Shown: one piece after another, positions 1 through 50,438 of the stretch
How the letters are laid out: the number at the start of each line of letters is the position of its first letter
Position numbering within the stretch: position 1 is the first letter of the stretch
Position numbers and translations under genes: made by a program
The notes under the pieces: model-generated
Databases searched by the model: none
What the model saw: only the letters and a program-made list of their open reading frames with translations
What the model was told of the DNA's origin: nothing
IMG/VR virus record: IMGVR_UViG_3300011242_000001
Coordinates: 1-50,438 of that record
Origin: a virus
Taxonomy: Duplodnaviria; Heunggongvirae; Uroviricota; Caudoviricetes
DNA: 50,438 nt
Strand: one strand, 5' to 3'

Positions 1-57
1 TGATAAGACTTCATTATCCATTTTTTGATCCTTTTTAGTTGATATATAAAAATTATA

Positions 58-348
58 TCACGTTTTTTTACGGCGGGTGTTATAGTCTATAAAACTTTTT
101 AGCTGTTTCATTAATATCGCTGCTTCTTCAACATTCATATTCATCGACATATGAAAATCTTTGTCTGTATTATTATCATGCGCATGGATATTAAAACAAA
201 ATTCTGATACTGGATTTTTTGGATGCTTATATGCGTTATCTTCAAAGCTTTCACCAAAAGTAGTTAATGACTTTATTTCGTACGGAAAATACTTTTTATG
301 TTCGCGTTCAAAATGTTCACGCCATTCAAATATCATCGGTTTTTTCAT
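58..348 (-). CDS. hypothetical protein
   Basis: 96-aa ORF overlapping the stop of the upstream minus-strand ORF; no recognisable motif. Confidence 0.65.
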   Translation of the reverse strand: MKKPMIFEWREHFEREHKKYFPYEIKSLTTFGESFEDNAYKHPKNPVSEFCFNIHAHDNNTDKDFHMSMNMNVEEAAILMKQLKSFIDYNTRRKKT

Positions 349-887
349 TTGCGGTCAACCCATACTAATTCTTTTAAGCGGTATGATTCACGACGACCCG
401 TATTTTTTTCAATCCATGCATCAATTTCTAATGGATTATTGAAATATTGAACGACTAGCTCTTGATATGCATATGGCCAATCTTTATCAATAAAATCAAA
501 AGATGCAACTACTTGCAAATCTTTTGTCAGTTCATCCAGCCGGTCTTTAAGTGTATCAAGGCTAATACAGAATGCTTCCATACGATAATAGCTGTTATTA
601 GCCGGATTATATACTTGTGCCATTGGAGGACGACGTTTAATAATATTGTATGCGGCGGCAAATCCGATTGATTGAATATATTGGTCAATATCAATACATG
701 GATCAAGGACTTCATCTGGATCATATGATGAGAACTGTTCAAATACAATACCAATATTGTCATTAGAAATTTCCAATGGCCAATTTCCAGGATTAACTAT
801 ATTATTTGCAAGCCAGTTATCTTTGAACTTATCCAGGTCAGCATGAATTTTATTAATAATATCTACTATATTTGTAGTATCGCTCAT
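345..887 (-). CDS. hypothetical protein
   Basis: ORF track gives 345..989; ATG at 887 (MSDTT) preferred because the upstream part overlaps the AT-rich promoter region. Confidence 0.65.
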   Translation of the reverse strand: MSDTTNIVDIINKIHADLDKFKDNWLANNIVNPGNWPLEISNDNIGIVFEQFSSYDPDEVLDPCIDIDQYIQSIGFAAAYNIIKRRPPMAQVYNPANNSYYRMEAFCISLDTLKDRLDELTKDLQVVASFDFIDKDWPYAYQELVVQYFNNPLEIDAWIEKNTGRRESYRLKELVWVDRK

Positions 888-948
888 ATCATTAGTCTCA
901 ATATTTAAATCAATATACATATAATATATCATATTGCGTTCAATTATA

Positions 949-968
949 TATAAATAAATATATAAATA
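949..968 (+). promoter_or_regulatory. two tandem T4-type late promoters (TATAAATA)
   Basis: TATAAATA at 949-956 and 961-968 upstream of ORF 1004. Confidence 0.6.
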
Positions 969-1003
969 AATATATAAAACAAAAAACAAGAGAGTGTTTA
1001 AAA

Positions 1004-1405
1004 ATGAATTTTAAAAATTACTTAAATGAAGCTGAATCAACCGCCAAGGTAAAATATAAACTAGTTAAAAATTCTGCTATTGGTAATATATTATTAGGCG
1101 AAACAGATATCGCTGAAAAAATTGTTGACGATATCCGTAGAGAAAGTAAAGGCGACGGTTTTGATATAGATGAAGGCGATATCTATTTCACTCATATTGA
1201 ACCATTGCAAAATGGCAACTTTAAAGTACACATTGTCGCCGTTATGCCGTATGATGACGGAAAAGCTGGTTTAGACAAATTTGAAGCCGTTATCGATAAG
1301 AACGCCAATGTTAGAAGCATTTCCGGTGATCAGGGCGATACAATGGATGCAAAAAAATGTAGAGAATTGGCAAATAGTCAAGGTATACGTCTTTTAGATA
1401 TTTAA
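1004..1405 (+). CDS. putative internal head (packaged) protein with CTS-like leader MNFKNYLNE
   Basis: N-terminal motif shared with ~16 other ORFs; late promoter upstream. Confidence 0.7.
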   Translation: MNFKNYLNEAESTAKVKYKLVKNSAIGNILLGETDIAEKIVDDIRRESKGDGFDIDEGDIYFTHIEPLQNGNFKVHIVAVMPYDDGKAGLDKFEAVIDKNANVRSISGDQGDTMDAKKCRELANSQGIRLLDI

Positions 1406-1430
1406 AAAAAGGACCATATGGTCCTTTTTT
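1404..1430. terminator. bidirectional intrinsic terminator (GGACC family)
   Basis: A7-GGACCA-TA-TGGTCC-T6 between convergent genes. Confidence 0.8.
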
Positions 1431-1743
1431 AATCCGGTTGAATATCATAAATTTTACCACCGCCATAATATGGCGAGTCCACAAGCACAGTCTCACTGTA
1501 TGAACTATATTGATCGTTATGACCAATGAAAGCAATCGCAATACTATCGTTACCATTATCAAAAACATAAACTCGATATTTTAAGCAGCTTTCTTCATGA
1601 TAGTAATAATCATCTTCTTGTGCGGTAATACCTTTAGCATCTAATAGAGCATCAGCAAATGATTCTTCACCGCGGAAAAAATCTTCTTGATAAGATTTGC
1701 TTTGTTCAAAGATTTCTTTAACTGCATCTAATAATGTATTCAT
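1429..1743 (-). CDS. conserved acidic phage protein, distant paralogue of 19789-20148 and 20145-20555
   Basis: ATG at 1743 after GGAG; shares Y..VY.F...F.G...Y.S pattern. Confidence 0.65.
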   Translation of the reverse strand: MNTLLDAVKEIFEQSKSYQEDFFRGEESFADALLDAKGITAQEDDYYYHEESCLKYRVYVFDNGNDSIAIAFIGHNDQYSSYSETVLVDSPYYGGGKIYDIQPD

Positions 1744-1780
1744 ATCGTTTACTCCATCGAGTTTGTTTGTTGATAGAATC

Positions 1781-1813
1781 ATTATATACCATATGATTAT
1801 ATTTGTATATACA
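1781..1813 (-). promoter_or_regulatory. early (sigma70-type) promoter
   Basis: reverse strand reads ATGTATATACA-N17-TATAAT-GATTCTAT; near-identical copies at 10660 and 12790. Confidence 0.75.
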
Positions 1814-1887
1814 TTTTAATAAATAAGTCAAATAATATTATTTCTAAATAGTTATAATAAATAAAATCTCAAAAAGGATAAATAGCT

Positions 1888-2247
1888 ATGAAATTTTCAC
1901 AATTTTTAAATGAGTCTGAAACAAAATATAAAGATCGTTATAAATTAGAAGATGCATTATATAAAAATAAAGCCAAACTTAAAAAAATTGAAGCTGCATT
2001 TGAAGAAAATTATAGTGATAATGAAGATAATTTTGACGAAGATAGTTTTGTATATAAAATTGTAAAGTCTTTAAAAGATGCAGGTGTAAATGAACTTGCT
2101 AATGCAATTCATACAATTAAAGATGTTGAATCCGTTGAACATTATATTTCAAATATAGATGATATTTCATCTGTTGCAAATAAATTACATTACCATCAAA
2201 ATTTAGATGATATAGCTAAAGCTATTTTAGATTATGTTGTTGGATAA
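1888..2247 (+). CDS. putative internal head protein with CTS-like leader MKFSQFLNE
   Basis: leader motif; AGGA RBS; TAAATA at 1858-1863. Confidence 0.7.
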   Translation: MKFSQFLNESETKYKDRYKLEDALYKNKAKLKKIEAAFEENYSDNEDNFDEDSFVYKIVKSLKDAGVNELANAIHTIKDVESVEHYISNIDDISSVANKLHYHQNLDDIAKAILDYVVG

Positions 2248-2365
2248 TAAAAAAATATAAAGTTATATTTGAGTATACTTTGCTAAGTGGAAGCAATTTC
2301 CAAAAGATAAAAAATTAGTAATATTAAAAGAATATGATTTAAAAGAATTAGGTATTATATAAAAG

Positions 2366-2392
2366 AAAAGCCACTCATATTGAGTGGCTTTT
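2366..2392. terminator. intrinsic terminator downstream of tRNA-Asn
   Basis: AAAAGCCACTCA-TAT-TGAGTGGCTTTT. Confidence 0.8.
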
Positions 2393-2398
2393 AGAATT

Positions 2399-2474
2399 TG
2401 GCTCCCCGGGCAGGGCTCGAACCTGCGACCAAGAGATTAACAGTCTCCTGCTCTACCAACTGAGCTACCGAGGA
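2399..2474 (-). tRNA. tRNA-Asn (GUU)
   Basis: TCCTCGG-TA-GCTC..GAGC-A-GGAGA-CTGTTAA-TCTCT..GCAGG-TTCGAGC-CCTGC-CCGGGGA-G-CCA; 76 nt, encoded CCA, U1-A72. Confidence 0.97.
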
Positions 2475-2475
2475 A

Positions 2476-2728
2476 TTAATCAATCATATATTGGCTTAAT
2501 TATGGCTCGCCATAACTGAGATATCCGCAATATGATTGACTGAACAACTCAACCATTATTATTACTTGATCACACGCTAAACGCGATCACATTTCATAAT
2601 AACAGTAGAGTTATGGTATGATTTCACGTATCATACTTGTACACCCTCCGGGCGTCTCACGAATTGATTACCAAGCCATCAATCCAGGCGTTGCTAGCAC
2701 ATCTGATTTACATCAGCAGCTGAGGATT
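2476..2728 (-). ncRNA. candidate structured ncRNA co-transcribed upstream of tRNA-Asn
   Basis: ORF-free, GC-richer than flanks, at least six hairpins; TTTACA/TATAAT promoter at ~2731-2759. Confidence 0.55.
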
Positions 2729-2828
2729 TCATTATATATATTATTTATGTTAATGTAAATAAAAATATTATGTTTTCGCGCACTTTTTTATAAAAATATA
2801 ATCAACAGTCTATTTTTTAATCAATTTA

Positions 2829-2999
2829 TTAATGACTGTATGCAATATCAATATTGAAAATATAAACTAATGCTAATAAGATTAAACAACCTAATAAAGT
2901 GCCAACAGGAAAAGCAAACTCAAATGGTTTAACACCTAATAATTTTATTAAAAATATTGATAATAATGTTGATATAATTATTGCTATATATAATCCCAT
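2829..2999 (-). CDS. small membrane protein (56 aa, two hydrophobic segments); not in ORF track
   Basis: hand translation MGLYIAIIISTLLSIFLIKLLGVKPFEFAFPVGTLLGCLILLALVYIFNIDIAYSH; AAGGA RBS. Confidence 0.65.
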   Translation of the reverse strand: MGLYIAIIISTLLSIFLIKLLGVKPFEFAFPVGTLLGCLILLALVYIFNIDIAYSH

Positions 3000-3046
3000 A
3001 TAATGTCCTTTTTATATATTATTTATGCGAATCATAAAAGCTTATT

Positions 3047-3132
3047 AAAAGAAAAGGGAAATACAATTAAGTATTTCCCTTTTCATATCGCTACCTTAAA
3101 CCGGGTTTAATATAACGATACGCTGTTTACGA
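3047..3132 (-). ncRNA. candidate ~85-nt small RNA (hairpin plus terminator)
   Basis: GTTTAC...TATAAT promoter at 3138-3166, hairpin TATCGTTAT..GTAGCGATA, terminator AAAGGGAAATAC/GTATTTCCCTTT; no ORF. Confidence 0.45.
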
Positions 3133-3173
3133 ATTACATTATACATCAATTTTTATATAAGTAAACATATAAT

Positions 3174-3965
3174 TTAAGTAATTATGTTATATTTTGACAT
3201 TACACGGTTAATACGTTCATCATGTTCCAAATCAGATAATACAAAGTCAACTAAATCAATCTTAGAACGTATAACGGTTTCGCCACTACATTCTGCGATT
3301 TTTGTATATTGAACCCGCTTTAGATATGATCCAGATTTAAAGAATTTAGGTTCATCTTCCCAAATAACATTCTTTTGAGTTTTCAACATATCTTTCATTA
3401 CATCAGAATTTTTCTTTTGTAATGATGCGTGACTGAAGTGATGTTGCGCAAGCATGCTAACGCTATTTTTAATAGCATCTTTCTCACGCCATAAAATAGC
3501 ATTTGCCGCTTCTGCTTCATTTGGTACTTCAAAAATACGACAGTCAAATCGTGGTAAATTACCTTTGCCAAATTTCTCTGGAATTAAACGTTGTAGATTT
3601 ACATTGAAGTATGCTGTACAAGATGCAGCCAATGAAGATACTAACTTTTGAATTTTTGCATTAAAAGTAGTTGGGGAGTCATAGTCATTTACAAGAATCA
3701 ATGAAATTTCATCCGACTGTGTATAACCTATAGTCGCATTATATTCGTCAACCAGGTATGCAGTCGTTTCTTGCATTAAACGACTTAAACGTACATCATA
3801 TGGGCGAGTCAAGCCTTTTGTGAATTTACTAAAACTACGTCCATCCAACCGCACATATAAAATACTATTTGGACGAAAACGCTTCTCTGTTTCAATTCGT
3901 TCATATGCTTTTAGTCTGTCACCCATTGCATCCATACGCTGACTTCTTACTGTTTGCTTTTTCAT
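3174..3965 (-). CDS. thg1: tRNA-His guanylyltransferase (Thg1-like protein, 3'-5' polymerase)
   Basis: RLKAYE, VRLDGRSFSKF, GYTQSDEISL, FDCR, WREKDA motifs. Confidence 0.92.
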   Translation of the reverse strand: MKKQTVRSQRMDAMGDRLKAYERIETEKRFRPNSILYVRLDGRSFSKFTKGLTRPYDVRLSRLMQETTAYLVDEYNATIGYTQSDEISLILVNDYDSPTTFNAKIQKLVSSLAASCTAYFNVNLQRLIPEKFGKGNLPRFDCRIFEVPNEAEAANAILWREKDAIKNSVSMLAQHHFSHASLQKKNSDVMKDMLKTQKNVIWEDEPKFFKSGSYLKRVQYTKIAECSGETVIRSKIDLVDFVLSDLEHDERINRVMSKYNIIT

Positions 3966-4204
3966 TTTAAATCACCATTTGTAAATCCGATTGCACATCC
4001 ATCTAATGTTACCAAATAAGTATCCCAGCCAATACGATCATCCTGTGCATACCATTTAACATCCAATATAGAATTTATATCCATATATGGAATTACTTTA
4101 TAAAGATGCCGTTTTAATTCAGCTCGCGAATTAACTTCAATAACTGTTTTCATCGAGTCTTCTAATAAAGATCGGTTCTCCCGAAATAATACCATATTAA
4201 CCAC
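3962..4204 (-). CDS. conserved hypothetical phage protein
   Basis: 80-aa ORF; DDRIGWDTYLVT..G.AIGFT C-terminal motif; translationally coupled to neighbours. Confidence 0.65.
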   Translation of the reverse strand: MVNMVLFRENRSLLEDSMKTVIEVNSRAELKRHLYKVIPYMDINSILDVKWYAQDDRIGWDTYLVTLDGCAIGFTNGDLK

Positions 4205-4619
4205 CTAAAATTTTAATAAGTTCTTCTTTCACTTCTTTTGGATCATACCCTTTGTTTGCTTTAAGGAATTTACCCATAAGTGCATTAAGTGCTTTTTCGT
4301 TACCCGATTTATATTGATCAACTAATATTGCATTATCTTCAAAGATAGGTGCAAACATTACACTAAAATCTTCTTTCTGTTCTAATTGAGCAAGATCGCG
4401 ATCTAAAATAATAAAGTCTACTATAAATGCTGTATTCATTGCATTTTTAATAAATTCATTATAATATTCAATATCGAATTCTTCTGGTATTTCATTACCA
4501 GCTAAAAATAAATCACGCCCAGAAGCAGCTTTAACTAATTGAATCATTGCCGCAGCTTCTTCAAATCGTTCAAAACGGATAGGGCATTTCTTTTCGTCAC
4601 TTCGCAATTCAAACATCAT
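4197..4619 (-). CDS. protein with GatB/YqeY-like C-terminal tail domain
   Basis: C-terminus VDQYKSGNEKALNALMGKFLKANKGYDPKEVKEELIKIL resembles the GatB tail; start moved to ATG 4619 downstream of a promoter at ~4654-4680. Confidence 0.7.
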   Translation of the reverse strand: MMFELRSDEKKCPIRFERFEEAAAMIQLVKAASGRDLFLAGNEIPEEFDIEYYNEFIKNAMNTAFIVDFIILDRDLAQLEQKEDFSVMFAPIFEDNAILVDQYKSGNEKALNALMGKFLKANKGYDPKEVKEELIKILGG

Positions 4620-4713
4620 ACTAAACTCTTTTGCATGTGCGTTTATAATAATAAATATAACGCCATATGTACATATATTTTTTAATAAAAAAAGGACCAT
4701 TAAGGTCCTAATT

Positions 4714-5499
4714 TTAAACAAGTTCAAACTTGCTTTGTAAATCATTAAATGTTACAGCTAGACGTTTATCTTGTGCGACAATATTTTGTTCATTATATAT
4801 TTTTCGCATTATAAGTAGCGCATCGCCATTTATATTAGTAATTGGTGAGTCAAGTTTGGTCAAATATTTACCAAATTGACTATATTCGCATGTATAATAC
4901 TCATCACCTAATTTATATATACTATGAATAAATATAAATTTATCTTTATGTGTATCATAAAATTCAACTTGTTGACGTAATGTTTCAATATTAGAATTTA
5001 AACCACTGATGCTCAATCGTCTATTTTCTAACTCAATCATTTTGTCGGTTTTTTTATCTAGCTGATAAACTGTACCAGCTTTAGTTAAAAATGTGTATAT
5101 ATTATTGATATTATCAACTTCATATTTGATAACTTCATCCCATTGGATAAATTTTGCTTCTGTTTTAGTAAGTCGATTAAACAATACAACTGGATAATCG
5201 TCACGTAAGCGATATATTTCAACTTGCTTATATACAGTTCCGGACGGCGTCTTTCTTAATTCTTCACGAATTTCATTAACTGAATTACAAGAGCCAACAA
5301 AAATATTAGATTTTTTGTCGTCAGCAAACCATTTAATAAGATTGTCTAGCGAAATAGGATTTCCTTCAGTATCTAATACGTTGATTGATTCTAATGTACT
5401 AATAACTGATTCTTGCGTATAGCATAGCTCACTTTTGCTAAATCGTGAAATTGAACCTTCACCAATGTGTGTAAATTGTGTTTCTGTGACCAAGTACAT
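4714..5499 (-). CDS. hypothetical protein
   Basis: 261-aa ORF with AAGGA RBS, followed by GGACC terminator (4691-4709). Confidence 0.75.
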   Translation of the reverse strand: MYLVTETQFTHIGEGSISRFSKSELCYTQESVISTLESINVLDTEGNPISLDNLIKWFADDKKSNIFVGSCNSVNEIREELRKTPSGTVYKQVEIYRLRDDYPVVLFNRLTKTEAKFIQWDEVIKYEVDNINNIYTFLTKAGTVYQLDKKTDKMIELENRRLSISGLNSNIETLRQQVEFYDTHKDKFIFIHSIYKLGDEYYTCEYSQFGKYLTKLDSPITNINGDALLIMRKIYNEQNIVAQDKRLAVTFNDLQSKFELV

Positions 5500-5508
5500 A
5501 TAAAATCC

Positions 5509-5781
5509 TTATTTCTTAATTGATCTGATTAGATCGCATCCGCGTTTATTTGTATTGGCAATATAAACATGGTCACGCTTAACTCGACGCCAGTCACTGC
5601 AACGTTTATTACTATCACGTCTAATCGCACCAGTGCTTAATATTTTATATTTGACACTAAAATGCTTTGGCGGATTCACTTTAATAATACGAATTTCTTC
5701 ATATTTTGGTGGTGTCTGTTCTGGCGGTTTACATGCAGATAAACCCACAATAATAGGAATTAATAATAAAATTTTTTTCAT
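5509..5781 (-). CDS. putative lipoprotein
   Basis: MKKILLLIPIIVGLSA|C lipobox. Confidence 0.75.
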   Translation of the reverse strand: MKKILLLIPIIVGLSACKPPEQTPPKYEEIRIIKVNPPKHFSVKYKILSTGAIRRDSNKRCSDWRRVKRDHVYIANTNKRGCDLIRSIKK

Positions 5782-6266
5782 TAATTAGATTTAACCTTCT
5801 TAAGTTTTGGAATAATAACATCTTCTTTTAAAAGATATACTTCAATATTATCAAATACGCGAACAAAGTCACCATAATAACTAACTGGTGAACCTAAAAT
5901 GCCTTCAATTGCGTTATATAATAATTCTTTATTATATTCAACAAATTCTTTATCATTAAGGGCTAACTCAATAGAATCGACATCGTATAGATCAATATCT
6001 AATTGCGAATCAATTTCATCCATATATTTGTCACGTAAACTATGTAAATGAGTCATTGCTTTAATAAAATTAAAATCATCATTACCCATGCCGCCATAGC
6101 TACATGAAAAGCCGGGAAGCCATTCTTTATAAAACGCCACTTCTTTTTCAGTTAAGCCAGTAATAACCGTATATGAATAATCATCCGCATCATTTTCCCA
6201 TGCAGTTACTTTAACAATATAGCCAGCTTTAATAGTTTGACCAAACATATTTATATCAAGATTCAT
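5781..6266 (-). CDS. hypothetical protein
   Basis: 161-aa ORF, AAGGA RBS, VTAWENDADDY motif. Confidence 0.75.
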   Translation of the reverse strand: MNLDINMFGQTIKAGYIVKVTAWENDADDYSYTVITGLTEKEVAFYKEWLPGFSCSYGGMGNDDFNFIKAMTHLHSLRDKYMDEIDSQLDIDLYDVDSIELALNDKEFVEYNKELLYNAIEGILGSPVSYYGDFVRVFDNIEVYLLKEDVIIPKLKKVKSN

Positions 6267-6284
6267 ATTATTTCCTTTAAATTA

Positions 6285-6755
6285 TTACCACGCTAAATTT
6301 GCATTAATACGATTAGAATAATATTGATAATAGTCAACCGCATTTTTTATGTTACTGAATCGATAAGATTGTCGATATGATTTACACTCGTTTTTATTAT
6401 ATTGAATAGCATCTAATACATCGGTATATAAGACCGTGTGTGTATAAATGTTATTTGTACTTTCTGAAAATATCACCGCCCCTAATTCATATAAAATAAC
6501 GCCTTTAATTGGCCCATTCATTAAATCACTATAATTAGTATCTAAAAAATTGGCAATATCTGTTTTAGTCTTTTCATAATCCAAATTAAAGATAGATAAG
6601 CTATAAGATACAAGGCAAGATTTTACTCGCCGCTCACTGTCATTTAAAAAAGTAACATATGGATTAGACTTGTATTGATTCAAACGGTCTAAAACCAAAC
6701 CGCCTGCTTCTGGATAATATAATAAATTAATTGTATTACTTGTATAAGGTTTCAT
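6285..6755 (-). CDS. hypothetical protein
   Basis: 156-aa ORF with AGGAG RBS. Confidence 0.7.
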   Translation of the reverse strand: MKPYTSNTINLLYYPEAGGLVLDRLNQYKSNPYVTFLNDSERRVKSCLVSYSLSIFNLDYEKTKTDIANFLDTNYSDLMNGPIKGVILYELGAVIFSESTNNIYTHTVLYTDVLDAIQYNKNECKSYRQSYRFSNIKNAVDYYQYYSNRINANLAW

Positions 6756-6766
6756 CCTTATCTCCT

Positions 6767-7279
6767 TTAAGGCCAGTCAAATGTATCAATGATTTTGTAT
6801 ACTAATGATCCAGTCTGATTAATATTTCTAAGTTCAAACTTATTATTTTCGGCGCTTTTAAGTACGCCATTTATTTGTGTTTTACCACAATCAACTGTGA
6901 AATTTTTTCGACGATCATAATTTATAATATCACCACATGGCATTAATATAATAAAATCATTATGACTGGATTTATGAATTAATTTACCATCAACAAACCA
7001 TTCTATATAACCGTCTTTTATTTCTAATTTGGCATTAATAAGCTTCGCCAATGCTTTTGTACGATCACATGCTTCTCCATTAAATATCCGACTAAAAATC
7101 ATTAGATAAATGTGGTTATACGGTGATAATACAAAGTTTATATGGCTTGACTTTAAAATATCTAATCCCAATATCTTTAAATCGGACTCATACTTCCGCG
7201 CTGTTAATTTATCTATAATAAAAGCTATAATAAGTAAAATCGATATAATAATCCCGGCTAACATTAAAATCATTTGCAT
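6767..7279 (-). CDS. membrane-anchored hypothetical protein
   Basis: N-terminal hydrophobic segment; early-type promoter at ~7345-7376. Confidence 0.7.
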   Translation of the reverse strand: MQMILMLAGIIISILLIIAFIIDKLTARKYESDLKILGLDILKSSHINFVLSPYNHIYLMIFSRIFNGEACDRTKALAKLINAKLEIKDGYIEWFVDGKLIHKSSHNDFIILMPCGDIINYDRRKNFTVDCGKTQINGVLKSAENNKFELRNINQTGSLVYKIIDTFDWP

Positions 7280-7428
7280 GACTATATTCCGTATAATTTA
7301 ATTACATATAGTGATATACATCTATATCGCTTTTCACGTAATTTATTATAGACTGTTTAAAAATTAATGTATACACAAAAATTAAAAATGTATGCTAATA
7401 TTAGCATACATTCCATATAGTTTACATT

Positions 7429-8877
7429 TTAAAACTTATCGTCTGATTCTTGCACAGTAATTGTATTTTTATCAGCCAATGGGTTATAAATAATAACATC
7501 TTCATCCCCATTTTTATCTACTGCAATTACATATTTTTCGCCTGATAAATTCATTTTATGACACATTTTTTGATACCAACCGGCTAAACCTGTAGTTGCT
7601 TCATTTGGATTATGATAAAAAGCATTCATCACAGGAGGCAATCCTAAGCCACACACCACACCCGAAAGCAATACGCTAATAAATGTATATCCCAGGATAA
7701 AAGAGCTATATGGAGCCAACTGTGGTACATTAATGACTGCTAATACTAGTGCTAATGAAATGCCGCCGCGAACACCTGCCCAAGAAAGAATCGTTAAACT
7801 ACCATTTAAGCTATTTTTACGAACATTTGGGAATAAATAGAATGTTAAGAAATTAGCAATAAATCGTGAACAATGCAATACTAAGAATGCAAATACACCA
7901 GATAATAACATTACAATATTAAGGTCAAGAATAAATAGTTCTAATCCAATAAGAGTGAACAAAAACGCATTAATGATACCTTCAATTGTATGCCAAAAAT
8001 GGTTTACTTCATCTGTATCTTTTTCTTTTAAGAACTCATTCCATTTATTACCAACCATTAAACCTGCAATTACACATGCAATTGGTGCTGACGCATGAGC
8101 ATATAACGCGACCAAATAAGATGCACTTGCTAATAATGCCGTAATTAAAATCATTGTTTCCATATCATGTTTGCCTTTTAATAAAGCGAGCGCAATACGA
8201 CCAAATGCATAACCAATAATAGCAGCAATAATAATTTCAAATAATAGTGTTTCTACTACCCCAATAACTGTAAAGTCTCCGCCTTTAATAATATTAAGAA
8301 TAGTCATAAATAATGAAATACACATTGCATCATTAAATAGTGATTCACCTTCTAATTTAACCATTAAATGGTTAGGCGCTTTAACAGAACTTAATACGCC
8401 TTTAATACCAATTGGATCTGTCGCTCCTAATGCAGCACCAAGTAATAGTAAAACTAGTAATGGAATTGGAGATCCAATCATATATTGATAACCATACATG
8501 ATTACACCAAACAAGAATGCGCATGTCAATAAAGATAATGTCGCTAAAATTGTAATTGGTTTCCAATGAGCTTTAAGATCAGAACTTTTAAATTTTAATG
8601 CTGATGCCGTTAATACAAAACAGATTACACCATTAATTAAAAAATCATAAAAATTAATGCCGCGTACTGTATTTTCAATTTCATTCACATTGATAGTAAA
8701 GAATTGGTTTCCAGCCAATAATCCAGCTGCCCACTGTAAAATAAATACAGAAATTGCTGCTACAATTGGGGCCCCAATCGCAGGGGGAAAACCTAATACA
8801 CGTTTGTTAATCATTGATGTTGCAACGGATAGTGCAAACACAATAACAAAGACTTCAAGATATAAAAAGCTACCCAT
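7429..8877 (-). CDS. Na+/H+ antiporter, CPA1 (NhaP-like) family
   Basis: multiple TM segments; GAALGATDP, LEGESLFNDA, WAGVRGGISLALVL motifs; GGAG RBS before ATG 8877. Confidence 0.9.
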   Translation of the reverse strand: MGSFLYLEVFVIVFALSVATSMINKRVLGFPPAIGAPIVAAISVFILQWAAGLLAGNQFFTINVNEIENTVRGINFYDFLINGVICFVLTASALKFKSSDLKAHWKPITILATLSLLTCAFLFGVIMYGYQYMIGSPIPLLVLLLLGAALGATDPIGIKGVLSSVKAPNHLMVKLEGESLFNDAMCISLFMTILNIIKGGDFTVIGVVETLLFEIIIAAIIGYAFGRIALALLKGKHDMETMILITALLASASYLVALYAHASAPIACVIAGLMVGNKWNEFLKEKDTDEVNHFWHTIEGIINAFLFTLIGLELFILDLNIVMLLSGVFAFLVLHCSRFIANFLTFYLFPNVRKNSLNGSLTILSWAGVRGGISLALVLAVINVPQLAPYSSFILGYTFISVLLSGVVCGLGLPPVMNAFYHNPNEATTGLAGWYQKMCHKMNLSGEKYVIAVDKNGDEDVIIYNPLADKNTITVQESDDKF

Positions 8878-8988
8878 CAAAAATACTCCATAATTTATAA
8901 ACGCAAATATAACGTATACAAATATAATTGTATATACAAAGATTTAAAAAATTTTATATAAATAAAATATATATACAGGAGAAATAAA

Positions 8989-9075
8989 ATGGGCTTACTT
9001 TATCTTATCTTTTTGGCTTTCCTTGTACTATGTACTCATTTATGGTATACAAAAAAATTTAATAAAAAGAAATAA
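8989..9075 (+). CDS. 28-aa single-TM microprotein; not in ORF track
   Basis: MGLLYLIFLAFLVLCTHLWYTKKFNKKK; AGGAGA RBS; TATAAATA at 8957-8964. Confidence 0.65.
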   Translation: MGLLYLIFLAFLVLCTHLWYTKKFNKKK

Positions 9076-9103
9076 GTTATATGATATAATTTGATTTTAT
9101 CAA

Positions 9104-9451
9104 ATGAGTATCGTTATGGAAAATCATTTTGCGGAACATGAAGGCGCATATAAAGCACGTGTAATGTTTAATACATGGGGTCATACTAATCCAAAATTAA
9201 ACACGGAATATAATGGTTTTGTTATTTTTGCAATTGGTGTGTTTGGCGATCTTGTTATTATTGATTATAATTTTGATGGCGTAGATTCCGGCCCTGTAAT
9301 CTATAATGACTTACAGGCTCATTTTTTTGAAGTAGATCGTGATGTTGGTGTATATCGATTCGACGGATTATATAAAATATATAAAAAAGAAAATAAAAAT
9401 GATAGGTTTGGATATTTTAAAGGCCGAACTAAAAAAATTTGTACAAAATAA
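9104..9451 (+). CDS. hypothetical protein
   Basis: 115-aa ORF ending at a bidirectional terminator (9451-9473). Confidence 0.7.
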   Translation: MSIVMENHFAEHEGAYKARVMFNTWGHTNPKLNTEYNGFVIFAIGVFGDLVIIDYNFDGVDSGPVIYNDLQAHFFEVDRDVGVYRFDGLYKIYKKENKNDRFGYFKGRTKKICTK

Positions 9452-9471
9452 AAAGAGGCTTAAAGCCTCTT

Positions 9472-9945
9472 TTATTCATTAAACCATGATGGTATATCTC
9501 TATTCTTCCAAGTACAAATATTGCGCTTTTCAGTTTTATATAAATGTCTATATTCCAATACCGCATTATTAGTACCCAATTGATCTTTTACAACAATAGC
9601 AAAATTCGTCATTGGAATATCGTTTGGTACTTTATCAATAATACCTTTAAATAAAGGAATTAATCTAGAACTAGCATGAATTTTTCCATATCGATATGTA
9701 TATTCATCTAATAATGCAATAGTAAGATTAAGCAAATAATCAAAATTATTTTTAGATTCGCACACCCATTTTGCGCATGGATGATTAACATGAGTTTTTT
9801 TATACATGCCATCAACAGCTATCCCATGTACATGACATGCAGTAGATAATAGCTGACAATATTCAAGAATCATTTTAACCACGTGTTTATCACAATGATA
9901 TTCAACACACTTTTGAATATCATTATCTAAAATGAATATATTCAT
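9472..9945 (-). CDS. pyrimidine-dimer DNA glycosylase-like (DenV/Pyr_excise-related) protein
   Basis: MNIF.LD, HCDKHVVKMILE..QLLSTA, THVNHPCAKW, EY..RYGKIH motifs; start at ATG 9945. Confidence 0.75.
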   Translation of the reverse strand: MNIFILDNDIQKCVEYHCDKHVVKMILEYCQLLSTACHVHGIAVDGMYKKTHVNHPCAKWVCESKNNFDYLLNLTIALLDEYTYRYGKIHASSRLIPLFKGIIDKVPNDIPMTNFAIVVKDQLGTNNAVLEYRHLYKTEKRNICTWKNRDIPSWFNE

Positions 9946-10325
9946 TACTGACAACAAGGAAATGCATGCTGTATTTGCATATTTGGTTTATGACAATCGC
10001 ATTTACACTTGCCAGCTTGTCTATAAGTTAAAAATAGAGAATCGGCAATCATTAATTTGACATCTTCAACATCTTGATCGGACATTTTATAAGTAATAAG
10101 TCCACCCATTAAATGTTTTACTTGCGCTTCTTTATTAGTCAAATCAATCTTAAAAGTATGAATACTATTACCAAACGTAATTACACGTCCTATTGGTTTT
10201 TCATTATCCATATCAAGATATACATCTTTGCTATATTGATTAGCAATACTAATATTATATGACGATAAATCACCAATCATTTTTAGATGATACACAATGC
10301 TTGGATATGATTCTGATAAAGGCAT
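9945..10325 (-). CDS. hypothetical protein with Cys/His-rich C-terminus
   Basis: ATG 10325 after AGGA; ends CKCDCH...HAFPCCQ. Confidence 0.65.
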   Translation of the reverse strand: MPLSESYPSIVYHLKMIGDLSSYNISIANQYSKDVYLDMDNEKPIGRVITFGNSIHTFKIDLTNKEAQVKHLMGGLITYKMSDQDVEDVKLMIADSLFLTYRQAGKCKCDCHKPNMQIQHAFPCCQ

Positions 10326-10335
10326 AATTTTTATC

Positions 10336-10631
10336 CTACTTATATTTTGCGACTTCATTTAAAATAGTAATACTTTCTAAATATTTGGCGTCGAATGTAT
10401 ATGAACTAATTAATGGTGTACTAATATTAATAATACGTTTAATTGTTTGTACTGATTCAACTAATAATATAATGTCATTACTCTTAAGGCTTGGTTCATA
10501 TGAATGAACAGCTTTGCGATAATCGGTTAAATGATTATCGCAAAGCTGTTCATCTTATAAAGCTCAACGAATAAAGGTCTAGTTGAAAGCTGTTTTAATT
10601 GTTCGTGCTGAATTGTAAAATTAGTTAACAT
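10336..10631 (-). pseudogene. frameshifted (or recoded) ~98-aa gene; not in ORF track
   Basis: GGAG RBS and ATG 10631; frame 0 stops at 10527; -1 frame is open from 10554 to TAG at 10336. Confidence 0.55.
10504..10553. repeat. perfect 21-bp inverted repeat, 8-nt loop
   Basis: ATGAACAGCTTTGCGATAATC-GGTTAAAT-GATTATCGCAAAGCTGTTCAT. Confidence 0.95.
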
Positions 10632-10659
10632 AGTGAACTCCAAATAAGTTAATAGAATC

Positions 10660-10693
10660 ATTATATACTCTATTAACTTATTTGTATATACAT
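10660..10693 (-). promoter_or_regulatory. early promoter
   Basis: ATGTATATACA-N17-TATAAT-GATTCTAT. Confidence 0.75.
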
Positions 10694-10981
10694 TTATGAT
10701 TCTGAATAAATAATAATTTCTTCACCATTATAGATTAACTGACAATCAAACCGATTAATAATTTCTTCAATTTGATCATATGTAATATCTAAAAAATTAA
10801 TATGACCAACTGAATTATCAAATGTCATATTAATGTGCGGAAAATCTTCTTTAAATTTGATATATAAGAAATTAGCAATATCGATATCTTTTTCTGAAGC
10901 AGTGAAGTTACCATTTTCACAATAACCATGTGTGGGGTTACCTTCTAAAAAGTCATCCCAAATATTAAAATAAATTGTCAT
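10694..10981 (-). CDS. hypothetical protein
   Basis: 95-aa acidic ORF in operon. Confidence 0.7.
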   Translation of the reverse strand: MTIYFNIWDDFLEGNPTHGYCENGNFTASEKDIDIANFLYIKFKEDFPHINMTFDNSVGHINFLDITYDQIEEIINRFDCQLIYNGEEIIIYSES

Positions 10982-11526
10982 TTTAATTCCGCCAATTGTT
11001 GATTGATAAATGTAAATGAATCATCCATATTATGATGAGTTTCTGCGCTAATTAATATATCGTTTCTAAACACTAGTGATAAGATATTATTATTTTTATT
11101 TCGTTCATTATGATATTCATATAATGGATGAGATGTATGAATATTAACTTCAGAAATATAGACTTTAATATCATCTTTTTTCCAATATAAATTAGAAAAA
11201 GACGCATGCATATTATAAGAGTTAACTGGTGAATCATCTTTTACAATTAAATCTATTTTTTTACCAATTAGCATTTTTGGATTGATATGCATAATAGTTT
11301 TAGTATCACGATTCATCATCTCTACTCTTAAAGTAAAGTCTTTATTTTTCATTAGAAATTCATCTGTATCAATCCATCGTACAGCTTTAAAAAGAGAAGA
11401 CACTACACGAACAGCTTTAGATGAATTTATAAATTGATGAATATGATATTCTGAATCTACAATTTTAATAGTATAACCTTTATAATTTAATGTAGTATCA
11501 TTAATAAAATCTATTTCATATTTCAT
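10978..11526 (-). CDS. hypothetical protein
   Basis: 182-aa ORF with ATGA overlaps. Confidence 0.7.
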   Translation of the reverse strand: MKYEIDFINDTTLNYKGYTIKIVDSEYHIHQFINSSKAVRVVSSLFKAVRWIDTDEFLMKNKDFTLRVEMMNRDTKTIMHINPKMLIGKKIDLIVKDDSPVNSYNMHASFSNLYWKKDDIKVYISEVNIHTSHPLYEYHNERNKNNNILSLVFRNDILISAETHHNMDDSFTFINQQLAELK

Positions 11527-12269
11527 GCTATATCCCCGATTACAAAAATTTCGTGTTCACCCCGAGATGTATTGACAAATACTTCTGATTTATTCACTGT
11601 ACGTGTGAGAACTGCAGTACCAGATTTTGCAATATCTTTAAGTAAGTCAAACTTCTCATCAGTCATATTAGTACGATAGCGATAAACCATCGGACCATTA
11701 TTTGCAAAACTTTGATACCCGTATTCAAACTTTTCAGCAACATCTCGATCAGTTGTCCAACTAATTCCACCTGCAAAACGTTCATCTACGAATGTTCCAC
11801 GATATACTTCAAATGTTTCAGGTAATGCGTTATAGAATTTGATATCGTCTTCACTGTGAGTAACTTCACGAATAGTTTCAATCTTGTGTGCAAGCAGCAC
11901 TTCTTTATATTCATTGTGATATAAAGAGCATGAATCACATTGTGTCCAGAAGTCGCGGAATAGTCGTAACCAGTCTTTGCCATCTACAAGTGAAGCCATT
12001 AGATAAAGAATTTCTGGGCGGTTGAATGAGTCAACACTGAATAGAAGTTTTTCAGCATCTGTATGATTAAGGCCATCAAGATGAGATAAGATATATTTGA
12101 TAATGGTCCCTTTATTAGCAGAAAGAGCCATTTGTTTTTCCATGTCATTATAGTCTTTTGGAAAATAATCTAGTACCAGGGATTCAATATTAGATAAAGT
12201 AATCAGTGGTAAATCAAATGATTCCAGTGGAAGGGAAACATGTCGATTCCATAATTCAGATGCATTCAT
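11523..12269 (-). CDS. putative ADP-ribosyltransferase-fold protein (early)
   Basis: VYRG ... GISWTTDRDVAEKF ... GEHEIFV (R-S-ExE pattern); early promoter at 12301-12333. Confidence 0.6.
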   Translation of the reverse strand: MNASELWNRHVSLPLESFDLPLITLSNIESLVLDYFPKDYNDMEKQMALSANKGTIIKYILSHLDGLNHTDAEKLLFSVDSFNRPEILYLMASLVDGKDWLRLFRDFWTQCDSCSLYHNEYKEVLLAHKIETIREVTHSEDDIKFYNALPETFEVYRGTFVDERFAGGISWTTDRDVAEKFEYGYQSFANNGPMVYRYRTNMTDEKFDLLKDIAKSGTAVLTRTVNKSEVFVNTSRGEHEIFVIGDIA

Positions 12270-12486
12270 ATTCTTAATCCATTGATTAGTTGATAAAAAT
12301 ATTATAATGCATCAGCGGTTAAATGTATATACATTTTAATAAAAAAGCACTTGTTATTGAGGTAAATAAAATAATTCAATTCGGGTGATGTAAATAAATG
12401 AAATTTGCCGATTTTTTACTATAAGAAAATAAAGACTATAATGATTTAATGGATATGAAATAAAAAAGGACCTTGCGGTCCTTTTT

Positions 12487-12750
12487 TTAATAGTATTCGG
12501 GTCTAGAGCTAGTTATTTTAACCAAGTCAGGGTGTTCACTAGCACGCTTACCATCAAGTGAAACGATTTGATCAATATAACACCAAAAACCGCCTTGACG
12601 TGGAACTTTATAGCTAATAGTCCATGCTTCACGATCTTCATCCCATTCAAGTGAGCACTTTTCTGTTTTACCAGTAACAGTCTTGCCATCCCATGTACGA
12701 ACCGTTACTGGTACAGAGCGTAAACCGTTTTTATTAATAACTTTAGCCAT
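12487..12750 (-). CDS. hypothetical protein
   Basis: 87-aa ORF; AAGGA RBS; own promoter (12790-12823) and GGACC terminator (12463-12488). Confidence 0.8.
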   Translation of the reverse strand: MAKVINKNGLRSVPVTVRTWDGKTVTGKTEKCSLEWDEDREAWTISYKVPRQGGFWCYIDQIVSLDGKRASEHPDLVKITSSRPEYY

Positions 12751-12789
12751 ACTGTATTTCCTTAATAATCAACATTATCTGATAGAATC

Positions 12790-12823
12790 ATTATAGCACA
12801 CCAAAATTTATTTGTATATACAT
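12790..12823 (-). promoter_or_regulatory. early promoter
   Basis: ATGTATATACA-N17-TATAAT-GATTCTAT. Confidence 0.75.
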
Positions 12824-12893
12824 TTATTAAAATTAAATAAAAAAAGATCGTGATCTTGGGGTAAAGATCACGATCTATAAAGAGAGAAATCGT

Positions 12894-12970
12894 TGGTGGG
12901 CCCAGACAGACTTGAACTGTCGACCATTCCATTATGAGTGGAGTGCTCTAACCAACTGAGCTATAGGCCC
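12894..12970 (-). tRNA. tRNA with CAU anticodon, probably tRNA-Ile2 (lysidine) rather than Met
   Basis: GGGCCTATAGCTCAGTTGGTTAGAGC-A-CTCCA-CTCATAA-TGGAA..TTCAAGT..TGGGCCC-A-CCA; C4-G69/C5-G68 pairs as in TilS substrates. Confidence 0.9.
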
Positions 12971-13122
12971 AAAATATAAATATCATTTGATACATTTTAT
13001 CTTAGATATTTATATTCCGATTAATTATGTAACACCTAAATTTGTTAAACTTAACTCACGGAGACAAATTAAGTTTAACGTTACATAATAATCTTAAGTA
13101 ACAATGTTTGTTAGCTTATGTG
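12971..13122 (-). ncRNA. structured leader (two long hairpins) upstream of the CAU tRNA
   Basis: nested inverted repeats at 13019-13093 and 12973-13016; GTTTACA...TATAAT promoter at 13127-13156. Confidence 0.5.
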
Positions 13123-13235
13123 TTCTATTATATATGTTTTATTTTATTTGTAAACATATAATAGTATAAAATTTAAACAATCAATAAATTATTTATTAAA
13201 TATATTTAAATCACTACTTATTGGAATTATCTAAC

Positions 13236-13583
13236 ATGACATTTTTAGAATTTTTAAATGAAGCGACACAAAATATAAAGACTACTAATGCAGGCATCAA
13301 CCTACAGCTTGCAAATGAAGATGATAAAGATAAAGCAAAATTATCAAAATTTGTTGTAGCGTTGAAAAAGAATGGAATTGTATTAGGTGATTTAAAAGAT
13401 GATACGTTTAATAAAATCGAATTTGCCGCCAAGAAATTTGATTACGAAGCATTTATAAATAGTCTTAAAGGTGTGTATAACGATTTTGATCAAGAAGTTT
13501 CAGTTAATGGCAGTTTCATATATGACGATAAAAAATATAATATTGAAACAGAAGAAGAAATGATATACGTTGATGTTGTATAA
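13236..13583 (+). CDS. putative internal head protein with CTS-like leader MTFLEFLNE
   Basis: ATG 13236 gives the shared leader. Confidence 0.7.
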   Translation: MTFLEFLNEATQNIKTTNAGINLQLANEDDKDKAKLSKFVVALKKNGIVLGDLKDDTFNKIEFAAKKFDYEAFINSLKGVYNDFDQEVSVNGSFIYDDKKYNIETEEEMIYVDVV

Positions 13584-13624
13584 TTAAAAATGGGATCTTA
13601 ATAGATCCCTTAGTTTTTATATGA

Positions 13625-13975
13625 TTAATTTATTATTTTAATCTTTGATGTCATTGCACAGAGATCGGTTTCAATTAATAAAACACCTTTATCATTTTTA
13701 GTTTGATCTTCATACATATCGTACTCAAATGTACTACCTCGTTTAATTAAATCAGAGTTAATGCATTTGTGGTGACCTGCGGCTGTATATACATGTGGCG
13801 CACCTTTAATAGTATATTTCATATCTATAATATCCGAACGGTGTCGTCTATTTATTTCACTAACTGTAATAATTTTTGTTATTTGTATATAATTAGATAA
13901 ATCAACTTGGGTTATTGGTTCAGGTGCACATGCCGTTACTAATAATACTAATGGAATAATTAAAATATTTTTCAT
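13625..13975 (-). CDS. putative lipoprotein
   Basis: MKNILIIPLVLLVTA|C lipobox. Confidence 0.75.
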   Translation of the reverse strand: MKNILIIPLVLLVTACAPEPITQVDLSNYIQITKIITVSEINRRHRSDIIDMKYTIKGAPHVYTAAGHHKCINSDLIKRGSTFEYDMYEDQTKNDKGVLLIETDLCAMTSKIKIIN

Positions 13976-13996
13976 ATAATGTCCAATAATTAGTTA

Positions 13997-14280
13997 ATAA
14001 AAAACCCGATTCATATTATTATCCTACACCATGTCTGACGTGTTATAAAATAATAATATTCATCGGGCTAAAGTCTTACTGGTTACCCTCTTAGCACGAC
14101 GTCAAAACCATTTATTAGTCGTAGTAACCAGTAAGACTTTTTTAACTTTTTAAACATACATATTTTATGGAATGATAAAGAGTTAGTTTGGCAACATCAA
14201 TTGTCACTTAAATTTAATTAAGGTTAATTGTTTCTTTAACATTATATCCGGTTGATATTTATGTCAATCAGCTTATGTAT
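13997..14280 (-). ncRNA. candidate ncRNA of four consecutive long hairpins ending in a terminator
   Basis: no ORF; perfect 17-bp IR AAAGTCTTACTGGTTAC/GTAACCAGTAAGACTTT; promoter at 14284-14312. Confidence 0.55.
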
Positions 14281-14327
14281 TCCATTATATATGTTTTTTT
14301 ATATTTGTACATAGTTTTTTTACAAAT

Positions 14328-15272
14328 TTAAAGCATATGTTTAATTTTATCCCAAAGTTTTAGCTTAATTGCAACAGCATTGCCACTAAACCATAATTCC
14401 AGGTTGTCATTATTCGTCAATGTAGGTAATTCTTTTGTTGCTACTTCTTCAAATCCAAGCTCCGCAGGACTATACGCTTTTAATATAATAGATTCTACTT
14501 TATCTGAATCTAATCCAAATATTTTAACTGCCACGATACTGGCATTGTTTTTGTCATCATGCAAAAAGTCAGTAATTTCCTCGACTGAATATCCTGTATC
14601 AAATTCATATATATTATCAATATAATCTTTTATATCATCTTCTGTTGCATCATAATCTTTATCATTGCCATTTTCTTCATAATAGTCGTTTTCAACCGTA
14701 TCTTTAAAATCTTGAACAGCATCAGCAACTAAAATTTCTAACTTATTAACAAACGAACGATAATCTTCTTCTAAGCCCATAGCTTCAAAAATATCATTCC
14801 ATTCATTAATTTTGAAAGTATAACCATTGATAGTAACGTCTTTACGCCAAATATCATCTTCAGTAACACTACCTAATATAGTTTCTTTAAATGGCAAAAT
14901 TACATATGGTGTACCATAAAGACTAGCTGTCATTGTTGATGTTGTACATATAATAGATTCTGATCGTTTAGGGAAATTTTTATATGATGGTACTGTATCA
15001 AAAATATTATCTAAAATTACTGTATAATAATTTGTTGTATTTTTTGAACTACGCTTACCTTTTTTAGCATCGATAATAAAAAAATCGTTTGTATCATATT
15101 TTGCTGTTTCAAACCCACGATACAAATAATATTTCATACTACAATGCTTTTTAATTACGTCAAATGCAGTATGAATATCACAATCTTTCATATAACGTTC
15201 TAAATCTTTAAATGCAATATGTACTTCAGGGTCTTTTGCTGACTCTTTTAATAAAAATTGATGAAATTTCAT
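14328..15272 (-). CDS. putative packaged protein, ART-like paralogue family A (leader MKFHQFLLKE)
   Basis: LYRG, P.RS.SIICTTS...A..YG, DIW, ELWFSG; TATAAATA at 15296-15303 (- strand). Confidence 0.7.
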   Translation of the reverse strand: MKFHQFLLKESAKDPEVHIAFKDLERYMKDCDIHTAFDVIKKHCSMKYYLYRGFETAKYDTNDFFIIDAKKGKRSSKNTTNYYTVILDNIFDTVPSYKNFPKRSESIICTTSTMTASLYGTPYVILPFKETILGSVTEDDIWRKDVTINGYTFKINEWNDIFEAMGLEEDYRSFVNKLEILVADAVQDFKDTVENDYYEENGNDKDYDATEDDIKDYIDNIYEFDTGYSVEEITDFLHDDKNNASIVAVKIFGLDSDKVESIILKAYSPAELGFEEVATKELPTLTNNDNLELWFSGNAVAIKLKLWDKIKHML

Positions 15273-15341
15273 TTTTAACCTTATTTTTTTTATTTTATTT
15301 ATAATAAGTAAAAAGACGATCGTCTTTTTACTTAAAAACTA

Positions 15342-15752
15342 TTAAGAAGTGATTGTTAATGTATCTAATGAGATAAACAAATCTGCATTAAACTCGCCTG
15401 TATCATCATGATCTTTATTATTGGCATAATCATTGCCTTTCAATTTTAATGCAGCCATATCATCAGTATCTGGAACAATACCTTTTGAATCCGTTCCATC
15501 AGTTGGGACTAATTCAATGCCCGCTTCTTTTGCTTCTTCAATAACAAGAGCAGTCAATTTTGCAATACCAAGACTATTTACAAGTGCTTTGACTTTAGAT
15601 AGATCAACAATTAGTTGATTACCGCTTTTACCAGTTACGTCAATTTCACCTTTAATTGCAGGACCAAAAACGCCAATGATAATTGCTTCAAAGTTCTTTG
15701 CACCTAAGCGTTTATTGCCTTTAGCTTCGTTTAAAAAATCTGAAAATGCCAT
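15342..15752 (-). CDS. putative internal head protein with CTS-like leader MAFSDFLNE
   Basis: ATG 15752 after AGGA gives the shared leader. Confidence 0.7.
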   Translation of the reverse strand: MAFSDFLNEAKGNKRLGAKNFEAIIIGVFGPAIKGEIDVTGKSGNQLIVDLSKVKALVNSLGIAKLTALVIEEAKEAGIELVPTDGTDSKGIVPDTDDMAALKLKGNDYANNKDHDDTGEFNADLFISLDTLTITS

Positions 15753-15777
15753 TTTATATATTCCTATAGTTTTATTA

Positions 15778-16068
15778 TTATTTATGCCAATTATCTGCGT
15801 TTGCAATAAGTTCATTAATAAAATTCATAGATGAGGCATCAAAAGTTACACCTTGAACAATATCTTTTGACGATGCAAAAAATTTATCTAATTCATGAAC
15901 AAAATTTAAAAATTGACCTAATGTAAGAGAGTCACTAATGAAAGTTAATTCATTTAATAAATCAGGTGAGTGTGGACCTTCATTAGCCAAAAATTCAAAA
16001 AAGCGGGAATTAGCAATTTTGTTTAATGCGTCTGGTGTATATGTAATAGACTGAATAAATTGTTTCAT
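15778..16068 (-). CDS. hypothetical protein
   Basis: 96-aa ORF downstream of an early promoter at ~16097-16130. Confidence 0.7.
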   Translation of the reverse strand: MKQFIQSITYTPDALNKIANSRFFEFLANEGPHSPDLLNELTFISDSLTLGQFLNFVHELDKFFASSKDIVQGVTFDASSMNFINELIANADNWHK

Positions 16069-16170
16069 GTGGACTGCTCAATTAGTATATACGTCAATTA
16101 TACCGCTAAAAATTATATTTGTATATACATAATTTATATTTTATGATATATTGATTTTATTATTTAAAAG

Positions 16171-16434
16171 GTGAATATTATGATTATTGGAACTGCAATT
16201 AAAATTGGTGACTTAACTGTAACTGCATTTGAAGCACCACATGATGAATGTATTAGAAAAGCTAATGATTTATGCATTAATAATATTAATGATCATTTAC
16301 AAATTTATGAAAATTACGGTTTTTATGATGAGAATGGAAAGTTTTATTCGCGTGAGGAAGCCGCTAAACATGCATTTGAATGTGGACAACTCCCTCATGC
16401 TGATGGTACTACTAGCCAACATTATGATTGGTAA
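16171..16434 (+). CDS. conserved hypothetical phage protein
   Basis: GF.D..GKFYSREEA.K.A..CGQ motif. Confidence 0.65.
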   Translation: MNIMIIGTAIKIGDLTVTAFEAPHDECIRKANDLCINNINDHLQIYENYGFYDENGKFYSREEAAKHAFECGQLPHADGTTSQHYDW

Positions 16435-16801
16435 TTAATGGTTGACATGGTTTAGTAACTAAGTTTACACTTAAAAGTGTAACTTTATTACCTTCTAAAA
16501 GATACATTGGCGCAAGCTCGCACATATCTTTATAATTAATTGGTAATTCAATTGATGATGAAAATACTAAATTGTTTTCATCATCAATTTCTTTATATAA
16601 AATATTACTTTCTTTATGATTTATAATAAAATGTTTATTAGTGGCGGCATGTGCTAAATCTTCAATAGTATATTCGCCAGTTGTACCAATTAATTTTTTT
16701 GCTTTTAATTGTTTACGAATTGATTTTAATATTTGTTCACTATATTTGCGGCCATTTTTAGAAACAAGCTTAACAGGTAATTTATAAATAAATTCGCTCA
16801 T
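16412..16801 (-). CDS. hypothetical protein
   Basis: 129-aa ORF, AAGGA RBS. Confidence 0.65.
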   Translation of the reverse strand: MSEFIYKLPVKLVSKNGRKYSEQILKSIRKQLKAKKLIGTTGEYTIEDLAHAATNKHFIINHKESNILYKEIDDENNLVFSSSIELPINYKDMCELAPMYLLEGNKVTLLSVNLVTKPCQPLITNHNVG

Positions 16802-16812
16802 AAAAATATCCT

Positions 16813-17115
16813 TTATATAAATCTATATGTAAATTTACATTGTGCGTTTGAATAATAGTGCTCAATGAATTCTATTTTACATGGGTAACTATCTGCTTGT
16901 ATTAATGGTAATTTATAAGCATTCATAATTAATATTAATTCAAACTCATCTTTACAAGTCCATATATCAATATCATTACGTTCTACATAAAACTTAATAC
17001 CGTGAAATATAAGTTCATCATCATTAAATTGAATATAGCCATCCTTAACATGAATATATCCATTATTATAAAATTCTTTATAAGAATGAAAATAATTTAT
17101 ATTCAGGCTTTTCAT
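16813..17115 (-). CDS. hypothetical protein
   Basis: 100-aa ORF, GGAG RBS. Confidence 0.65.
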   Translation of the reverse strand: MKSLNINYFHSYKEFYNNGYIHVKDGYIQFNDDELIFHGIKFYVERNDIDIWTCKDEFELILIMNAYKLPLIQADSYPCKIEFIEHYYSNAQCKFTYRFI

Positions 17116-17147
17116 TATACAACTCCAAATATATCATATACAAAATT

Positions 17148-17174
17148 AAAAAGAGACTCGAAAGTCTCTTTTTA
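17148..17174. terminator. terminator (GAGAC family), identical to the one at ~19760-19783
   Basis: AAAAGAGACTCGAAAGTCTCTTT. Confidence 0.8.
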
Positions 17175-17184
17175 TTATTTTATT

Positions 17185-19094
<1,910 letters not shown>

Positions 19095-19218
19095 TATAAA
19101 CTCCTACGTTATAGACTTGTATTTAGTTCAAAATTATATAACATATATAGTGCTTAATATATATTTTTAAATGAAAAAATTGGACAAATATGTCCAATTT
19201 TATTTGTTTGCTTATATT

Positions 19219-19716
19219 TTATTCAGTTTCATTTAATATAAAAGTTAATGTTGCAATGCCGTCTTCAACGGTGCTACGTAATACGCGCTTAACTTTTAAT
19301 TTTTGTTCTTCAATAATAGAAGTAACTTCTTCTTTAATATCTTTTGCTAATTCATTTTTATCATCGCGATAATTTGCCGGTGCTTCTTTACCATAATTAT
19401 AATGTACTACCACTACAGAATTTTTATCTTCATTAATAAATTCTATCGCCCGAATTGAAATTTTCATTTCACGACAAGCATCAACAATATAGCCTTCAAT
19501 TTTATGTTGTAGTTCTTTATCTAAAGATTCTTTAATCGCATTTGCGTCATATACTTCATTGTCAGTTTTAGTTTTTTCAACTTCTTTTTTAGCAGGTACT
19601 TCTTTATCTTTTTTCTTTTCTACGTCATTCTCTTCAGATTCTGTTTCTTTAGTTTCTACGTCTTTTTTAACCAGGTCTTCTTTTTTAATTTCATTTAAAA
19701 AGTCTGTAAATTTCAT
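19219..19716 (-). CDS. putative internal head protein with CTS-like leader MKFTDFLNE
   Basis: leader motif, then a K/E-rich low-complexity segment. Confidence 0.7.
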   Translation of the reverse strand: MKFTDFLNEIKKEDLVKKDVETKETESEENDVEKKKDKEVPAKKEVEKTKTDNEVYDANAIKESLDKELQHKIEGYIVDACREMKISIRAIEFINEDKNSVVVVHYNYGKEAPANYRDDKNELAKDIKEEVTSIIEEQKLKVKRVLRSTVEDGIATLTFILNETE

Positions 19717-19788
19717 TTTTATAATCCTAATAGTATTTTTATATTATTTAGGAAGTATAAAAAAGAGACTCGAAAGTCTCTTTATTTT

Positions 19789-20148
19789 TTAATATTTATC
19801 GTTATATTCTATTACTACAACTTCTTGAGGTGTAACAACTTTAAATTCTTCATATGTTGCACCGTCATATGAATAATAATATCCATTAAATTTAATATAT
19901 ACAATTTCATCACGTTTTTTAAAAGATAAAACTGTATAAAATTCGACACCCATATCTTCACCGCCATAGCTATCTTCAACAGTAATTTTATCAATAGCAA
20001 GCTTGGCAATTAAAAGTAAAATAGATTCGTTGTCAATGTCTGTTACTTCGCCAACTTTATATTCAATTGGATCATAAAAGAAATTAGATCGAATATCTTT
20101 TTCCGATAGGTTTTTTAATTCTTTTACTAAATCATATTCTAAAATCAT
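19789..20148 (-). CDS. conserved acidic phage protein (GGED.G..F/YY.V..F...KF.G.Y.SY.G family)
   Basis: tandem paralogue of 20145-20555. Confidence 0.8.
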   Translation of the reverse strand: MILEYDLVKELKNLSEKDIRSNFFYDPIEYKVGEVTDIDNESILLLIAKLAIDKITVEDSYGGEDMGVEFYTVLSFKKRDEIVYIKFNGYYYSYDGATYEEFKVVTPQEVVVIEYNDKY

Positions 20149-20555
20149 TTTGTAACACTCTTATATTCAATTACTTTAACCACTTCAGGTGTTACTTCAA
20201 AATATGATTCAAATTCAGATCCATAATATGATGCATACCATCCTTGGAATTTAACAAAGCATTCTTGACCGGTTGATGTATTCGTGAATTTATAAACTTT
20301 ATAATAATCACGACCCTCATCTTCCCCACCAATAGCTTCTACACATTTAATAGAAAAGCCTTCGGATTGAATAAATTGGTTAAGTTTATTAATGCTATTC
20401 GAATATTTACTAATATAGTCACTATTAAATTCATCATCAAAAAATAATTCAGTTAATGAAAAATTTTCGTCCTCATCTGATTCATCTGATTCATCTGATT
20501 CATCTGATTCAAAATTAGTGATCTTATTTAAAAGTTCTTCTACTGCAGCAAACAT
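20145..20555 (-). CDS. conserved acidic phage protein, paralogue of 19789-20148
   Basis: GGEDEGRDYYKVYKF...KFQGWYASYYG; early promoter at ~20594-20624. Confidence 0.8.
   Translation of the reverse strand: MFAAVEELLNKITNFESDESDESDESDEDENFSLTELFFDDEFNSDYISKYSNSINKLNQFIQSEGFSIKCVEAIGGEDEGRDYYKVYKFTNTSTGQECFVKFQGWYASYYGSEFESYFEVTPEVVKVIEYKSVTK
20473..20508. repeat. in-frame 9-bp tandem repeat (TCATCTGAT)x4
   Basis: encodes repeated ESD units. Confidence 0.9.
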
Positions 20556-20667
20556 AGTTACTCGCTTTAAATTAATATATTGAATGTAGTTTGATTATAT
20601 ATTATACTTTATTTTTGTAAACATATTTTTTATATTTTAAATAAAATAAAAATAAAGAGTTATATTC

Positions 20668-21414
20668 GTGAAATTTGCAGAATTTTTAAATGAAAATGAA
20701 TCATCATATAAAGAGATAATTAATTATAATGATGCAGTTGAATTAATCAAAACACATTGTAAAAATATGGATTTTGAGCGACCTTATTGGAGAGGCAATC
20801 GCGATAATTCATATGCTTATAAAGTAGATGGATCAAAAGGTCATCGCCAATCTTCAGATACCCAAAATTATTATACAATGCTAATAGATAAATTTGCCGT
20901 AGCGGGACAACCACTGCGATCTAAATCTATAATTTGTATTAATTATCCAGGAAAATCATATGCTTCTAGATATGCTGATTCTCGTATGGGATCATATTAT
21001 GCAGTATTTCCATATGATAATGCCAAAATAGGATTTGTCGGTAAACAAGATATATGGGATATTAATGTTACTATAAATGACACCAAATTTTCTATTGAAA
21101 AATGGAATAACTATTTTTCATTTTCTAATATTAAAGATACATCATATGAAGATTTTATGGACACTATTAAAAATATATTTTCAAAAGATACATATAAGCT
21201 TGAATTACATGAAAAGAAATTATTTGATGTATTCGAAGGTGATTTTAAAAACGTCGAACCCTTTTTAAAAGATGCTTATAGTGCAGAATCATTAAAATTT
21301 AAATTAGGAACAAGCGCCGATATAGATAATACACACTTATCTGAAGTATGGATCGGAGGCCCATGTATTTTAATAAGAAATGATATATGGCGCGACTTAG
21401 TAATAAATAAGTAA
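20668..21414 (+). CDS. putative packaged protein, ART-like family A (leader MKFAEFLNE, GTG start)
   Basis: PYWRG, PLRSKSIIC, YAVFP, DIW, EVWIGG. Confidence 0.75.
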   Translation: MKFAEFLNENESSYKEIINYNDAVELIKTHCKNMDFERPYWRGNRDNSYAYKVDGSKGHRQSSDTQNYYTMLIDKFAVAGQPLRSKSIICINYPGKSYASRYADSRMGSYYAVFPYDNAKIGFVGKQDIWDINVTINDTKFSIEKWNNYFSFSNIKDTSYEDFMDTIKNIFSKDTYKLELHEKKLFDVFEGDFKNVEPFLKDAYSAESLKFKLGTSADIDNTHLSEVWIGGPCILIRNDIWRDLVINK

Positions 21415-21438
21415 ATATAAAATAAGTAGAGAATAAAA

Positions 21439-22170
21439 ATGAATTTTAATACTTTTATATTAAATGAATCGCTTAAAAAAGATAAGATTGATATAGATGA
21501 ACTACATAATATTTTAACAACTAAATGCGGTGATTTTGATATTAAAAAACCGTTTTGGCGTGGTACAAAGGATAGAGGCAATAGTATATATATTGCTGAT
21601 GGATCTATAACTGAACGTAAATCTGCAAATACATCCAATCATTATACTGTAATAATTGATGAAGCTTTACGATTGGATGATAGTAATCATCCATTAAGAA
21701 GTAAATCTATTATATGCGCTAATTACCATAATAAAGCTCATGCTGAAAATTATGGTAAATTATTTGCAGTTATTCCATTTAATGAAGCAAAAATTGGAGT
21801 TACTAGCAGTGATGATATATGGGATACAGACGTTATAATTAATGATTATGAATTAATGTTGCCAATATTTAATAGACTATTAAGAGACTGTAATATTTCA
21901 GACAAATCATTTAATGATATTGTTAATGGTATTACTGATGGTATTAATAAAAATACAAAAGATATGGACTTTATGCGATTAAAAAGGGTATTTAAAGATA
22001 TTAATATTAAAGATGAATTATTAAATGCATTTAGCCCATCTAAATTAGACTTTAAATTTGGTAATGGTAAAAGCGTTAGTAAATTAACAAACGCGCATGA
22101 ACTCTGGATTTCTGGTAAATGCGCATTTATTGAATATAATATATGGTCAGATTTTATTAAGCAATACTAA
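21439..22170 (+). CDS. putative packaged protein, ART-like family A (leader MNFNTFILNE)
   Basis: PFWRG, PLRSKSIIC, DIW, HELWISG. Confidence 0.75.
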   Translation: MNFNTFILNESLKKDKIDIDELHNILTTKCGDFDIKKPFWRGTKDRGNSIYIADGSITERKSANTSNHYTVIIDEALRLDDSNHPLRSKSIICANYHNKAHAENYGKLFAVIPFNEAKIGVTSSDDIWDTDVIINDYELMLPIFNRLLRDCNISDKSFNDIVNGITDGINKNTKDMDFMRLKRVFKDINIKDELLNAFSPSKLDFKFGNGKSVSKLTNAHELWISGKCAFIEYNIWSDFIKQY

Positions 22171-22965
22171 TTTAGCATTATTAAATTTATCTATATCAAA
22201 TAAATTTATAATTTGTGGATAATTATCAATTGCAAAATCTCTAAACCAGCCAGATGTTAAGGTGGTGCATACTTTTTGTAGTGCCTTAATATATGATAAT
22301 TTTGTATAATGAGTCCAATTACTTGGTACCATAAATCGCTCTATTGCAATTACATATGTTTCTTCAGCAACGCATTTACATTTATCGTCATAGCTTAATT
22401 TATCCCATAACTCTTTTTCACACCATGCCATTGACGAATCATATTGTAAATGCGTATATAATGGGCGATCATGGAATGCCATTAATTCATGTAAATAATC
22501 GTGATCATATTTTTTATCAACTGCATCATCAAAAAACTCTTCAACTGTTTTCTTTAATGAGATAGGGCGATAATCTTCGAACTGTTTATATGATAATTTA
22601 ATTCTATCATTTAAAATTCTATTATCTTCATCTGTCATATCAATTAGATGTGATTTTAAAAATTTATGATAGATTGCAATATGTCTATCAAATTTCAAAT
22701 CGCGCCATAGATGTGATCTTTTAATTATTGCTAAACCTTTTAAATTAATTAGATACAATTCAATATCATTAATTATAACAGGCTCATTTAATGAGTATTT
22801 TTCAAACTCAAAATTATTCAAAAAAGATCGATCATGAAATTCAAATCCTGGAATTGGCTCTGCCGAAATAACATCAATATCTCGATTAGACTGCAATTTA
22901 AAAGTCGGATCCTGATATGCAATTGCACGTGACCCAATTAAATAATTTTTAGTGCTCATATTCAC
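22147..22965 (-). CDS. conserved phage protein with putative nucleotidyltransferase-like N-terminus
   Basis: LIGSRA...DIDVI (hGS..DxD) motif; YDHDYLHE. Confidence 0.55.
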   Translation of the reverse strand: MNMSTKNYLIGSRAIAYQDPTFKLQSNRDIDVISAEPIPGFEFHDRSFLNNFEFEKYSLNEPVIINDIELYLINLKGLAIIKRSHLWRDLKFDRHIAIYHKFLKSHLIDMTDEDNRILNDRIKLSYKQFEDYRPISLKKTVEEFFDDAVDKKYDHDYLHELMAFHDRPLYTHLQYDSSMAWCEKELWDKLSYDDKCKCVAEETYVIAIERFMVPSNWTHYTKLSYIKALQKVCTTLTSGWFRDFAIDNYPQIINLFDIDKFNNAKLVLLNKI

Positions 22966-22966
22966 C

Positions 22967-23287
22967 TTAGTTAATATTAATTAAAATTGAAATACCTAAT
23001 GCAATAATCAATAGCAAGTGTGTTAATTTAAAAATATATAAAAATATAAAAATATTTTTCATTAAATTTGGATAAAGATCATTCAATGTCTTCATTTCTT
23101 CATATGAGGATTTCATATTTTCTAATTTAAGGTGTTGCGTATTAAGAGCCGCTTCTAATAAATTATTAGATGATTTTTTTAAAATAGTAAAAAATCTAGT
23201 TTTAAATAATTTAGTGCTATAAACTAAAATATGCAAGCCAACTAATATAATAAACAAATTAATTAAATCAACATTATTTTCCATCAT
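22967..23287 (-). CDS. membrane protein (two TM segments)
   Basis: hydrophobic N- and C-terminal segments. Confidence 0.6.
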   Translation of the reverse strand: MMENNVDLINLFIILVGLHILVYSTKLFKTRFFTILKKSSNNLLEAALNTQHLKLENMKSSYEEMKTLNDLYPNLMKNIFIFLYIFKLTHLLLIIALGISILININ

Positions 23288-23355
23288 TTTCCATCATTTT
23301 TACAATTAGCTTAAATACGTTAAAACAACTATACACTAATAAAGAGATTAAGAAA

Positions 23356-24243
23356 ATGAGTTTCGCCAATTATTTACATGAAAATTTTGCAGAAATTACA
23401 ACTGAAGTTATTACCGAATCATATAATACAGAAGATTATTATGATTTAGAAGACTTATTTGAATCAGTTAAAACTTTTAAAGATGTACCTAATTCATTGA
23501 AAAAAGCATTGGTCAAAGCCGCTAAAAAAGCTGGTGAAAATTCTGCTGTTAAAGATTTAAAAATTCAATCTGAAGGTAAAATTACTACTAAAGGCGCTTT
23601 AACTACTGCACTTAAAAATACATTTGCTGATCATGCTGATGATCTATCTGGCTTTGTTATTGAAGCTAATGGCTTGGCTGTCGTTGCTGTAATTAAAACA
23701 AGTATGTATAAATTTAATCTTCATGTGGATGGCAGTAATGAAGCAACTCATAAAGATTTAAATGCGACTCAAGCAATTGCTGAAATTAAAACATTATTAG
23801 ATTCTTTAGAAGGTGGCTTATCCGCTGCATTTAAAGGTAAAGGTATTGAAGTTAAAGCTGTTTATTTTGATACTGTACGTGATGGCATTGCGGATGATCG
23901 TGCTGAAAATAAATACCCAGTTCGTTTGAAAAAACATGCTGGTTCTGAATTGACTACTGAAGAACGTAAAAACCTTATTACTAAATTTGCTAAAAAACAT
24001 TTAATTGCTAATGTTGAAAAATTATCTAAAGAATTACCTACCTTAGGTGATACGGATAACTTATTAAAAGCATCACTAGACCGTGAAGGTTTTGAACATA
24101 AACAAATTGAATCAATTAATAAATTGCTGCGCGATGTATCAGATGTATTAGATGCATACCGTTGGGCTATTTCTGATCAACGTATTCGTAACTTTAATGG
24201 TGAAATTAGTACATATCTTAAAAAGATGAAAAAAGATAATTAA
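23356..24243 (+). CDS. putative packaged protein, paralogue family B (leader MSFANYLHE)
   Basis: LFES.KTF.D.PN..KK, AGENS, GFVIEANGLAV shared with 28342-29331. Confidence 0.75.
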   Translation: MSFANYLHENFAEITTEVITESYNTEDYYDLEDLFESVKTFKDVPNSLKKALVKAAKKAGENSAVKDLKIQSEGKITTKGALTTALKNTFADHADDLSGFVIEANGLAVVAVIKTSMYKFNLHVDGSNEATHKDLNATQAIAEIKTLLDSLEGGLSAAFKGKGIEVKAVYFDTVRDGIADDRAENKYPVRLKKHAGSELTTEERKNLITKFAKKHLIANVEKLSKELPTLGDTDNLLKASLDREGFEHKQIESINKLLRDVSDVLDAYRWAISDQRIRNFNGEISTYLKKMKKDN

Positions 24244-24294
24244 TAGAAGTTAAAAAAAAGAGACTTTCTAGTCTCTTTTTAATTAGGAATAAAA

Positions 24295-24981
24295 ATGAAA
24301 TTTGAATTATTTTTAATAGAAAGTGAAAGCCATAGAATTTCTATTGATGAAGATGAATTTAAAAGCTTATTTGATATACATTGTAAAAATATGGATATAA
24401 ATAAGCCATATTGGCGTGGTATGGGATATCATGGCGAATATCTGCAATTAGAACCTAGAAAGCGATTAACTACACGCGATTCTATTACCGGATCAAATAC
24501 TCAAAATATTTTAACTGATTATTTTTTAAGTAAAGAAATTAAAAATTATCCAAAACGAAGTGAATCTATTATTTGTGGTAATAATAGCAATAAAAATACT
24601 GCCAATATGTATGGAGATGCACTTTATAAAATTTATCCATTTGATAGTACAATTATTGCTTCCTGCGAAGAACATGATTTTATTTTCACTGAGATGCATT
24701 TAAATGGTAAAACAATCGACGCAGATGATTATTTTGCTATATTAGAATTAGCTAACATAAAAGGTAAATCATATATTGATATTTTAAAATCAATGAAAGA
24801 ATGCGATGAAGAAGATTTTATTAAAGTATTTGGACCATCCAAAGATATTGAATCCGTTTTAAAGGATGCTTATACAGCTAAAAATATGCAAATAAATGTT
24901 GGTACATCAAAAGATGTAAACAAAGAAAGCGGTATGCATGAATTATGGTTTAATGGGCCATGTTTGGCGGTAATTAATTAA
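24295..24981 (+). CDS. putative packaged protein, ART-like family A (leader MKFELFLIE)
   Basis: PYWRG, YPKRSESIIC, A..YG, HELWFNG. Confidence 0.75.
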   Translation: MKFELFLIESESHRISIDEDEFKSLFDIHCKNMDINKPYWRGMGYHGEYLQLEPRKRLTTRDSITGSNTQNILTDYFLSKEIKNYPKRSESIICGNNSNKNTANMYGDALYKIYPFDSTIIASCEEHDFIFTEMHLNGKTIDADDYFAILELANIKGKSYIDILKSMKECDEEDFIKVFGPSKDIESVLKDAYTAKNMQINVGTSKDVNKESGMHELWFNGPCLAVIN

Positions 24982-25027
24982 AATAAAAAAAAGAGACTCT
25001 TCAGTCTCTTTTTTTTATTTTATATTT

Positions 25028-25636
25028 TTAGATAATACTTAAAACAGTAGAATCAAGAATTGAATATACTTCTTCAACTGTGCATGAAGTATCAATTTCA
25101 ATAACATGAGAATGACGACTATTTAATTGCGAGCGGTAACGTTCTAATTTATCGTTATATGCTTCTTCAGTCATGATATCCCAATGATCATTATCGTCAC
25201 GCATGCCTTTACGCTTTTGCATTTCAGCATATGAGCAGTATGCAAAGATAATAATATTTGGATAAACAAGATGTGTTGATAAATTTAAAATCGTATTAAC
25301 AGGTGATGTATCTGATTTTAAATTATAAACAAAAGAGGTATCAACGTAACGGTCGCTAATTACGTTGATACCTGCATTTAAAGCTGGGATGATATTTTGT
25401 GCTACATAGTCCGATCGTGATGCTGATGCTAAGAAAGCAATAGTACGCCAATCTGTTGTAGATGTAATGCATTCAGGGTCCATAAAAATTTCACGGACTT
25501 TTTGGGATAGTTTTCCAGTCTTCATATCTGCTACGAACAAATATTTGTCTGAATTCAATTTAGATTGTAGATAGGGAATAATAATACTCGTTTTACCAGC
25601 TAGGTCGAGACCCTCAACTGTAATAAATTTAGCCAC
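25028..25636 (-). CDS. tmk: thymidylate (dTMP) kinase
   Basis: FITVEGLDLAGKT P-loop; VISDRY..S..Y; GTG start. Confidence 0.9.
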   Translation of the reverse strand: MAKFITVEGLDLAGKTSIIIPYLQSKLNSDKYLFVADMKTGKLSQKVREIFMDPECITSTTDWRTIAFLASASRSDYVAQNIIPALNAGINVISDRYVDTSFVYNLKSDTSPVNTILNLSTHLVYPNIIIFAYCSYAEMQKRKGMRDDNDHWDIMTEEAYNDKLERYRSQLNSRHSHVIEIDTSCTVEEVYSILDSTVLSII

Positions 25637-26122
25637 TTAATTCTCCAATGTAATATTAATTACGATATAAGGTTGATATGTATACCCCGTATTTATAACC
25701 ATTTTATAGGTCATAATTGGATAATTAATAAGTTCATGCCATATACCCAATTTATTTTCTATTTTATTAAGATCAATATCTTTTTTCTTTGTCGCATCAA
25801 ATTCAGTAAAATTTAAATTTGTGCATATTTCTTTTAATGTTTTATAACTATCTTTATTAAAAGCTTTAATGTCAATTCTATAATCTGTTTTATTCAAATA
25901 GTCATTAACTAACAGCTTAAAAGTATCTTTTGTAATATTAACTTCAGCCGTATCAAAAACAGCTTTTTTACTAATCATTCGATGTGTTTCATTGAATAAA
26001 TCAGATGTGGCCTTTAATCGAACCGAATTTAAATCATGGTTTAATACTTGACATGACTTATTTATTTTGTCATGTATAAGTTCTTTCACCGAAGCTATTG
26101 CTTTAGTCTTGACTTTTGACAT
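25637..26122 (-). CDS. hypothetical protein
   Basis: 161-aa ORF, AAGGA RBS, promoter at ~26149-26178. Confidence 0.7.
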   Translation of the reverse strand: MSKVKTKAIASVKELIHDKINKSCQVLNHDLNSVRLKATSDLFNETHRMISKKAVFDTAEVNITKDTFKLLVNDYLNKTDYRIDIKAFNKDSYKTLKEICTNLNFTEFDATKKKDIDLNKIENKLGIWHELINYPIMTYKMVINTGYTYQPYIVINITLEN

Positions 26123-26219
26123 TATTAATTGTTCCTTATTAAGTTAACATTATATAGCATAATTTATTTTATATACATTTATATTTTATTATATTTGCAT
26201 AATAACCATTCGTCATATA

Positions 26220-26299
26220 TCGCTCTGTATCGCATTTAAATAGCCTCTATATATAGTTTATAAGGTATTGACATAAAACTCCATACAGAGCGAATGGTG
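26220..26299. repeat. dispersed inverted-repeat element (copy 1)
   Basis: TCGCTCTGTAT...ATACAGAGCGA arms; the same motif recurs at 49973-50049. Confidence 0.75.
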
Positions 26300-26374
26300 A
26301 TGATATGTATTAATATATAGATGATATAAAGATAATATTGATTACTAATTTTAATATCTTATATGAATATCTTT

Positions 26375-26423
26375 TTCTTTATTCTTTATTCTTTATTCTT
26401 TATTCTTTATTCTTTATTCTTTA
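26375..26423. repeat. heptamer tandem repeat (TTCTTTA)x7
   Basis: direct reading; lies in an ORF-free AT-rich tract. Confidence 0.95.
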
Positions 26424-26779
26424 TTTTGATTATCTTTCTTCTGGGTATGATTCACCCTCTATATCCGTGATTTGAGTAAATTATTTTTATATTTGAATTA
26501 AAAGAAAGAAAAAAATTGAAAAAAATAATAAAAGAAATAATATTAATAATTGAATACTAATTCTGTTTATCTATTTCAATTCATCTTTATAAATTATTTG
26601 ATTGCTTATCACTTTTACACATATATCAATATTAGTTGTTTGTTCCTTTAGGAACATTAATTTCATTTATGAAATTATAATAAAGAAAGAATTTATATAT
26701 TACATACATAATTTATATCTGATAATTCAAATATAAAATAAAATACTTTGTTCACTCTAATTCTACATGAATGAACAAT

Positions 26780-27283
26780 TTAAATCTCGGTGGTTCCAAC
26801 AATTTCCGTATTACTGTGTAGATCAGTTTGCTATAGATTTAGCGCTCGCCTTTCGGCACTATCTTTGCCATAGATAGTATATCCTCTAAGAACTTATTAC
26901 GGCTTCTTAGACATCAAATAATATAGCTAGTTCAAAGTGGTCAATCAAATACCAAATTTATCAGTCTATATAAGTTATATTCTATGACGAATATATTGAG
27001 ATTACGGTTGGTGTGGCGGAAAAATAGAATTCCTGTGCAATCATGAATTTTACTTTTCTGTACTTACCTTTATAAAGAATTATACTATTCAATTAAAGTA
27101 AGCCTTCATCTCAAGATGGTTGATTACCGGACCATGATATGGAATCACGTCGTCTGTTGACAGGGCAGTCAGTGCAGACACTGAATTTATTTTGATTGCT
27201 ATAGTGTTATCAACTATAATCCTTTATCCTATTATTCAACGCCCAGATAAAGTAAAGGCTTAATAGTTTTCACTATTAGAATT
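26780..27283 (-). ncRNA. candidate ~500-nt structured RNA, possibly origin-associated
   Basis: ORF-free; many hairpins including two GAAA tetraloops on the minus strand; TTTACA/TATAAT promoter-like motif at 27287-27317 (spacing atypical). Confidence 0.55.
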
Positions 27284-27358
27284 CGTATTATATATTACAT
27301 TTTATCATATTTGTAAATTTTATTTAATAAATATTTTAAAAGAACTAGGATAAAATTA

Positions 27359-28315
27359 ATGAAATTTACAGATTATTTGGTTGAAAATAGATCAGTTGAA
27401 TTATATGAATCGACTACATATAATAGCTTGTTGGAAGCAGTACAGAATATTGCGAAGATGCCGCCGACATGGGTAGTTGGTTTTACAAAGGGTGAACCTG
27501 GTAAAGGAGAATTTTCAAAAACAATAGTGAATGAAACTGTTACTATTAATAATAAAGTTGCTTTTGATCGAGTAATTAAAGATTCTCTTAAAGACAATAA
27601 AGTACACGGCTTTTTGATTTGTCATAAAGAAGTACCATTATTTGCATTGGTAAAAGACAAAAAAGATAATTCATCATCTACTTTATTTGTAATTGGGCCG
27701 ACTCAAGCTCGACAGATTAAACAATCAACTTGGACAATATATACGGCACATGACGCTAAATTTTATGAAGTACATAACACATTTGATGAAAAAGAAATTA
27801 CTAATACAAATTCAATAGTGGCGCTTGGAAAATTATTAACTACATTTGTATCTAATTATGTCAAAGGATCAAATGATGATATGCAATTAAATGACGCTTT
27901 GCGTGAATTATCTATTAATATTAAAACAGTAGTTGTGGAAACTGATAATCAAAGCGATCGATCTGGTGGATCTGGTACAGGTCGAAATTCAGATGATCGA
28001 TCAGTTCATGCTAATAAAGCAATCAAAAAATTTAGTGACGACTATTTAAGTAAATTTATTGCAGACTATCATAAGCTCGTAGATAAAGAAGTTCCAAATT
28101 TAGATAAAGCCGAAGAATTGATTCAAAAATCTATTGATGGAACACTTCAACAAATTAATATTAATAAAGTCACTGCTGAATTAAAAGAATATAATAAATT
28201 GATTAGCAAATTCAGTCATGAATATAAAACTAAAAAAGCAACTAATCCAACGGATCCAAACTGGGAAGAGGAGTTTGTAAAAGACTTTATTGACTCATTA
28301 ACAGCTACAGCATAA
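27359..28315 (+). CDS. putative packaged protein, family B (leader MKFTDYLVE)
   Basis: LLEAVQNIAKMPPTW, GFLICHK, AIKKF, VPNLDK align with family B. Confidence 0.72.
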   Translation: MKFTDYLVENRSVELYESTTYNSLLEAVQNIAKMPPTWVVGFTKGEPGKGEFSKTIVNETVTINNKVAFDRVIKDSLKDNKVHGFLICHKEVPLFALVKDKKDNSSSTLFVIGPTQARQIKQSTWTIYTAHDAKFYEVHNTFDEKEITNTNSIVALGKLLTTFVSNYVKGSNDDMQLNDALRELSINIKTVVVETDNQSDRSGGSGTGRNSDDRSVHANKAIKKFSDDYLSKFIADYHKLVDKEVPNLDKAEELIQKSIDGTLQQININKVTAELKEYNKLISKFSHEYKTKKATNPTDPNWEEEFVKDFIDSLTATA

Positions 28316-28339
28316 AAAAAGGACCTCTAGGTCCTTTTT
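28314..28339. terminator. bidirectional terminator (GGACC family)
   Basis: A7-GGACCT-CT-AGGTCC-T5. Confidence 0.8.
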
Positions 28340-28341
28340 AA

Positions 28342-29331
28342 TTAATCTTGTTCTTTATGTTTTTTGATCGCTTTTGTAAGATATTTCATATCCCAATCAA
28401 GTTCTGTTTTCCAATCAGACTTAATTTTACCATTTTTATATGCTTGCTTAAACGCATATAAAATGCTATTCAATGAATCAACTTTTTCTTTAAGGCCTTT
28501 TACATCGATATTAACATCTTCACCTTCAGCAGCTTTCATTAGGATATCTTCTAATTCATCAATTTTTGGTAATGAATTTTTAATATCAGTTACAAGTTCT
28601 TCAATATTATTTTTTGTGAATTTTTTAATTACAGCACGACGGTTAGTAACAAGAGAATCTTTAAGACCAAAATTTCGTTCATTACGATCATTACTACGTT
28701 CAACATTTTTTTCAATACGTTTACGATCGCGTTTAACTACTTTAACAGTAATATCTAAAGTTGAAATTACATCATCAATTGTCATCGTTTTTACAAATTT
28801 TGATTCATCTTCAATATTTGAATTGGTTTTGTCAATTGCCAATTCAGTAAGTGTTTGTGTAATTTGATCAAATGTTTCTTGTACTTTAAGATCACCAGAA
28901 TGCCATTTTCTCAAACCACCAGAACGATGAAGTGTTCCACGATCCCATTGTGTACGTAGAATTTTTTTCAAGTTACCGTCATTTGATAGTAGATTGAATT
29001 TTTTTTCATAGTTATTGATTAAAGCCAATACAGCCAAACCATCAACTTCAATAATGATACCAGCATTATCAGTAGTATCTTTTAAACTTTCTTTGAATAA
29101 CTTATTATATGCAGTTTTATTTTTAAGAATACCAGTTGACTTAATTTCAATTTCTGAATTTTCGCCAGCAATTTTATCCCAACGAGCAAATACTTTTTTC
29201 CAAGCATTTGGAAGATCGGCAAAAGATTTAATCGATTCTTCTAAAAATTCAACTTCTGCTACTTGTGTAGTTGAATCAAATAATTCATCCAAATTCATAG
29301 TCGCTTCGTTAAGATGATCTAAAAAGCTCAT
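28342..29331 (-). CDS. putative packaged protein, family B (leader MSFLDHLNE)
   Basis: LEESIKSFADLPNAWKK, AGENS, GIIIEVDGLAV. Confidence 0.75.
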   Translation of the reverse strand: MSFLDHLNEATMNLDELFDSTTQVAEVEFLEESIKSFADLPNAWKKVFARWDKIAGENSEIEIKSTGILKNKTAYNKLFKESLKDTTDNAGIIIEVDGLAVLALINNYEKKFNLLSNDGNLKKILRTQWDRGTLHRSGGLRKWHSGDLKVQETFDQITQTLTELAIDKTNSNIEDESKFVKTMTIDDVISTLDITVKVVKRDRKRIEKNVERSNDRNERNFGLKDSLVTNRRAVIKKFTKNNIEELVTDIKNSLPKIDELEDILMKAAEGEDVNIDVKGLKEKVDSLNSILYAFKQAYKNGKIKSDWKTELDWDMKYLTKAIKKHKEQD

Positions 29332-29469
29332 TATATTTTCCTTAAGTGTAAAAAAACGTTTACTTTATTTAATTTAAAAAATATAAATTTTTTTAAAATA
29401 TGTGTGTACATATGATTTTACTTGCTATATGATAGCCTCATCACGATAAAACATACTCGGATATATGAA

Positions 29470-31506
29470 ATGGATAAATTAAATTTTAAAGACTTCTCTA
29501 CAGCAGTAGAGGCACAATATAATAAGATGGTATCTGATAAAGATGCAACTCTTGTTCGCGTTGCAGTTGATATGGAAGAGTTATGGGATACATATTTAAA
29601 TGCGTTTCCACAAAATACGAACTCACTGTTCCGTGAGCGCCGCGCTTATGATTGTAACTGCTGTAAAAACTTTATTCGTCGCGTTGGTAATTTAGTTGCT
29701 TTGAAAGGCACTGAAATTACAAGCGTATGGGATGTTACTGTTCCAGGCTATTTCCAAGAAGTTACTGATAAAATGGCTGCTTATGTAAAAGAACAGCGCA
29801 TTGATACAATTTATGCAACTTCTGAAGGCATTGCTGGTGGTTTATCAAACTTTGATAATTATAATCCTGAAATTAAATGGGATCACTTCTATGTAAAAGT
29901 GCCAACTGAATTTGTTTATAAAAATGATGCAATCGGTACATATTTGGGTGAATTCCGCGGTCATAAAGATGTATTAGAACGCTCTTTGAAAGAATTAAGT
30001 CTTGATGCTGCAGAAACTGTACTTGAATTAATTGAGCAAGGTTCTTTATACCGTGGCACAGAAAACAAATTTGCAGTTACAACTTTTATTAAGCATAAAC
30101 GCGAATATGATGCGATTGAAGATGAAAATCAAAAACGCTCTTATGTGTGGCAAGCTGCAAAAGTTTTAAAACAACATGGTCGTATTAAAAATACTTCAAT
30201 TGGTACACTGTTAGCAGCATTAACAGAAGGTCAATCTTTAGAAAAAGCAGTTAGTGCATTTGAATCAATGGTTGGTGGCGCCAACTATAAACGTTCTAGT
30301 GCATTAGTTACTCCATCCATGATTAAAACTGCGCAAGAAAAAATTCGTTCTTTAGGTTTAGAGCCAAGTCTTGAACGCCGATTTGCGAATAAAAATGATG
30401 TTACTATCAATAATGTATTGTTTAGCACAATCCATAAAAAATCATTAAATGTATTTGATGATTTAATTGAAGAAGCTGGTCGTAAAGTAACTGATAAAAA
30501 ACTTGACAAAGTTGAAACTGTTAGTTTGGAAAAATTTATTAATGATATTTTACCAAATTCAACTAAATTAGAAGTTATGTTTGAATCACGACTTAAAAGC
30601 AATCTAATGACTTTAGTTGCACCAGTTCATCAAACTGCACCAAATATGTTTAAATGGAATAACCAATATTCATGGGCATATAATGGCGATGTAACGGATA
30701 CCATTAAAGAACGCGTTAAAGAAGCTGGTGGTGATGTGGAAGGCGATTTACGTGTATCATTATCATGGTATAATGCAGATGACTTAGATTTATCATGTAT
30801 TGAACCAAATGGTAATACAATTTATTATAGCCAAAAATCGTCTCGTCATTCAGGCGGTATGCTTGATTTAGATATGAATGGCCTTGATAAACATAGTGAT
30901 ACTGCACCAGTTGAAAACTTGATTTATAAAAATAAATCAAAAATGCCACGTGGTGATTATAAATTTATTGTTCATCAATTCTCACGTCGTCGTAATGAAG
31001 ATGTTGGATTTGCAGTTCAATTAGAATTTGATGGTCAAATCCAAACATTTGCATATGATAAAGGTTATGTAAATGGCCGTCGTGAAACAATGTTTGTAAT
31101 TAATTGGGACGGTGAAAAGTTCACATTAAAAGACGTATGGAATGAATTTACATCATCGTCTGCGGCAAAAGAAAGCGTTTGGAATATTACAAGTAATGAA
31201 TTTGTTCCAGTATCAATGGTAATGAACTCGCCTAACTATTGGGATGATAACAAAACTGGTAATAAACATTTGTTCTTCATTTTAGAGAATTGTAAAAATG
31301 AAGAACCGGTGCGAGGATTCTTTAACGAATACTTGAAACCTGAACTAAATGATATCCGTAAAACGATTGAAGTGTTAGGCAGTAAATTAAAAGCTCAACC
31401 TACTGAAGAACAATTAAGTGGTTTAGGCTTTAGTGAAACAATTCGCAATACTGCGACAGTACGAGTTACTGGAAAAACTCAACGCGTATTTAAAATTAAT
31501 TTCTAA
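29470..31506 (+). CDS. large conserved phage protein with C-terminal YfaP/DUF2135-like domain
   Basis: YDCNCCKNF; LRVSLSW...DLDL...G.LDLD...VEN; ATG 29470 after a promoter at ~29403-29433. Confidence 0.7.
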   Translation: MDKLNFKDFSTAVEAQYNKMVSDKDATLVRVAVDMEELWDTYLNAFPQNTNSLFRERRAYDCNCCKNFIRRVGNLVALKGTEITSVWDVTVPGYFQEVTDKMAAYVKEQRIDTIYATSEGIAGGLSNFDNYNPEIKWDHFYVKVPTEFVYKNDAIGTYLGEFRGHKDVLERSLKELSLDAAETVLELIEQGSLYRGTENKFAVTTFIKHKREYDAIEDENQKRSYVWQAAKVLKQHGRIKNTSIGTLLAALTEGQSLEKAVSAFESMVGGANYKRSSALVTPSMIKTAQEKIRSLGLEPSLERRFANKNDVTINNVLFSTIHKKSLNVFDDLIEEAGRKVTDKKLDKVETVSLEKFINDILPNSTKLEVMFESRLKSNLMTLVAPVHQTAPNMFKWNNQYSWAYNGDVTDTIKERVKEAGGDVEGDLRVSLSWYNADDLDLSCIEPNGNTIYYSQKSSRHSGGMLDLDMNGLDKHSDTAPVENLIYKNKSKMPRGDYKFIVHQFSRRRNEDVGFAVQLEFDGQIQTFAYDKGYVNGRRETMFVINWDGEKFTLKDVWNEFTSSSAAKESVWNITSNEFVPVSMVMNSPNYWDDNKTGNKHLFFILENCKNEEPVRGFFNEYLKPELNDIRKTIEVLGSKLKAQPTEEQLSGLGFSETIRNTATVRVTGKTQRVFKINF

Positions 31507-31519
31507 TCGGAGAAACAAC

Positions 31520-31954
31520 ATGTCTAATATTTTTGAAAAAGCAACTCGTGTTAAATTACGTTTTCCTACTACTCGTGGTGAGCTTTCTGTAGAAGATTTA
31601 TGGGAATTACCATTAAAAGGTACTTTATCACTTAACTCTATTGCAGTTAAGCTAAAAAAAGAAGTGTCTTCAACTGAAGACATGATCGATTTAGTAGATG
31701 GTGATGCTGCAAATAAAGAATCTAATATTAAAATGGCTAAAACCAAATTAGCGTTAGAAGTAGTAATGCATATCATCGGTGTTCTTAAAGCAGAACGTGA
31801 TGCTCGTGAATTACGTGAAGCTCAACAAACTAAATTGCGTTTAATTGATAATGCGCTTGCGACAAAACGTCAAGAACAACTTACTTCAGGTAGCATTGAA
31901 GATCTTGAAAAACTTCGTGAAGACATTTTAAAAGGAACTGATGCATCTTTATAA
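31520..31954 (+). CDS. conserved phage protein coupled to the preceding gene
   Basis: GGAGA RBS; MSNIFEKATRVKLRF.T.RG.LSVEDLW.LPL; coiled-coil-like C-terminus. Confidence 0.8.
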   Translation: MSNIFEKATRVKLRFPTTRGELSVEDLWELPLKGTLSLNSIAVKLKKEVSSTEDMIDLVDGDAANKESNIKMAKTKLALEVVMHIIGVLKAERDARELREAQQTKLRLIDNALATKRQEQLTSGSIEDLEKLREDILKGTDASL

Positions 31955-32029
31955 TAAAGGTGTATTAAAAAAGGTGACTACTAAGTCACCTTTTGGAATG
32001 GAACGTACTTGGCGGAACGTTCCATTTTT

Positions 32030-32398
32030 TTATTTTAAAATATTACCTTTTAATTTATTTTTAATATATAAATCACAATCAGCAATAGTAGTAAAGCTAT
32101 CTTTAATATCGTCAATTAAAATGTCTGTTTCATTTTTAGAAACTCGATGAATATATTTACCAATATAAAAATCATCGCCTTGATCAGCATCTTTTTTATA
32201 AATAAAGAAACCTAAAATTTCTTTTGTTTCGACTACTTCATCAGTTTTTTTATAATCAATAACATAAATATCGCCATCAGTATAAATATCAGAATTTTTA
32301 GCTTGATCTGCAATATTTTTTTCTACAGTATTAATGAAACCGCCAACTGTATTGTCATTTTCTTCAGAATTCTCATTTAAAAAATCAGCAAATTTCAT
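32030..32398 (-). CDS. putative internal head protein with CTS-like leader MKFADFLNE
   Basis: leader motif; AAGGA RBS. Confidence 0.7.
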   Translation of the reverse strand: MKFADFLNENSEENDNTVGGFINTVEKNIADQAKNSDIYTDGDIYVIDYKKTDEVVETKEILGFFIYKKDADQGDDFYIGKYIHRVSKNETDILIDDIKDSFTTIADCDLYIKNKLKGNILK

Positions 32399-32518
32399 TT
32401 TTAATCCTTTTTATTTTATATTTAATAAATTATATTTGTAAAATAGGTGTATAATCAATCCACGCCAATATTATTGATTTAAATAACGTTAGAAAGTTAT
32501 TTAAAGGTACAGTAGAAA

Positions 32519-33343
32519 ATGATTCTTGTAGACATGAGCAACCTTGCTATTTCAGCTTTACAATCAGCTTTAGCAGGTAGCAAAGAACAAACTAAATTAA
32601 CTCCAACAAGTGTACGTCATATTATTTTAAAAAAATTAATTGAAGTTCATAAAAAAATTGGGCGCCACCATCAATTAGTTTTATGTTTCGATTCTCGCAA
32701 CTACTGGAGAAAAGATATTTTACCTTGCTATAAAGGTAACCGAAAGCGTGTTGATGATCAATTTTCATGGGAAGAGTTTTATGCCCATTACAATACATTA
32801 AAATTAGAATTACCTATGTATTTCAGTTATAAATGTATTGAAATTGATCGTGTAGAAGCTGATGATATTATTTTCTGTATTTCAGAATATGAACGAGGAC
32901 GTGATATTATTATCGCATCATCTGATACAGACGATTTACAAATTCTTGAAAAATATCCTGAAGCGGCTCAATTCTCTATTAAGCATAATAAATTTATTAC
33001 GTGCGAAGATTATAATTATACTTTATTAGAACATATTATCGAAGGCGATAAAGCCGATGCTATTGCTAATATTCTTTCTGATGAAGATACGCATGTTAAT
33101 CCTGAGAAGCGCAGTAAAGCTCTTACTAAACAAAAACGCGCAGCATTGAAATTTATTATTCCTGCGGAAAATAAAGCACGGTTTGAACAAAATAAAAAAA
33201 TTATTGATATGTCACAAATCCCTGATAACTATCGTCAAGAAATTATTGATGCTTATCTAGCACCATTGCCAAAACGTGTTGGAAATTCATTTGAATATTG
33301 CATTAAGTATAAACTAGGACAGTTATTAAAAATTATTAACTAA
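32519..33343 (+). CDS. rnh: T4-type RNase H / 5'-3' exonuclease (FEN family)
   Basis: MILVD.SN, YWRK....YKGNRK, EADD, SSDTD..Q, GD.AD.I.N. Confidence 0.9.
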   Translation: MILVDMSNLAISALQSALAGSKEQTKLTPTSVRHIILKKLIEVHKKIGRHHQLVLCFDSRNYWRKDILPCYKGNRKRVDDQFSWEEFYAHYNTLKLELPMYFSYKCIEIDRVEADDIIFCISEYERGRDIIIASSDTDDLQILEKYPEAAQFSIKHNKFITCEDYNYTLLEHIIEGDKADAIANILSDEDTHVNPEKRSKALTKQKRAALKFIIPAENKARFEQNKKIIDMSQIPDNYRQEIIDAYLAPLPKRVGNSFEYCIKYKLGQLLKIIN

Positions 33344-33353
33344 GGAATTTAAT

Positions 33354-33557
33354 ATGCATCGCTTTTATATTTCATATGCTATGTTCAAATCAGGTTACGC
33401 TGTAACCTCATTTGGATCTTTTGTATATAATGCTGATCAAAAAGATCTTACTAATATTGATTTACATAATATTGAAAAGATGGCCCAAGATTGTGTAATA
33501 GATAAATTTACAAATGCTACTGTTCTTTCAATTAATTATATTGGCACCACTAACTAA
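33354..33557 (+). CDS. hypothetical protein
   Basis: 67-aa ORF with AAGGA RBS. Confidence 0.65.
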   Translation: MHRFYISYAMFKSGYAVTSFGSFVYNADQKDLTNIDLHNIEKMAQDCVIDKFTNATVLSINYIGTTN

Positions 33558-33574
33558 ACGAGTATTAAAATAAA

Positions 33575-33850
33575 ATGTCAAGATATACAATTATTTGTAC
33601 AAATGTAGAATGCACCTATGAACTAGGTTTTACCATGAATTATGTGCCTAAAACAGAAGGTAAAAAATGTGATCTTTGTGGATCAGACTTAACATCAAGT
33701 GACGTAGCTAATACACCTAAAGCAATGGCATCAGCAGCTTTAGTAAGCGGTGTGGGTGATATTAATAAACGTTTACCTGGTGACTTTAGAGATTTTATGC
33801 AGAAAATTAAAAATAACACGCCAGGTAATAATATGAAGGATTATAAATAA
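33575..33850 (+). CDS. FmdB-like zinc-ribbon protein
   Basis: Y...CxxxxC...CxxC; GDFRDFMQKIK..PG as in T4-like FmdB proteins. Confidence 0.7.
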   Translation: MSRYTIICTNVECTYELGFTMNYVPKTEGKKCDLCGSDLTSSDVANTPKAMASAALVSGVGDINKRLPGDFRDFMQKIKNNTPGNNMKDYK

Positions 33851-34533
33851 TGTCGGCGAATAATCGCGCCATATTTGTCAATCCCGATCATGAATTAGCT
33901 ATTAAAATGCAATCTTTTTATGAAGCTAATCCTTACGGCGACAGAAAATATTATGGTGTTACAAAAGTATTATCTGAAACTAAATCGGATGAAGATAAAG
34001 CATCTTTACAAAAATGGCGTGAATCAGTTGGGGAAGAAAAAGCTGAAGCTATTTTACAAGAATCTTTGTCAATTGGTAATTCATTAGATATGCTGATTGA
34101 AAAATATTTGGCCGGTACTTTGGGCGATATTAAACAATATAAATCTGAACCAGGTTTAAATTTATTTTATCAAATGAAACCGGTATTAGATAATATTGAT
34201 ACGATTGGTTTACAAATTCATATGTATTCTGACAAATATAAAATTCAAGGATATCTTGACTGTATTGGAATTAAAAATGGTACATTAACTATGATTGATT
34301 TTAAAAATAGTCGCCGTAAAAAAAGTGAAAAATATCTACAAGATTATTTCTTACAAGCATCTATCTATTGTCTATTAATATATGAAATTACTGGTATTAT
34401 TATTAAAGATATATGTATTATTTTAGGTATTCGTGATAGCTTTACCACTCAAGTGGCGACTGCAAAATTGTCCGATCATATCGTGGCAGCTAAAGAAAGA
34501 ATTAATCAATTTAATATTATGAAAAATAGATAA
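33850..34533 (+). CDS. PD-(D/E)XK exonuclease (Cas4/RecB-like)
   Basis: VT.VL, L.KWR, G..D.I......IDFK, YFLQ...Y. Confidence 0.85.
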   Translation: MSANNRAIFVNPDHELAIKMQSFYEANPYGDRKYYGVTKVLSETKSDEDKASLQKWRESVGEEKAEAILQESLSIGNSLDMLIEKYLAGTLGDIKQYKSEPGLNLFYQMKPVLDNIDTIGLQIHMYSDKYKIQGYLDCIGIKNGTLTMIDFKNSRRKKSEKYLQDYFLQASIYCLLIYEITGIIIKDICIILGIRDSFTTQVATAKLSDHIVAAKERINQFNIMKNR

Positions 34534-34799
34534 TATAAAAAATATAATTTTTTTGTATAAATATGTTTTAAAATTAGTAAAACTGTATTACATTATGATA
34601 CAGAATGAAATAAATGTTAACGTGTATCTTTAAACAGATACATTTAATCTTAACTTATCTTCTAAAGGAGAAGACGCTAGAATCGCGCTATGACGACTAC
34701 AACTAAATCTGAGACGATTTGACCGTAAAAGTTGCGTGTTCGACAAGCACTAAGATGAATAGCAATCCCGTTATTCATCGACAAATTGGAGAAACATCA

Positions 34800-35180
34800 A
34801 TGATGAAAATCAAAAAATCAATAATCCTTGCATTTGCACTTGCCTGCATCACCATAAGCACACCATCCTTCGCACATGAGACCGTAAAAACTTTGGGTGT
34901 AAAGACTGCATCCTGGTATGGAAAGCCTTTCCACGGACGAATAGCAGCTGATGGATCACGCTTTAATATGTATCACCAAACGGCAGCACATCGCACATTG
35001 CCATTCGGTACAAAATTAAAAGTTACCTGTGCTCAAACTGGAAAATCAACAATTGTAACTGTGACTGACCGAGGTCCATTTCATGGTAATCGGGCATTAG
35101 ATTTATCGTATGGCGCGGCCAAGGCGATTGGTCTTATCGATCAAGGCGTAGGCAAAGTTAAAATCGATATTTTAAAATAA
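34800..35180 (+). CDS. RlpA-like double-psi beta-barrel lytic transglycosylase with signal peptide
   Basis: ASWYG..FHG, TAAHRTLPFGT, V.DRGPF, DLS..AA; GGAGA RBS before ATG 34800. Confidence 0.9.
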   Translation: MMKIKKSIILAFALACITISTPSFAHETVKTLGVKTASWYGKPFHGRIAADGSRFNMYHQTAAHRTLPFGTKLKVTCAQTGKSTIVTVTDRGPFHGNRALDLSYGAAKAIGLIDQGVGKVKIDILK

Positions 35181-35252
35181 TTTGTGTTTAAATAAAAAAA
35201 TATAAAGTATAAGCCGTATATTTTATATTTTTTTATTTTAAGGTAATCAATT

Positions 35253-35729
35253 ATGATAGAACAAAATGATGACTTTGAATTATATCTAGCTGAAGTTGAA
35301 AATGTGTCTTCATTAGAAGAATTAAAAAAACAGCTTGATTGTAATGAAATAGATCATGGAAACCGATATATTGGATCACATGCTTTATATTATAAAATAT
35401 GGACTCAATCTACATTAATTGATGCACTAGAAAATGCATTAGCTAATTCAGTTGAATATCAAGAGTTAATGGCTAATAAATATAAAGTATTAGATAACGC
35501 GACTATTGAACAAATTAAACAAATCAATGAATTAAATAAAAAAATTGATTCATTAAAACTTGTTGAATCGCAAATTAAAAATATGAAAGATTCGCTTGAA
35601 TATTTAAACGCTATTAAATCACGTATTCAAGCGGGTGCAGATACAGGTTTATCTTCTACCCCATCACGAACATATTTTAATAAAGCAATAAACTGTTTAG
35701 AAGAGGCATTTTATTCTCACAAAATATAA
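35253..35729 (+). CDS. hypothetical coiled-coil protein
   Basis: 158-aa ORF in the core cluster. Confidence 0.7.
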   Translation: MIEQNDDFELYLAEVENVSSLEELKKQLDCNEIDHGNRYIGSHALYYKIWTQSTLIDALENALANSVEYQELMANKYKVLDNATIEQIKQINELNKKIDSLKLVESQIKNMKDSLEYLNAIKSRIQAGADTGLSSTPSRTYFNKAINCLEEAFYSHKI

Positions 35730-35793
35730 TTAAATATGTTTACATTTGTCATTTTATATATTAAAATGACTTTATATTTTGAGGTAACGTACA

Positions 35794-36024
35794 ATGACTG
35801 ATGCTGAAAAACTACTTGGTATTATTAATACAATATCATTAGAACGTAAGGTTGGTATATTTGATGCGTTGATTATTTTCTCTGAAGAAAATAATATTGA
35901 GATTGAAGACATAATTCCTATGTTAGATTCTAATATTACAGAGAAAATTAAAACTGACGCATTAAGTATGAATATTGTATGTAACAGGAAGTTATTTGAA
36001 AAGAAGACTACTTCTTTATTTTAA
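35794..36024 (+). CDS. 33: late-transcription coactivator gp33-like
   Basis: DA....EEN.IE.E.I...L...I.EKI..DA; position upstream of gene 59. Confidence 0.75.
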   Translation: MTDAEKLLGIINTISLERKVGIFDALIIFSEENNIEIEDIIPMLDSNITEKIKTDALSMNIVCNRKLFEKKTTSLF

Positions 36025-36033
36025 GGCTTTTAT

Positions 36034-36639
36034 ATGGAAGATTTAAATACATCAGATGTATTGAAAATTTTTAAGTTGTATATTGGGCTAAAGCTACATT
36101 TTAATTCAGAGAAATTTGTTTATAATGATAACTTTAGACATAAATCATTTAACGAGCACTCTATGAATAATAGAAGAGACGTTGATATATTTATTGAAGT
36201 AACGGACAAATATAATCATAAATTTAGTGAATTAAAAGAAATTTTAATTTCTATTTTTAAATCTAATCCAGATGCTTGGATTGGTGATGTATTAGATCGA
36301 TCAAAAACCGATGTTCATACAAAACGAATGAATAACATAATGAATTTAACCCGTATCATTGAAAAAGATATGACTAAGGTTACAGACTTTATGTTAGTCA
36401 ATAAAGTCAATATTGATGAAATGTTAGACTTTAAAAATGACCGCCCCTTAATCGTTAAAAAATTAAGGTTATCTGATGAGTTTTTAGCTATATTAGATAT
36501 GTGTCGACCGTATTTATTGCAAGATACTGATAATCCTTTATGGAAAAAACGTTCTTTTATTTTGCATAAATACAAGTATCTTTTAGATACAAGCGATAAT
36601 GTATTGAACATGTTTGATTCATTATTGCTAAATAAGTAA
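36034..36639 (+). CDS. 59: helicase loader gp59-like
   Basis: KLYIGLKLHF, RRD..F, C-terminal KYK; position between 33 and 32. Confidence 0.8.
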   Translation: MEDLNTSDVLKIFKLYIGLKLHFNSEKFVYNDNFRHKSFNEHSMNNRRDVDIFIEVTDKYNHKFSELKEILISIFKSNPDAWIGDVLDRSKTDVHTKRMNNIMNLTRIIEKDMTKVTDFMLVNKVNIDEMLDFKNDRPLIVKKLRLSDEFLAILDMCRPYLLQDTDNPLWKKRSFILHKYKYLLDTSDNVLNMFDSLLLNK

Positions 36640-36738
36640 ATAAATTTATTACTCGGTTTGCCTATTAAACCGATATGTTTGAAAGTTCACTAAGAACATA
36701 ATTGGCTCCCGTTTAAACGTTCACGAGGAGGCCATGAG

Positions 36739-37692
36739 ATGCCATTAGAACACTTAAAATCAAAGAAAAATGAAATCGCTCAACTACAATCTCGCCTAAC
36801 ACAAATGAAGGGCAAGAAGTCTGATGACGAAGTATATTGGAAATTGACAGTTGATGCTGCCGGTCAAGGTGTTGCAGAAATTCGTTTATTGCCAGCTGCT
36901 GAAGGCGAAGACTTTCCATTTGTAGAAGTCAAAGATTATGGTATTGGTGTATTCCATCCAGAAATTGGCAAAAAGAAATGGTACATTGAGCGTTCATTAG
37001 AAACAATTGGTAAAAAAGATCCAGTTAAAGATGAATTCTGGGCGCTTCACAACTTGGGTACAGAAGAAGCGAAAGCTGACGCTAAACTTATCCGCGATCG
37101 TACTTCATACATCGTTTGGATTTATGTTGTGAATGACAAAAACGCTCCAGAAAACAACGGTAAAGTGATGAAAGCAAAACTTTCTCCTTCTATCTGGAAA
37201 TTTGTTACTGATAAGCTAACGCCGCAATTTGAAGACGATGAAGATGAACAACCTCTAAATGTATTTGATTTGTGGGAAGGTGCGAACTTAAAAATTCGTG
37301 CGTATAACGGTAGCAATAACATGCGTACATATGACAAAACTGTTTGGATGAATCCTGGGCCATTGTTCCAAGATGACGCTAAATTAGAAAAAATCTATGA
37401 GCAAGTTAAAGGCTTGAATGATGAAGTTAGCCCAACGTCTAAGCATTATAGTAAAACCTATGAAGAATTAGAAACTAAGCTAGAAGCTACATTAGGTCGC
37501 AAACTGGTTAAAAACCAAGGTGCAACTGATCATAAAGCTGCTCTAAATGATGCATTTGCTGAACCTACTTCAACACAAGTTGCTGCAGGTAAAGATAATG
37601 ATGTAGGTGATTCTTATACTGAAGCTCTAGGCAAAGTACAAGAACCAGCTGATATCAACGATGCTGAACTTGAAGCTCTACTCAATTCTTAA
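36739..37692 (+). CDS. 32: single-stranded DNA-binding protein gp32
   Basis: WKL.VD..G.G.A.IR.LP, WYIE.SL.TIG..DPV, PENNGKV, FDLWEGAN.K, acidic tail. Confidence 0.93.
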   Translation: MPLEHLKSKKNEIAQLQSRLTQMKGKKSDDEVYWKLTVDAAGQGVAEIRLLPAAEGEDFPFVEVKDYGIGVFHPEIGKKKWYIERSLETIGKKDPVKDEFWALHNLGTEEAKADAKLIRDRTSYIVWIYVVNDKNAPENNGKVMKAKLSPSIWKFVTDKLTPQFEDDEDEQPLNVFDLWEGANLKIRAYNGSNNMRTYDKTVWMNPGPLFQDDAKLEKIYEQVKGLNDEVSPTSKHYSKTYEELETKLEATLGRKLVKNQGATDHKAALNDAFAEPTSTQVAAGKDNDVGDSYTEALGKVQEPADINDAELEALLNS

Positions 37693-37700
37693 TTGAATTG

Positions 37701-37766
37701 TATAAATAAAAGGTGACACTATTGTCACCTTTTATTTTTTATAAATATAATAAAAATATATAAATA
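37701..37766 (+). promoter_or_regulatory. terminator (37708-37733) plus late promoters TATAAATA (37701, 37740, 37759)
   Basis: AAAAGGTGACA-CTAT-TGTCACCTTTT and three TATAAATA boxes. Confidence 0.75.
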
Positions 37767-37774
37767 TAATAACC

Positions 37775-38083
37775 ATGAAAGTCTTATCACATAATGGCCA
37801 TCAAAATTTTAGTGGCATTCGCAAAACAGTTCATGAATCATATTTTAAAATTGAATTCACAACCGGCGAAATTATAAAATGTACAGAGAATCATTTATTT
37901 GAAACTTTGAACGGGCCTATTACCGCTCAAATTTTAACCAAAAATGATGAACTAATACATTCAGAAAATAAAACGACTTTTATTAAATCAAAACGCCGAA
38001 TTAAAAATAAATTTGAAGCTTATGATTTAGTTGATGTTGATCATGGATCTTTATATTATACAAATAATATTTTAAGTCATAAC
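37775..38083 (+). mobile_element. atypically split intein C fragment (103 aa)
   Basis: IKCTENHLF (block B TxxH), YDLVDV...LYYTNNILSHN|C (blocks F/G); no N-terminal block A. Confidence 0.9.
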
Positions 38084-38863
38084 TGTAGTTTTCTAGGATC
38101 ATCTAATACATTAATTGATCCGGGTAAATTACAACATCTTGTGTTTTTACCGCCTGTATTATCACAAAAATATTTAGATATATATGAACAACCACAACCC
38201 GGTCATACATATATTACAACAGTTGATACTGGTGCCGGACTATCACAAGATTATTCAATTGTAAATGTAATTGATGTAACACAAGCTCCTTATAAGCAAA
38301 TATTAGTATATAGAAATAATGAAATTGATCCAACCTCTTTTTCAATTGTAGTTGAATCAATTGCGCGTAAATACAATAAGTCGTATTTGGTTATTGAATC
38401 AAATAATGATGGCAAGATTGTATCCCGTGAATTATGGGATATGGAATATGAAAATTTAGTCAATACTAGAAGTGAAAATGGAGATAACGTTGTAAAGGGT
38501 GGTAAACGTTCTGTACCGGGTATCATGATGACTAAATCAACAAAAAGAACAGGCTGCTCTAAATTAAAAGACTTAATTGAATCAGAAGTATTAGTTATTC
38601 AAGATCAAAATACAATTTCTGAATTAGGCACATTTGTTCAATCTAAAGGCAGTTTTTGTGCAGAACCTGGTAAACACGATGATATTGTAATGTGTTTAGT
38701 TATGTTCGCATGGTTTGCTACTACTAACTATTTCTCTGATGTGACTGGTAATAATACTAGCCAATCGATTAAAGAAAATAGATCCGATGATGATATTCAT
38801 ACATTACTAGGATTTATTAATGATGGTGATACAGATGATGAAGTATCATTTGGATTTTGGTAA
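37775..38863 (+). CDS. 17: terminase large subunit C-terminal (nuclease) half fused to a split-intein C fragment
   Basis: after SHN: CSFLGSSNTLI, VDTG.G...DYS, IESNN.G, HDD.VM.L; no Walker A/ATPase domain. Confidence 0.92.
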   Translation: MKVLSHNGHQNFSGIRKTVHESYFKIEFTTGEIIKCTENHLFETLNGPITAQILTKNDELIHSENKTTFIKSKRRIKNKFEAYDLVDVDHGSLYYTNNILSHNCSFLGSSNTLIDPGKLQHLVFLPPVLSQKYLDIYEQPQPGHTYITTVDTGAGLSQDYSIVNVIDVTQAPYKQILVYRNNEIDPTSFSIVVESIARKYNKSYLVIESNNDGKIVSRELWDMEYENLVNTRSENGDNVVKGGKRSVPGIMMTKSTKRTGCSKLKDLIESEVLVIQDQNTISELGTFVQSKGSFCAEPGKHDDIVMCLVMFAWFATTNYFSDVTGNNTSQSIKENRSDDDIHTLLGFINDGDTDDEVSFGFW

Positions 38864-38917
38864 TTTTATAAAAAAAATTAAATATATTAAAACAAGACAA
38901 TAAAAAGGAAGAATGAC

Positions 38918-40648
38918 ATGGCAGAATTTGCTTCTCCTGGCGTTATCTCTACTGAAAGAGATTTTAGCGCAACAGTACAAATGTTAGGTACTGCAACAGG
39001 TGGTACAGTTATTAATTCAAAATGGGGATTCGCAGATTTTGAAATGATCGTTGCGAACGAAGATGAATTAGTAAATCTTGCAGGTAAACCAACCGATGCT
39101 AACTATCGTGACTGGTTTGCTGCAGCAAACTTTTTGAAATATTCAAGCGCACTTCGTTGGATTCGTGTAATTGACGATGAAACTGCATTAAATGCAGCAA
39201 CTGGTGGTGCTAGCGGTATTTTGATTAAAAATAAAACCCATTTAGATGTAGTACGTAGTGTATCTGCACTTACTCATACATTTGCAGCTAAATGTCCAGG
39301 TAAACTAGGTGATAGTATCGGTATTTCAATTGCTGATGCAGCAACTTATAGCACTTGGGCTTATAAAGATAGCTTTGATACAGCTCCGGATTCATCTGGT
39401 GCATTATCAGCAAGTGATAAGCCTGCATTAGACGAAATCCATGTAGTTGTTATTGACGTGCTTGGTTTGTTCTCTGGTGTTGCCGGTTCGGTACTTGAAA
39501 CATATCCGTACTTATCAAAAGCACGCGATGGTAAAGGCGTAAATGGCGAATCTTCATACTATATTAACGTGCTTAACACGCGTTCAAATTATGTATGGGC
39601 ATTAAGTCCGATCCCAGGTACTGCATTAGTAGAAGCTGATCCAGATGCACCTACTTCATTAGTTGGCGCTAACTTATCTGATGGTAAACCATTTGCACCA
39701 TTTACTGCTGCAATTACTGCTCAGTTTGCTGGTGGTAATGATGGCGATATCCCTGGTAAAGACAACTACCTAAATGCATTTGATATCTTGACTTCATCTG
39801 ATGATACTGATATTGCATTGCTATTTGCTGGTGGTTGTGGTAATGATCTAAATCAGCCAGATGTATCTAATCACGTTTTAACAATTACTTCACGCCGCGG
39901 TGATATGGTTGGCTTTGTTTCACCTAAATTTAGCGATGTGGTTGGTGTTATTAAAACTATGGTTGTTAAAAATATCATTGCAACTAAGAATTCTTTAACT
40001 ACTAAAGACTCTTATGGTGTTATGACTACCGGTTATAAATTACAGTATGACCGCTATAACGATATTAACCGTTGGGTGCCTGGTAACGGTGATGACGCTG
40101 GTTTATGTGCTCGCGCAGAAAACTTGTTTGACGTTTGGGTATCTCCAGCCGGTTTTACTCGTGGTCATTATATCGACTGTCTTGATCTTGCATTTAACCC
40201 AGATAAAAATGCACGTGATGAATTGTACCGTGAAAATATCAACCCAGTTGTTACTTTCCCTAAAGATGGTACTTTGCTATACGGTGATAAAACACTACAA
40301 GCTAAGAACAGTGCATTCTCTTGGATCAACATTCGCCGTTTGTTTAACTACTTACGTAAATCAATCCAAGCATCTGCAAAATACAATCTGTTTGACTTCA
40401 ACACCTCGTTCACTCGTCAGGCGTTTAAAGATCAAATTGAACCACTTCTGCGTGAGATTAAAGGCCGTAACGGTATCTTTGACTTCTACGTTCGTTGTGA
40501 CGAAAGCAATAATACGGACGCTGTAATTCAGAAGGGTGAATTCCTTGCTGACATTATCATCAAGCCACAATACTCAATTCAAGGTATTCGTTTATCATTT
40601 ACCGCGGTACGTCGTGAAGTTAGCTTCGACGAAGTAATTGTAGCTTAA
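38918..40648 (+). CDS. 18: tail sheath protein gp18
   Basis: SPGV...E.D, W.SPAG..RG, RDELY...INPV, GDKT, INIRRLF. Confidence 0.95.
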   Translation: MAEFASPGVISTERDFSATVQMLGTATGGTVINSKWGFADFEMIVANEDELVNLAGKPTDANYRDWFAAANFLKYSSALRWIRVIDDETALNAATGGASGILIKNKTHLDVVRSVSALTHTFAAKCPGKLGDSIGISIADAATYSTWAYKDSFDTAPDSSGALSASDKPALDEIHVVVIDVLGLFSGVAGSVLETYPYLSKARDGKGVNGESSYYINVLNTRSNYVWALSPIPGTALVEADPDAPTSLVGANLSDGKPFAPFTAAITAQFAGGNDGDIPGKDNYLNAFDILTSSDDTDIALLFAGGCGNDLNQPDVSNHVLTITSRRGDMVGFVSPKFSDVVGVIKTMVVKNIIATKNSLTTKDSYGVMTTGYKLQYDRYNDINRWVPGNGDDAGLCARAENLFDVWVSPAGFTRGHYIDCLDLAFNPDKNARDELYRENINPVVTFPKDGTLLYGDKTLQAKNSAFSWINIRRLFNYLRKSIQASAKYNLFDFNTSFTRQAFKDQIEPLLREIKGRNGIFDFYVRCDESNNTDAVIQKGEFLADIIIKPQYSIQGIRLSFTAVRREVSFDEVIVA

Positions 40649-40681
40649 TAAAATAAAAATAATAAACAAGGAGAAATAAAC

Positions 40682-41248
40682 ATGGCAGCTAATGTCAATT
40701 CATTCCTGGCGAACTTCACGGGCGGTGGCGCCCGTGCTAACCGCTATGAAGTAATGATCGGTTTTCCAAACTTTTTAAACGTACGTGATACTGCTATTTT
40801 GCAAAAAATTAGCTTTACATGTAAAGCATCAAGTGTACCGGCATCAGAACTAGGCGAAGCAGTTGTACCATATAAAGGTCGTCAAATTAAAGTCCCTGGT
40901 GACCGTACTTTTGGTGACTGGACTGTAACCATTATCGTAGACAATGACTTTAAAGGTCGTGACGTATTCGAAACATGGTCTGCTGGTATGCTGGGTAACT
41001 CAAGCAACGTAACTAAATCTGCAAATGAATTAAACCCATTACAGATTTATGGTCAAGCTCAAGTAAACTTACTTGATCGTTATGATCAAGTTATCAAGCG
41101 TTACCAAATTACTGGTATGTTCCCTAAATCAGTTGGTGAAATCACTATTGGTTACGACCAAAATGACCAAGTAATGGAACAACAAGTAACATTTGCAATC
41201 AACGAATGGTCTGCGTATAGCAAAGACGGCGCGTTAATTACAAACTAA
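40682..41248 (+). CDS. 19: tail tube protein gp19
   Basis: GGGARANRYEV, GR.IK..GDRTF.DWT.T. Confidence 0.93.
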   Translation: MAANVNSFLANFTGGGARANRYEVMIGFPNFLNVRDTAILQKISFTCKASSVPASELGEAVVPYKGRQIKVPGDRTFGDWTVTIIVDNDFKGRDVFETWSAGMLGNSSNVTKSANELNPLQIYGQAQVNLLDRYDQVIKRYQITGMFPKSVGEITIGYDQNDQVMEQQVTFAINEWSAYSKDGALITN

Positions 41249-41340
41249 TTTTTTTAAAGTAAAAAGAGGATCTTCTGGTCCTCTTTTTTTATTCTTTATT
41301 TTTTACATAAATATATAGTATATAAAAAGGTGAAGTATAA

Positions 41341-42960
41341 ATGGGCATATTTGACGGCTTTCTAACCGAAAAAAGACAAAAAAAAGAGAATCTTGAAGTT
41401 CTCGATACAAAAAATTTAGATATAAATGATGGCGACTCAATTGTTGTAAATGGGTATGGCCATGTTAATAACACTCAATTTTATCAATACGAGCGGGGGC
41501 AGAATGAAACTACCCGTATTGAAACCTATCGTCAAATTGCTAAGACTGCCGAAATTGATGAAGTAATTACTGATATTGTAAATGAGTCATTTATTTTTCA
41601 GCGCGACAAAAAAGCTTTTGAATTAGATTGGCATGCTAATGTAAGTATTTCTGATCAGCTTAAAGAAAAAATATATGAAGAATTCTGTAATATCTATGCT
41701 ATATCAAATTTTGATGACTATGGATCTGAACTATTACAAAGCTTCTATATTGACGGGCGTATTGTATTTGATAAAGTAGTTGATAAAAATGCACCTAAAA
41801 AAGGTATTCGTCAAATTATTAAACTTGACCCGCTGAATATTGTTAAAGTAAAAGTATTACCACCACGTGATAGAAATACACAAATGGTAAATGCATCCGA
41901 TATTAAAGAATTCTATGTTTACTCAAACAAAAAAATTAAAAATCAGAATAACTATTTGAATAATGTGTATTCAAATTATGACGATGTAGTTGAAGGAAAA
42001 CAGCTAGATACCAATCGAATTACATATGTAACATCCGGTCTTACTGACGCTATGTATGATATGACAATTGGACACCTGGATAAAGCGATTGTTCCATATA
42101 ACAACTTGAAAATGATGGAACAATCCATGGTTATTTTCCGTGTTGTTCGTGCACCAATGCGCCGTGCGTTTTATGTAGATGTATCATCTTTGCCAAAAAG
42201 TAAAGCTGAAGAATACATGAAAAATATGTCAACCCGTTTTAAATCTAAGCTTGTTTATAACTCAGACACCGGTTCATGGGTAGATCAAAAATCTGTTATC
42301 TCAATGGCAGAAGATTATTTTATTCCACGTTTTAATGAATCGAAAACAACAGAAATCCAAAATATTGAAGGTCAATCGTCTCAAGAAATTCTTGAAGAAG
42401 TATCTTATATGAAGGATAAATTATATCAAGCATTGAACGCACCAAAATCACGTTATACAGAAGAAGGGCATATTTTTGTTTATGGAAAATCTGATCAAAT
42501 CTCGCAAGATGACTACCGTTATAAAAAGTTTATTGATCGCTTGCGTAACCGCTTTATGCTTGCATTTGATGACTTATTAAAAACTCAATTAATTTTAAAG
42601 TCAATTATTTCAGAGTCTGATTGGCCTGAAATTAAACGGTCATTCTTTTGGAATTTTACTGAAGATAATGCATTCATTGAATATAAAGATGCAGAAATTT
42701 TTAATAATCGTATAGATACTATATTAAAAATGAATGACTTAATTGAAGCCGGTATCTATTCAAAATTATGGGTTCGTAAAGTTATTCTTAAACAAACTGA
42801 CGATGAAATTAGAGAAATTGACGAGCAAGTTTATAAAGAAAAAAATCAGGACCCATCTCAAATGCCTGATAATGTTCCGGCACCAGAACCATCACCGGAA
42901 ACTGACGACACCGATGGCACTGATGGAGAACCTGTTTCTACTGATGATGAGCAAGCATAA
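41341..42960 (+). CDS. 20: portal protein gp20
   Basis: I..IVNE, FYIDGR, L.KA....N.L.M.E...VI.R..RAP.RR.FY.DV, EDYF.PR. Confidence 0.95.
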   Translation: MGIFDGFLTEKRQKKENLEVLDTKNLDINDGDSIVVNGYGHVNNTQFYQYERGQNETTRIETYRQIAKTAEIDEVITDIVNESFIFQRDKKAFELDWHANVSISDQLKEKIYEEFCNIYAISNFDDYGSELLQSFYIDGRIVFDKVVDKNAPKKGIRQIIKLDPLNIVKVKVLPPRDRNTQMVNASDIKEFYVYSNKKIKNQNNYLNNVYSNYDDVVEGKQLDTNRITYVTSGLTDAMYDMTIGHLDKAIVPYNNLKMMEQSMVIFRVVRAPMRRAFYVDVSSLPKSKAEEYMKNMSTRFKSKLVYNSDTGSWVDQKSVISMAEDYFIPRFNESKTTEIQNIEGQSSQEILEEVSYMKDKLYQALNAPKSRYTEEGHIFVYGKSDQISQDDYRYKKFIDRLRNRFMLAFDDLLKTQLILKSIISESDWPEIKRSFFWNFTEDNAFIEYKDAEIFNNRIDTILKMNDLIEAGIYSKLWVRKVILKQTDDEIREIDEQVYKEKNQDPSQMPDNVPAPEPSPETDDTDGTDGEPVSTDDEQA

Positions 42961-43009
42961 ATATAATTATAAATATTCTATATAAATATAAAATAAAAGG
43001 ATAATTATA

Positions 43010-44200
43010 ATGACAGATTTTAATAAAAAATTGTCAAAATTATTAAATGAAAATGTTACGCACATGATTTTCATGGATGAGCCATTAACGGCTGAAATTG
43101 ATGAATCTGTAATTGTAGGTGAAATTTCTGCGGCAGGTCCATTATATGGATTAAAGTATCTTGGTTATGAAGAGGGTGTATTATCATTCTCTACATATCA
43201 AAAGACGTCTATTGAAAAGTTCGCGATGTTTTTAGATGATAATGACTTTGTTGAAAATTATGCAATTTCAGTTATTGAATCTAATCCAATGACAAAAGTT
43301 GCTAATGTTGTAGATGAAATTGATTTTGATTCTACACGCGAATCTGAATTTGTGGAATTCTTTATCGATGTTGTTATTAGTTGGAATTATGTCAACTTTA
43401 ACAGCGTTTATGTAGACCCACAAAATCCATTCGCCGCAAATCAATCCACATCTTTTCAAATTCCGATGGATACAAGCGATCCATATGCAGCTCATGTCCC
43501 ATTAGATAAAGAACCAGCAGAATTTTATGATAATAATGATTTTGAATATCCAGATGCGGATGCAAAAATTGCTATTGTCCCTGGATTCGATACACTTCAA
43601 GCGGATGAAACTCCATTACTTGTAAAATTATCTGCTATTAAATCAAATTCATTAGTTGGATCCGTATTAGTTACAGTACATCCAAAAAATGATGATGAGA
43701 TTTTAGTTCAAGCTACTTATAAAGAAGAACCGGTTACGGACGATGTTTTAAACGACTTATCAGTCATTAATACATTAGATCAGCTTTATCCGACTAAGCT
43801 TGAGCTAGTTAAAGAAGCATTTTATCAATTAGGTGACTTATTTACTAGTTCGGCTGTATATAAATCAATAAATGGTAAGAATGTTTTAAATATAGTAGAA
43901 GTATTTGCAAATAGTGCAGATGAAGTTATATGTGATACCAATTTATTGAACGAGTTACGTCGTGAAATTAAAGTAAATTTCCGCGGCAAGAAACGTATAA
44001 AAATGCAATGCCAACCTGGATTCAAATATGACCCAGAACGTATGGCATGTGTAAAAATTTCTGGTGCAGAATTGGCCGTATCACGAATCGCTCATCGTCA
44101 AATGGCACGTACTAAGAGAGCGCTAGGCGGAAGCTATAGAACAAGAATTTTAAGAAAAGTTCGCCGCGCTAAACATTTTAGAAAAATCATGGGGCTATAA
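43010..44200 (+). CDS. prohead core protein, gp68-like C-terminus with long acidic N-terminal region
   Basis: basic C-terminus R.AHRQMARTKRA...RK.RRA...RK.MGL; between portal and protease. Confidence 0.7.
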   Translation: MTDFNKKLSKLLNENVTHMIFMDEPLTAEIDESVIVGEISAAGPLYGLKYLGYEEGVLSFSTYQKTSIEKFAMFLDDNDFVENYAISVIESNPMTKVANVVDEIDFDSTRESEFVEFFIDVVISWNYVNFNSVYVDPQNPFAANQSTSFQIPMDTSDPYAAHVPLDKEPAEFYDNNDFEYPDADAKIAIVPGFDTLQADETPLLVKLSAIKSNSLVGSVLVTVHPKNDDEILVQATYKEEPVTDDVLNDLSVINTLDQLYPTKLELVKEAFYQLGDLFTSSAVYKSINGKNVLNIVEVFANSADEVICDTNLLNELRREIKVNFRGKKRIKMQCQPGFKYDPERMACVKISGAELAVSRIAHRQMARTKRALGGSYRTRILRKVRRAKHFRKIMGL

Positions 44201-44202
44201 AA

Positions 44203-44904
44203 GTGATTAAAGACGGAACCGCACTCTTAATTGAGCGTAACTTAGAATTGACTGAAAGCAATATTATCACCGGCGATAATGCTACTAATGATAAGAAATA
44301 TATTATCAAAGGTATTTTCATGCAGTCAGATTTAAAAAATCGTAATGGTCGTATCTATCCAGAAAAATATATGGATCGCGAAGCGACTCGATATATACAA
44401 GAAAAAGTTTTAACACATCAAGCTACTGGTGAATTAAATCATCCAACTGGTGATGGCAGTTTATCAGTGAATTATGAACGCGTATCTCATAAAATTACCA
44501 GTCTAACTAAATGCGGTAAAAACTGGATGGGTGAAGCATTGATTACACATAAAACTCCAATGGGCTCTGTAATTGCAGGCCTTATGGAAGCTGGCGTTGT
44601 AATGGGCGTATCTTCACGCGCAACAGGTTCATTGAAATTAGATGGACATGGCGTAAAGATTGTTCAAGAAGATTTTAGATTAATTACTCCTGCTGATATT
44701 GTATCTGATCCATCTGCACCTGACGCATTTATGACTTCTATTATGGAAGGTCATGAGTGGTTATATGTGAATGGCGCATTAACAGAACAAGCAATTAGTG
44801 AAGTAAAAACCGTGCTAAATAAAGAAGCAAAGACGATTGTAAAAAATGAAGAACAATTAATCAATGTTTTTAGCTGGATTTTAACTCATAAAGTGGGTAA
44901 ATAA
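44203..44904 (+). CDS. 21: prohead protease gp21
   Basis: I.GIFMQ....NRNGRIYP, GELNHP, GVSSR..GS, D.V.DPSAPDA. Confidence 0.95.
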   Translation: MIKDGTALLIERNLELTESNIITGDNATNDKKYIIKGIFMQSDLKNRNGRIYPEKYMDREATRYIQEKVLTHQATGELNHPTGDGSLSVNYERVSHKITSLTKCGKNWMGEALITHKTPMGSVIAGLMEAGVVMGVSSRATGSLKLDGHGVKIVQEDFRLITPADIVSDPSAPDAFMTSIMEGHEWLYVNGALTEQAISEVKTVLNKEAKTIVKNEEQLINVFSWILTHKVGK

Positions 44905-44956
44905 TTTTTTTTTATAAATCGCTTAAATAAATAAAAAATATTGGAGAAATATTTAA

Positions 44957-46240
44957 ATGAACGAATTTAAGAAATTAATGGGCGATGCTATTTCAGACGA
45001 AACAGCTACAGCTCTTCAGACAATCTTAGATACACACCTTAATGAATCTGAAGCAAAAGCAAAGCAAGAAGCTGAAAAAATTCAATCTGAATTAAATGCT
45101 CTTACTGAACAACATGCTGATCTACAAGAATCAGTAACTAATTTGACTAAAGACAAAGCAGACTTAGAAGCTGACAAAGCCGATCTTGCTGAATCTGTTA
45201 AATTAGCTGAAGAAAAAGTTGCTGAACTTACTTCTAATATTGATACGCTTAAAGAAAAAGCAGAAGAATATGCTGAGCAAGTTAAACAAGAAGCTCTTGA
45301 AGAAGCTGTTGCAGAACACCAACAAGAAATCGCTACTCTTAAAGAACATGCTGAAGCTTATGCTGAAAAAGTTAAAGAAGAAGCTGTTGCCGAATTAACT
45401 GAAGCACAAGAAACCGAAATTTCATTCCTTAAAGAACAAGCTGATTTATTTGCTGAAAAAGTTAAAGCTGAAACTACTGCTGAACTTACTGAAAAGGCAG
45501 ATGCTTATGGTGTTTATCTTCAAGAAAAAGCTGAAGAGTATGCTGAAAAAGTACGTCAAGAAACTATCGTTGAAATGACTGAAAAAGCAGACGCTTATGG
45601 CGATTATCTTCAAGAAAAAGCTGAACAGTATGGTGTTTATCTTCAAGAAAAAGCTGAAGAATATGGCGAATTCTTAATTGCCGAAGCAGAAAAGTATACA
45701 GCTGAACAAGTAGCTCTTACTGAAGCAAAATGTTTAGCTGAAGCTGAAAAGCAAATTAATGAATTCAAAGACGAACACAAAGATCAATTTGAGCGTTTAG
45801 ATGAACATAACCGTATGGCTATGGTATTTAAAAATCTTAAATCGTTAATCGAATCTTCTGGCTTCTCTATCGAAGAGTCTGAAACTCTTGATACTTTAGA
45901 AGAAGAACTGCGCCAAGCTCGTGCTGCAAATCGCCGCCTTGAACGTACTTTACGTGAAAGCTCGCAAGAACTTAAACAGCTTAAAGTAAAAGAACTAGTT
46001 GAATCAATGGCTGAAGATTTAACCTTCACTGATAAAGAACGTATTGTGAAAGCCGCTTTACGCACTCGCAGTGAAACCAATGAAGATCTTTCAGAAGTTG
46101 TTAAAACTTTAGTTGAAAATACTACGCTAAATAATAATAGCAATAAAGCAAATACAACAACTGTTAGTACATTGACCGAAGAAACTGCAAATACTGCATC
46201 CACTAAAGTTAAGTCTGGCTGGGCTGAATTCTTGAAATAA
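44957..46240 (+). CDS. 22: prohead scaffold/core protein gp22-like
   Basis: long E/A/K coiled coil with many L-x-E sites; between genes 21 and 23. Confidence 0.85.
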   Translation: MNEFKKLMGDAISDETATALQTILDTHLNESEAKAKQEAEKIQSELNALTEQHADLQESVTNLTKDKADLEADKADLAESVKLAEEKVAELTSNIDTLKEKAEEYAEQVKQEALEEAVAEHQQEIATLKEHAEAYAEKVKEEAVAELTEAQETEISFLKEQADLFAEKVKAETTAELTEKADAYGVYLQEKAEEYAEKVRQETIVEMTEKADAYGDYLQEKAEQYGVYLQEKAEEYGEFLIAEAEKYTAEQVALTEAKCLAEAEKQINEFKDEHKDQFERLDEHNRMAMVFKNLKSLIESSGFSIEESETLDTLEEELRQARAANRRLERTLRESSQELKQLKVKELVESMAEDLTFTDKERIVKAALRTRSETNEDLSEVVKTLVENTTLNNNSNKANTTTVSTLTEETANTASTKVKSGWAEFLK

Positions 46241-46311
46241 GAATTCAATCTAAAATAACAATTTTTTAAACGTTTTTATTAAATAAGAATAAACAATAAG
46301 GAAACAAGAAA

Positions 46312-47544
46312 ATGAGTCAACAACTTCTTACAGAAAAATGGGATGACGTTTTAACTGACAACCGCTTTGCCCCAGTTCAAGACGACACTCGCGCTAAGAT
46401 CACTGCACAACTTTTGGAAAACCAAGAGCAGAATCTTTCAGAATCTACTAACGAAACTGGTAATGCTGCGCAGTGGAATCCAATTTTGATTAGCATGGTA
46501 CGTCGTATCGCTCCACGTCTAATCGCTTATGATTTAGTTGGTGTTCAACCGTTAACTCTTCCTACAGGCCTAATCTTCTGTATGAAAGCACGTTATGCTG
46601 CTGATACTGCAAAAGCTCAAAACGATCTTACTAACAAAGAAGCAATGGGTTGGGACGAAGTTGATGCTGGTTACTCTGGTGACAAAACTCCAAATGCTGT
46701 AGTTGCTAATAGCTTTGCTGGTGGTGTTGCGTATGCTCGCGGTAAAGGTATGACTACTCAAGCTGGTGAACAATCTAACGCTTGGAACGCTATGGGCGTA
46801 ACAATCGAAAAAACCAACGTTAATACTGAAACTCGTCAATTACGTGCTGACTACTCGCAAGAGATCGCAGAAGATATGAAACGTGTTCACGGTATGAATG
46901 CAGATTCAGAACTAGTGAATATCATCTCGAATGAAATCACTGCTGAAATTAACCGTGAAATGCTTGACAAATTGTATGTATCAGCTAAAACTGGTGCTCA
47001 ATGGACAGCTACTCCAGGTACTATCGATCTAACTGCTGATGTTGGTGGTCGTTGGTCTGCAGAACGTTTCCGTGGTCTTCAGTTCGCTATCGAACGTGAT
47101 GCTAACCGTATTGCAATCGAATCTCGTCGTGGTAAAGGTAACAAACTTATCGTTTCTGCTGATGTAGCTTCTGCTCTTGCATTTGCTGGTATCATGTCAT
47201 TCGCTCCTGCGATTGCTGCTCAAACTAACTTGAATGTAGATCCATCTGGTGCTACTTTCGTTGGTACACTTGGTACCTATAGCGTTTATGTTGACCCATA
47301 CGCTCAAGGTGATGGTTACTTAGTTGGTTATAAAGGTCAAGACGTTACTGACTCTGGTATCTTCTACTGCCCGTACTTACCGCTTGCTCTTAGCCGTGCA
47401 ATCAACCCAGTTAACTTCCAAATGGCTCTTGGCTTCAAGACTCGTTATGGTTGGGCTGTTAACCCGTTCGTTAGTGCTACAAATACTTTCGTTCCTGGTG
47501 CGAACCCTTACTACCGCGCTGCTCAAATCAGCGAATTGTTCTAA
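46312..47544 (+). CDS. 23: major capsid protein gp23
   Basis: L.EKW..VL, LLENQE, GVQP...PTGLIF, EI.AEINRE, YCPY.PL, GFKTRYG. Confidence 0.97.
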   Translation: MSQQLLTEKWDDVLTDNRFAPVQDDTRAKITAQLLENQEQNLSESTNETGNAAQWNPILISMVRRIAPRLIAYDLVGVQPLTLPTGLIFCMKARYAADTAKAQNDLTNKEAMGWDEVDAGYSGDKTPNAVVANSFAGGVAYARGKGMTTQAGEQSNAWNAMGVTIEKTNVNTETRQLRADYSQEIAEDMKRVHGMNADSELVNIISNEITAEINREMLDKLYVSAKTGAQWTATPGTIDLTADVGGRWSAERFRGLQFAIERDANRIAIESRRGKGNKLIVSADVASALAFAGIMSFAPAIAAQTNLNVDPSGATFVGTLGTYSVYVDPYAQGDGYLVGYKGQDVTDSGIFYCPYLPLALSRAINPVNFQMALGFKTRYGWAVNPFVSATNTFVPGANPYYRAAQISELF

Positions 47545-47565
47545 GCTTAGGTTTAGATACAAAAC

Positions 47566-47592
47566 AAAAGAAGACTTCGGTCTTCTTTTTTT
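47566..47592. terminator. terminator with UUCG tetraloop after gene 23
   Basis: AAAAGAAGAC-TTCG-GTCTTCTTTT. Confidence 0.88.
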
Positions 47593-47597
47593 ATTCA

Positions 47598-48068
47598 CTA
47601 AATTTGATATAATTCATTAATAACAATTTTATAATAATTTATCTTAGCATATATATTATCAAGCATATCAATTTTTTCTTGCGTAAGAAATTTAATAGAT
47701 CGCTGAAATTTTAATAGCTCTACTGAATTAAAAAATATATAAGATCGTGGTGTAATATAATCATCAATATATTCTTTAGTAACCATGCCCGTTTCAATAT
47801 TAATATACAATATGGTTTTAGATTTTAAATTTGACCCTAATAATTCAATTGTAATATATGTATCAGTAGATAAATTATCTAATATTGTATTTGTTTTAAC
47901 ACAATATTCAATTTGTGGTAATGGTTTACCGTCATTAATAATATCAATAATACGATCAATATTACTATCATATAAAGTCCATTTAGCGGGATCATAGCGA
48001 GGCAATAATTGTTTAAAATATTGTCGGGCTTGAGGTATCGTTTTAATAATAGGATCAAACTTAAACAT
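47598..48068 (-). CDS. hypothetical protein
   Basis: 156-aa ORF. Confidence 0.6.
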   Translation of the reverse strand: MFKFDPIIKTIPQARQYFKQLLPRYDPAKWTLYDSNIDRIIDIINDGKPLPQIEYCVKTNTILDNLSTDTYITIELLGSNLKSKTILYINIETGMVTKEYIDDYITPRSYIFFNSVELLKFQRSIKFLTQEKIDMLDNIYAKINYYKIVINELYQI

Positions 48069-48169
48069 ATGGTATATCTGTGCAGTATAAAAAAATATTT
48101 TACTGCATATACAGATATAAAGAAATACATTTTTATGATAAAATATAAAAATTATTTGGAGTATATTTT

Positions 48170-48634
48170 ATGAAAGAAATTAATATCTATTGCGATGGTG
48201 CATGTAAAGGTAATGGCAAAGTAGATGCCATTGGTGGTTGGGGATCACATTCATTTGATATTGATATGTCAATTTATGGCGGTGAAATAGGTACTACTAA
48301 TAATAGAATGGAATTACTTGCAGCCATTCGTACATTACAATGGATTTTAAAGAATCGATCTATTGATAAAAAAAATCCTAGCGCTAATAATGAATTATAT
48401 AAAATCCATACAGATTCTAATTATGTAAAAGAAGGCATTACTAAGTGGATTATCAAATGGAAAATGAAAAATTATATGGGTGTAAAAAACCCCGATTTAT
48501 GGCAACTTTTAGATAAGTTAAATACTCATATGTCTAAATCAGTCCAATGGCATTGGGTACGTGGGCATGATGTATCAGAGGGTAATATTGAAGCGGATAG
48601 ATTAGCTAATTTAGGTTGTGAAAGTATTAAATAA
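48170..48634 (+). CDS. rnhA: ribonuclease HI (bacterial RnhA type)
   Basis: IYCDGAC.GN, GGWG, TTNNRMEL.A, TDS.YV, KN.DLW, WVRGH, GN..AD.LA. Confidence 0.95.
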   Translation: MKEINIYCDGACKGNGKVDAIGGWGSHSFDIDMSIYGGEIGTTNNRMELLAAIRTLQWILKNRSIDKKNPSANNELYKIHTDSNYVKEGITKWIIKWKMKNYMGVKNPDLWQLLDKLNTHMSKSVQWHWVRGHDVSEGNIEADRLANLGCESIK

Positions 48635-48673
48635 TATATAAATACAAATATACTTTTTATAAGGAAAAATAAA

Positions 48674-49141
48674 ATGAGCTTTAATACTTTTATTGAAACT
48701 GCAAAACCAGTTGTTGAAGAAACCCCTTTAGTAGAATCGGTTGGTGAAATTGTTGGTAAAGAATATAAATTTGCTAAAAAAGATGCAACTCTTAAATTCT
48801 TCAACAAATTCGTATTTTTATTTCATGACATTAATGATGATATTCAATATAAATTAAAAAATGCCACTGAAGTTAATACACCTAAATTTAAGGCTCAACA
48901 TATTTTGTATACAACTTATGGTATTACAGAAGATGGTAATGTAATTATTAAAGGTCGCGCTGTATTACCAGTTGGTGAAATTTTTAAAACAGCTGATTTT
49001 GAATATATTACTTCACCTCGTGACTTTCATAAAATTGAAACCGTTTATACTGCCGAAAAAGAATTTGACACTGCCGAAGCCGCATTTAAATCAATTTCAA
49101 AGGGCGCTGTTGCTTATTTTGACTGGGCAAAATTTGTTTAA
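48674..49141 (+). CDS. putative internal head protein (leader MSFNTFIE...LVE)
   Basis: leader variant; TATAAATA at 48637-48644. Confidence 0.7.
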   Translation: MSFNTFIETAKPVVEETPLVESVGEIVGKEYKFAKKDATLKFFNKFVFLFHDINDDIQYKLKNATEVNTPKFKAQHILYTTYGITEDGNVIIKGRAVLPVGEIFKTADFEYITSPRDFHKIETVYTAEKEFDTAEAAFKSISKGAVAYFDWAKFV

Positions 49142-49156
49142 TTAGGAAAAACAAAA

Positions 49157-49648
49157 ATGAAGTTTGAAGAATTTTTAATCGAAGCTAAAAAAGGCAAAAA
49201 GATTAAACCTAAGCATAAAGATGGTAAAGGTTTAGATCGCGTAATTACACAAATTCAAGCCCGTATCGATGCATTACATGATAATTGGGAGCAAGAAGAA
49301 TTTGATAAAGAAATTCAACCTAAGTTGGATAAATTTGGCGACCTTAATAAACTTGATCCGCGCGATGCTGTAAAACTGTTCTTTGCTATTACACGTTGTT
49401 ATTTTATTGCCAAATATCCAACATCTACAGATGCGCTTGTTGGCACTGTTAAAGTAATTAAAGATAGTAATGTTGATAAAATGCTTCGTCAATTGGCGAA
49501 AGACGTTGCTGAATATGCTCAAAAGAAATTTCCTGGCAATAAAGACCTTGACGAACTATTAACTGATTTTGAATATGGTTATATCGATGATATTAATACA
49601 GAAGCATTAATTGAATTGATTGAACAAATTATTGGCTTTATTGGATAA
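49157..49648 (+). CDS. putative internal head protein (leader MKFEEFLIE)
   Basis: leader motif; AGGA RBS. Confidence 0.7.
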   Translation: MKFEEFLIEAKKGKKIKPKHKDGKGLDRVITQIQARIDALHDNWEQEEFDKEIQPKLDKFGDLNKLDPRDAVKLFFAITRCYFIAKYPTSTDALVGTVKVIKDSNVDKMLRQLAKDVAEYAQKKFPGNKDLDELLTDFEYGYIDDINTEALIELIEQIIGFIG

Positions 49649-49658
49649 GGACGATAAA

Positions 49659-49967
49659 ATGAACTTTAATCAATTTTTAGAAGAAGGTTTAGCAACCGCC
49701 CACGGTAAAGTGGAAATGGCCATTCGTGAGCTTAATTTAAAATATACAATTGAAAATACGGATAAAGCTAAAATTTTTCATATTGAAGATTTTATATTAA
49801 CATCAAGCAATAGTGGTGAAGTTACACTGAATAAAAAAGGTGTACGTGGAACAATCGCGACTTTTAAAGAATTTAACTTTAATAAAATTCGTGAACGTGT
49901 TGTTGAACTTTTGAAAAAACATGTTGTTGAAGCAAAAGAAGATAAGAAAGAAGCGGATGCAGCGTAA
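49659..49967 (+). CDS. putative internal head protein (leader MNFNQFLEE)
   Basis: ATG 49659 after AAGGA gives the shared leader. Confidence 0.7.
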   Translation: MNFNQFLEEGLATAHGKVEMAIRELNLKYTIENTDKAKIFHIEDFILTSSNSGEVTLNKKGVRGTIATFKEFNFNKIRERVVELLKKHVVEAKEDKKEADAA

Positions 49968-49972
49968 TTGCG

Positions 49973-50049
49973 CACCATTCGCTCTGTATCGCATTTTATT
50001 CAATATAGTATATAAGCATATATGATATCTAAATAAAACGCGATACAGC
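49973..50049. repeat. dispersed inverted-repeat element (copy 2)
   Basis: CACCATTCGCTCTGTATCGCATTTT...AAAACGCGATACAGC. Confidence 0.75.
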
Positions 50050-50072
50050 TAAAAATAGGACCATGTGTGGTC

Positions 50073-50432
50073 CTATTTTTTATTAATAAAGTCCATAAAA
50101 TTTTTATGATAATGTTTAATATTATTTCCACCAACTGGGTTTTTAGTATGAACAAAAATATTCAAATTTTTACATTGAATATCATTATCCATAATATAAT
50201 CACATAACCACTTTAAACAATCATATCCGGTGTTTTCACTGCCGTCATCATTGAAATCTTGAATATCATGATCAAATGAAAAATAAGTATTATTCCAATC
50301 TTTAATATATGGAATAATATATTTGAATTCTGCCAATGTTCTTACAGTAAATTCTGTATGGAAGTCAGGATATTTAATCCATGTTACATCTTTTAAATCG
50401 CGCTCATCATCTAAAAATATTAAATTTTTCAT
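50073..50432 (-). CDS. cyclic-phosphate-processing receiver-like domain protein
   Basis: IFLDDER, SFDHD, TGYDCLKWL, VHTKNPVG motifs. Confidence 0.7.
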   Translation of the reverse strand: MKNLIFLDDERDLKDVTWIKYPDFHTEFTVRTLAEFKYIIPYIKDWNNTYFSFDHDIQDFNDDGSENTGYDCLKWLCDYIMDNDIQCKNLNIFVHTKNPVGGNNIKHYHKNFMDFINKK

Positions 50433-50438
50433 TGTAAG

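Follow-up and report, generated by a model that had tools for sequence, protein, structure and literature searches.

The stretch of DNA analysed here (the window, 50,438 nucleotides) is part of the complete 380,997-bp (381-kb) genome of an uncultured T4-like jumbo phage. Sixteen window genes begin with a short leader of the consensus M-x-F-x-x-F/Y-L/I-x-E, and these tagged genes are summarized in Table 1 together with the head genes. A previous sequence-only reading of the window had listed the 16 starts, and every one is a real ORF start with the quoted N-terminus (20668 is a GTG start); the looser leader variant in the core protein at 43010 was also seen. The tagged ORFs had been described as unrelated, which is not true of all of them: the 16 genes fall into 11 families, because 15272, 20668, 21439 and 24295 are paralogous and so are 23356, 27359 and 29331. 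As a hint to the host, the best matches of a flotillin gene are in a gammaproteobacterial MAG and in Psychrobacter, at about 59-60%.

Table 1. Tagged genes and head genes in the window (leader and following residue separated by a slash).
Positions	Strand	Leader	Description
1004..1405	+	MNFKNYLNE/A	Tagged, 133 aa, no family
1888..2247	+	MKFSQFLNE/S	Tagged, 119 aa, no family
13236..13583	+	MTFLEFLNE/A	Tagged, 115 aa; two-way terminator-like hairpin after the gene (13592-13609)
14328..15272	-	MKFHQFLLKE/S	Tagged, 11-paralog family (phrog_12810), predicted ART-like fold
15342..15752	-	MAFSDFLNE/A	Tagged, 136 aa, no family
19219..19716	-	MKFTDFLNE/I	Tagged, 165 aa; N-terminal part charged, low-complexity
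20668..21414	+		Tagged, ART-like paralog starting with GTG; Atu_ph07 and RsoM2USA have homologs
21439..22170	+	MNFNTFILNE/S	Tagged, ART-like paralog; source of the structure model (R41, S90, E221)
23356..24243	+	MSFANYLHE/N	Tagged, 3-paralog family; longer propeptide-like region ends L-x-E/S
24295..24981	+	MKFELFLIE/S	Tagged, ART-like paralog; without a TAAATA of its own
27359..28315	+	MKFTDYLVE/N	Tagged, 3-paralog family
28342..29331	-	MSFLDHLNE/A	Tagged, 3-paralog family; conserved domain edged by an invariant second site, L30-x-E32
32030..32398	-	MKFADFLNE/N	Tagged, 122 aa, no family
43010..44200	+	longer variant, end LLNE/N	Head core protein; C-terminal match to phrog_3503 (head scaffolding protein)
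44203..44904	+		gp21-type prohead protease (Peptidase_S77); predicted leader cutter
44957..46240	+		gp22-like scaffold, 427 aa
46312..47544	+		Gp23, the major capsid protein; propeptide predicted to be cut at LSE/S near residue 44
48674..49141	+	MSFNTFIE/T	Tagged, short variant, second site LVE/S; first of three consecutive tagged genes
49157..49648	+	MKFEEFLIE/A	Tagged; likely co-transcribed with 48674
49659..49967	+	MNFNQFLEE/G	Tagged; ortholog in relative G001 also tagged

We scored the pattern M.F..[FYH][LIV].{0,2}E at the called starts of the whole genome, using our own gene caller. The strict pattern was found in 47 of 531 genes, 40 of them in the exact nine-residue register, and a looser pattern gave 50 genes, which occupy 7.4% of the genome's DNA. 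The enrichment over shuffled N-termini that had been proposed as a check was confirmed, since shuffling residues 2-15 yielded a mean of 0.17 and a maximum of 3 matches in 2000 shuffles against the 47 observed, and internal methionines used as a control gave no match (0/1815). Because the motif had been written from the window, which contains 70 genes, the 461 genes beyond it, with 31 matches, serve as a hold-out. The portal (41341), 91110, 35253 and 52744 were set aside as loose matches. BLASTP without the leader grouped the 50 tagged genes into 38 families (portal and 91110 dropped as loose). The tagged set, which the sequence-only reading had put at about 17 genes and far beyond that of T4, is therefore even larger than claimed, at about 50 genes.

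In the 40 exact-register leaders, F3 is present in all 40 and is followed by F/Y/H6, L/I7 and E9. The T4 ipII and ipIII records have MKTYQEFIAE with Y/F4, F7, I8 and E10, and targeting in the T4 capsid-targeting sequence (CTS) is assigned to residues 4 and 7 and processing to residues 8 and 10, cleavage following the motif L/I-X-E (excerpts of PMC9026906). The residue after the leader glutamate (P1'), which lay outside the search pattern, is A, S, N or G in 33 of the 40 leaders compared with 23% of 1136 internal sites (p=4e-15). The CTS of the T-even phages (IPI, IPII, IPIII, Ip4 and others, cut by gp21; reviewed in PMC9026906 and PMC3012670, used in part) is likewise a short N-terminal leader on otherwise non-homologous proteins, with two aromatics three apart followed by L/I-x-E, and likewise goes with a gp21-type protease. 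The two systems differ in leader length, nine residues here and ten in T4, and in number, since one and the same pattern finds 47 of 531 genes here and 3 of 257 in T4 (IPI and Alt escape the pattern). The T-even CTS was reportedly described by Mullaney and Black in 1996. Across all T-even phages at least 10 internal proteins have been reported (PMC12373910, in part). The tagged genes are spread over the whole genome here, whereas those of T4 lie at two loci, and the late-promoter motif found upstream here precedes 0/3 of the T4 genes by the same test. The cargoes also include enzyme-like proteins, and they are mostly acidic, unlike the T4 internal proteins, which are described as basic and DNA-binding (a trait distinct from the targeting signal); 38 of 50 have a negative and 11 a positive net charge, compared with +5 for T4 IpII and +10 for IpIII. 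The protease encoded in the window shares 40% identity with T4 gp21 over 146 aa, and the scaffold next to it contains 13 [LIV]-x-E-[ASNG] sites (0.030 per residue, compared with 0.004 in the proteome), from which we infer an L/I-x-E specificity for the protease.

The late-promoter motif TAAATA lies upstream of 45 of 50 tagged genes and 84 of 481 others, and among genes with a 30-nt gap the figures are 38/39 and 68/271. This agrees with the observation that it stands just upstream of most tagged window genes (13 of 16, at 8-60 nt). The statement that early genes are free of the tag has weak support: one of 32 genes with an extended -10 motif is tagged (378619, beyond the window; p=0.35). Seventeen of 50 tagged genes, compared with 18 of 481 others, lie on the strand opposite to both neighbours, and terminator-like hairpins accompany 33/50 and 123/481, respectively. 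No tagged protein has a predicted membrane helix (0/50; 40/481 others). The tagged genes are scattered stand-alone units outside the head operon.

Only four tagged cargoes reached the Pfam cut-off (46 of 50 did not), and the domains include LPD11, ART-PolyVal and a zeta-like kinase; LPD11 and ART-PolyVal are domains of polyvalent proteins, which are described as likely injected (excerpt of PMC9503650). One cargo of the 50, 83380, has homology to a named T-even internal protein, T2 Ip4 (34% identity over 162 columns, E 4e-28); the literature excerpts consulted gave no function for Ip4, and the cargoes matched no other known anti-defence protein. NCBIfam gave nothing above the cut-off for 40 of the 50 cargoes, and PADLOC, the models of which represent defence and not anti-defence, gave one weak VakA match among 47 proteins (44 of the 50 and three looser candidates). 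An Atlas search with 29331 gave nothing usable. In the kinase-like cargo, L/V-x-E with a small residue ends the leader in two phages and forms an internal junction at the same place in Atu_ph07 gp53.

Eleven tagged genes form one paralog family of 230-310 aa, which has no Pfam match. In the alignment of this family (44 sequences), R41 and E221 are invariant and S90 is present in at least 90%. A structure model of 21439 (pLDDT 92) places these residues on or beside strands 39-43, 91-94 and 221-225, as judged by position and not by residue-by-residue superposition; R, S and E on three active-site strands are the motif of the ADP-ribosyltransferase (ART) superfamily. The top rows of a structure comparison (VIA) were ART or PARP domains, among them BC2332 and Arr (Z from 6.7 down to 4.3; best match rmsd 3.4, 131 aligned). 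Foldseek against the PDB gave no match at E<=0.001 (best E 0.035), and in PDB sequence searches neither the paralog profile nor 97201 had a match. These results lend modest support to an ART-like fold for the 11 paralogs. T4 Alt is a head-packaged, injected ADP-ribosyltransferase, and the family resembles it in a predicted ART-superfamily fold on a predicted packaged and trimmed protein; the differences are that there are eleven paralogs here without sequence match to solved structures or Pfam, and that they have an IP-type leader where Alt has MELITE.

The paralog profile matches 10 ORFs of the cultured phage Atu_ph07, and the published virion list of this phage (PMC6102473 Table S5) includes all 10. 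Tagged proteins of Atu_ph07 were detected in virions more often than others (21/28 and 119/661, p=3e-10), an enrichment that is partly circular because the pattern for this phage was drawn up after viewing the mapped list. Among TAAATA genes alone, 11 of 11 tagged and 46 of 82 other proteins were detected; without the paralog family the tagged fraction was 9/16 (p=8e-4), and with a wider pattern and no paralogs 10/30 (p=0.053). The strict pattern of the present phage finds one Atu_ph07 gene, which was undetected in virions. The virions had been purified by PEG only, and the list gives no location within the particle. In RsoM2USA, tagged ORF89 is one of 10 named virion bands (PMC8504454), and the bands ORF86 and ORF257 are untagged under our patterns. 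In PA5oct (93 virion proteins), a replicate chosen beforehand, there was no clear tag excess: the counts were 2, 2 and 10 against nulls of 1.4, 0.3 and 4.1 (shuffle maximum 9 for the last), and 14 of 93 proteins could be mapped by mass, too few for a valid enrichment test. Moby, the closest cultured relative by capsid protein, has no tagged gene (0/259). XacN1 (bases 1-320,000 of 384,670) has three long-spacing tags against a null of 0.3 (maximum 3). PA5oct and Moby thus speak against the tag as a general feature. Tagged genes showed no faster turnover, 5 of 8 in the G001 and G002 fragments and 106 of 204 untagged genes having no homolog here.

The capsid-targeting reading of the leader is supported, indirectly, by the spacing, the P1' bias, the intact gp21, the late units, the Ip4 homolog and the Atu_ph07 virion homologs, and the system is best read as a known one in variant form, with a T4-type CTS on an exceptionally large number of cargoes. 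The genome itself shows the leader at T4-like residue spacing, late-promoter motifs and terminator-like hairpins around the tagged genes, the protease and the motif-rich scaffold. The leader would dock each tagged protein on the prohead core, the phage gp21 protease would cleave it off behind its glutamate, and many of the proteins released in this way would enter the host together with the DNA and act there; the 11 paralogs, if the model is right, may ADP-ribosylate their targets. We consider this sequence of docking, gp21 cutting and injection of many cargoes probable.

A less likely reading, to which we give a minor but real chance, accepts prohead loading and removal of the leader but takes most cargoes for core or filler material that helps the head to assemble, is broken down or remains inside it, rather than for injected effectors. 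In T4, IPIII has an effect on head assembly too, and the core proteins end up as fragments after cleavage (PMC9026906, in part); cargoes 19716, 189192 and 292581 are charged and low-complexity, the core protein at 43010 carries the variant leader, and the predominance of acidic cargoes would suit filler as well. Enzyme-type cargoes such as ART-PolyVal, the zeta-like kinase and the paralogs with invariant R41 and E221 fit this poorly, however, as do the Ip4 homolog and the scattering of stand-alone genes outside the head operon. It is still less probable that the leader is an amphipathic helix which, late in infection, directs the proteins not into the head but elsewhere: to the phage chaperonin, to a different site in the virion, or to the cytoplasm for activation by a protease. 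The model of 21439 has a low-confidence helix at residues 3-10, the phage genes with N-termini at 18789 and 19094 are taken to be GroEL/GroES-like, and the virion lists are silent on the place within the particle; yet the spacing fits the mapped T4 targeting and processing positions, the Ip4 homolog has the same leader, and other late structural genes are without it.

The motif might also be no protein signal and have arisen simply because translation starts on late mRNAs are rich in A/T and unstructured, as the leader codons are mainly TTT, TTA, AAT and GAA in a genome of 30% GC, and L7 is TTA in 28 of 35 cases compared with 58% genome-wide. This is very improbable and already largely refuted: the F, N, E and K codons match genome usage, relative G003 (44% GC region) encodes the same peptide with TTC and CTG, the 84 untagged TAAATA genes are without the motif, composition-keeping shuffles rarely produce it, and the P1' bias belongs to the protein level. 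A recently copied DNA cassette received no clear support from codon choice.

With about 50 leaders closely matching the T4 head-loading tag, the phage is likely to package, process and inject far more protein cargo than T4 does, eleven predicted ADP-ribosylating enzymes among it. Phage polyvalent proteins share the LPD11 and ART-PolyVal domains and a proposed co-injection with DNA (PMC9503650 and PMC7824862, in part), but in the present phage the domains are split over small genes, one each, and every one of these genes has its own leader. An intermediate form is Atu_ph07 gp53, a fusion protein with junctions of protease type. The ejection proteins of phiKZ-like phages such as SPN3US likewise comprise many head proteins with N-terminal propeptides ending in glutamate, and paralog expansions, but those propeptides are mostly longer than 100 residues without a shared short tag (excerpts of PMC5694885), and the present phage has T4-type head genes.

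Each of the three internal proteins of T4 blocks a different restriction enzyme (PMC12373910, in part), and the tagged proteins are therefore a promising source of first-strike anti-defence and host-takeover factors, a role that, like the injection itself, is suggested by analogy with T4 and by the cargo domains. The approximately 50 tagged genes, 46 of them without a Pfam family, are a ready candidate list. The tag rule also suggests what some 20 virion proteins of Atu_ph07 without an assignment are likely to do, and since that phage is cultured, it is testable now. The T4 tag has already been used for loading foreign proteins into T4 heads, and the leaders here are natural variants of it. 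More speculatively, the payload of about 50 injected proteins may be a polyvalent protein in pieces, in which every one of 11 diverged ARTs and dozens of others would have a host target of its own, and the leader would let the injected effectors of uncultured T4-like jumbo phages be read from their genomes.

The sequence-only reading had quoted 16 genes of the window starting with the leader M-x-F-x-x-F/Y/H-L/I-x-E, together with a looser case, 43010 (window genes are named by their start coordinates), and claimed an arsenal of about 17 tagged genes. All of these starts are real, and the set is large: among the 531 genes from our own gene calling of the complete genome G000 (380,997 bp with terminal repeats, 30% GC, 88% coding; the window is its bases 1-50,438), 47 start with the motif, against 0.17 expected from shuffled N-termini (maximum 3 in 2000 shuffles). 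None of 1815 internal methionines matches. Forty of the 47 are in the exact register, and 31 lie outside the window, independent of the set from which the motif was written. With a slightly relaxed pattern the count is 50 genes, which cover 28 kb or 7.4% of the genome. The claim that the tagged ORFs are unrelated holds for 36 singletons of these 50, but not for one family of 11 (including 21439) and one of three (23356, 27359 and 29331).

The leader has the same spacing as the T4 capsid-targeting sequence (MKTYQEFIAE in ipII and ipIII of the T4 record) but is one residue shorter. According to the available text on T4 (PMC9026906), ten residues suffice for packaging, residues 4 and 7 serve targeting, 8 and 10 serve processing, and the protease gp21 cuts after L/I-X-E. 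After the leader Glu of G000, at a position left unconstrained by the motif, A, S, N or G follows in 33 of 40 leaders; at internal sites the share is 23%. In the three-paralog family, F3 and L7 are invariant and are followed by a variable acidic linker and a second, invariant L-x-E that borders the conserved domain; such a layout is expected of a removable propeptide. A zeta-like kinase cargo starts LSE/SINDKG in G000 and LLE/GIEDRG in phage RsoM2USA (slashes mark putative cuts), and occurs as an inner domain of gp53 of the Agrobacterium phage Atu_ph07 with the junction VTE/GVNDKH. Leaders of a second, longer class, such as MSDLRKFINILNE/S and MHKFIKLLNE/S, were seen in 43010, in 270340 of G000 and in Atu_ph07 gp33, gp206 and gp594; four of the five Atu_ph07 matches to this class were detected in virions. 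T4 gp61.1, annotated as hypothetical, starts MKTFKEFIKE and may be an overlooked internal protein.

The window also encodes the head proteins (see the table below). The prohead protease shares 40% identity with T4 gp21 and retains the GELNHP, GVSSR and D-x-V motifs, to which catalytic roles are ascribed. Putative cut sites of the leader type number 13 in the 427-residue scaffold, a density about seven times that of the proteome. The nearest cultured relatives of the Gp23 capsid protein, from Stenotrophomonas phages Smp14 and Moby, are only 55% identical. The portal N-terminus is itself leader-like; we know of no such trimming of the T4 portal.

Coordinates of the features discussed
Record	Coordinates	Feature	Remark
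Window	2399-2474	tRNA-Asn	adjoins tagged gene 1888
Window	12894-12970	tRNA-Met	adjoins tagged gene 13236
Window	17185-19094	presumed GroEL- and GroES-like genes	TAAATA motif at GroES-like gene
Window	37775-38863	ORF preceding tail sheath gene	intein- or homing-endonuclease-like N-terminus; counterpart in G001 (fragment of a relative) 65% identical
Window	41341-47544	portal, prohead protease, scaffold, Gp23 capsid
Window	41341-42960	portal	N-terminus MGIFDGFLTE/K
G000	97201-97848 (L011:7201-7848)	tagged protein	kinase-like motifs by eye
T4, NC_000866	18966-19130 (L204:467-631), minus	gp61.1
T2	17997-18026	leader	identical to that of T4 gp61.1
Atu_ph07	39484-41820	gp53	polyprotein
Atu_ph07	350504-351388	gp483	polyprotein
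G003 (uncultured virus)	286,000-298,300 (L183)	cluster of about 10 genes of about 200 aa	carry the leader or variant forms; no relation to G000 cargo
L097 (relative, capsid 79% identical)	13134-13753	two tagged genes directly after capsid gene	no G000 homolog

TAAATA, the core of the T4 late promoter, had been noted upstream of most tagged genes, and was found at 8-60 nt in 45/50 tagged and 84/481 other genes (38/39 against 68/271 among genes with an upstream gap). Tagged genes are also more often oriented opposite to both neighbours (17/50 against 18/481) and accompanied by a terminator-like hairpin (33/50 against 123/481), none of the 50 encodes a membrane helix, and they look like stand-alone late units in their sequence context. 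The accompanying claim that early genes lack the leader is weak, one of 32 extended -10 genes being tagged (P = 0.35). Two tagged genes adjoin tRNA genes, as ipI of T4 sits by a tRNA cluster.

Pfam assigned only four of the 50 cargoes (Ip4-like DUF7412, LPD11, ART-PolyVal and the zeta-toxin-like kinase); 293070 and 352037 gave weak ParB-like matches, and 83380 is 34% identical to T2 Ip4. For the 11-paralog family, 39 of 40 homologs among the matches listed were credible, most with a similar leader at the start. Its structure model is confident (pLDDT 92); Foldseek against the PDB gave nothing at E ≤ 0.001, and a wide structural search placed ADP-ribosyltransferase (ART) and PARP domains first, although the scores were modest, the best match having Z 6.7 and rmsd 3.4 over 131 aligned residues. 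Because of these matches and of invariant R41 and E221 positioned on strands, the modelled protein is likely an ART-superfamily enzyme. Many uncharacterised phage proteins, foremost from Atu_ph07, matched it among viral models. Head-packaged ARTs have been proposed earlier (PMC9503650, available text). The tagged protein 97201 has homologs (41-43%) in XacN1, Xoo-sp13 and Alishewanella phages, that of XacN1 starting MKQVRLSQFLSE/A.

With one long-spacing pattern, for which the nulls were 0.2-1.1, the counts were 47/531 in G000, 9/446 in RsoM2USA, 3/257 in T4 and 1/689 in Atu_ph07; G000 had the highest count among the genomes examined. Two further complete uncultured jumbo records had 11 and 7 exact-register matches, a narrow DNA pattern matched 43 viral contigs with all 44 matches directly after an in-frame stop, and all seven homologs of tagged genes in G001 and G002, fragments of relatives, retain a strict or variant leader. 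Moby had no match to the long-spacing pattern in 259 genes, and PA5oct, a replicate fixed beforehand for which 93 virion proteins are listed (PMC7318152, available text), showed no clear tag excess; the tag is therefore widespread, not universal.

The profile of the 11-paralog family matched 10 ORFs of the cultured Atu_ph07, all 10 in its virion list, which, in the available text (PMC6102473), comes from particles purified by PEG only and gives presence, neither location nor cleavage. We assigned all 140 rows to ORFs by mass and order, consistently with GenBank coordinates for gp53-64 and possibly with some mismapping of small proteins. The leader there has a shorter form, M-R/K-W/L/Y-x-x-L-x-E, and a pattern spanning both forms, devised after the mapped list was seen, gave 28 genes, 21 of them detected against 119 of 661 others (without the paralogs, 9/16, P = 8e-4, or, with a wider pattern, 10/30, P = 0.053). 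The polyproteins gp53 and gp483 carry L-x-E-L-F-D repeatedly at domain junctions, resembling the start of the injected T4 ART Alt (MELITELFD), and both migrate as much smaller proteins in the published gel. The signal of the 87-kDa gp53 is highest in a band with proteins of about 20 kDa, as would be expected if it were cut into domains. One of the 10 virion bands named for RsoM2USA is the tagged ORF89; ORF86 and ORF257 have no tag, and three hypothetical bands were not placed on the genome (PMC8504454, available text).

We propose that tagged proteins made late would dock on the prohead core via the leader, which gp21 would take off, and that mature cargo would exit the head along with the DNA, as in T4. 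Packaging and trimming alone appear very likely, and the whole mechanism is probable. A nucleotide artefact is scarcely credible, and it is improbable that the leader is another address. Packaged filler is the less remote alternative, though unlikely. By analogy with T4 Ip1-3, each blocking a different GmrSD (PMC12373910, available text), the cargo might act against defence; the net acidity of 38 of 50 cargoes counts against a simple analogy with T4 internal proteins.

For T-even phages the targeting signal, and ip gene discovery by it, are already published. The accessible literature on capsid targeting, internal proteins and virion N-termini of T4-like and jumbo phages, poor in coverage of subscription journals, held no set so large and no tag in Atu_ph07. 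The large tagged set of G000 is real and a variant of the known T4-type signal; what stands out is its scale, the ART-like expansion and its testability with existing proteomics.

Follow-up and report, generated by a model that had tools for sequence, protein, structure and literature searches.

Seven evenly spaced copies of a predicted large structured RNA in a 381-kb jumbo phage genome as candidate RNA-primed replication origins

Known structured RNAs and origins, and the locus under study

Large ornate RNAs of phages have solved structures but lack an assigned function, and the replication origins of jumbo phages are largely undefined. RNA II of ColE1 undergoes a folding switch. T4 has at least five origins, of R-loop type or other, three of which lie near transcription switches (PMC3016281), and its oriF and oriG are described as a promoter with an unwinding element that forms an R-loop (PMC3016281; PMC4412123). 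The element analyzed here shares with oriF and oriG the T4-like phage background, the presence of several sites, the order of a predicted promoter followed by AT-rich DNA and the availability of gp59, UvsW and RNase H (as presented in PMC3016281; PMC4412123), whereas T4 origins have no local sequence motif in common and are not described as having a folded RNA family; in the present family, every site is homologous to the others and the AT-rich portion is enclosed in the predicted RNA. Like ColE1 RNA II, as outlined in PMC4412123, it is a predicted folded RNA of several hundred nt with its own promoter motif, a possible alternative pairing and RNase HI at hand, but it differs in the lack of a conserved G-run and of a conserved antisense promoter, in its multiple chromosomal copies and in its far greater number of pseudoknots. 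The resemblance to ROOL and GOLLD RNAs, in the description given in PMC12286853, extends to being phage-borne, 500-900 nt long and free-standing, with several pseudoknots and a variable linker between conserved parts; unlike these RNAs, it occurs as seven dispersed paralogs in one genome, away from tRNA clusters. The motifs of PMC10690425, as far as that source details them, measure at most 151 nt. Seven homologous, evenly spaced copies in one genome make both the function of ornate RNAs and the nature of jumbo phage origins testable.

The window analyzed here comprises the first 50,438 nt of a record of 380,997 nt with terminal repeats, 30% GC and 16 tRNA calls. T4-like core genes are carried by this record of an uncultured 381-kb jumbo phage, for which no close named phage was found (best capsid match 55%). 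Beyond named phages, roughly 40 capsid-protein clusters reach at least 67% identity. Since the phage GroEL is 73% identical to contigs labelled Acinetobacter, the host may be Acinetobacter-like. Replication genes encoded by the phage include RNase HI, T4-type RNase H, gp59, a DnaB-like helicase, a Toprim protein and UvsW. The RNase HI reported in an earlier note on this DNA was recovered as a true RNase HI (48170-48634, PF00075), and the T4-type RNase H, a 5′-3′ exonuclease (32519-33343), lies in the window as well. The domains of the family B DNA polymerase are split across two genes about 10 kb apart (61528-62790 and 73273-75207). The window also encodes a tRNA-His guanylyltransferase, a GatB/Yqey-domain protein, a Na+/H+ exchanger and GroEL/GroES (3174-3965, 4197-4745, 7429-8880 and 17185-19094).

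Positions 26123-27358 are free of any ORF of at least 60 aa. The earlier note had called them the only long ORF-free region; they form the longest such gap within the window, but not the only one, as 2248-3173 (926 nt, with tRNA-Asn) and 12751-13213 are also ORF-free, and 13 gaps of at least 400 nt exist genome-wide. Between a TTTACA-type promoter motif and tRNA-Asn, the minus strand of 2475-2760 contains about 280 nt of GC-richer, ORF-free and hairpin-rich sequence, which has no Rfam match at the gathering threshold and may be another structured RNA. The features of the locus are as follows:

25028-25636, minus strand: thymidylate kinase gene; in a relative, the copy on contig L065 lies about 2 kb upstream of the ortholog in the same orientation
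26149-26177, minus strand: early-type promoter motif for the 161-aa gene downstream, distinct from that of the element; recognized at the sequence level
26370-26425, no strand assigned: (TTCTTTA)n slippage repeat beyond the end of the conserved unit, with 7 units in the window copy and 3 in that of the sister strain
26443-26463, minus strand: 3′ strand of helix Z (26463-26458) and 3′ hairpin (26457-26443), where the purine-rich tail begins and the conserved unit is predicted to end on its 3′ side
26465-26790, minus strand: helix W (26790-26783 with 26472-26465), identified by covariation, and the variable AT-rich domain enclosed by it, predicted to fold on itself
26792-26837, minus strand: 5′ strand of helix Z (26837-26832) and hairpin presenting the Y partner (26807-26792), from the covariation scan
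26848-26913, minus strand: covarying hairpins P8 (26913-26883; loop in PKc) and P9 (26878-26858; loop in PKb), then a GNRA hairpin
26999-27018, minus strand: central spine strand of 20 nt, nearly invariant, predicted to pair with four distant segments (PKa, Y, PKb, PKd)
27037-27199, minus strand: 5′ multibranch domain, closed by P3 (27199-27195 with 27041-27037) and containing P4/P4a
27220-27254, minus strand: hairpin P2 with covarying stem; its loop (27243-27240) is predicted to form PKa with 27018-27015
27261-27278, minus strand: 5′ leader hairpin with GAAA loop; sequence varies between copies and is poorly aligned
27289-27317, minus strand: predicted promoter TTTACA-17 nt-TATATA(AT), resembling the early promoter class of the phage; overlaps a T4-late-like box in other copies
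27359-28315, plus strand: divergent 318-aa gene with an MxFxxYLxE N-terminus beside the element gap

Predicted fold and extent of the RNA

The proposal of an undescribed large structured phage RNA in this gap is strongly supported by covariation and purifying selection: as judged from the sequence alignments, the element encodes a real large structured RNA family without a catalogued match, from which a transcript is predicted. It has the general traits of large ornate ncRNAs, namely a length above 350 nt, numerous pseudoknots and covarying helices, and the absence of a conserved ORF; in the window copy, no conserved small ORF was seen. Instead of the roughly 500 nt assumed earlier, the predicted RNA measures about 850 nt (27290-26440, minus strand), because two covarying helices, W and Z, span the AT-rich tract. 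Depending on the copy, the length is about 530-850 nt, with about 530 nt in the shortest copy, that of L022. Folding of 26740-27290 was more stable than that of shuffled sequences on the minus strand (z −3.3), but also on the plus strand (z −3.9), so that the strand cannot be assigned from energy alone. Choice of the minus strand relied on the upstream promoter motif, the GNRA loops and G-U-type changes.

Our model contains 14 helices with 68 pairs and five pseudoknots; across ten sequences, 93.2% of 679 cells are paired and 42 of the 68 pairs show compensatory double changes, figures that lean favourable, as this alignment also served to choose the model and poor register led to the omission of P2 and several variable hairpins. 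None of 500 shuffles reached the values of the 14-helix model, and slid controls gave 34-42%. RNAalifold applied to the seven copies predicted 63 pairs, 37 of them with compensatory changes. In an unbiased scan of the ten-sequence alignment, 8 of 54 candidate helices had at least two double-changed pairs, compared with 0 of 46 in the parallel-orientation control. The helices named in the earlier note are all literally present in the sequence. By our reading of the alignment, however, AAGCCUU and AAGGCUU can pair with each other in no more than two of the ten copies, and for CAUC-UUGA-GAUG the AGAU strand shows covariation with another partner.

The core of the predicted RNA contains invariant nucleotides and is organized around the central spine strand. 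In PKa, 39 of 40 cells are paired, with a change from G-C to A-U in two copies, and three of the four pairs of PKd are double-changed. Helix Y is invariant, so its pairing is unproven by covariation. The 5′ multibranch domain holds strand X (27149-27143) and the 5′ strands of PKc (27129-27126) and PKd (27111-27108); PKc, the fifth pseudoknot, joins 27129-27126 to the P8 loop. P8 is 100% paired with double changes in 8 of 9 pairs, and 6 of 7 pairs are double-changed in P9. Strand X has two covarying partners, one local and one distal, and the 151-kb copy changes both in step. Mainly on account of this copy, strand X may be a folding switch. X had been considered the main partner of the distal strand, but was replaced in this position by helix W after the unbiased scan, leaving the pairing of X with the distal strand as a possible alternative. 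The conserved small hairpin loop UGAUAAC/UGAAAU at 27212-27206 and the P2 loop resemble T-loop motifs, and in the model these loops could mediate tertiary or tRNA-elbow contacts.

The earlier note had correctly recognized an AT-rich tract but placed it after the RNA. In the covariation model it lies inside the RNA, closed by W and Z, which connect the core with a motif lying 320 nt farther downstream. For helix Z, which ranked third in the unbiased scan, 5 of 6 pairs are double-changed (26837-26832 with 26463-26458). The domain enclosed by W measures 95-320 nt across copies with 77-86% AT and folds better than shuffled sequences in 10 of 10 cases (z −1.5 to −6.5). W formed in every single-sequence fold of fragments that had been cut to end at W, and W is likewise present when all 854 nt are folded together (z −4.4). 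By these sequence-based criteria, the AT-rich tract is a folded variable RNA domain and not bare unwinding DNA. The 3′ hairpin (26457-26443) is weakly supported and marks the point where conservation of the window copy stops. The 50 nt after W contain 56-76% purine in all ten elements. Beyond the conserved unit, the (TTCTTTA)7 array is present as described (TRF, 26370-26425), but it is absent from the other nine of the ten elements, and the sister strain has three units. An iteron origin similar to T4 oriE was rejected, as the heptamers are a copy-specific slippage repeat in 1 of 10 elements and not a conserved direct-repeat array.

The promoter-like motif noticed upstream of the paired sequence corresponds to TTTACA-17-TATATA at 27317-27289. 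An early-like −35/−10 pair was found in 7 of 10 elements and a late-type TATAAATA box in 6 of 10, and both promoter classes are used elsewhere in the genome, which contains 74 TWTACA-17-TAYWAT sites, 61 of them intergenic. The next gene has its own promoter motif in four elements, and terminator-like hairpins lie just upstream of three of the seven copies. Three of four RNA runs contained short near-identical pieces at a depth of 3-6, two of which cross the predicted promoter, so that DNA carry-over is possible, and the fourth run yielded none; we do not count these pieces as evidence of transcription.

Copies, relatives and sequence conservation

According to self-BLAST and profile searches, which returned nothing further below E 1, the genome contains seven copies at approximately 26.9 (−), 58.3 (−), 87.3 (+), 151.1 (−), 190.7 (−), 265.1 (−) and 343.5 kb (+). 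Core identity between copies is 63-77%, and they split into the groups 26/58/87/190 and 151/265/343. All copies are intergenic; the genes flanking them or downstream of them are unrelated between copies, and one downstream gene is convergent. Three further distinct versions were obtained from related contigs. On L031, a metagenome contig, the neighbours of the element on both sides are orthologous to the genes that border the 151-kb copy, yet the 5′ half of this element (L031:2319-2973) is closer to the 343-kb copy (78 vs 72%), which suggests recombination or replacement between paralogs. L022 and L065 are two contigs, together 140 kb, of a relative with a 79% identical capsid protein. Like the window copy, with which it groups, the L065 copy is located close to thymidylate kinase, whereas the L022 copy branches on the side of group 151/265/343, so that both copy types likely predate the split from the relative. 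At the site matching the 190-kb copy, the relative has no copy.

A sister strain (94-99% identity) has the same copies at 5 of 7 sites reached. Between the two strains, 16 of 3019 sites differ in the elements, compared with 100 of 2871 in other intergenic DNA and 535 of 10495 third codon positions; the elements are thus about 7-fold more conserved than other intergenic DNA (P 2e-17) in a contrast that represents one strain pair and five covered copies, one of them over 84 nt only. The AT-rich domain showed 1 substitution in 303 nt, plus indels. Judged by this sequence comparison, every covered copy is under purifying selection. Neither near-identical recent copies nor decayed copies were found within the family.

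BLAST against named phages and plasmids gave nothing or short, weak matches (none longer than 66 nt, best E 1e-3). Pattern scans identified 1 real locus among 39 in metagenomes, none among 120 loci in genome contigs (23 of 64 parts covered) and, in the last viral scan, already-known copies only (119 loci from 18 of 64 parts); L009 and L069 were discarded as chance matches. Covariance models searched against sets of seven and five named jumbo or T4-like phages yielded three weak matches (RaK2, GAP32 and XacN1; E 0.03-0.4), of which the one in RaK2 falls inside a tail gene and the one in GAP32 is separate from the repeated elements of that phage.

The element matches no Rfam family: tRNAs were the only hits at the gathering threshold, and matches at relaxed E-values were at chance level. 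A 138-nt tRNA-like Rfam call at genome positions 357253-357390 (L236:3253-3390), which ARAGORN did not list, is possibly a tRNA with an insertion. A literature search, largely of openly accessible papers, retrieved no account of this family, nor of any structured RNA that occurs in several evenly spaced copies in a jumbo phage. We regard the seven-copy family as a previously uncatalogued, selected, large structured RNA with a probable cis role in replication initiation.

Spacing, skew and competing explanations

That each copy acts in cis as an RNA-primed replication origin is our favoured explanation, to which we assign a probability of roughly 0.45. The suggestion of an RNA-primed origin thereby stays in the lead, but mostly not for the reasons first given, as the heptamer repeat does not represent iterons, the AT-rich tract belongs to the predicted folded RNA and ColE1 hallmarks are missing. 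The support comes instead from the even spacing of the seven copies and from a GC skew that is independent of gene orientation. Gaps between copies are 29-78 kb (CV 0.35), with P 0.007-0.009 for evenness under three nulls; excluding distances below 5, 10 or 20 kb, on the assumption that recombination removes such close copies, changes P to 0.015, 0.025 and 0.10, respectively. At fourfold sites, GC skew is higher in genes directed away from the nearest copy than in those directed toward it (+0.066; rotation P 0.003). When structural or codon-biased genes were excluded, P was 0.0025-0.007. The sign is the same at 6 of 7 copies, whereas without the window's own copy P becomes 0.10. AT skew around the copies gave no signal. 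The two copies of the relative show the same skew sign, one of them not significantly and one resting on 22-74 sites. Genes pointing away from copies account for 60% of the coding length (P 0.04), and enrichment of copies at divergent sites was not significant (P 0.07-0.16); the statistics on spacing, skew and orientation were all chosen after seeing the data. The strand switch at the window copy is real, but among 195 intergenic sites this one ranks no higher than the top 10-13%.

An independent system offers a partial parallel. GAP32, a Rak2-like jumbo phage of Cronobacter, has five dispersed, diverged intergenic RNA-like elements with covarying helices and a conserved G-run at 35.3, 99.0, 177.8, 261.6 and 341.0 kb. 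Their spacing is more regular than that of the seven-copy family (CV 0.16, P 0.001), but the skew test was negative (−0.05, P 0.86), and no sequence-profile match to our family was found in either direction. Thus, the even spacing is repeated in GAP32 while the skew is not. As a cultured phage with an analogous array, GAP32 can serve to address the question of cis versus trans action. Distinct from these elements, GAP32 also contains a repeat in three copies, located near 3.8, 6.6 and 22.9 kb.

Several details fit known RNA-primed origins poorly. G-runs of at least 4 occur in 7 of 10 elements but not in the window copy, so the conserved G-run of ColE1, through which the primer RNA pairs with a C-stretch in the template, has no counterpart there. 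The late-type TATAAATA box in 6 of 10 elements likewise counts against an origin. One consensus match at +27192-27220 could represent a promoter for an antisense RNA I, but 16 such sites were found versus 15 expected by chance, and by eye it is not conserved when the copies are aligned. Being rich in U, poor in G and able to fold on itself, the linker would make a poor R-loop or unwinding element; as in T4-type origins, a promoter motif lies upstream of an AT-rich tract, but this tract folds within the predicted RNA. To our knowledge, five pseudoknots exceed what primer RNAs are described to need.

If the copies are origins, host-type RNA polymerase would fire the promoter of each copy early, and the RNA would fold during its synthesis, with strand X perhaps switching from its local to its distal partner as in ColE1-type folding switches. 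The purine-rich 3′ tail, rather than the U-rich linker, would stay hybridized to the template. The displaced DNA strand, identical in sequence to the 3′ segment of the RNA, could be gripped by W, Z or X once these strands are free. Phage RNase H, the gp59-like loader, the DnaB-like helicase and primase would next set up forks, with UvsW turning the origins off late. With even spacing, no part of the 381-kb genome would be farther than about 40 kb from an origin. Extending this to other phages, we tentatively propose, as a doubtful generalization, that jumbo phages build origins from repeated, ribozyme-sized five-pseudoknot RNAs that clamp both strands of their own DNA at regular intervals, with different clades using sequence-unrelated RNAs. 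If true, this would provide the first function for one class of orphan ornate RNAs.

The best surviving alternative, close behind in our estimate although less likely than not, is an abundant trans-acting ornate RNA like ROOL or GOLLD that serves as scaffold, cage or decoy, with diverged copies maintained for dosage or for escape from host nucleases. The element is a free-standing unit with its own promoter motif and separate promoter motifs for the downstream genes, and the terminator-like hairpins upstream of three copies fit this organization. The compact pseudoknotted core with a variable internal domain recalls the linker inside the cage of ROOL and GOLLD, as depicted in PMC12286853, and abundant ORF-less transcripts of similar size are reported for ICP1, phage K and PA5oct in the available descriptions (PMC7567579; PMC9241854; PMC7318152). 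Genes with an MxFxxFLxE motif flank 4 of 7 copies (P 0.017). Against a trans-acting RNA stand the absence of matches to the models of ROOL (RF03087, none at E<=10 among 12 candidates, with control genomes that held no positive) and GOLLD (RF02032, none at E<=10 among 48 candidates) and the location of the copies outside tRNA islands: tRNAs are found at 2.4, 12.9 and 370-380 kb, and the nearest copy is 13.5 kb away. Such an RNA also leaves the even spacing and the skew switch unexplained. A cis-acting origin is preferred because multiple origins explain regular spacing, for which a trans-acting RNA gives no reason. Even if the origin explanation fails, the family still constitutes a new large RNA fold, one whose paralogs supply the covariation internally, and, with its shortest copy of about 530 nt, a target for structure determination.

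MxFxxFLxE-start genes are dispersed over the genome (39 in total; in the window, for example, 1004-1405, 19219-19716, 23356-24243, 27359-28315 and 28342-29331), and TATAAATA boxes precede many of them. The MxFxxYLxE or MxFxxFLxE N-terminus resembles the targeting signal of T4 internal head proteins. One listed match is the portal gene, which may be due to chance.

A ribozyme or a domesticated non-autonomous mobile element, similar to HEARO/omega-RNA or to an intron and with the AT-rich domain as relic of a lost ORF, appears improbable. HEARO RNA has a loop-strand pseudoknot near its 3′ part, and our element resembles it as a dispersed structured RNA with a pseudoknot of this kind. Invariant core nucleotides, the two partners of strand X, the different copy positions in the relative and the mixed affinity of the L031 element would all agree with this origin. 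Nevertheless, the HEARO/IscB omega-RNA model (RF02033) was unmatched and no nuclease gene lies beside any copy. Group I and group II introns gave no Rfam match at E<=10 or E<=5. TnpB, IscB, transposases and RNA-guided nucleases were absent among 258 of about 500 ORFs in a Pfam scan that covered, outside the window, ORFs of 165-1000 aa except one of 907 aa. The lack of recent or decayed copies and the purifying selection on covered copies also speak against mobility. A role as template linked to a reverse transcriptase was rejected, as no such enzyme was found in the genome.

Least probable is another cis role, such as genome anchoring, organization, packaging or a structure of single-stranded DNA, for which even spacing suggests a position-dependent function and the strand-neutral folding energy would allow DNA, whereas one-sided G-U-type changes, GNRA loops on one strand and the upstream promoter motif point to RNA, and no evidence names anchoring or packaging specifically. 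A leader or riboswitch was rejected in view of downstream genes that are unrelated, have their own promoters and in one case are convergent. The 265-kb copy (264713-265408) lies between the genes for RNA ligase 1 and polynucleotide kinase, with one small gene intervening.

Follow-up and report, generated by a model that had tools for sequence, protein, structure and literature searches.

The DNA analysed here is a stretch of 50,438 nucleotides, referred to as the window, which corresponds to the first 50 kb of a viral record of 380,997 bp (30% GC) that is classed as complete and carries a 77-nt terminal repeat. On the plus strand of the window, an ORF of 362 aa (37775..38863), here named piece D, encodes a C-intein followed by the nuclease of the large terminase subunit (TerL), and it is the only one of four terL genes of this genome that lies inside the window. 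The first 103 residues (37775..38083), recognised by motifs and by a match to a solved chain, carry intein blocks B (T37, H40), F (D84) and G (H102-N103) without block A, and they are followed by C104. Among solved chains, the top match of residues 1-102 was CatC, the C-half of a consensus intein of the atypical TerL kind (6dsl_B, E 8.1e-10). The remaining 259 aa (38084..38863) consist of the Cys+1, a linker and the RNase H-fold nuclease of TerL, as seen by alignment and by a Terminase_6C match to residues 149-307 (E 4.4e-11). The ATG is preceded by in-frame stops 8, 9 and 11 codons upstream, showing that piece D is not the tail of a longer frame. Being long, provided with blocks B, F and G, devoid of block A and placed at the opening of its own ORF, this C-intein fits the atypical class of split inteins. 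The residues, the Terminase_6C match and the CatC match thus bear out an earlier note on this DNA, which had described an intein segment of 103 aa without block A in front of a gp17 nuclease.

Upstream of piece D, profile searches matched gp59 and the single-strand DNA binding gene gp32 (36739..37692, plus strand), the neighbour that the earlier note had named, and downstream, on the same strand, gp18 sheath, gp19 tube, gp20 portal, gp21 protease, a gp22-like gene and gp23 capsid (38918..47544), so that piece D stands where the 3' end of gene 17 normally lies. In the gap from gp32 to piece D, folding revealed a palindromic, terminator-like hairpin of 15 pairs (37704..37737); the 71-nt fold of this region has -19.8 kcal/mol and a z of -6.1, equalled by none of 200 shuffles. 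An upstream terminator had been proposed earlier; the hairpin is absent from the list given by a terminator scan of the region. The late boxes announced at the same place were recovered by motif scan as three TATAAATA boxes on the plus strand (37701..37766, starting at 37701, 37740 and 37759), 74, 35 and 16 nt upstream of piece D, whose resemblance to T4 late promoters suggests a putative promoter function. The TATAAATA motif lies within 80 nt of 23 of 423 ORFs versus 6.1 expected from an even spread that does not control for AT-rich intergenic DNA, and sigma-70-like sites near piece D are not commoner than in shuffles (7 versus 9.6).

As claimed previously, neither an ATPase piece nor a match to genes 13-16 could be placed in the window by profile searches. 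Outside it, gp13 is found near 149 kb (149165-149914, plus strand) and gp14 and gp15 at 131-132 kb, spanning G000:C1:130175-132092 on the minus strand together with a weak gp16 match at 130 kb (E 3.5e-5, under cut-off). The T4 head-completion cluster is scattered, with gp14, gp15 and the weak gp16 far from gp13 and from every terL piece. A crude motif scan detected no homing-endonuclease-like ORF within 3.5 kb of any of the four pieces, and the absence of such genes asserted before holds over this scope. The window also encodes an RlpA-like double-psi beta-barrel protein among the replication genes (34719-35180, plus strand; DPBB_1, E 2e-23), a tRNA-Asn (2399-2474) and a tRNA-Met (12894-12970, minus strand), and long ORFs of 694, 318, 329 and 396 aa (29422-31506, 27359-28315, 28342-29331 and 43010-44200) for which Pfam gave no match and NCBIfam none better than E 0.04; the last of these ORFs sits between portal and prohead protease. 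Fourteen further tRNA calls fall at G000:C1:370545-380585, near the other end of the genome.

The three other pieces came to light when the genome was searched with Terminase_6N, with profiles of inteins and with two split terminases already annotated. Piece A (G000:C1 327565-328509, minus strand) encodes a 132-aa extein ending at the Walker A Lys, a whole mini-intein of 146 aa and, directly abutting it, a 36-aa N-intein followed by the stop. Piece B (G000:C1 197759-198463, plus strand) is composed of a 117-aa C-intein, an 84-aa extein starting from the Walker A Thr and a 33-aa N-intein, while piece C (G000:C1 195052-195828, plus strand), the predicted partner of D, has a 118-aa C-intein, a 93-aa extein with Walker B and motif III and a 47-aa N-intein. 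The pieces are separated by 2.7 to 160 kb and occupy both strands, and each has its own ATG and TAA stop; piece C lies upstream of piece B with a LamG-domain gene between them. In this region (L088:7831-16878, corresponding to G000:C1:195831-204878), pieces C and B alternate with long genes of 628, 677, 907 and 542 aa, the first two LamG-like, which probably encode virion proteins and are transcribed together with the terminase pieces. The N-inteins of 36, 33 and 47 aa all start with Cys1 and end at the stop codon, in agreement, like the CatC match, with the earlier assignment to atypically split TerL inteins with a long C-intein and a short N-intein.

A profile built from 50 intact-length TerLs matched four frames among the 4797 of the genome, those of the pieces (E 5e-88 to 5e-24; next best 0.23), and no intact terL was present among these 4797 frames, in line with the previous view of a broken gene 17. 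Scanning the genome for intein motifs returned three N-inteins and five block F/G ends, namely the three C-inteins and two whole inteins, in piece A and in NrdA; two further tails that resembled them, in frames without relation to TerL, were set aside. NrdA, the class I ribonucleotide reductase large subunit (968 aa, named from motifs; G000:C1:114935-117841, plus strand, L003), lies outside the window and holds its whole mini-intein at about 116213-116659. The unlinked partner that the earlier note had foreseen, ending in QExx|C and a short N-intein, does exist as piece C, but with an N-intein of 47 aa and not of 25-35. A gene in two halves, on the other hand, does not describe the locus: piece C provides just 93 ATPase residues behind its own front C-intein, and B and A supply the rest, so that three trans-splicing steps and one cis step would be needed.

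When the exteins (132, 84, 93 and 259 aa) were joined in a script, a TerL of 568 aa, or about 64 kDa as estimated from its length, was obtained that is 46.5% identical to an intact TerL over residues 42-557 (E 4e-178) and holds Walker A, Walker B, motif III and the nuclease acidic residues. All three junctions are free of gaps in the alignment with 12 intact-length TerLs (the first 12 of the 50). The A/B junction splits Walker A between Lys and Thr, the B/C junction falls directly before Walker B, and the C/D junction is near the ATPase-nuclease boundary, at the QExx|CxFLGS site of intact TerLs, which is also the site of Vibrio phage VP-1. The insertion site of AceL-TerL, which the earlier note considered to match, may be the same one.

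We consider it very likely, judging from gene content and alignments, that TerL is encoded here by four separate genes whose products would be joined into a 568-residue motor by trans-splicing, through three atypically split inteins and one whole intein. The predicted steps are drawn from standard intein chemistry. The whole mini-intein of A would splice out in cis, using Cys1 of the abutting N-intein as the +1 nucleophile; the N-intein of A would then pair with the C-intein of B, closing Walker A (Lys|Thr); the N-intein of B would pair with the C-intein of C, just before Walker B; and the N-intein of C would pair with the C-intein of D, attaching the nuclease. Historically, mobile inteins probably entered three conserved sites and split one after another, so that the pieces could drift apart and the inteins could no longer be lost.

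Alternatively, one or more junctions might not be ligated at all, the intein halves docking or being cleaved off while the fragments fold together as in genes-in-pieces enzymes. The position of the C/D junction near the domain boundary would suit such an arrangement, as would the activity of the isolated T4 nuclease domain reported in the available text of PMC3074133 and a known split NrdA that functions in pieces; in the text of PMC3074133, however, ATP stimulated the full-length T4 protein and not its isolated nuclease domain. Moreover, junction 1 cuts between the Walker A Lys and Thr, junction 2 is directly before Walker B, and the B and D families show no change in residues that serve ligation and not binding alone. 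Assembly without ligation therefore appears unlikely.

Joining could also take place at the RNA or DNA level, by intron trans-splicing or recombination, with the inteins then splicing in cis. Precedents are the Jug phages, whose terL is fragmented by group I introns with RNA splicing shown (accessible part of PMC12880540), and the split terL of Campylobacter phage IBB_35, read as an intein plus an intron (accessible part of PMC3322345). Here, Rfam gave two tRNAs only and no intron in the window and in stretches of 18 kb around C/B and 16 kb around A, and splicing of the Jug phage type was rejected, no Rfam intron match being found near any piece. Each piece has its own start and stop, B is downstream of C, A is on the other strand, and no joint was found in the DNA contigs of the sequencing runs examined, which makes this route very improbable.

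We also weighed whether the layout is an artefact of assembly or a decayed remnant carried by a defective phage. No single contig bridges the 37704-37737 hairpin with 31 letters on each side in any of four runs, and gp32 is not connected to D in one contig because the contigs of all four runs break at this palindrome. In each of these runs (from four studies), however, one contig starting from 37708 spans the upstream stops, the start and the whole of piece D, and at the hairpin the contigs to its left and right overlap, their depth being similar; the check for a misassembly at about 37.7 kb thus secures piece D with its upstream stops but not its link to gp32. The order C, spacer and B is found within one contig in two of three DNA runs, and in the third run it is spread over two contigs that overlap; a single RNA run gave no contig over the C/B region, a neutral result. 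Dozens of diverged homologs keep the same ends, the genome is classed as complete with terminal repeats, and the artefact is in our view largely refuted and hardly probable. Near-identical copies of the locus were seen in runs labelled metagenome, freshwater, aquatic and bovine gut (X3, X6, X8, X12).

Stand-alone homologs of the four pieces, with identities of about 44-99%, keep the splicing residues. The layout of B recurs in 72 of 93 matches, that of A in 32 of 35, and that of D in the 37 best matches after the query, among 120 listed of 173; for C, three diverged full-length homologs from loci and one representative were found. In a midpoint-rooted tree of D with intact TerLs thinned, the D-layout proteins and the query form one clade (38 of 82 sequences, FastTree support 0.97). 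The alignments comprised 36 of 38 D proteins, 40 of 72 B proteins and 25 of 33 A proteins, and the splicing residues are invariant or nearly so in all three families; in the D family, H40, H102, N103 and C104 are found in 36/36 and T37 and D84 in 35/36. In the synteny comparison that had been suggested, L108 shows C, a long spacer gene and B in that order, with identities of 47% and 65%; over the C/B and A regions, L110 and L187 run collinear at 98%. No nuclease piece was found on the 78-kb contig of L108. Homologs of A, B and D are each on a contig of 299,728 bp, probably the same one, and all four pieces were seen together on one contig in this genome only. Among isolated phages none is close, the best capsid matches (55%) being Stenotrophomonas and Xanthomonas phages, and a scan of viral contigs with the window protein, piece D, gave no close relative (best 43%).

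The gene is in one frame in 206 of the 242 loci retrieved with TerL queries. Of the best 150 representatives for piece C, 25 were flagged as having a front C-intein and a rear N-intein, a pattern count that includes a few false rows. One locus (L114:137-4173) has a multi-split terminase with AB, C and D close together, and in another (L109:2035-6750) CD and B are separate genes, CD being upstream of B, with neighbour gene sizes that resemble those around C/B here. Together with Vibrio phage VmeM-32 and Salicola phage SCTP-2 (see below), these loci and the counts for C indicate that multi-piece TerL is a wider trend. The clade described here is the most divided form of TerL among those examined.

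The two inteins of piece A deserve separate description. The front one is a class 1 whole mini-intein, with C133, T211, H214, D257 and C279 in 25/25 aligned homologs and N278 in 22/25, and it exceeds the cut-off of TIGR01445 (36.4 bits). A whole intein precedes the N-intein in 32/32 full-length A homologs; this search covered 172-550 aa, so that forms lacking the whole intein, at about 168 aa, may have escaped it. For its C-terminal part, the front intein has a median score of 104 against the Cys+1 family of the Walker B site versus 36 against the Walker A family, in keeping with the insertion of this element into the Lys|Cys bond that the resident intein creates. The AlphaFold model of piece A is of low confidence (mean pLDDT 51, pTM 0.29); all 41 fold matches listed for it are inteins or HINT domains, giving weak support to the assignment. 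Class 3 inteins have a non-nucleophilic first residue, a Trp after the block B His and a Cys at F4. In 6 of the 32 A homologs (P0101, P0102, P0104, P0125, P0126, P0127), a third, class 3-like intein stands ahead of both, with Ala or Pro as first residue and HxW and YC motifs in 6/6 complete elements, and the stack at the Walker A Lys|Thr bond consists of the class 3-like element, the class 1 whole intein and the N-intein, in this order.

In three of the 32 A homologs (P0112, P0117 and P0124, representing 3, 1 and 23 member sequences), the front intein lacks the terminal Asn and has Ser or Tyr instead; these share an altered block G and retain Cys1, Thr and His of block B, and Asp of block F. 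With the terminal Asn lost, the front intein cannot free itself in the usual way. Tentatively, and with rather more doubt than belief, we propose an acyl relay, in which the front intein would activate the Walker A Lys and pass it as a thioester to Cys1 of the abutting N-intein, to be taken directly by the C-intein of B with no need for release of the front intein. The three homologs without Asn, which alternatively may be dead alleles, would be accounted for if the thioester went directly to Thr+1 of B. If the relay is true, the four genes would form an assembly line in which one intein serves another, with up to three inteins stacked at one bond in relatives.

The pairing of N- and C-inteins given above is predicted from the order of the exteins. 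The arrangement of C-intein, extein and N-intein is the one used to cyclise proteins, and both B and C carry a front C-intein and a rear N-intein, so that selective pairing is required for them not to cyclise or skip a piece. In comparison with the inteins of other phages, IntC-B alone is clearly tied to its site family (median score 167 versus 100 or less), IntC-C and IntC-D are ambiguous, and the N-inteins are too short to be assigned. CatC matches the IntC-B (1.9e-6) and IntC-C (1.3e-6) profiles and also the whole intein of piece A. The N-inteins of A and B are 42% identical and differ in median net charge (-6, n=32, versus -1, n=69), with Asp12 in 31/32 A N-inteins versus Lys13 in 67/69 B N-inteins; a conserved hairpin at residues 11-14 is acidic in the former and basic in the latter, while the N-intein of C has no such hairpin and a longer tail. 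These differences in charge and hairpin are candidate specificity features. Selectivity is not a given, since cross-reaction occurs mostly among atypically split inteins whose peptide is short, according to the available text of Pinto et al. (PMC7090010). At the C/D pair, our guess is that D's C-intein, the shorter one, lacks a strand which C's longer N-intein provides, the three pairs having similar lengths (153, 151 and 150 aa); this idea is weakened by C-inteins of about 100 aa outside this clade and by whole inteins with a short linker (L188). The penultimate His is missing in the C-intein of C and in the whole intein of A.

AceL-TerL is an atypically split TerL intein, and a study on TerL inteins of mycobacteriophages reportedly exists. 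An essential enzyme made from separate genes by trans-splicing is known from the split DnaE of cyanobacteria, with one canonical split (long N-intein, short C-intein) and two pieces. That system, mentioned in the consulted part of PMC4760082, is comparable to TerL here in restoring an essential enzyme but differs by its two pieces and its canonical split. In the terminase locus of the GOS data, two pieces have an endonuclease gene between them and a C-half of 122 residues without N1 (Dassa et al. 2009, PMC2677866, accessible portion). The GOS, AceL and Cat inteins share with ours the long C-intein with all motifs but N1, the short N-intein starting with Cys1 and the T4-like TerL host; in the portions of the sources available they are described as one split and two pieces, whereas the present phage has three splits and four genes, with a whole intein placed directly against an N-intein. 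The fractured-gene layout in the same portion of Dassa et al., on the same strand, in order and with an endonuclease between, also differs from the present one, with both strands used, two pieces reversed and no endonuclease motif. Among isolates, Aeromonas phage PX29 (17A/17B), Vibrio phages VP-1 and VmeM-32 and Campylobacter phage CP21 have a TerL in two pieces with the same kind of intein at the same or neighbouring sites, but one trans junction each, any further inteins being whole; the pieces of VmeM-32 are about 79 kb apart on opposite strands. In CP21 (L094:6900-8771), a frame of 631 codons comprises a C-intein, a short extein, a whole intein and the rest of TerL, and the annotated CP21_127 starts well inside it, its front part having been missed.

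Closest in organisation is the isolate Salicola phage SCTP-2 (MF360958.1, 440 kb), with unlinked TerL pieces at about 429.4-429.8 kb (minus), 256.4-257.3 kb (plus) and 216.0-218.1 kb (minus; L093, L097 and L103, respectively), which bear atypical intein halves, the middle piece having a C-intein in front and an N-intein at the rear. It differs from the present genome in having three pieces and two atypical pairs, with the second split three residues further on, the nuclease still fused to the Walker B part and no stacked intein. Its third piece has a C-intein ending in Gln and carries a further whole intein. The record labels the middle piece terminase large subunit with no intein note, and in the consulted passages of papers on the SCTP-2 terminase the split is not mentioned. 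Jug phages, as far as the available text of PMC12880540 goes, differ by group I introns in terL. Engineered tandem protein trans-splicing (PMC12707363, PMC7090010, consulted portions) joins segments in order by orthogonal split-intein pairs, as predicted here, but with man-made sets of inteins of different origin in place of a natural set of related ones. A literature search that left most subscription journals, and the biochemical papers on the AceL, GOS and Cat inteins, outside its scope found no TerL in three or four trans-spliced pieces and no abutting inteins; among the sources consulted were the accessible portions of PMC6892783, 10.1101/2025.01.02.630785, PMC10189870, PMC7824862, PMC7412058, PMC6102473 and PMC5259590. 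Six phrases for tandem or nested inteins returned nothing on the subject, and neighbouring inteins at distinct sites are described in PMC10643990 (available part).

If the trans-splicing of TerL is true, an essential enzyme would be made from four genes by three trans-splicing reactions without cross-reaction in one cell, a natural counterpart of the multi-part protein ligation built by engineers. The phage would thereby offer a natural set of three selective split inteins, with numerous homologs and with N-halves of 33-47 aa that can be synthesised, within a class known to suffer from cross-reaction, and both the stacking of inteins at one bond and the order of splicing become testable. Annotation and trees based on TerL misread such phages, as each piece resembles a broken gene. 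Comparable middle pieces recur in other T4-like TerL families, and the case would show how split inteins can let exon-sized parts of a gene scatter over a genome.
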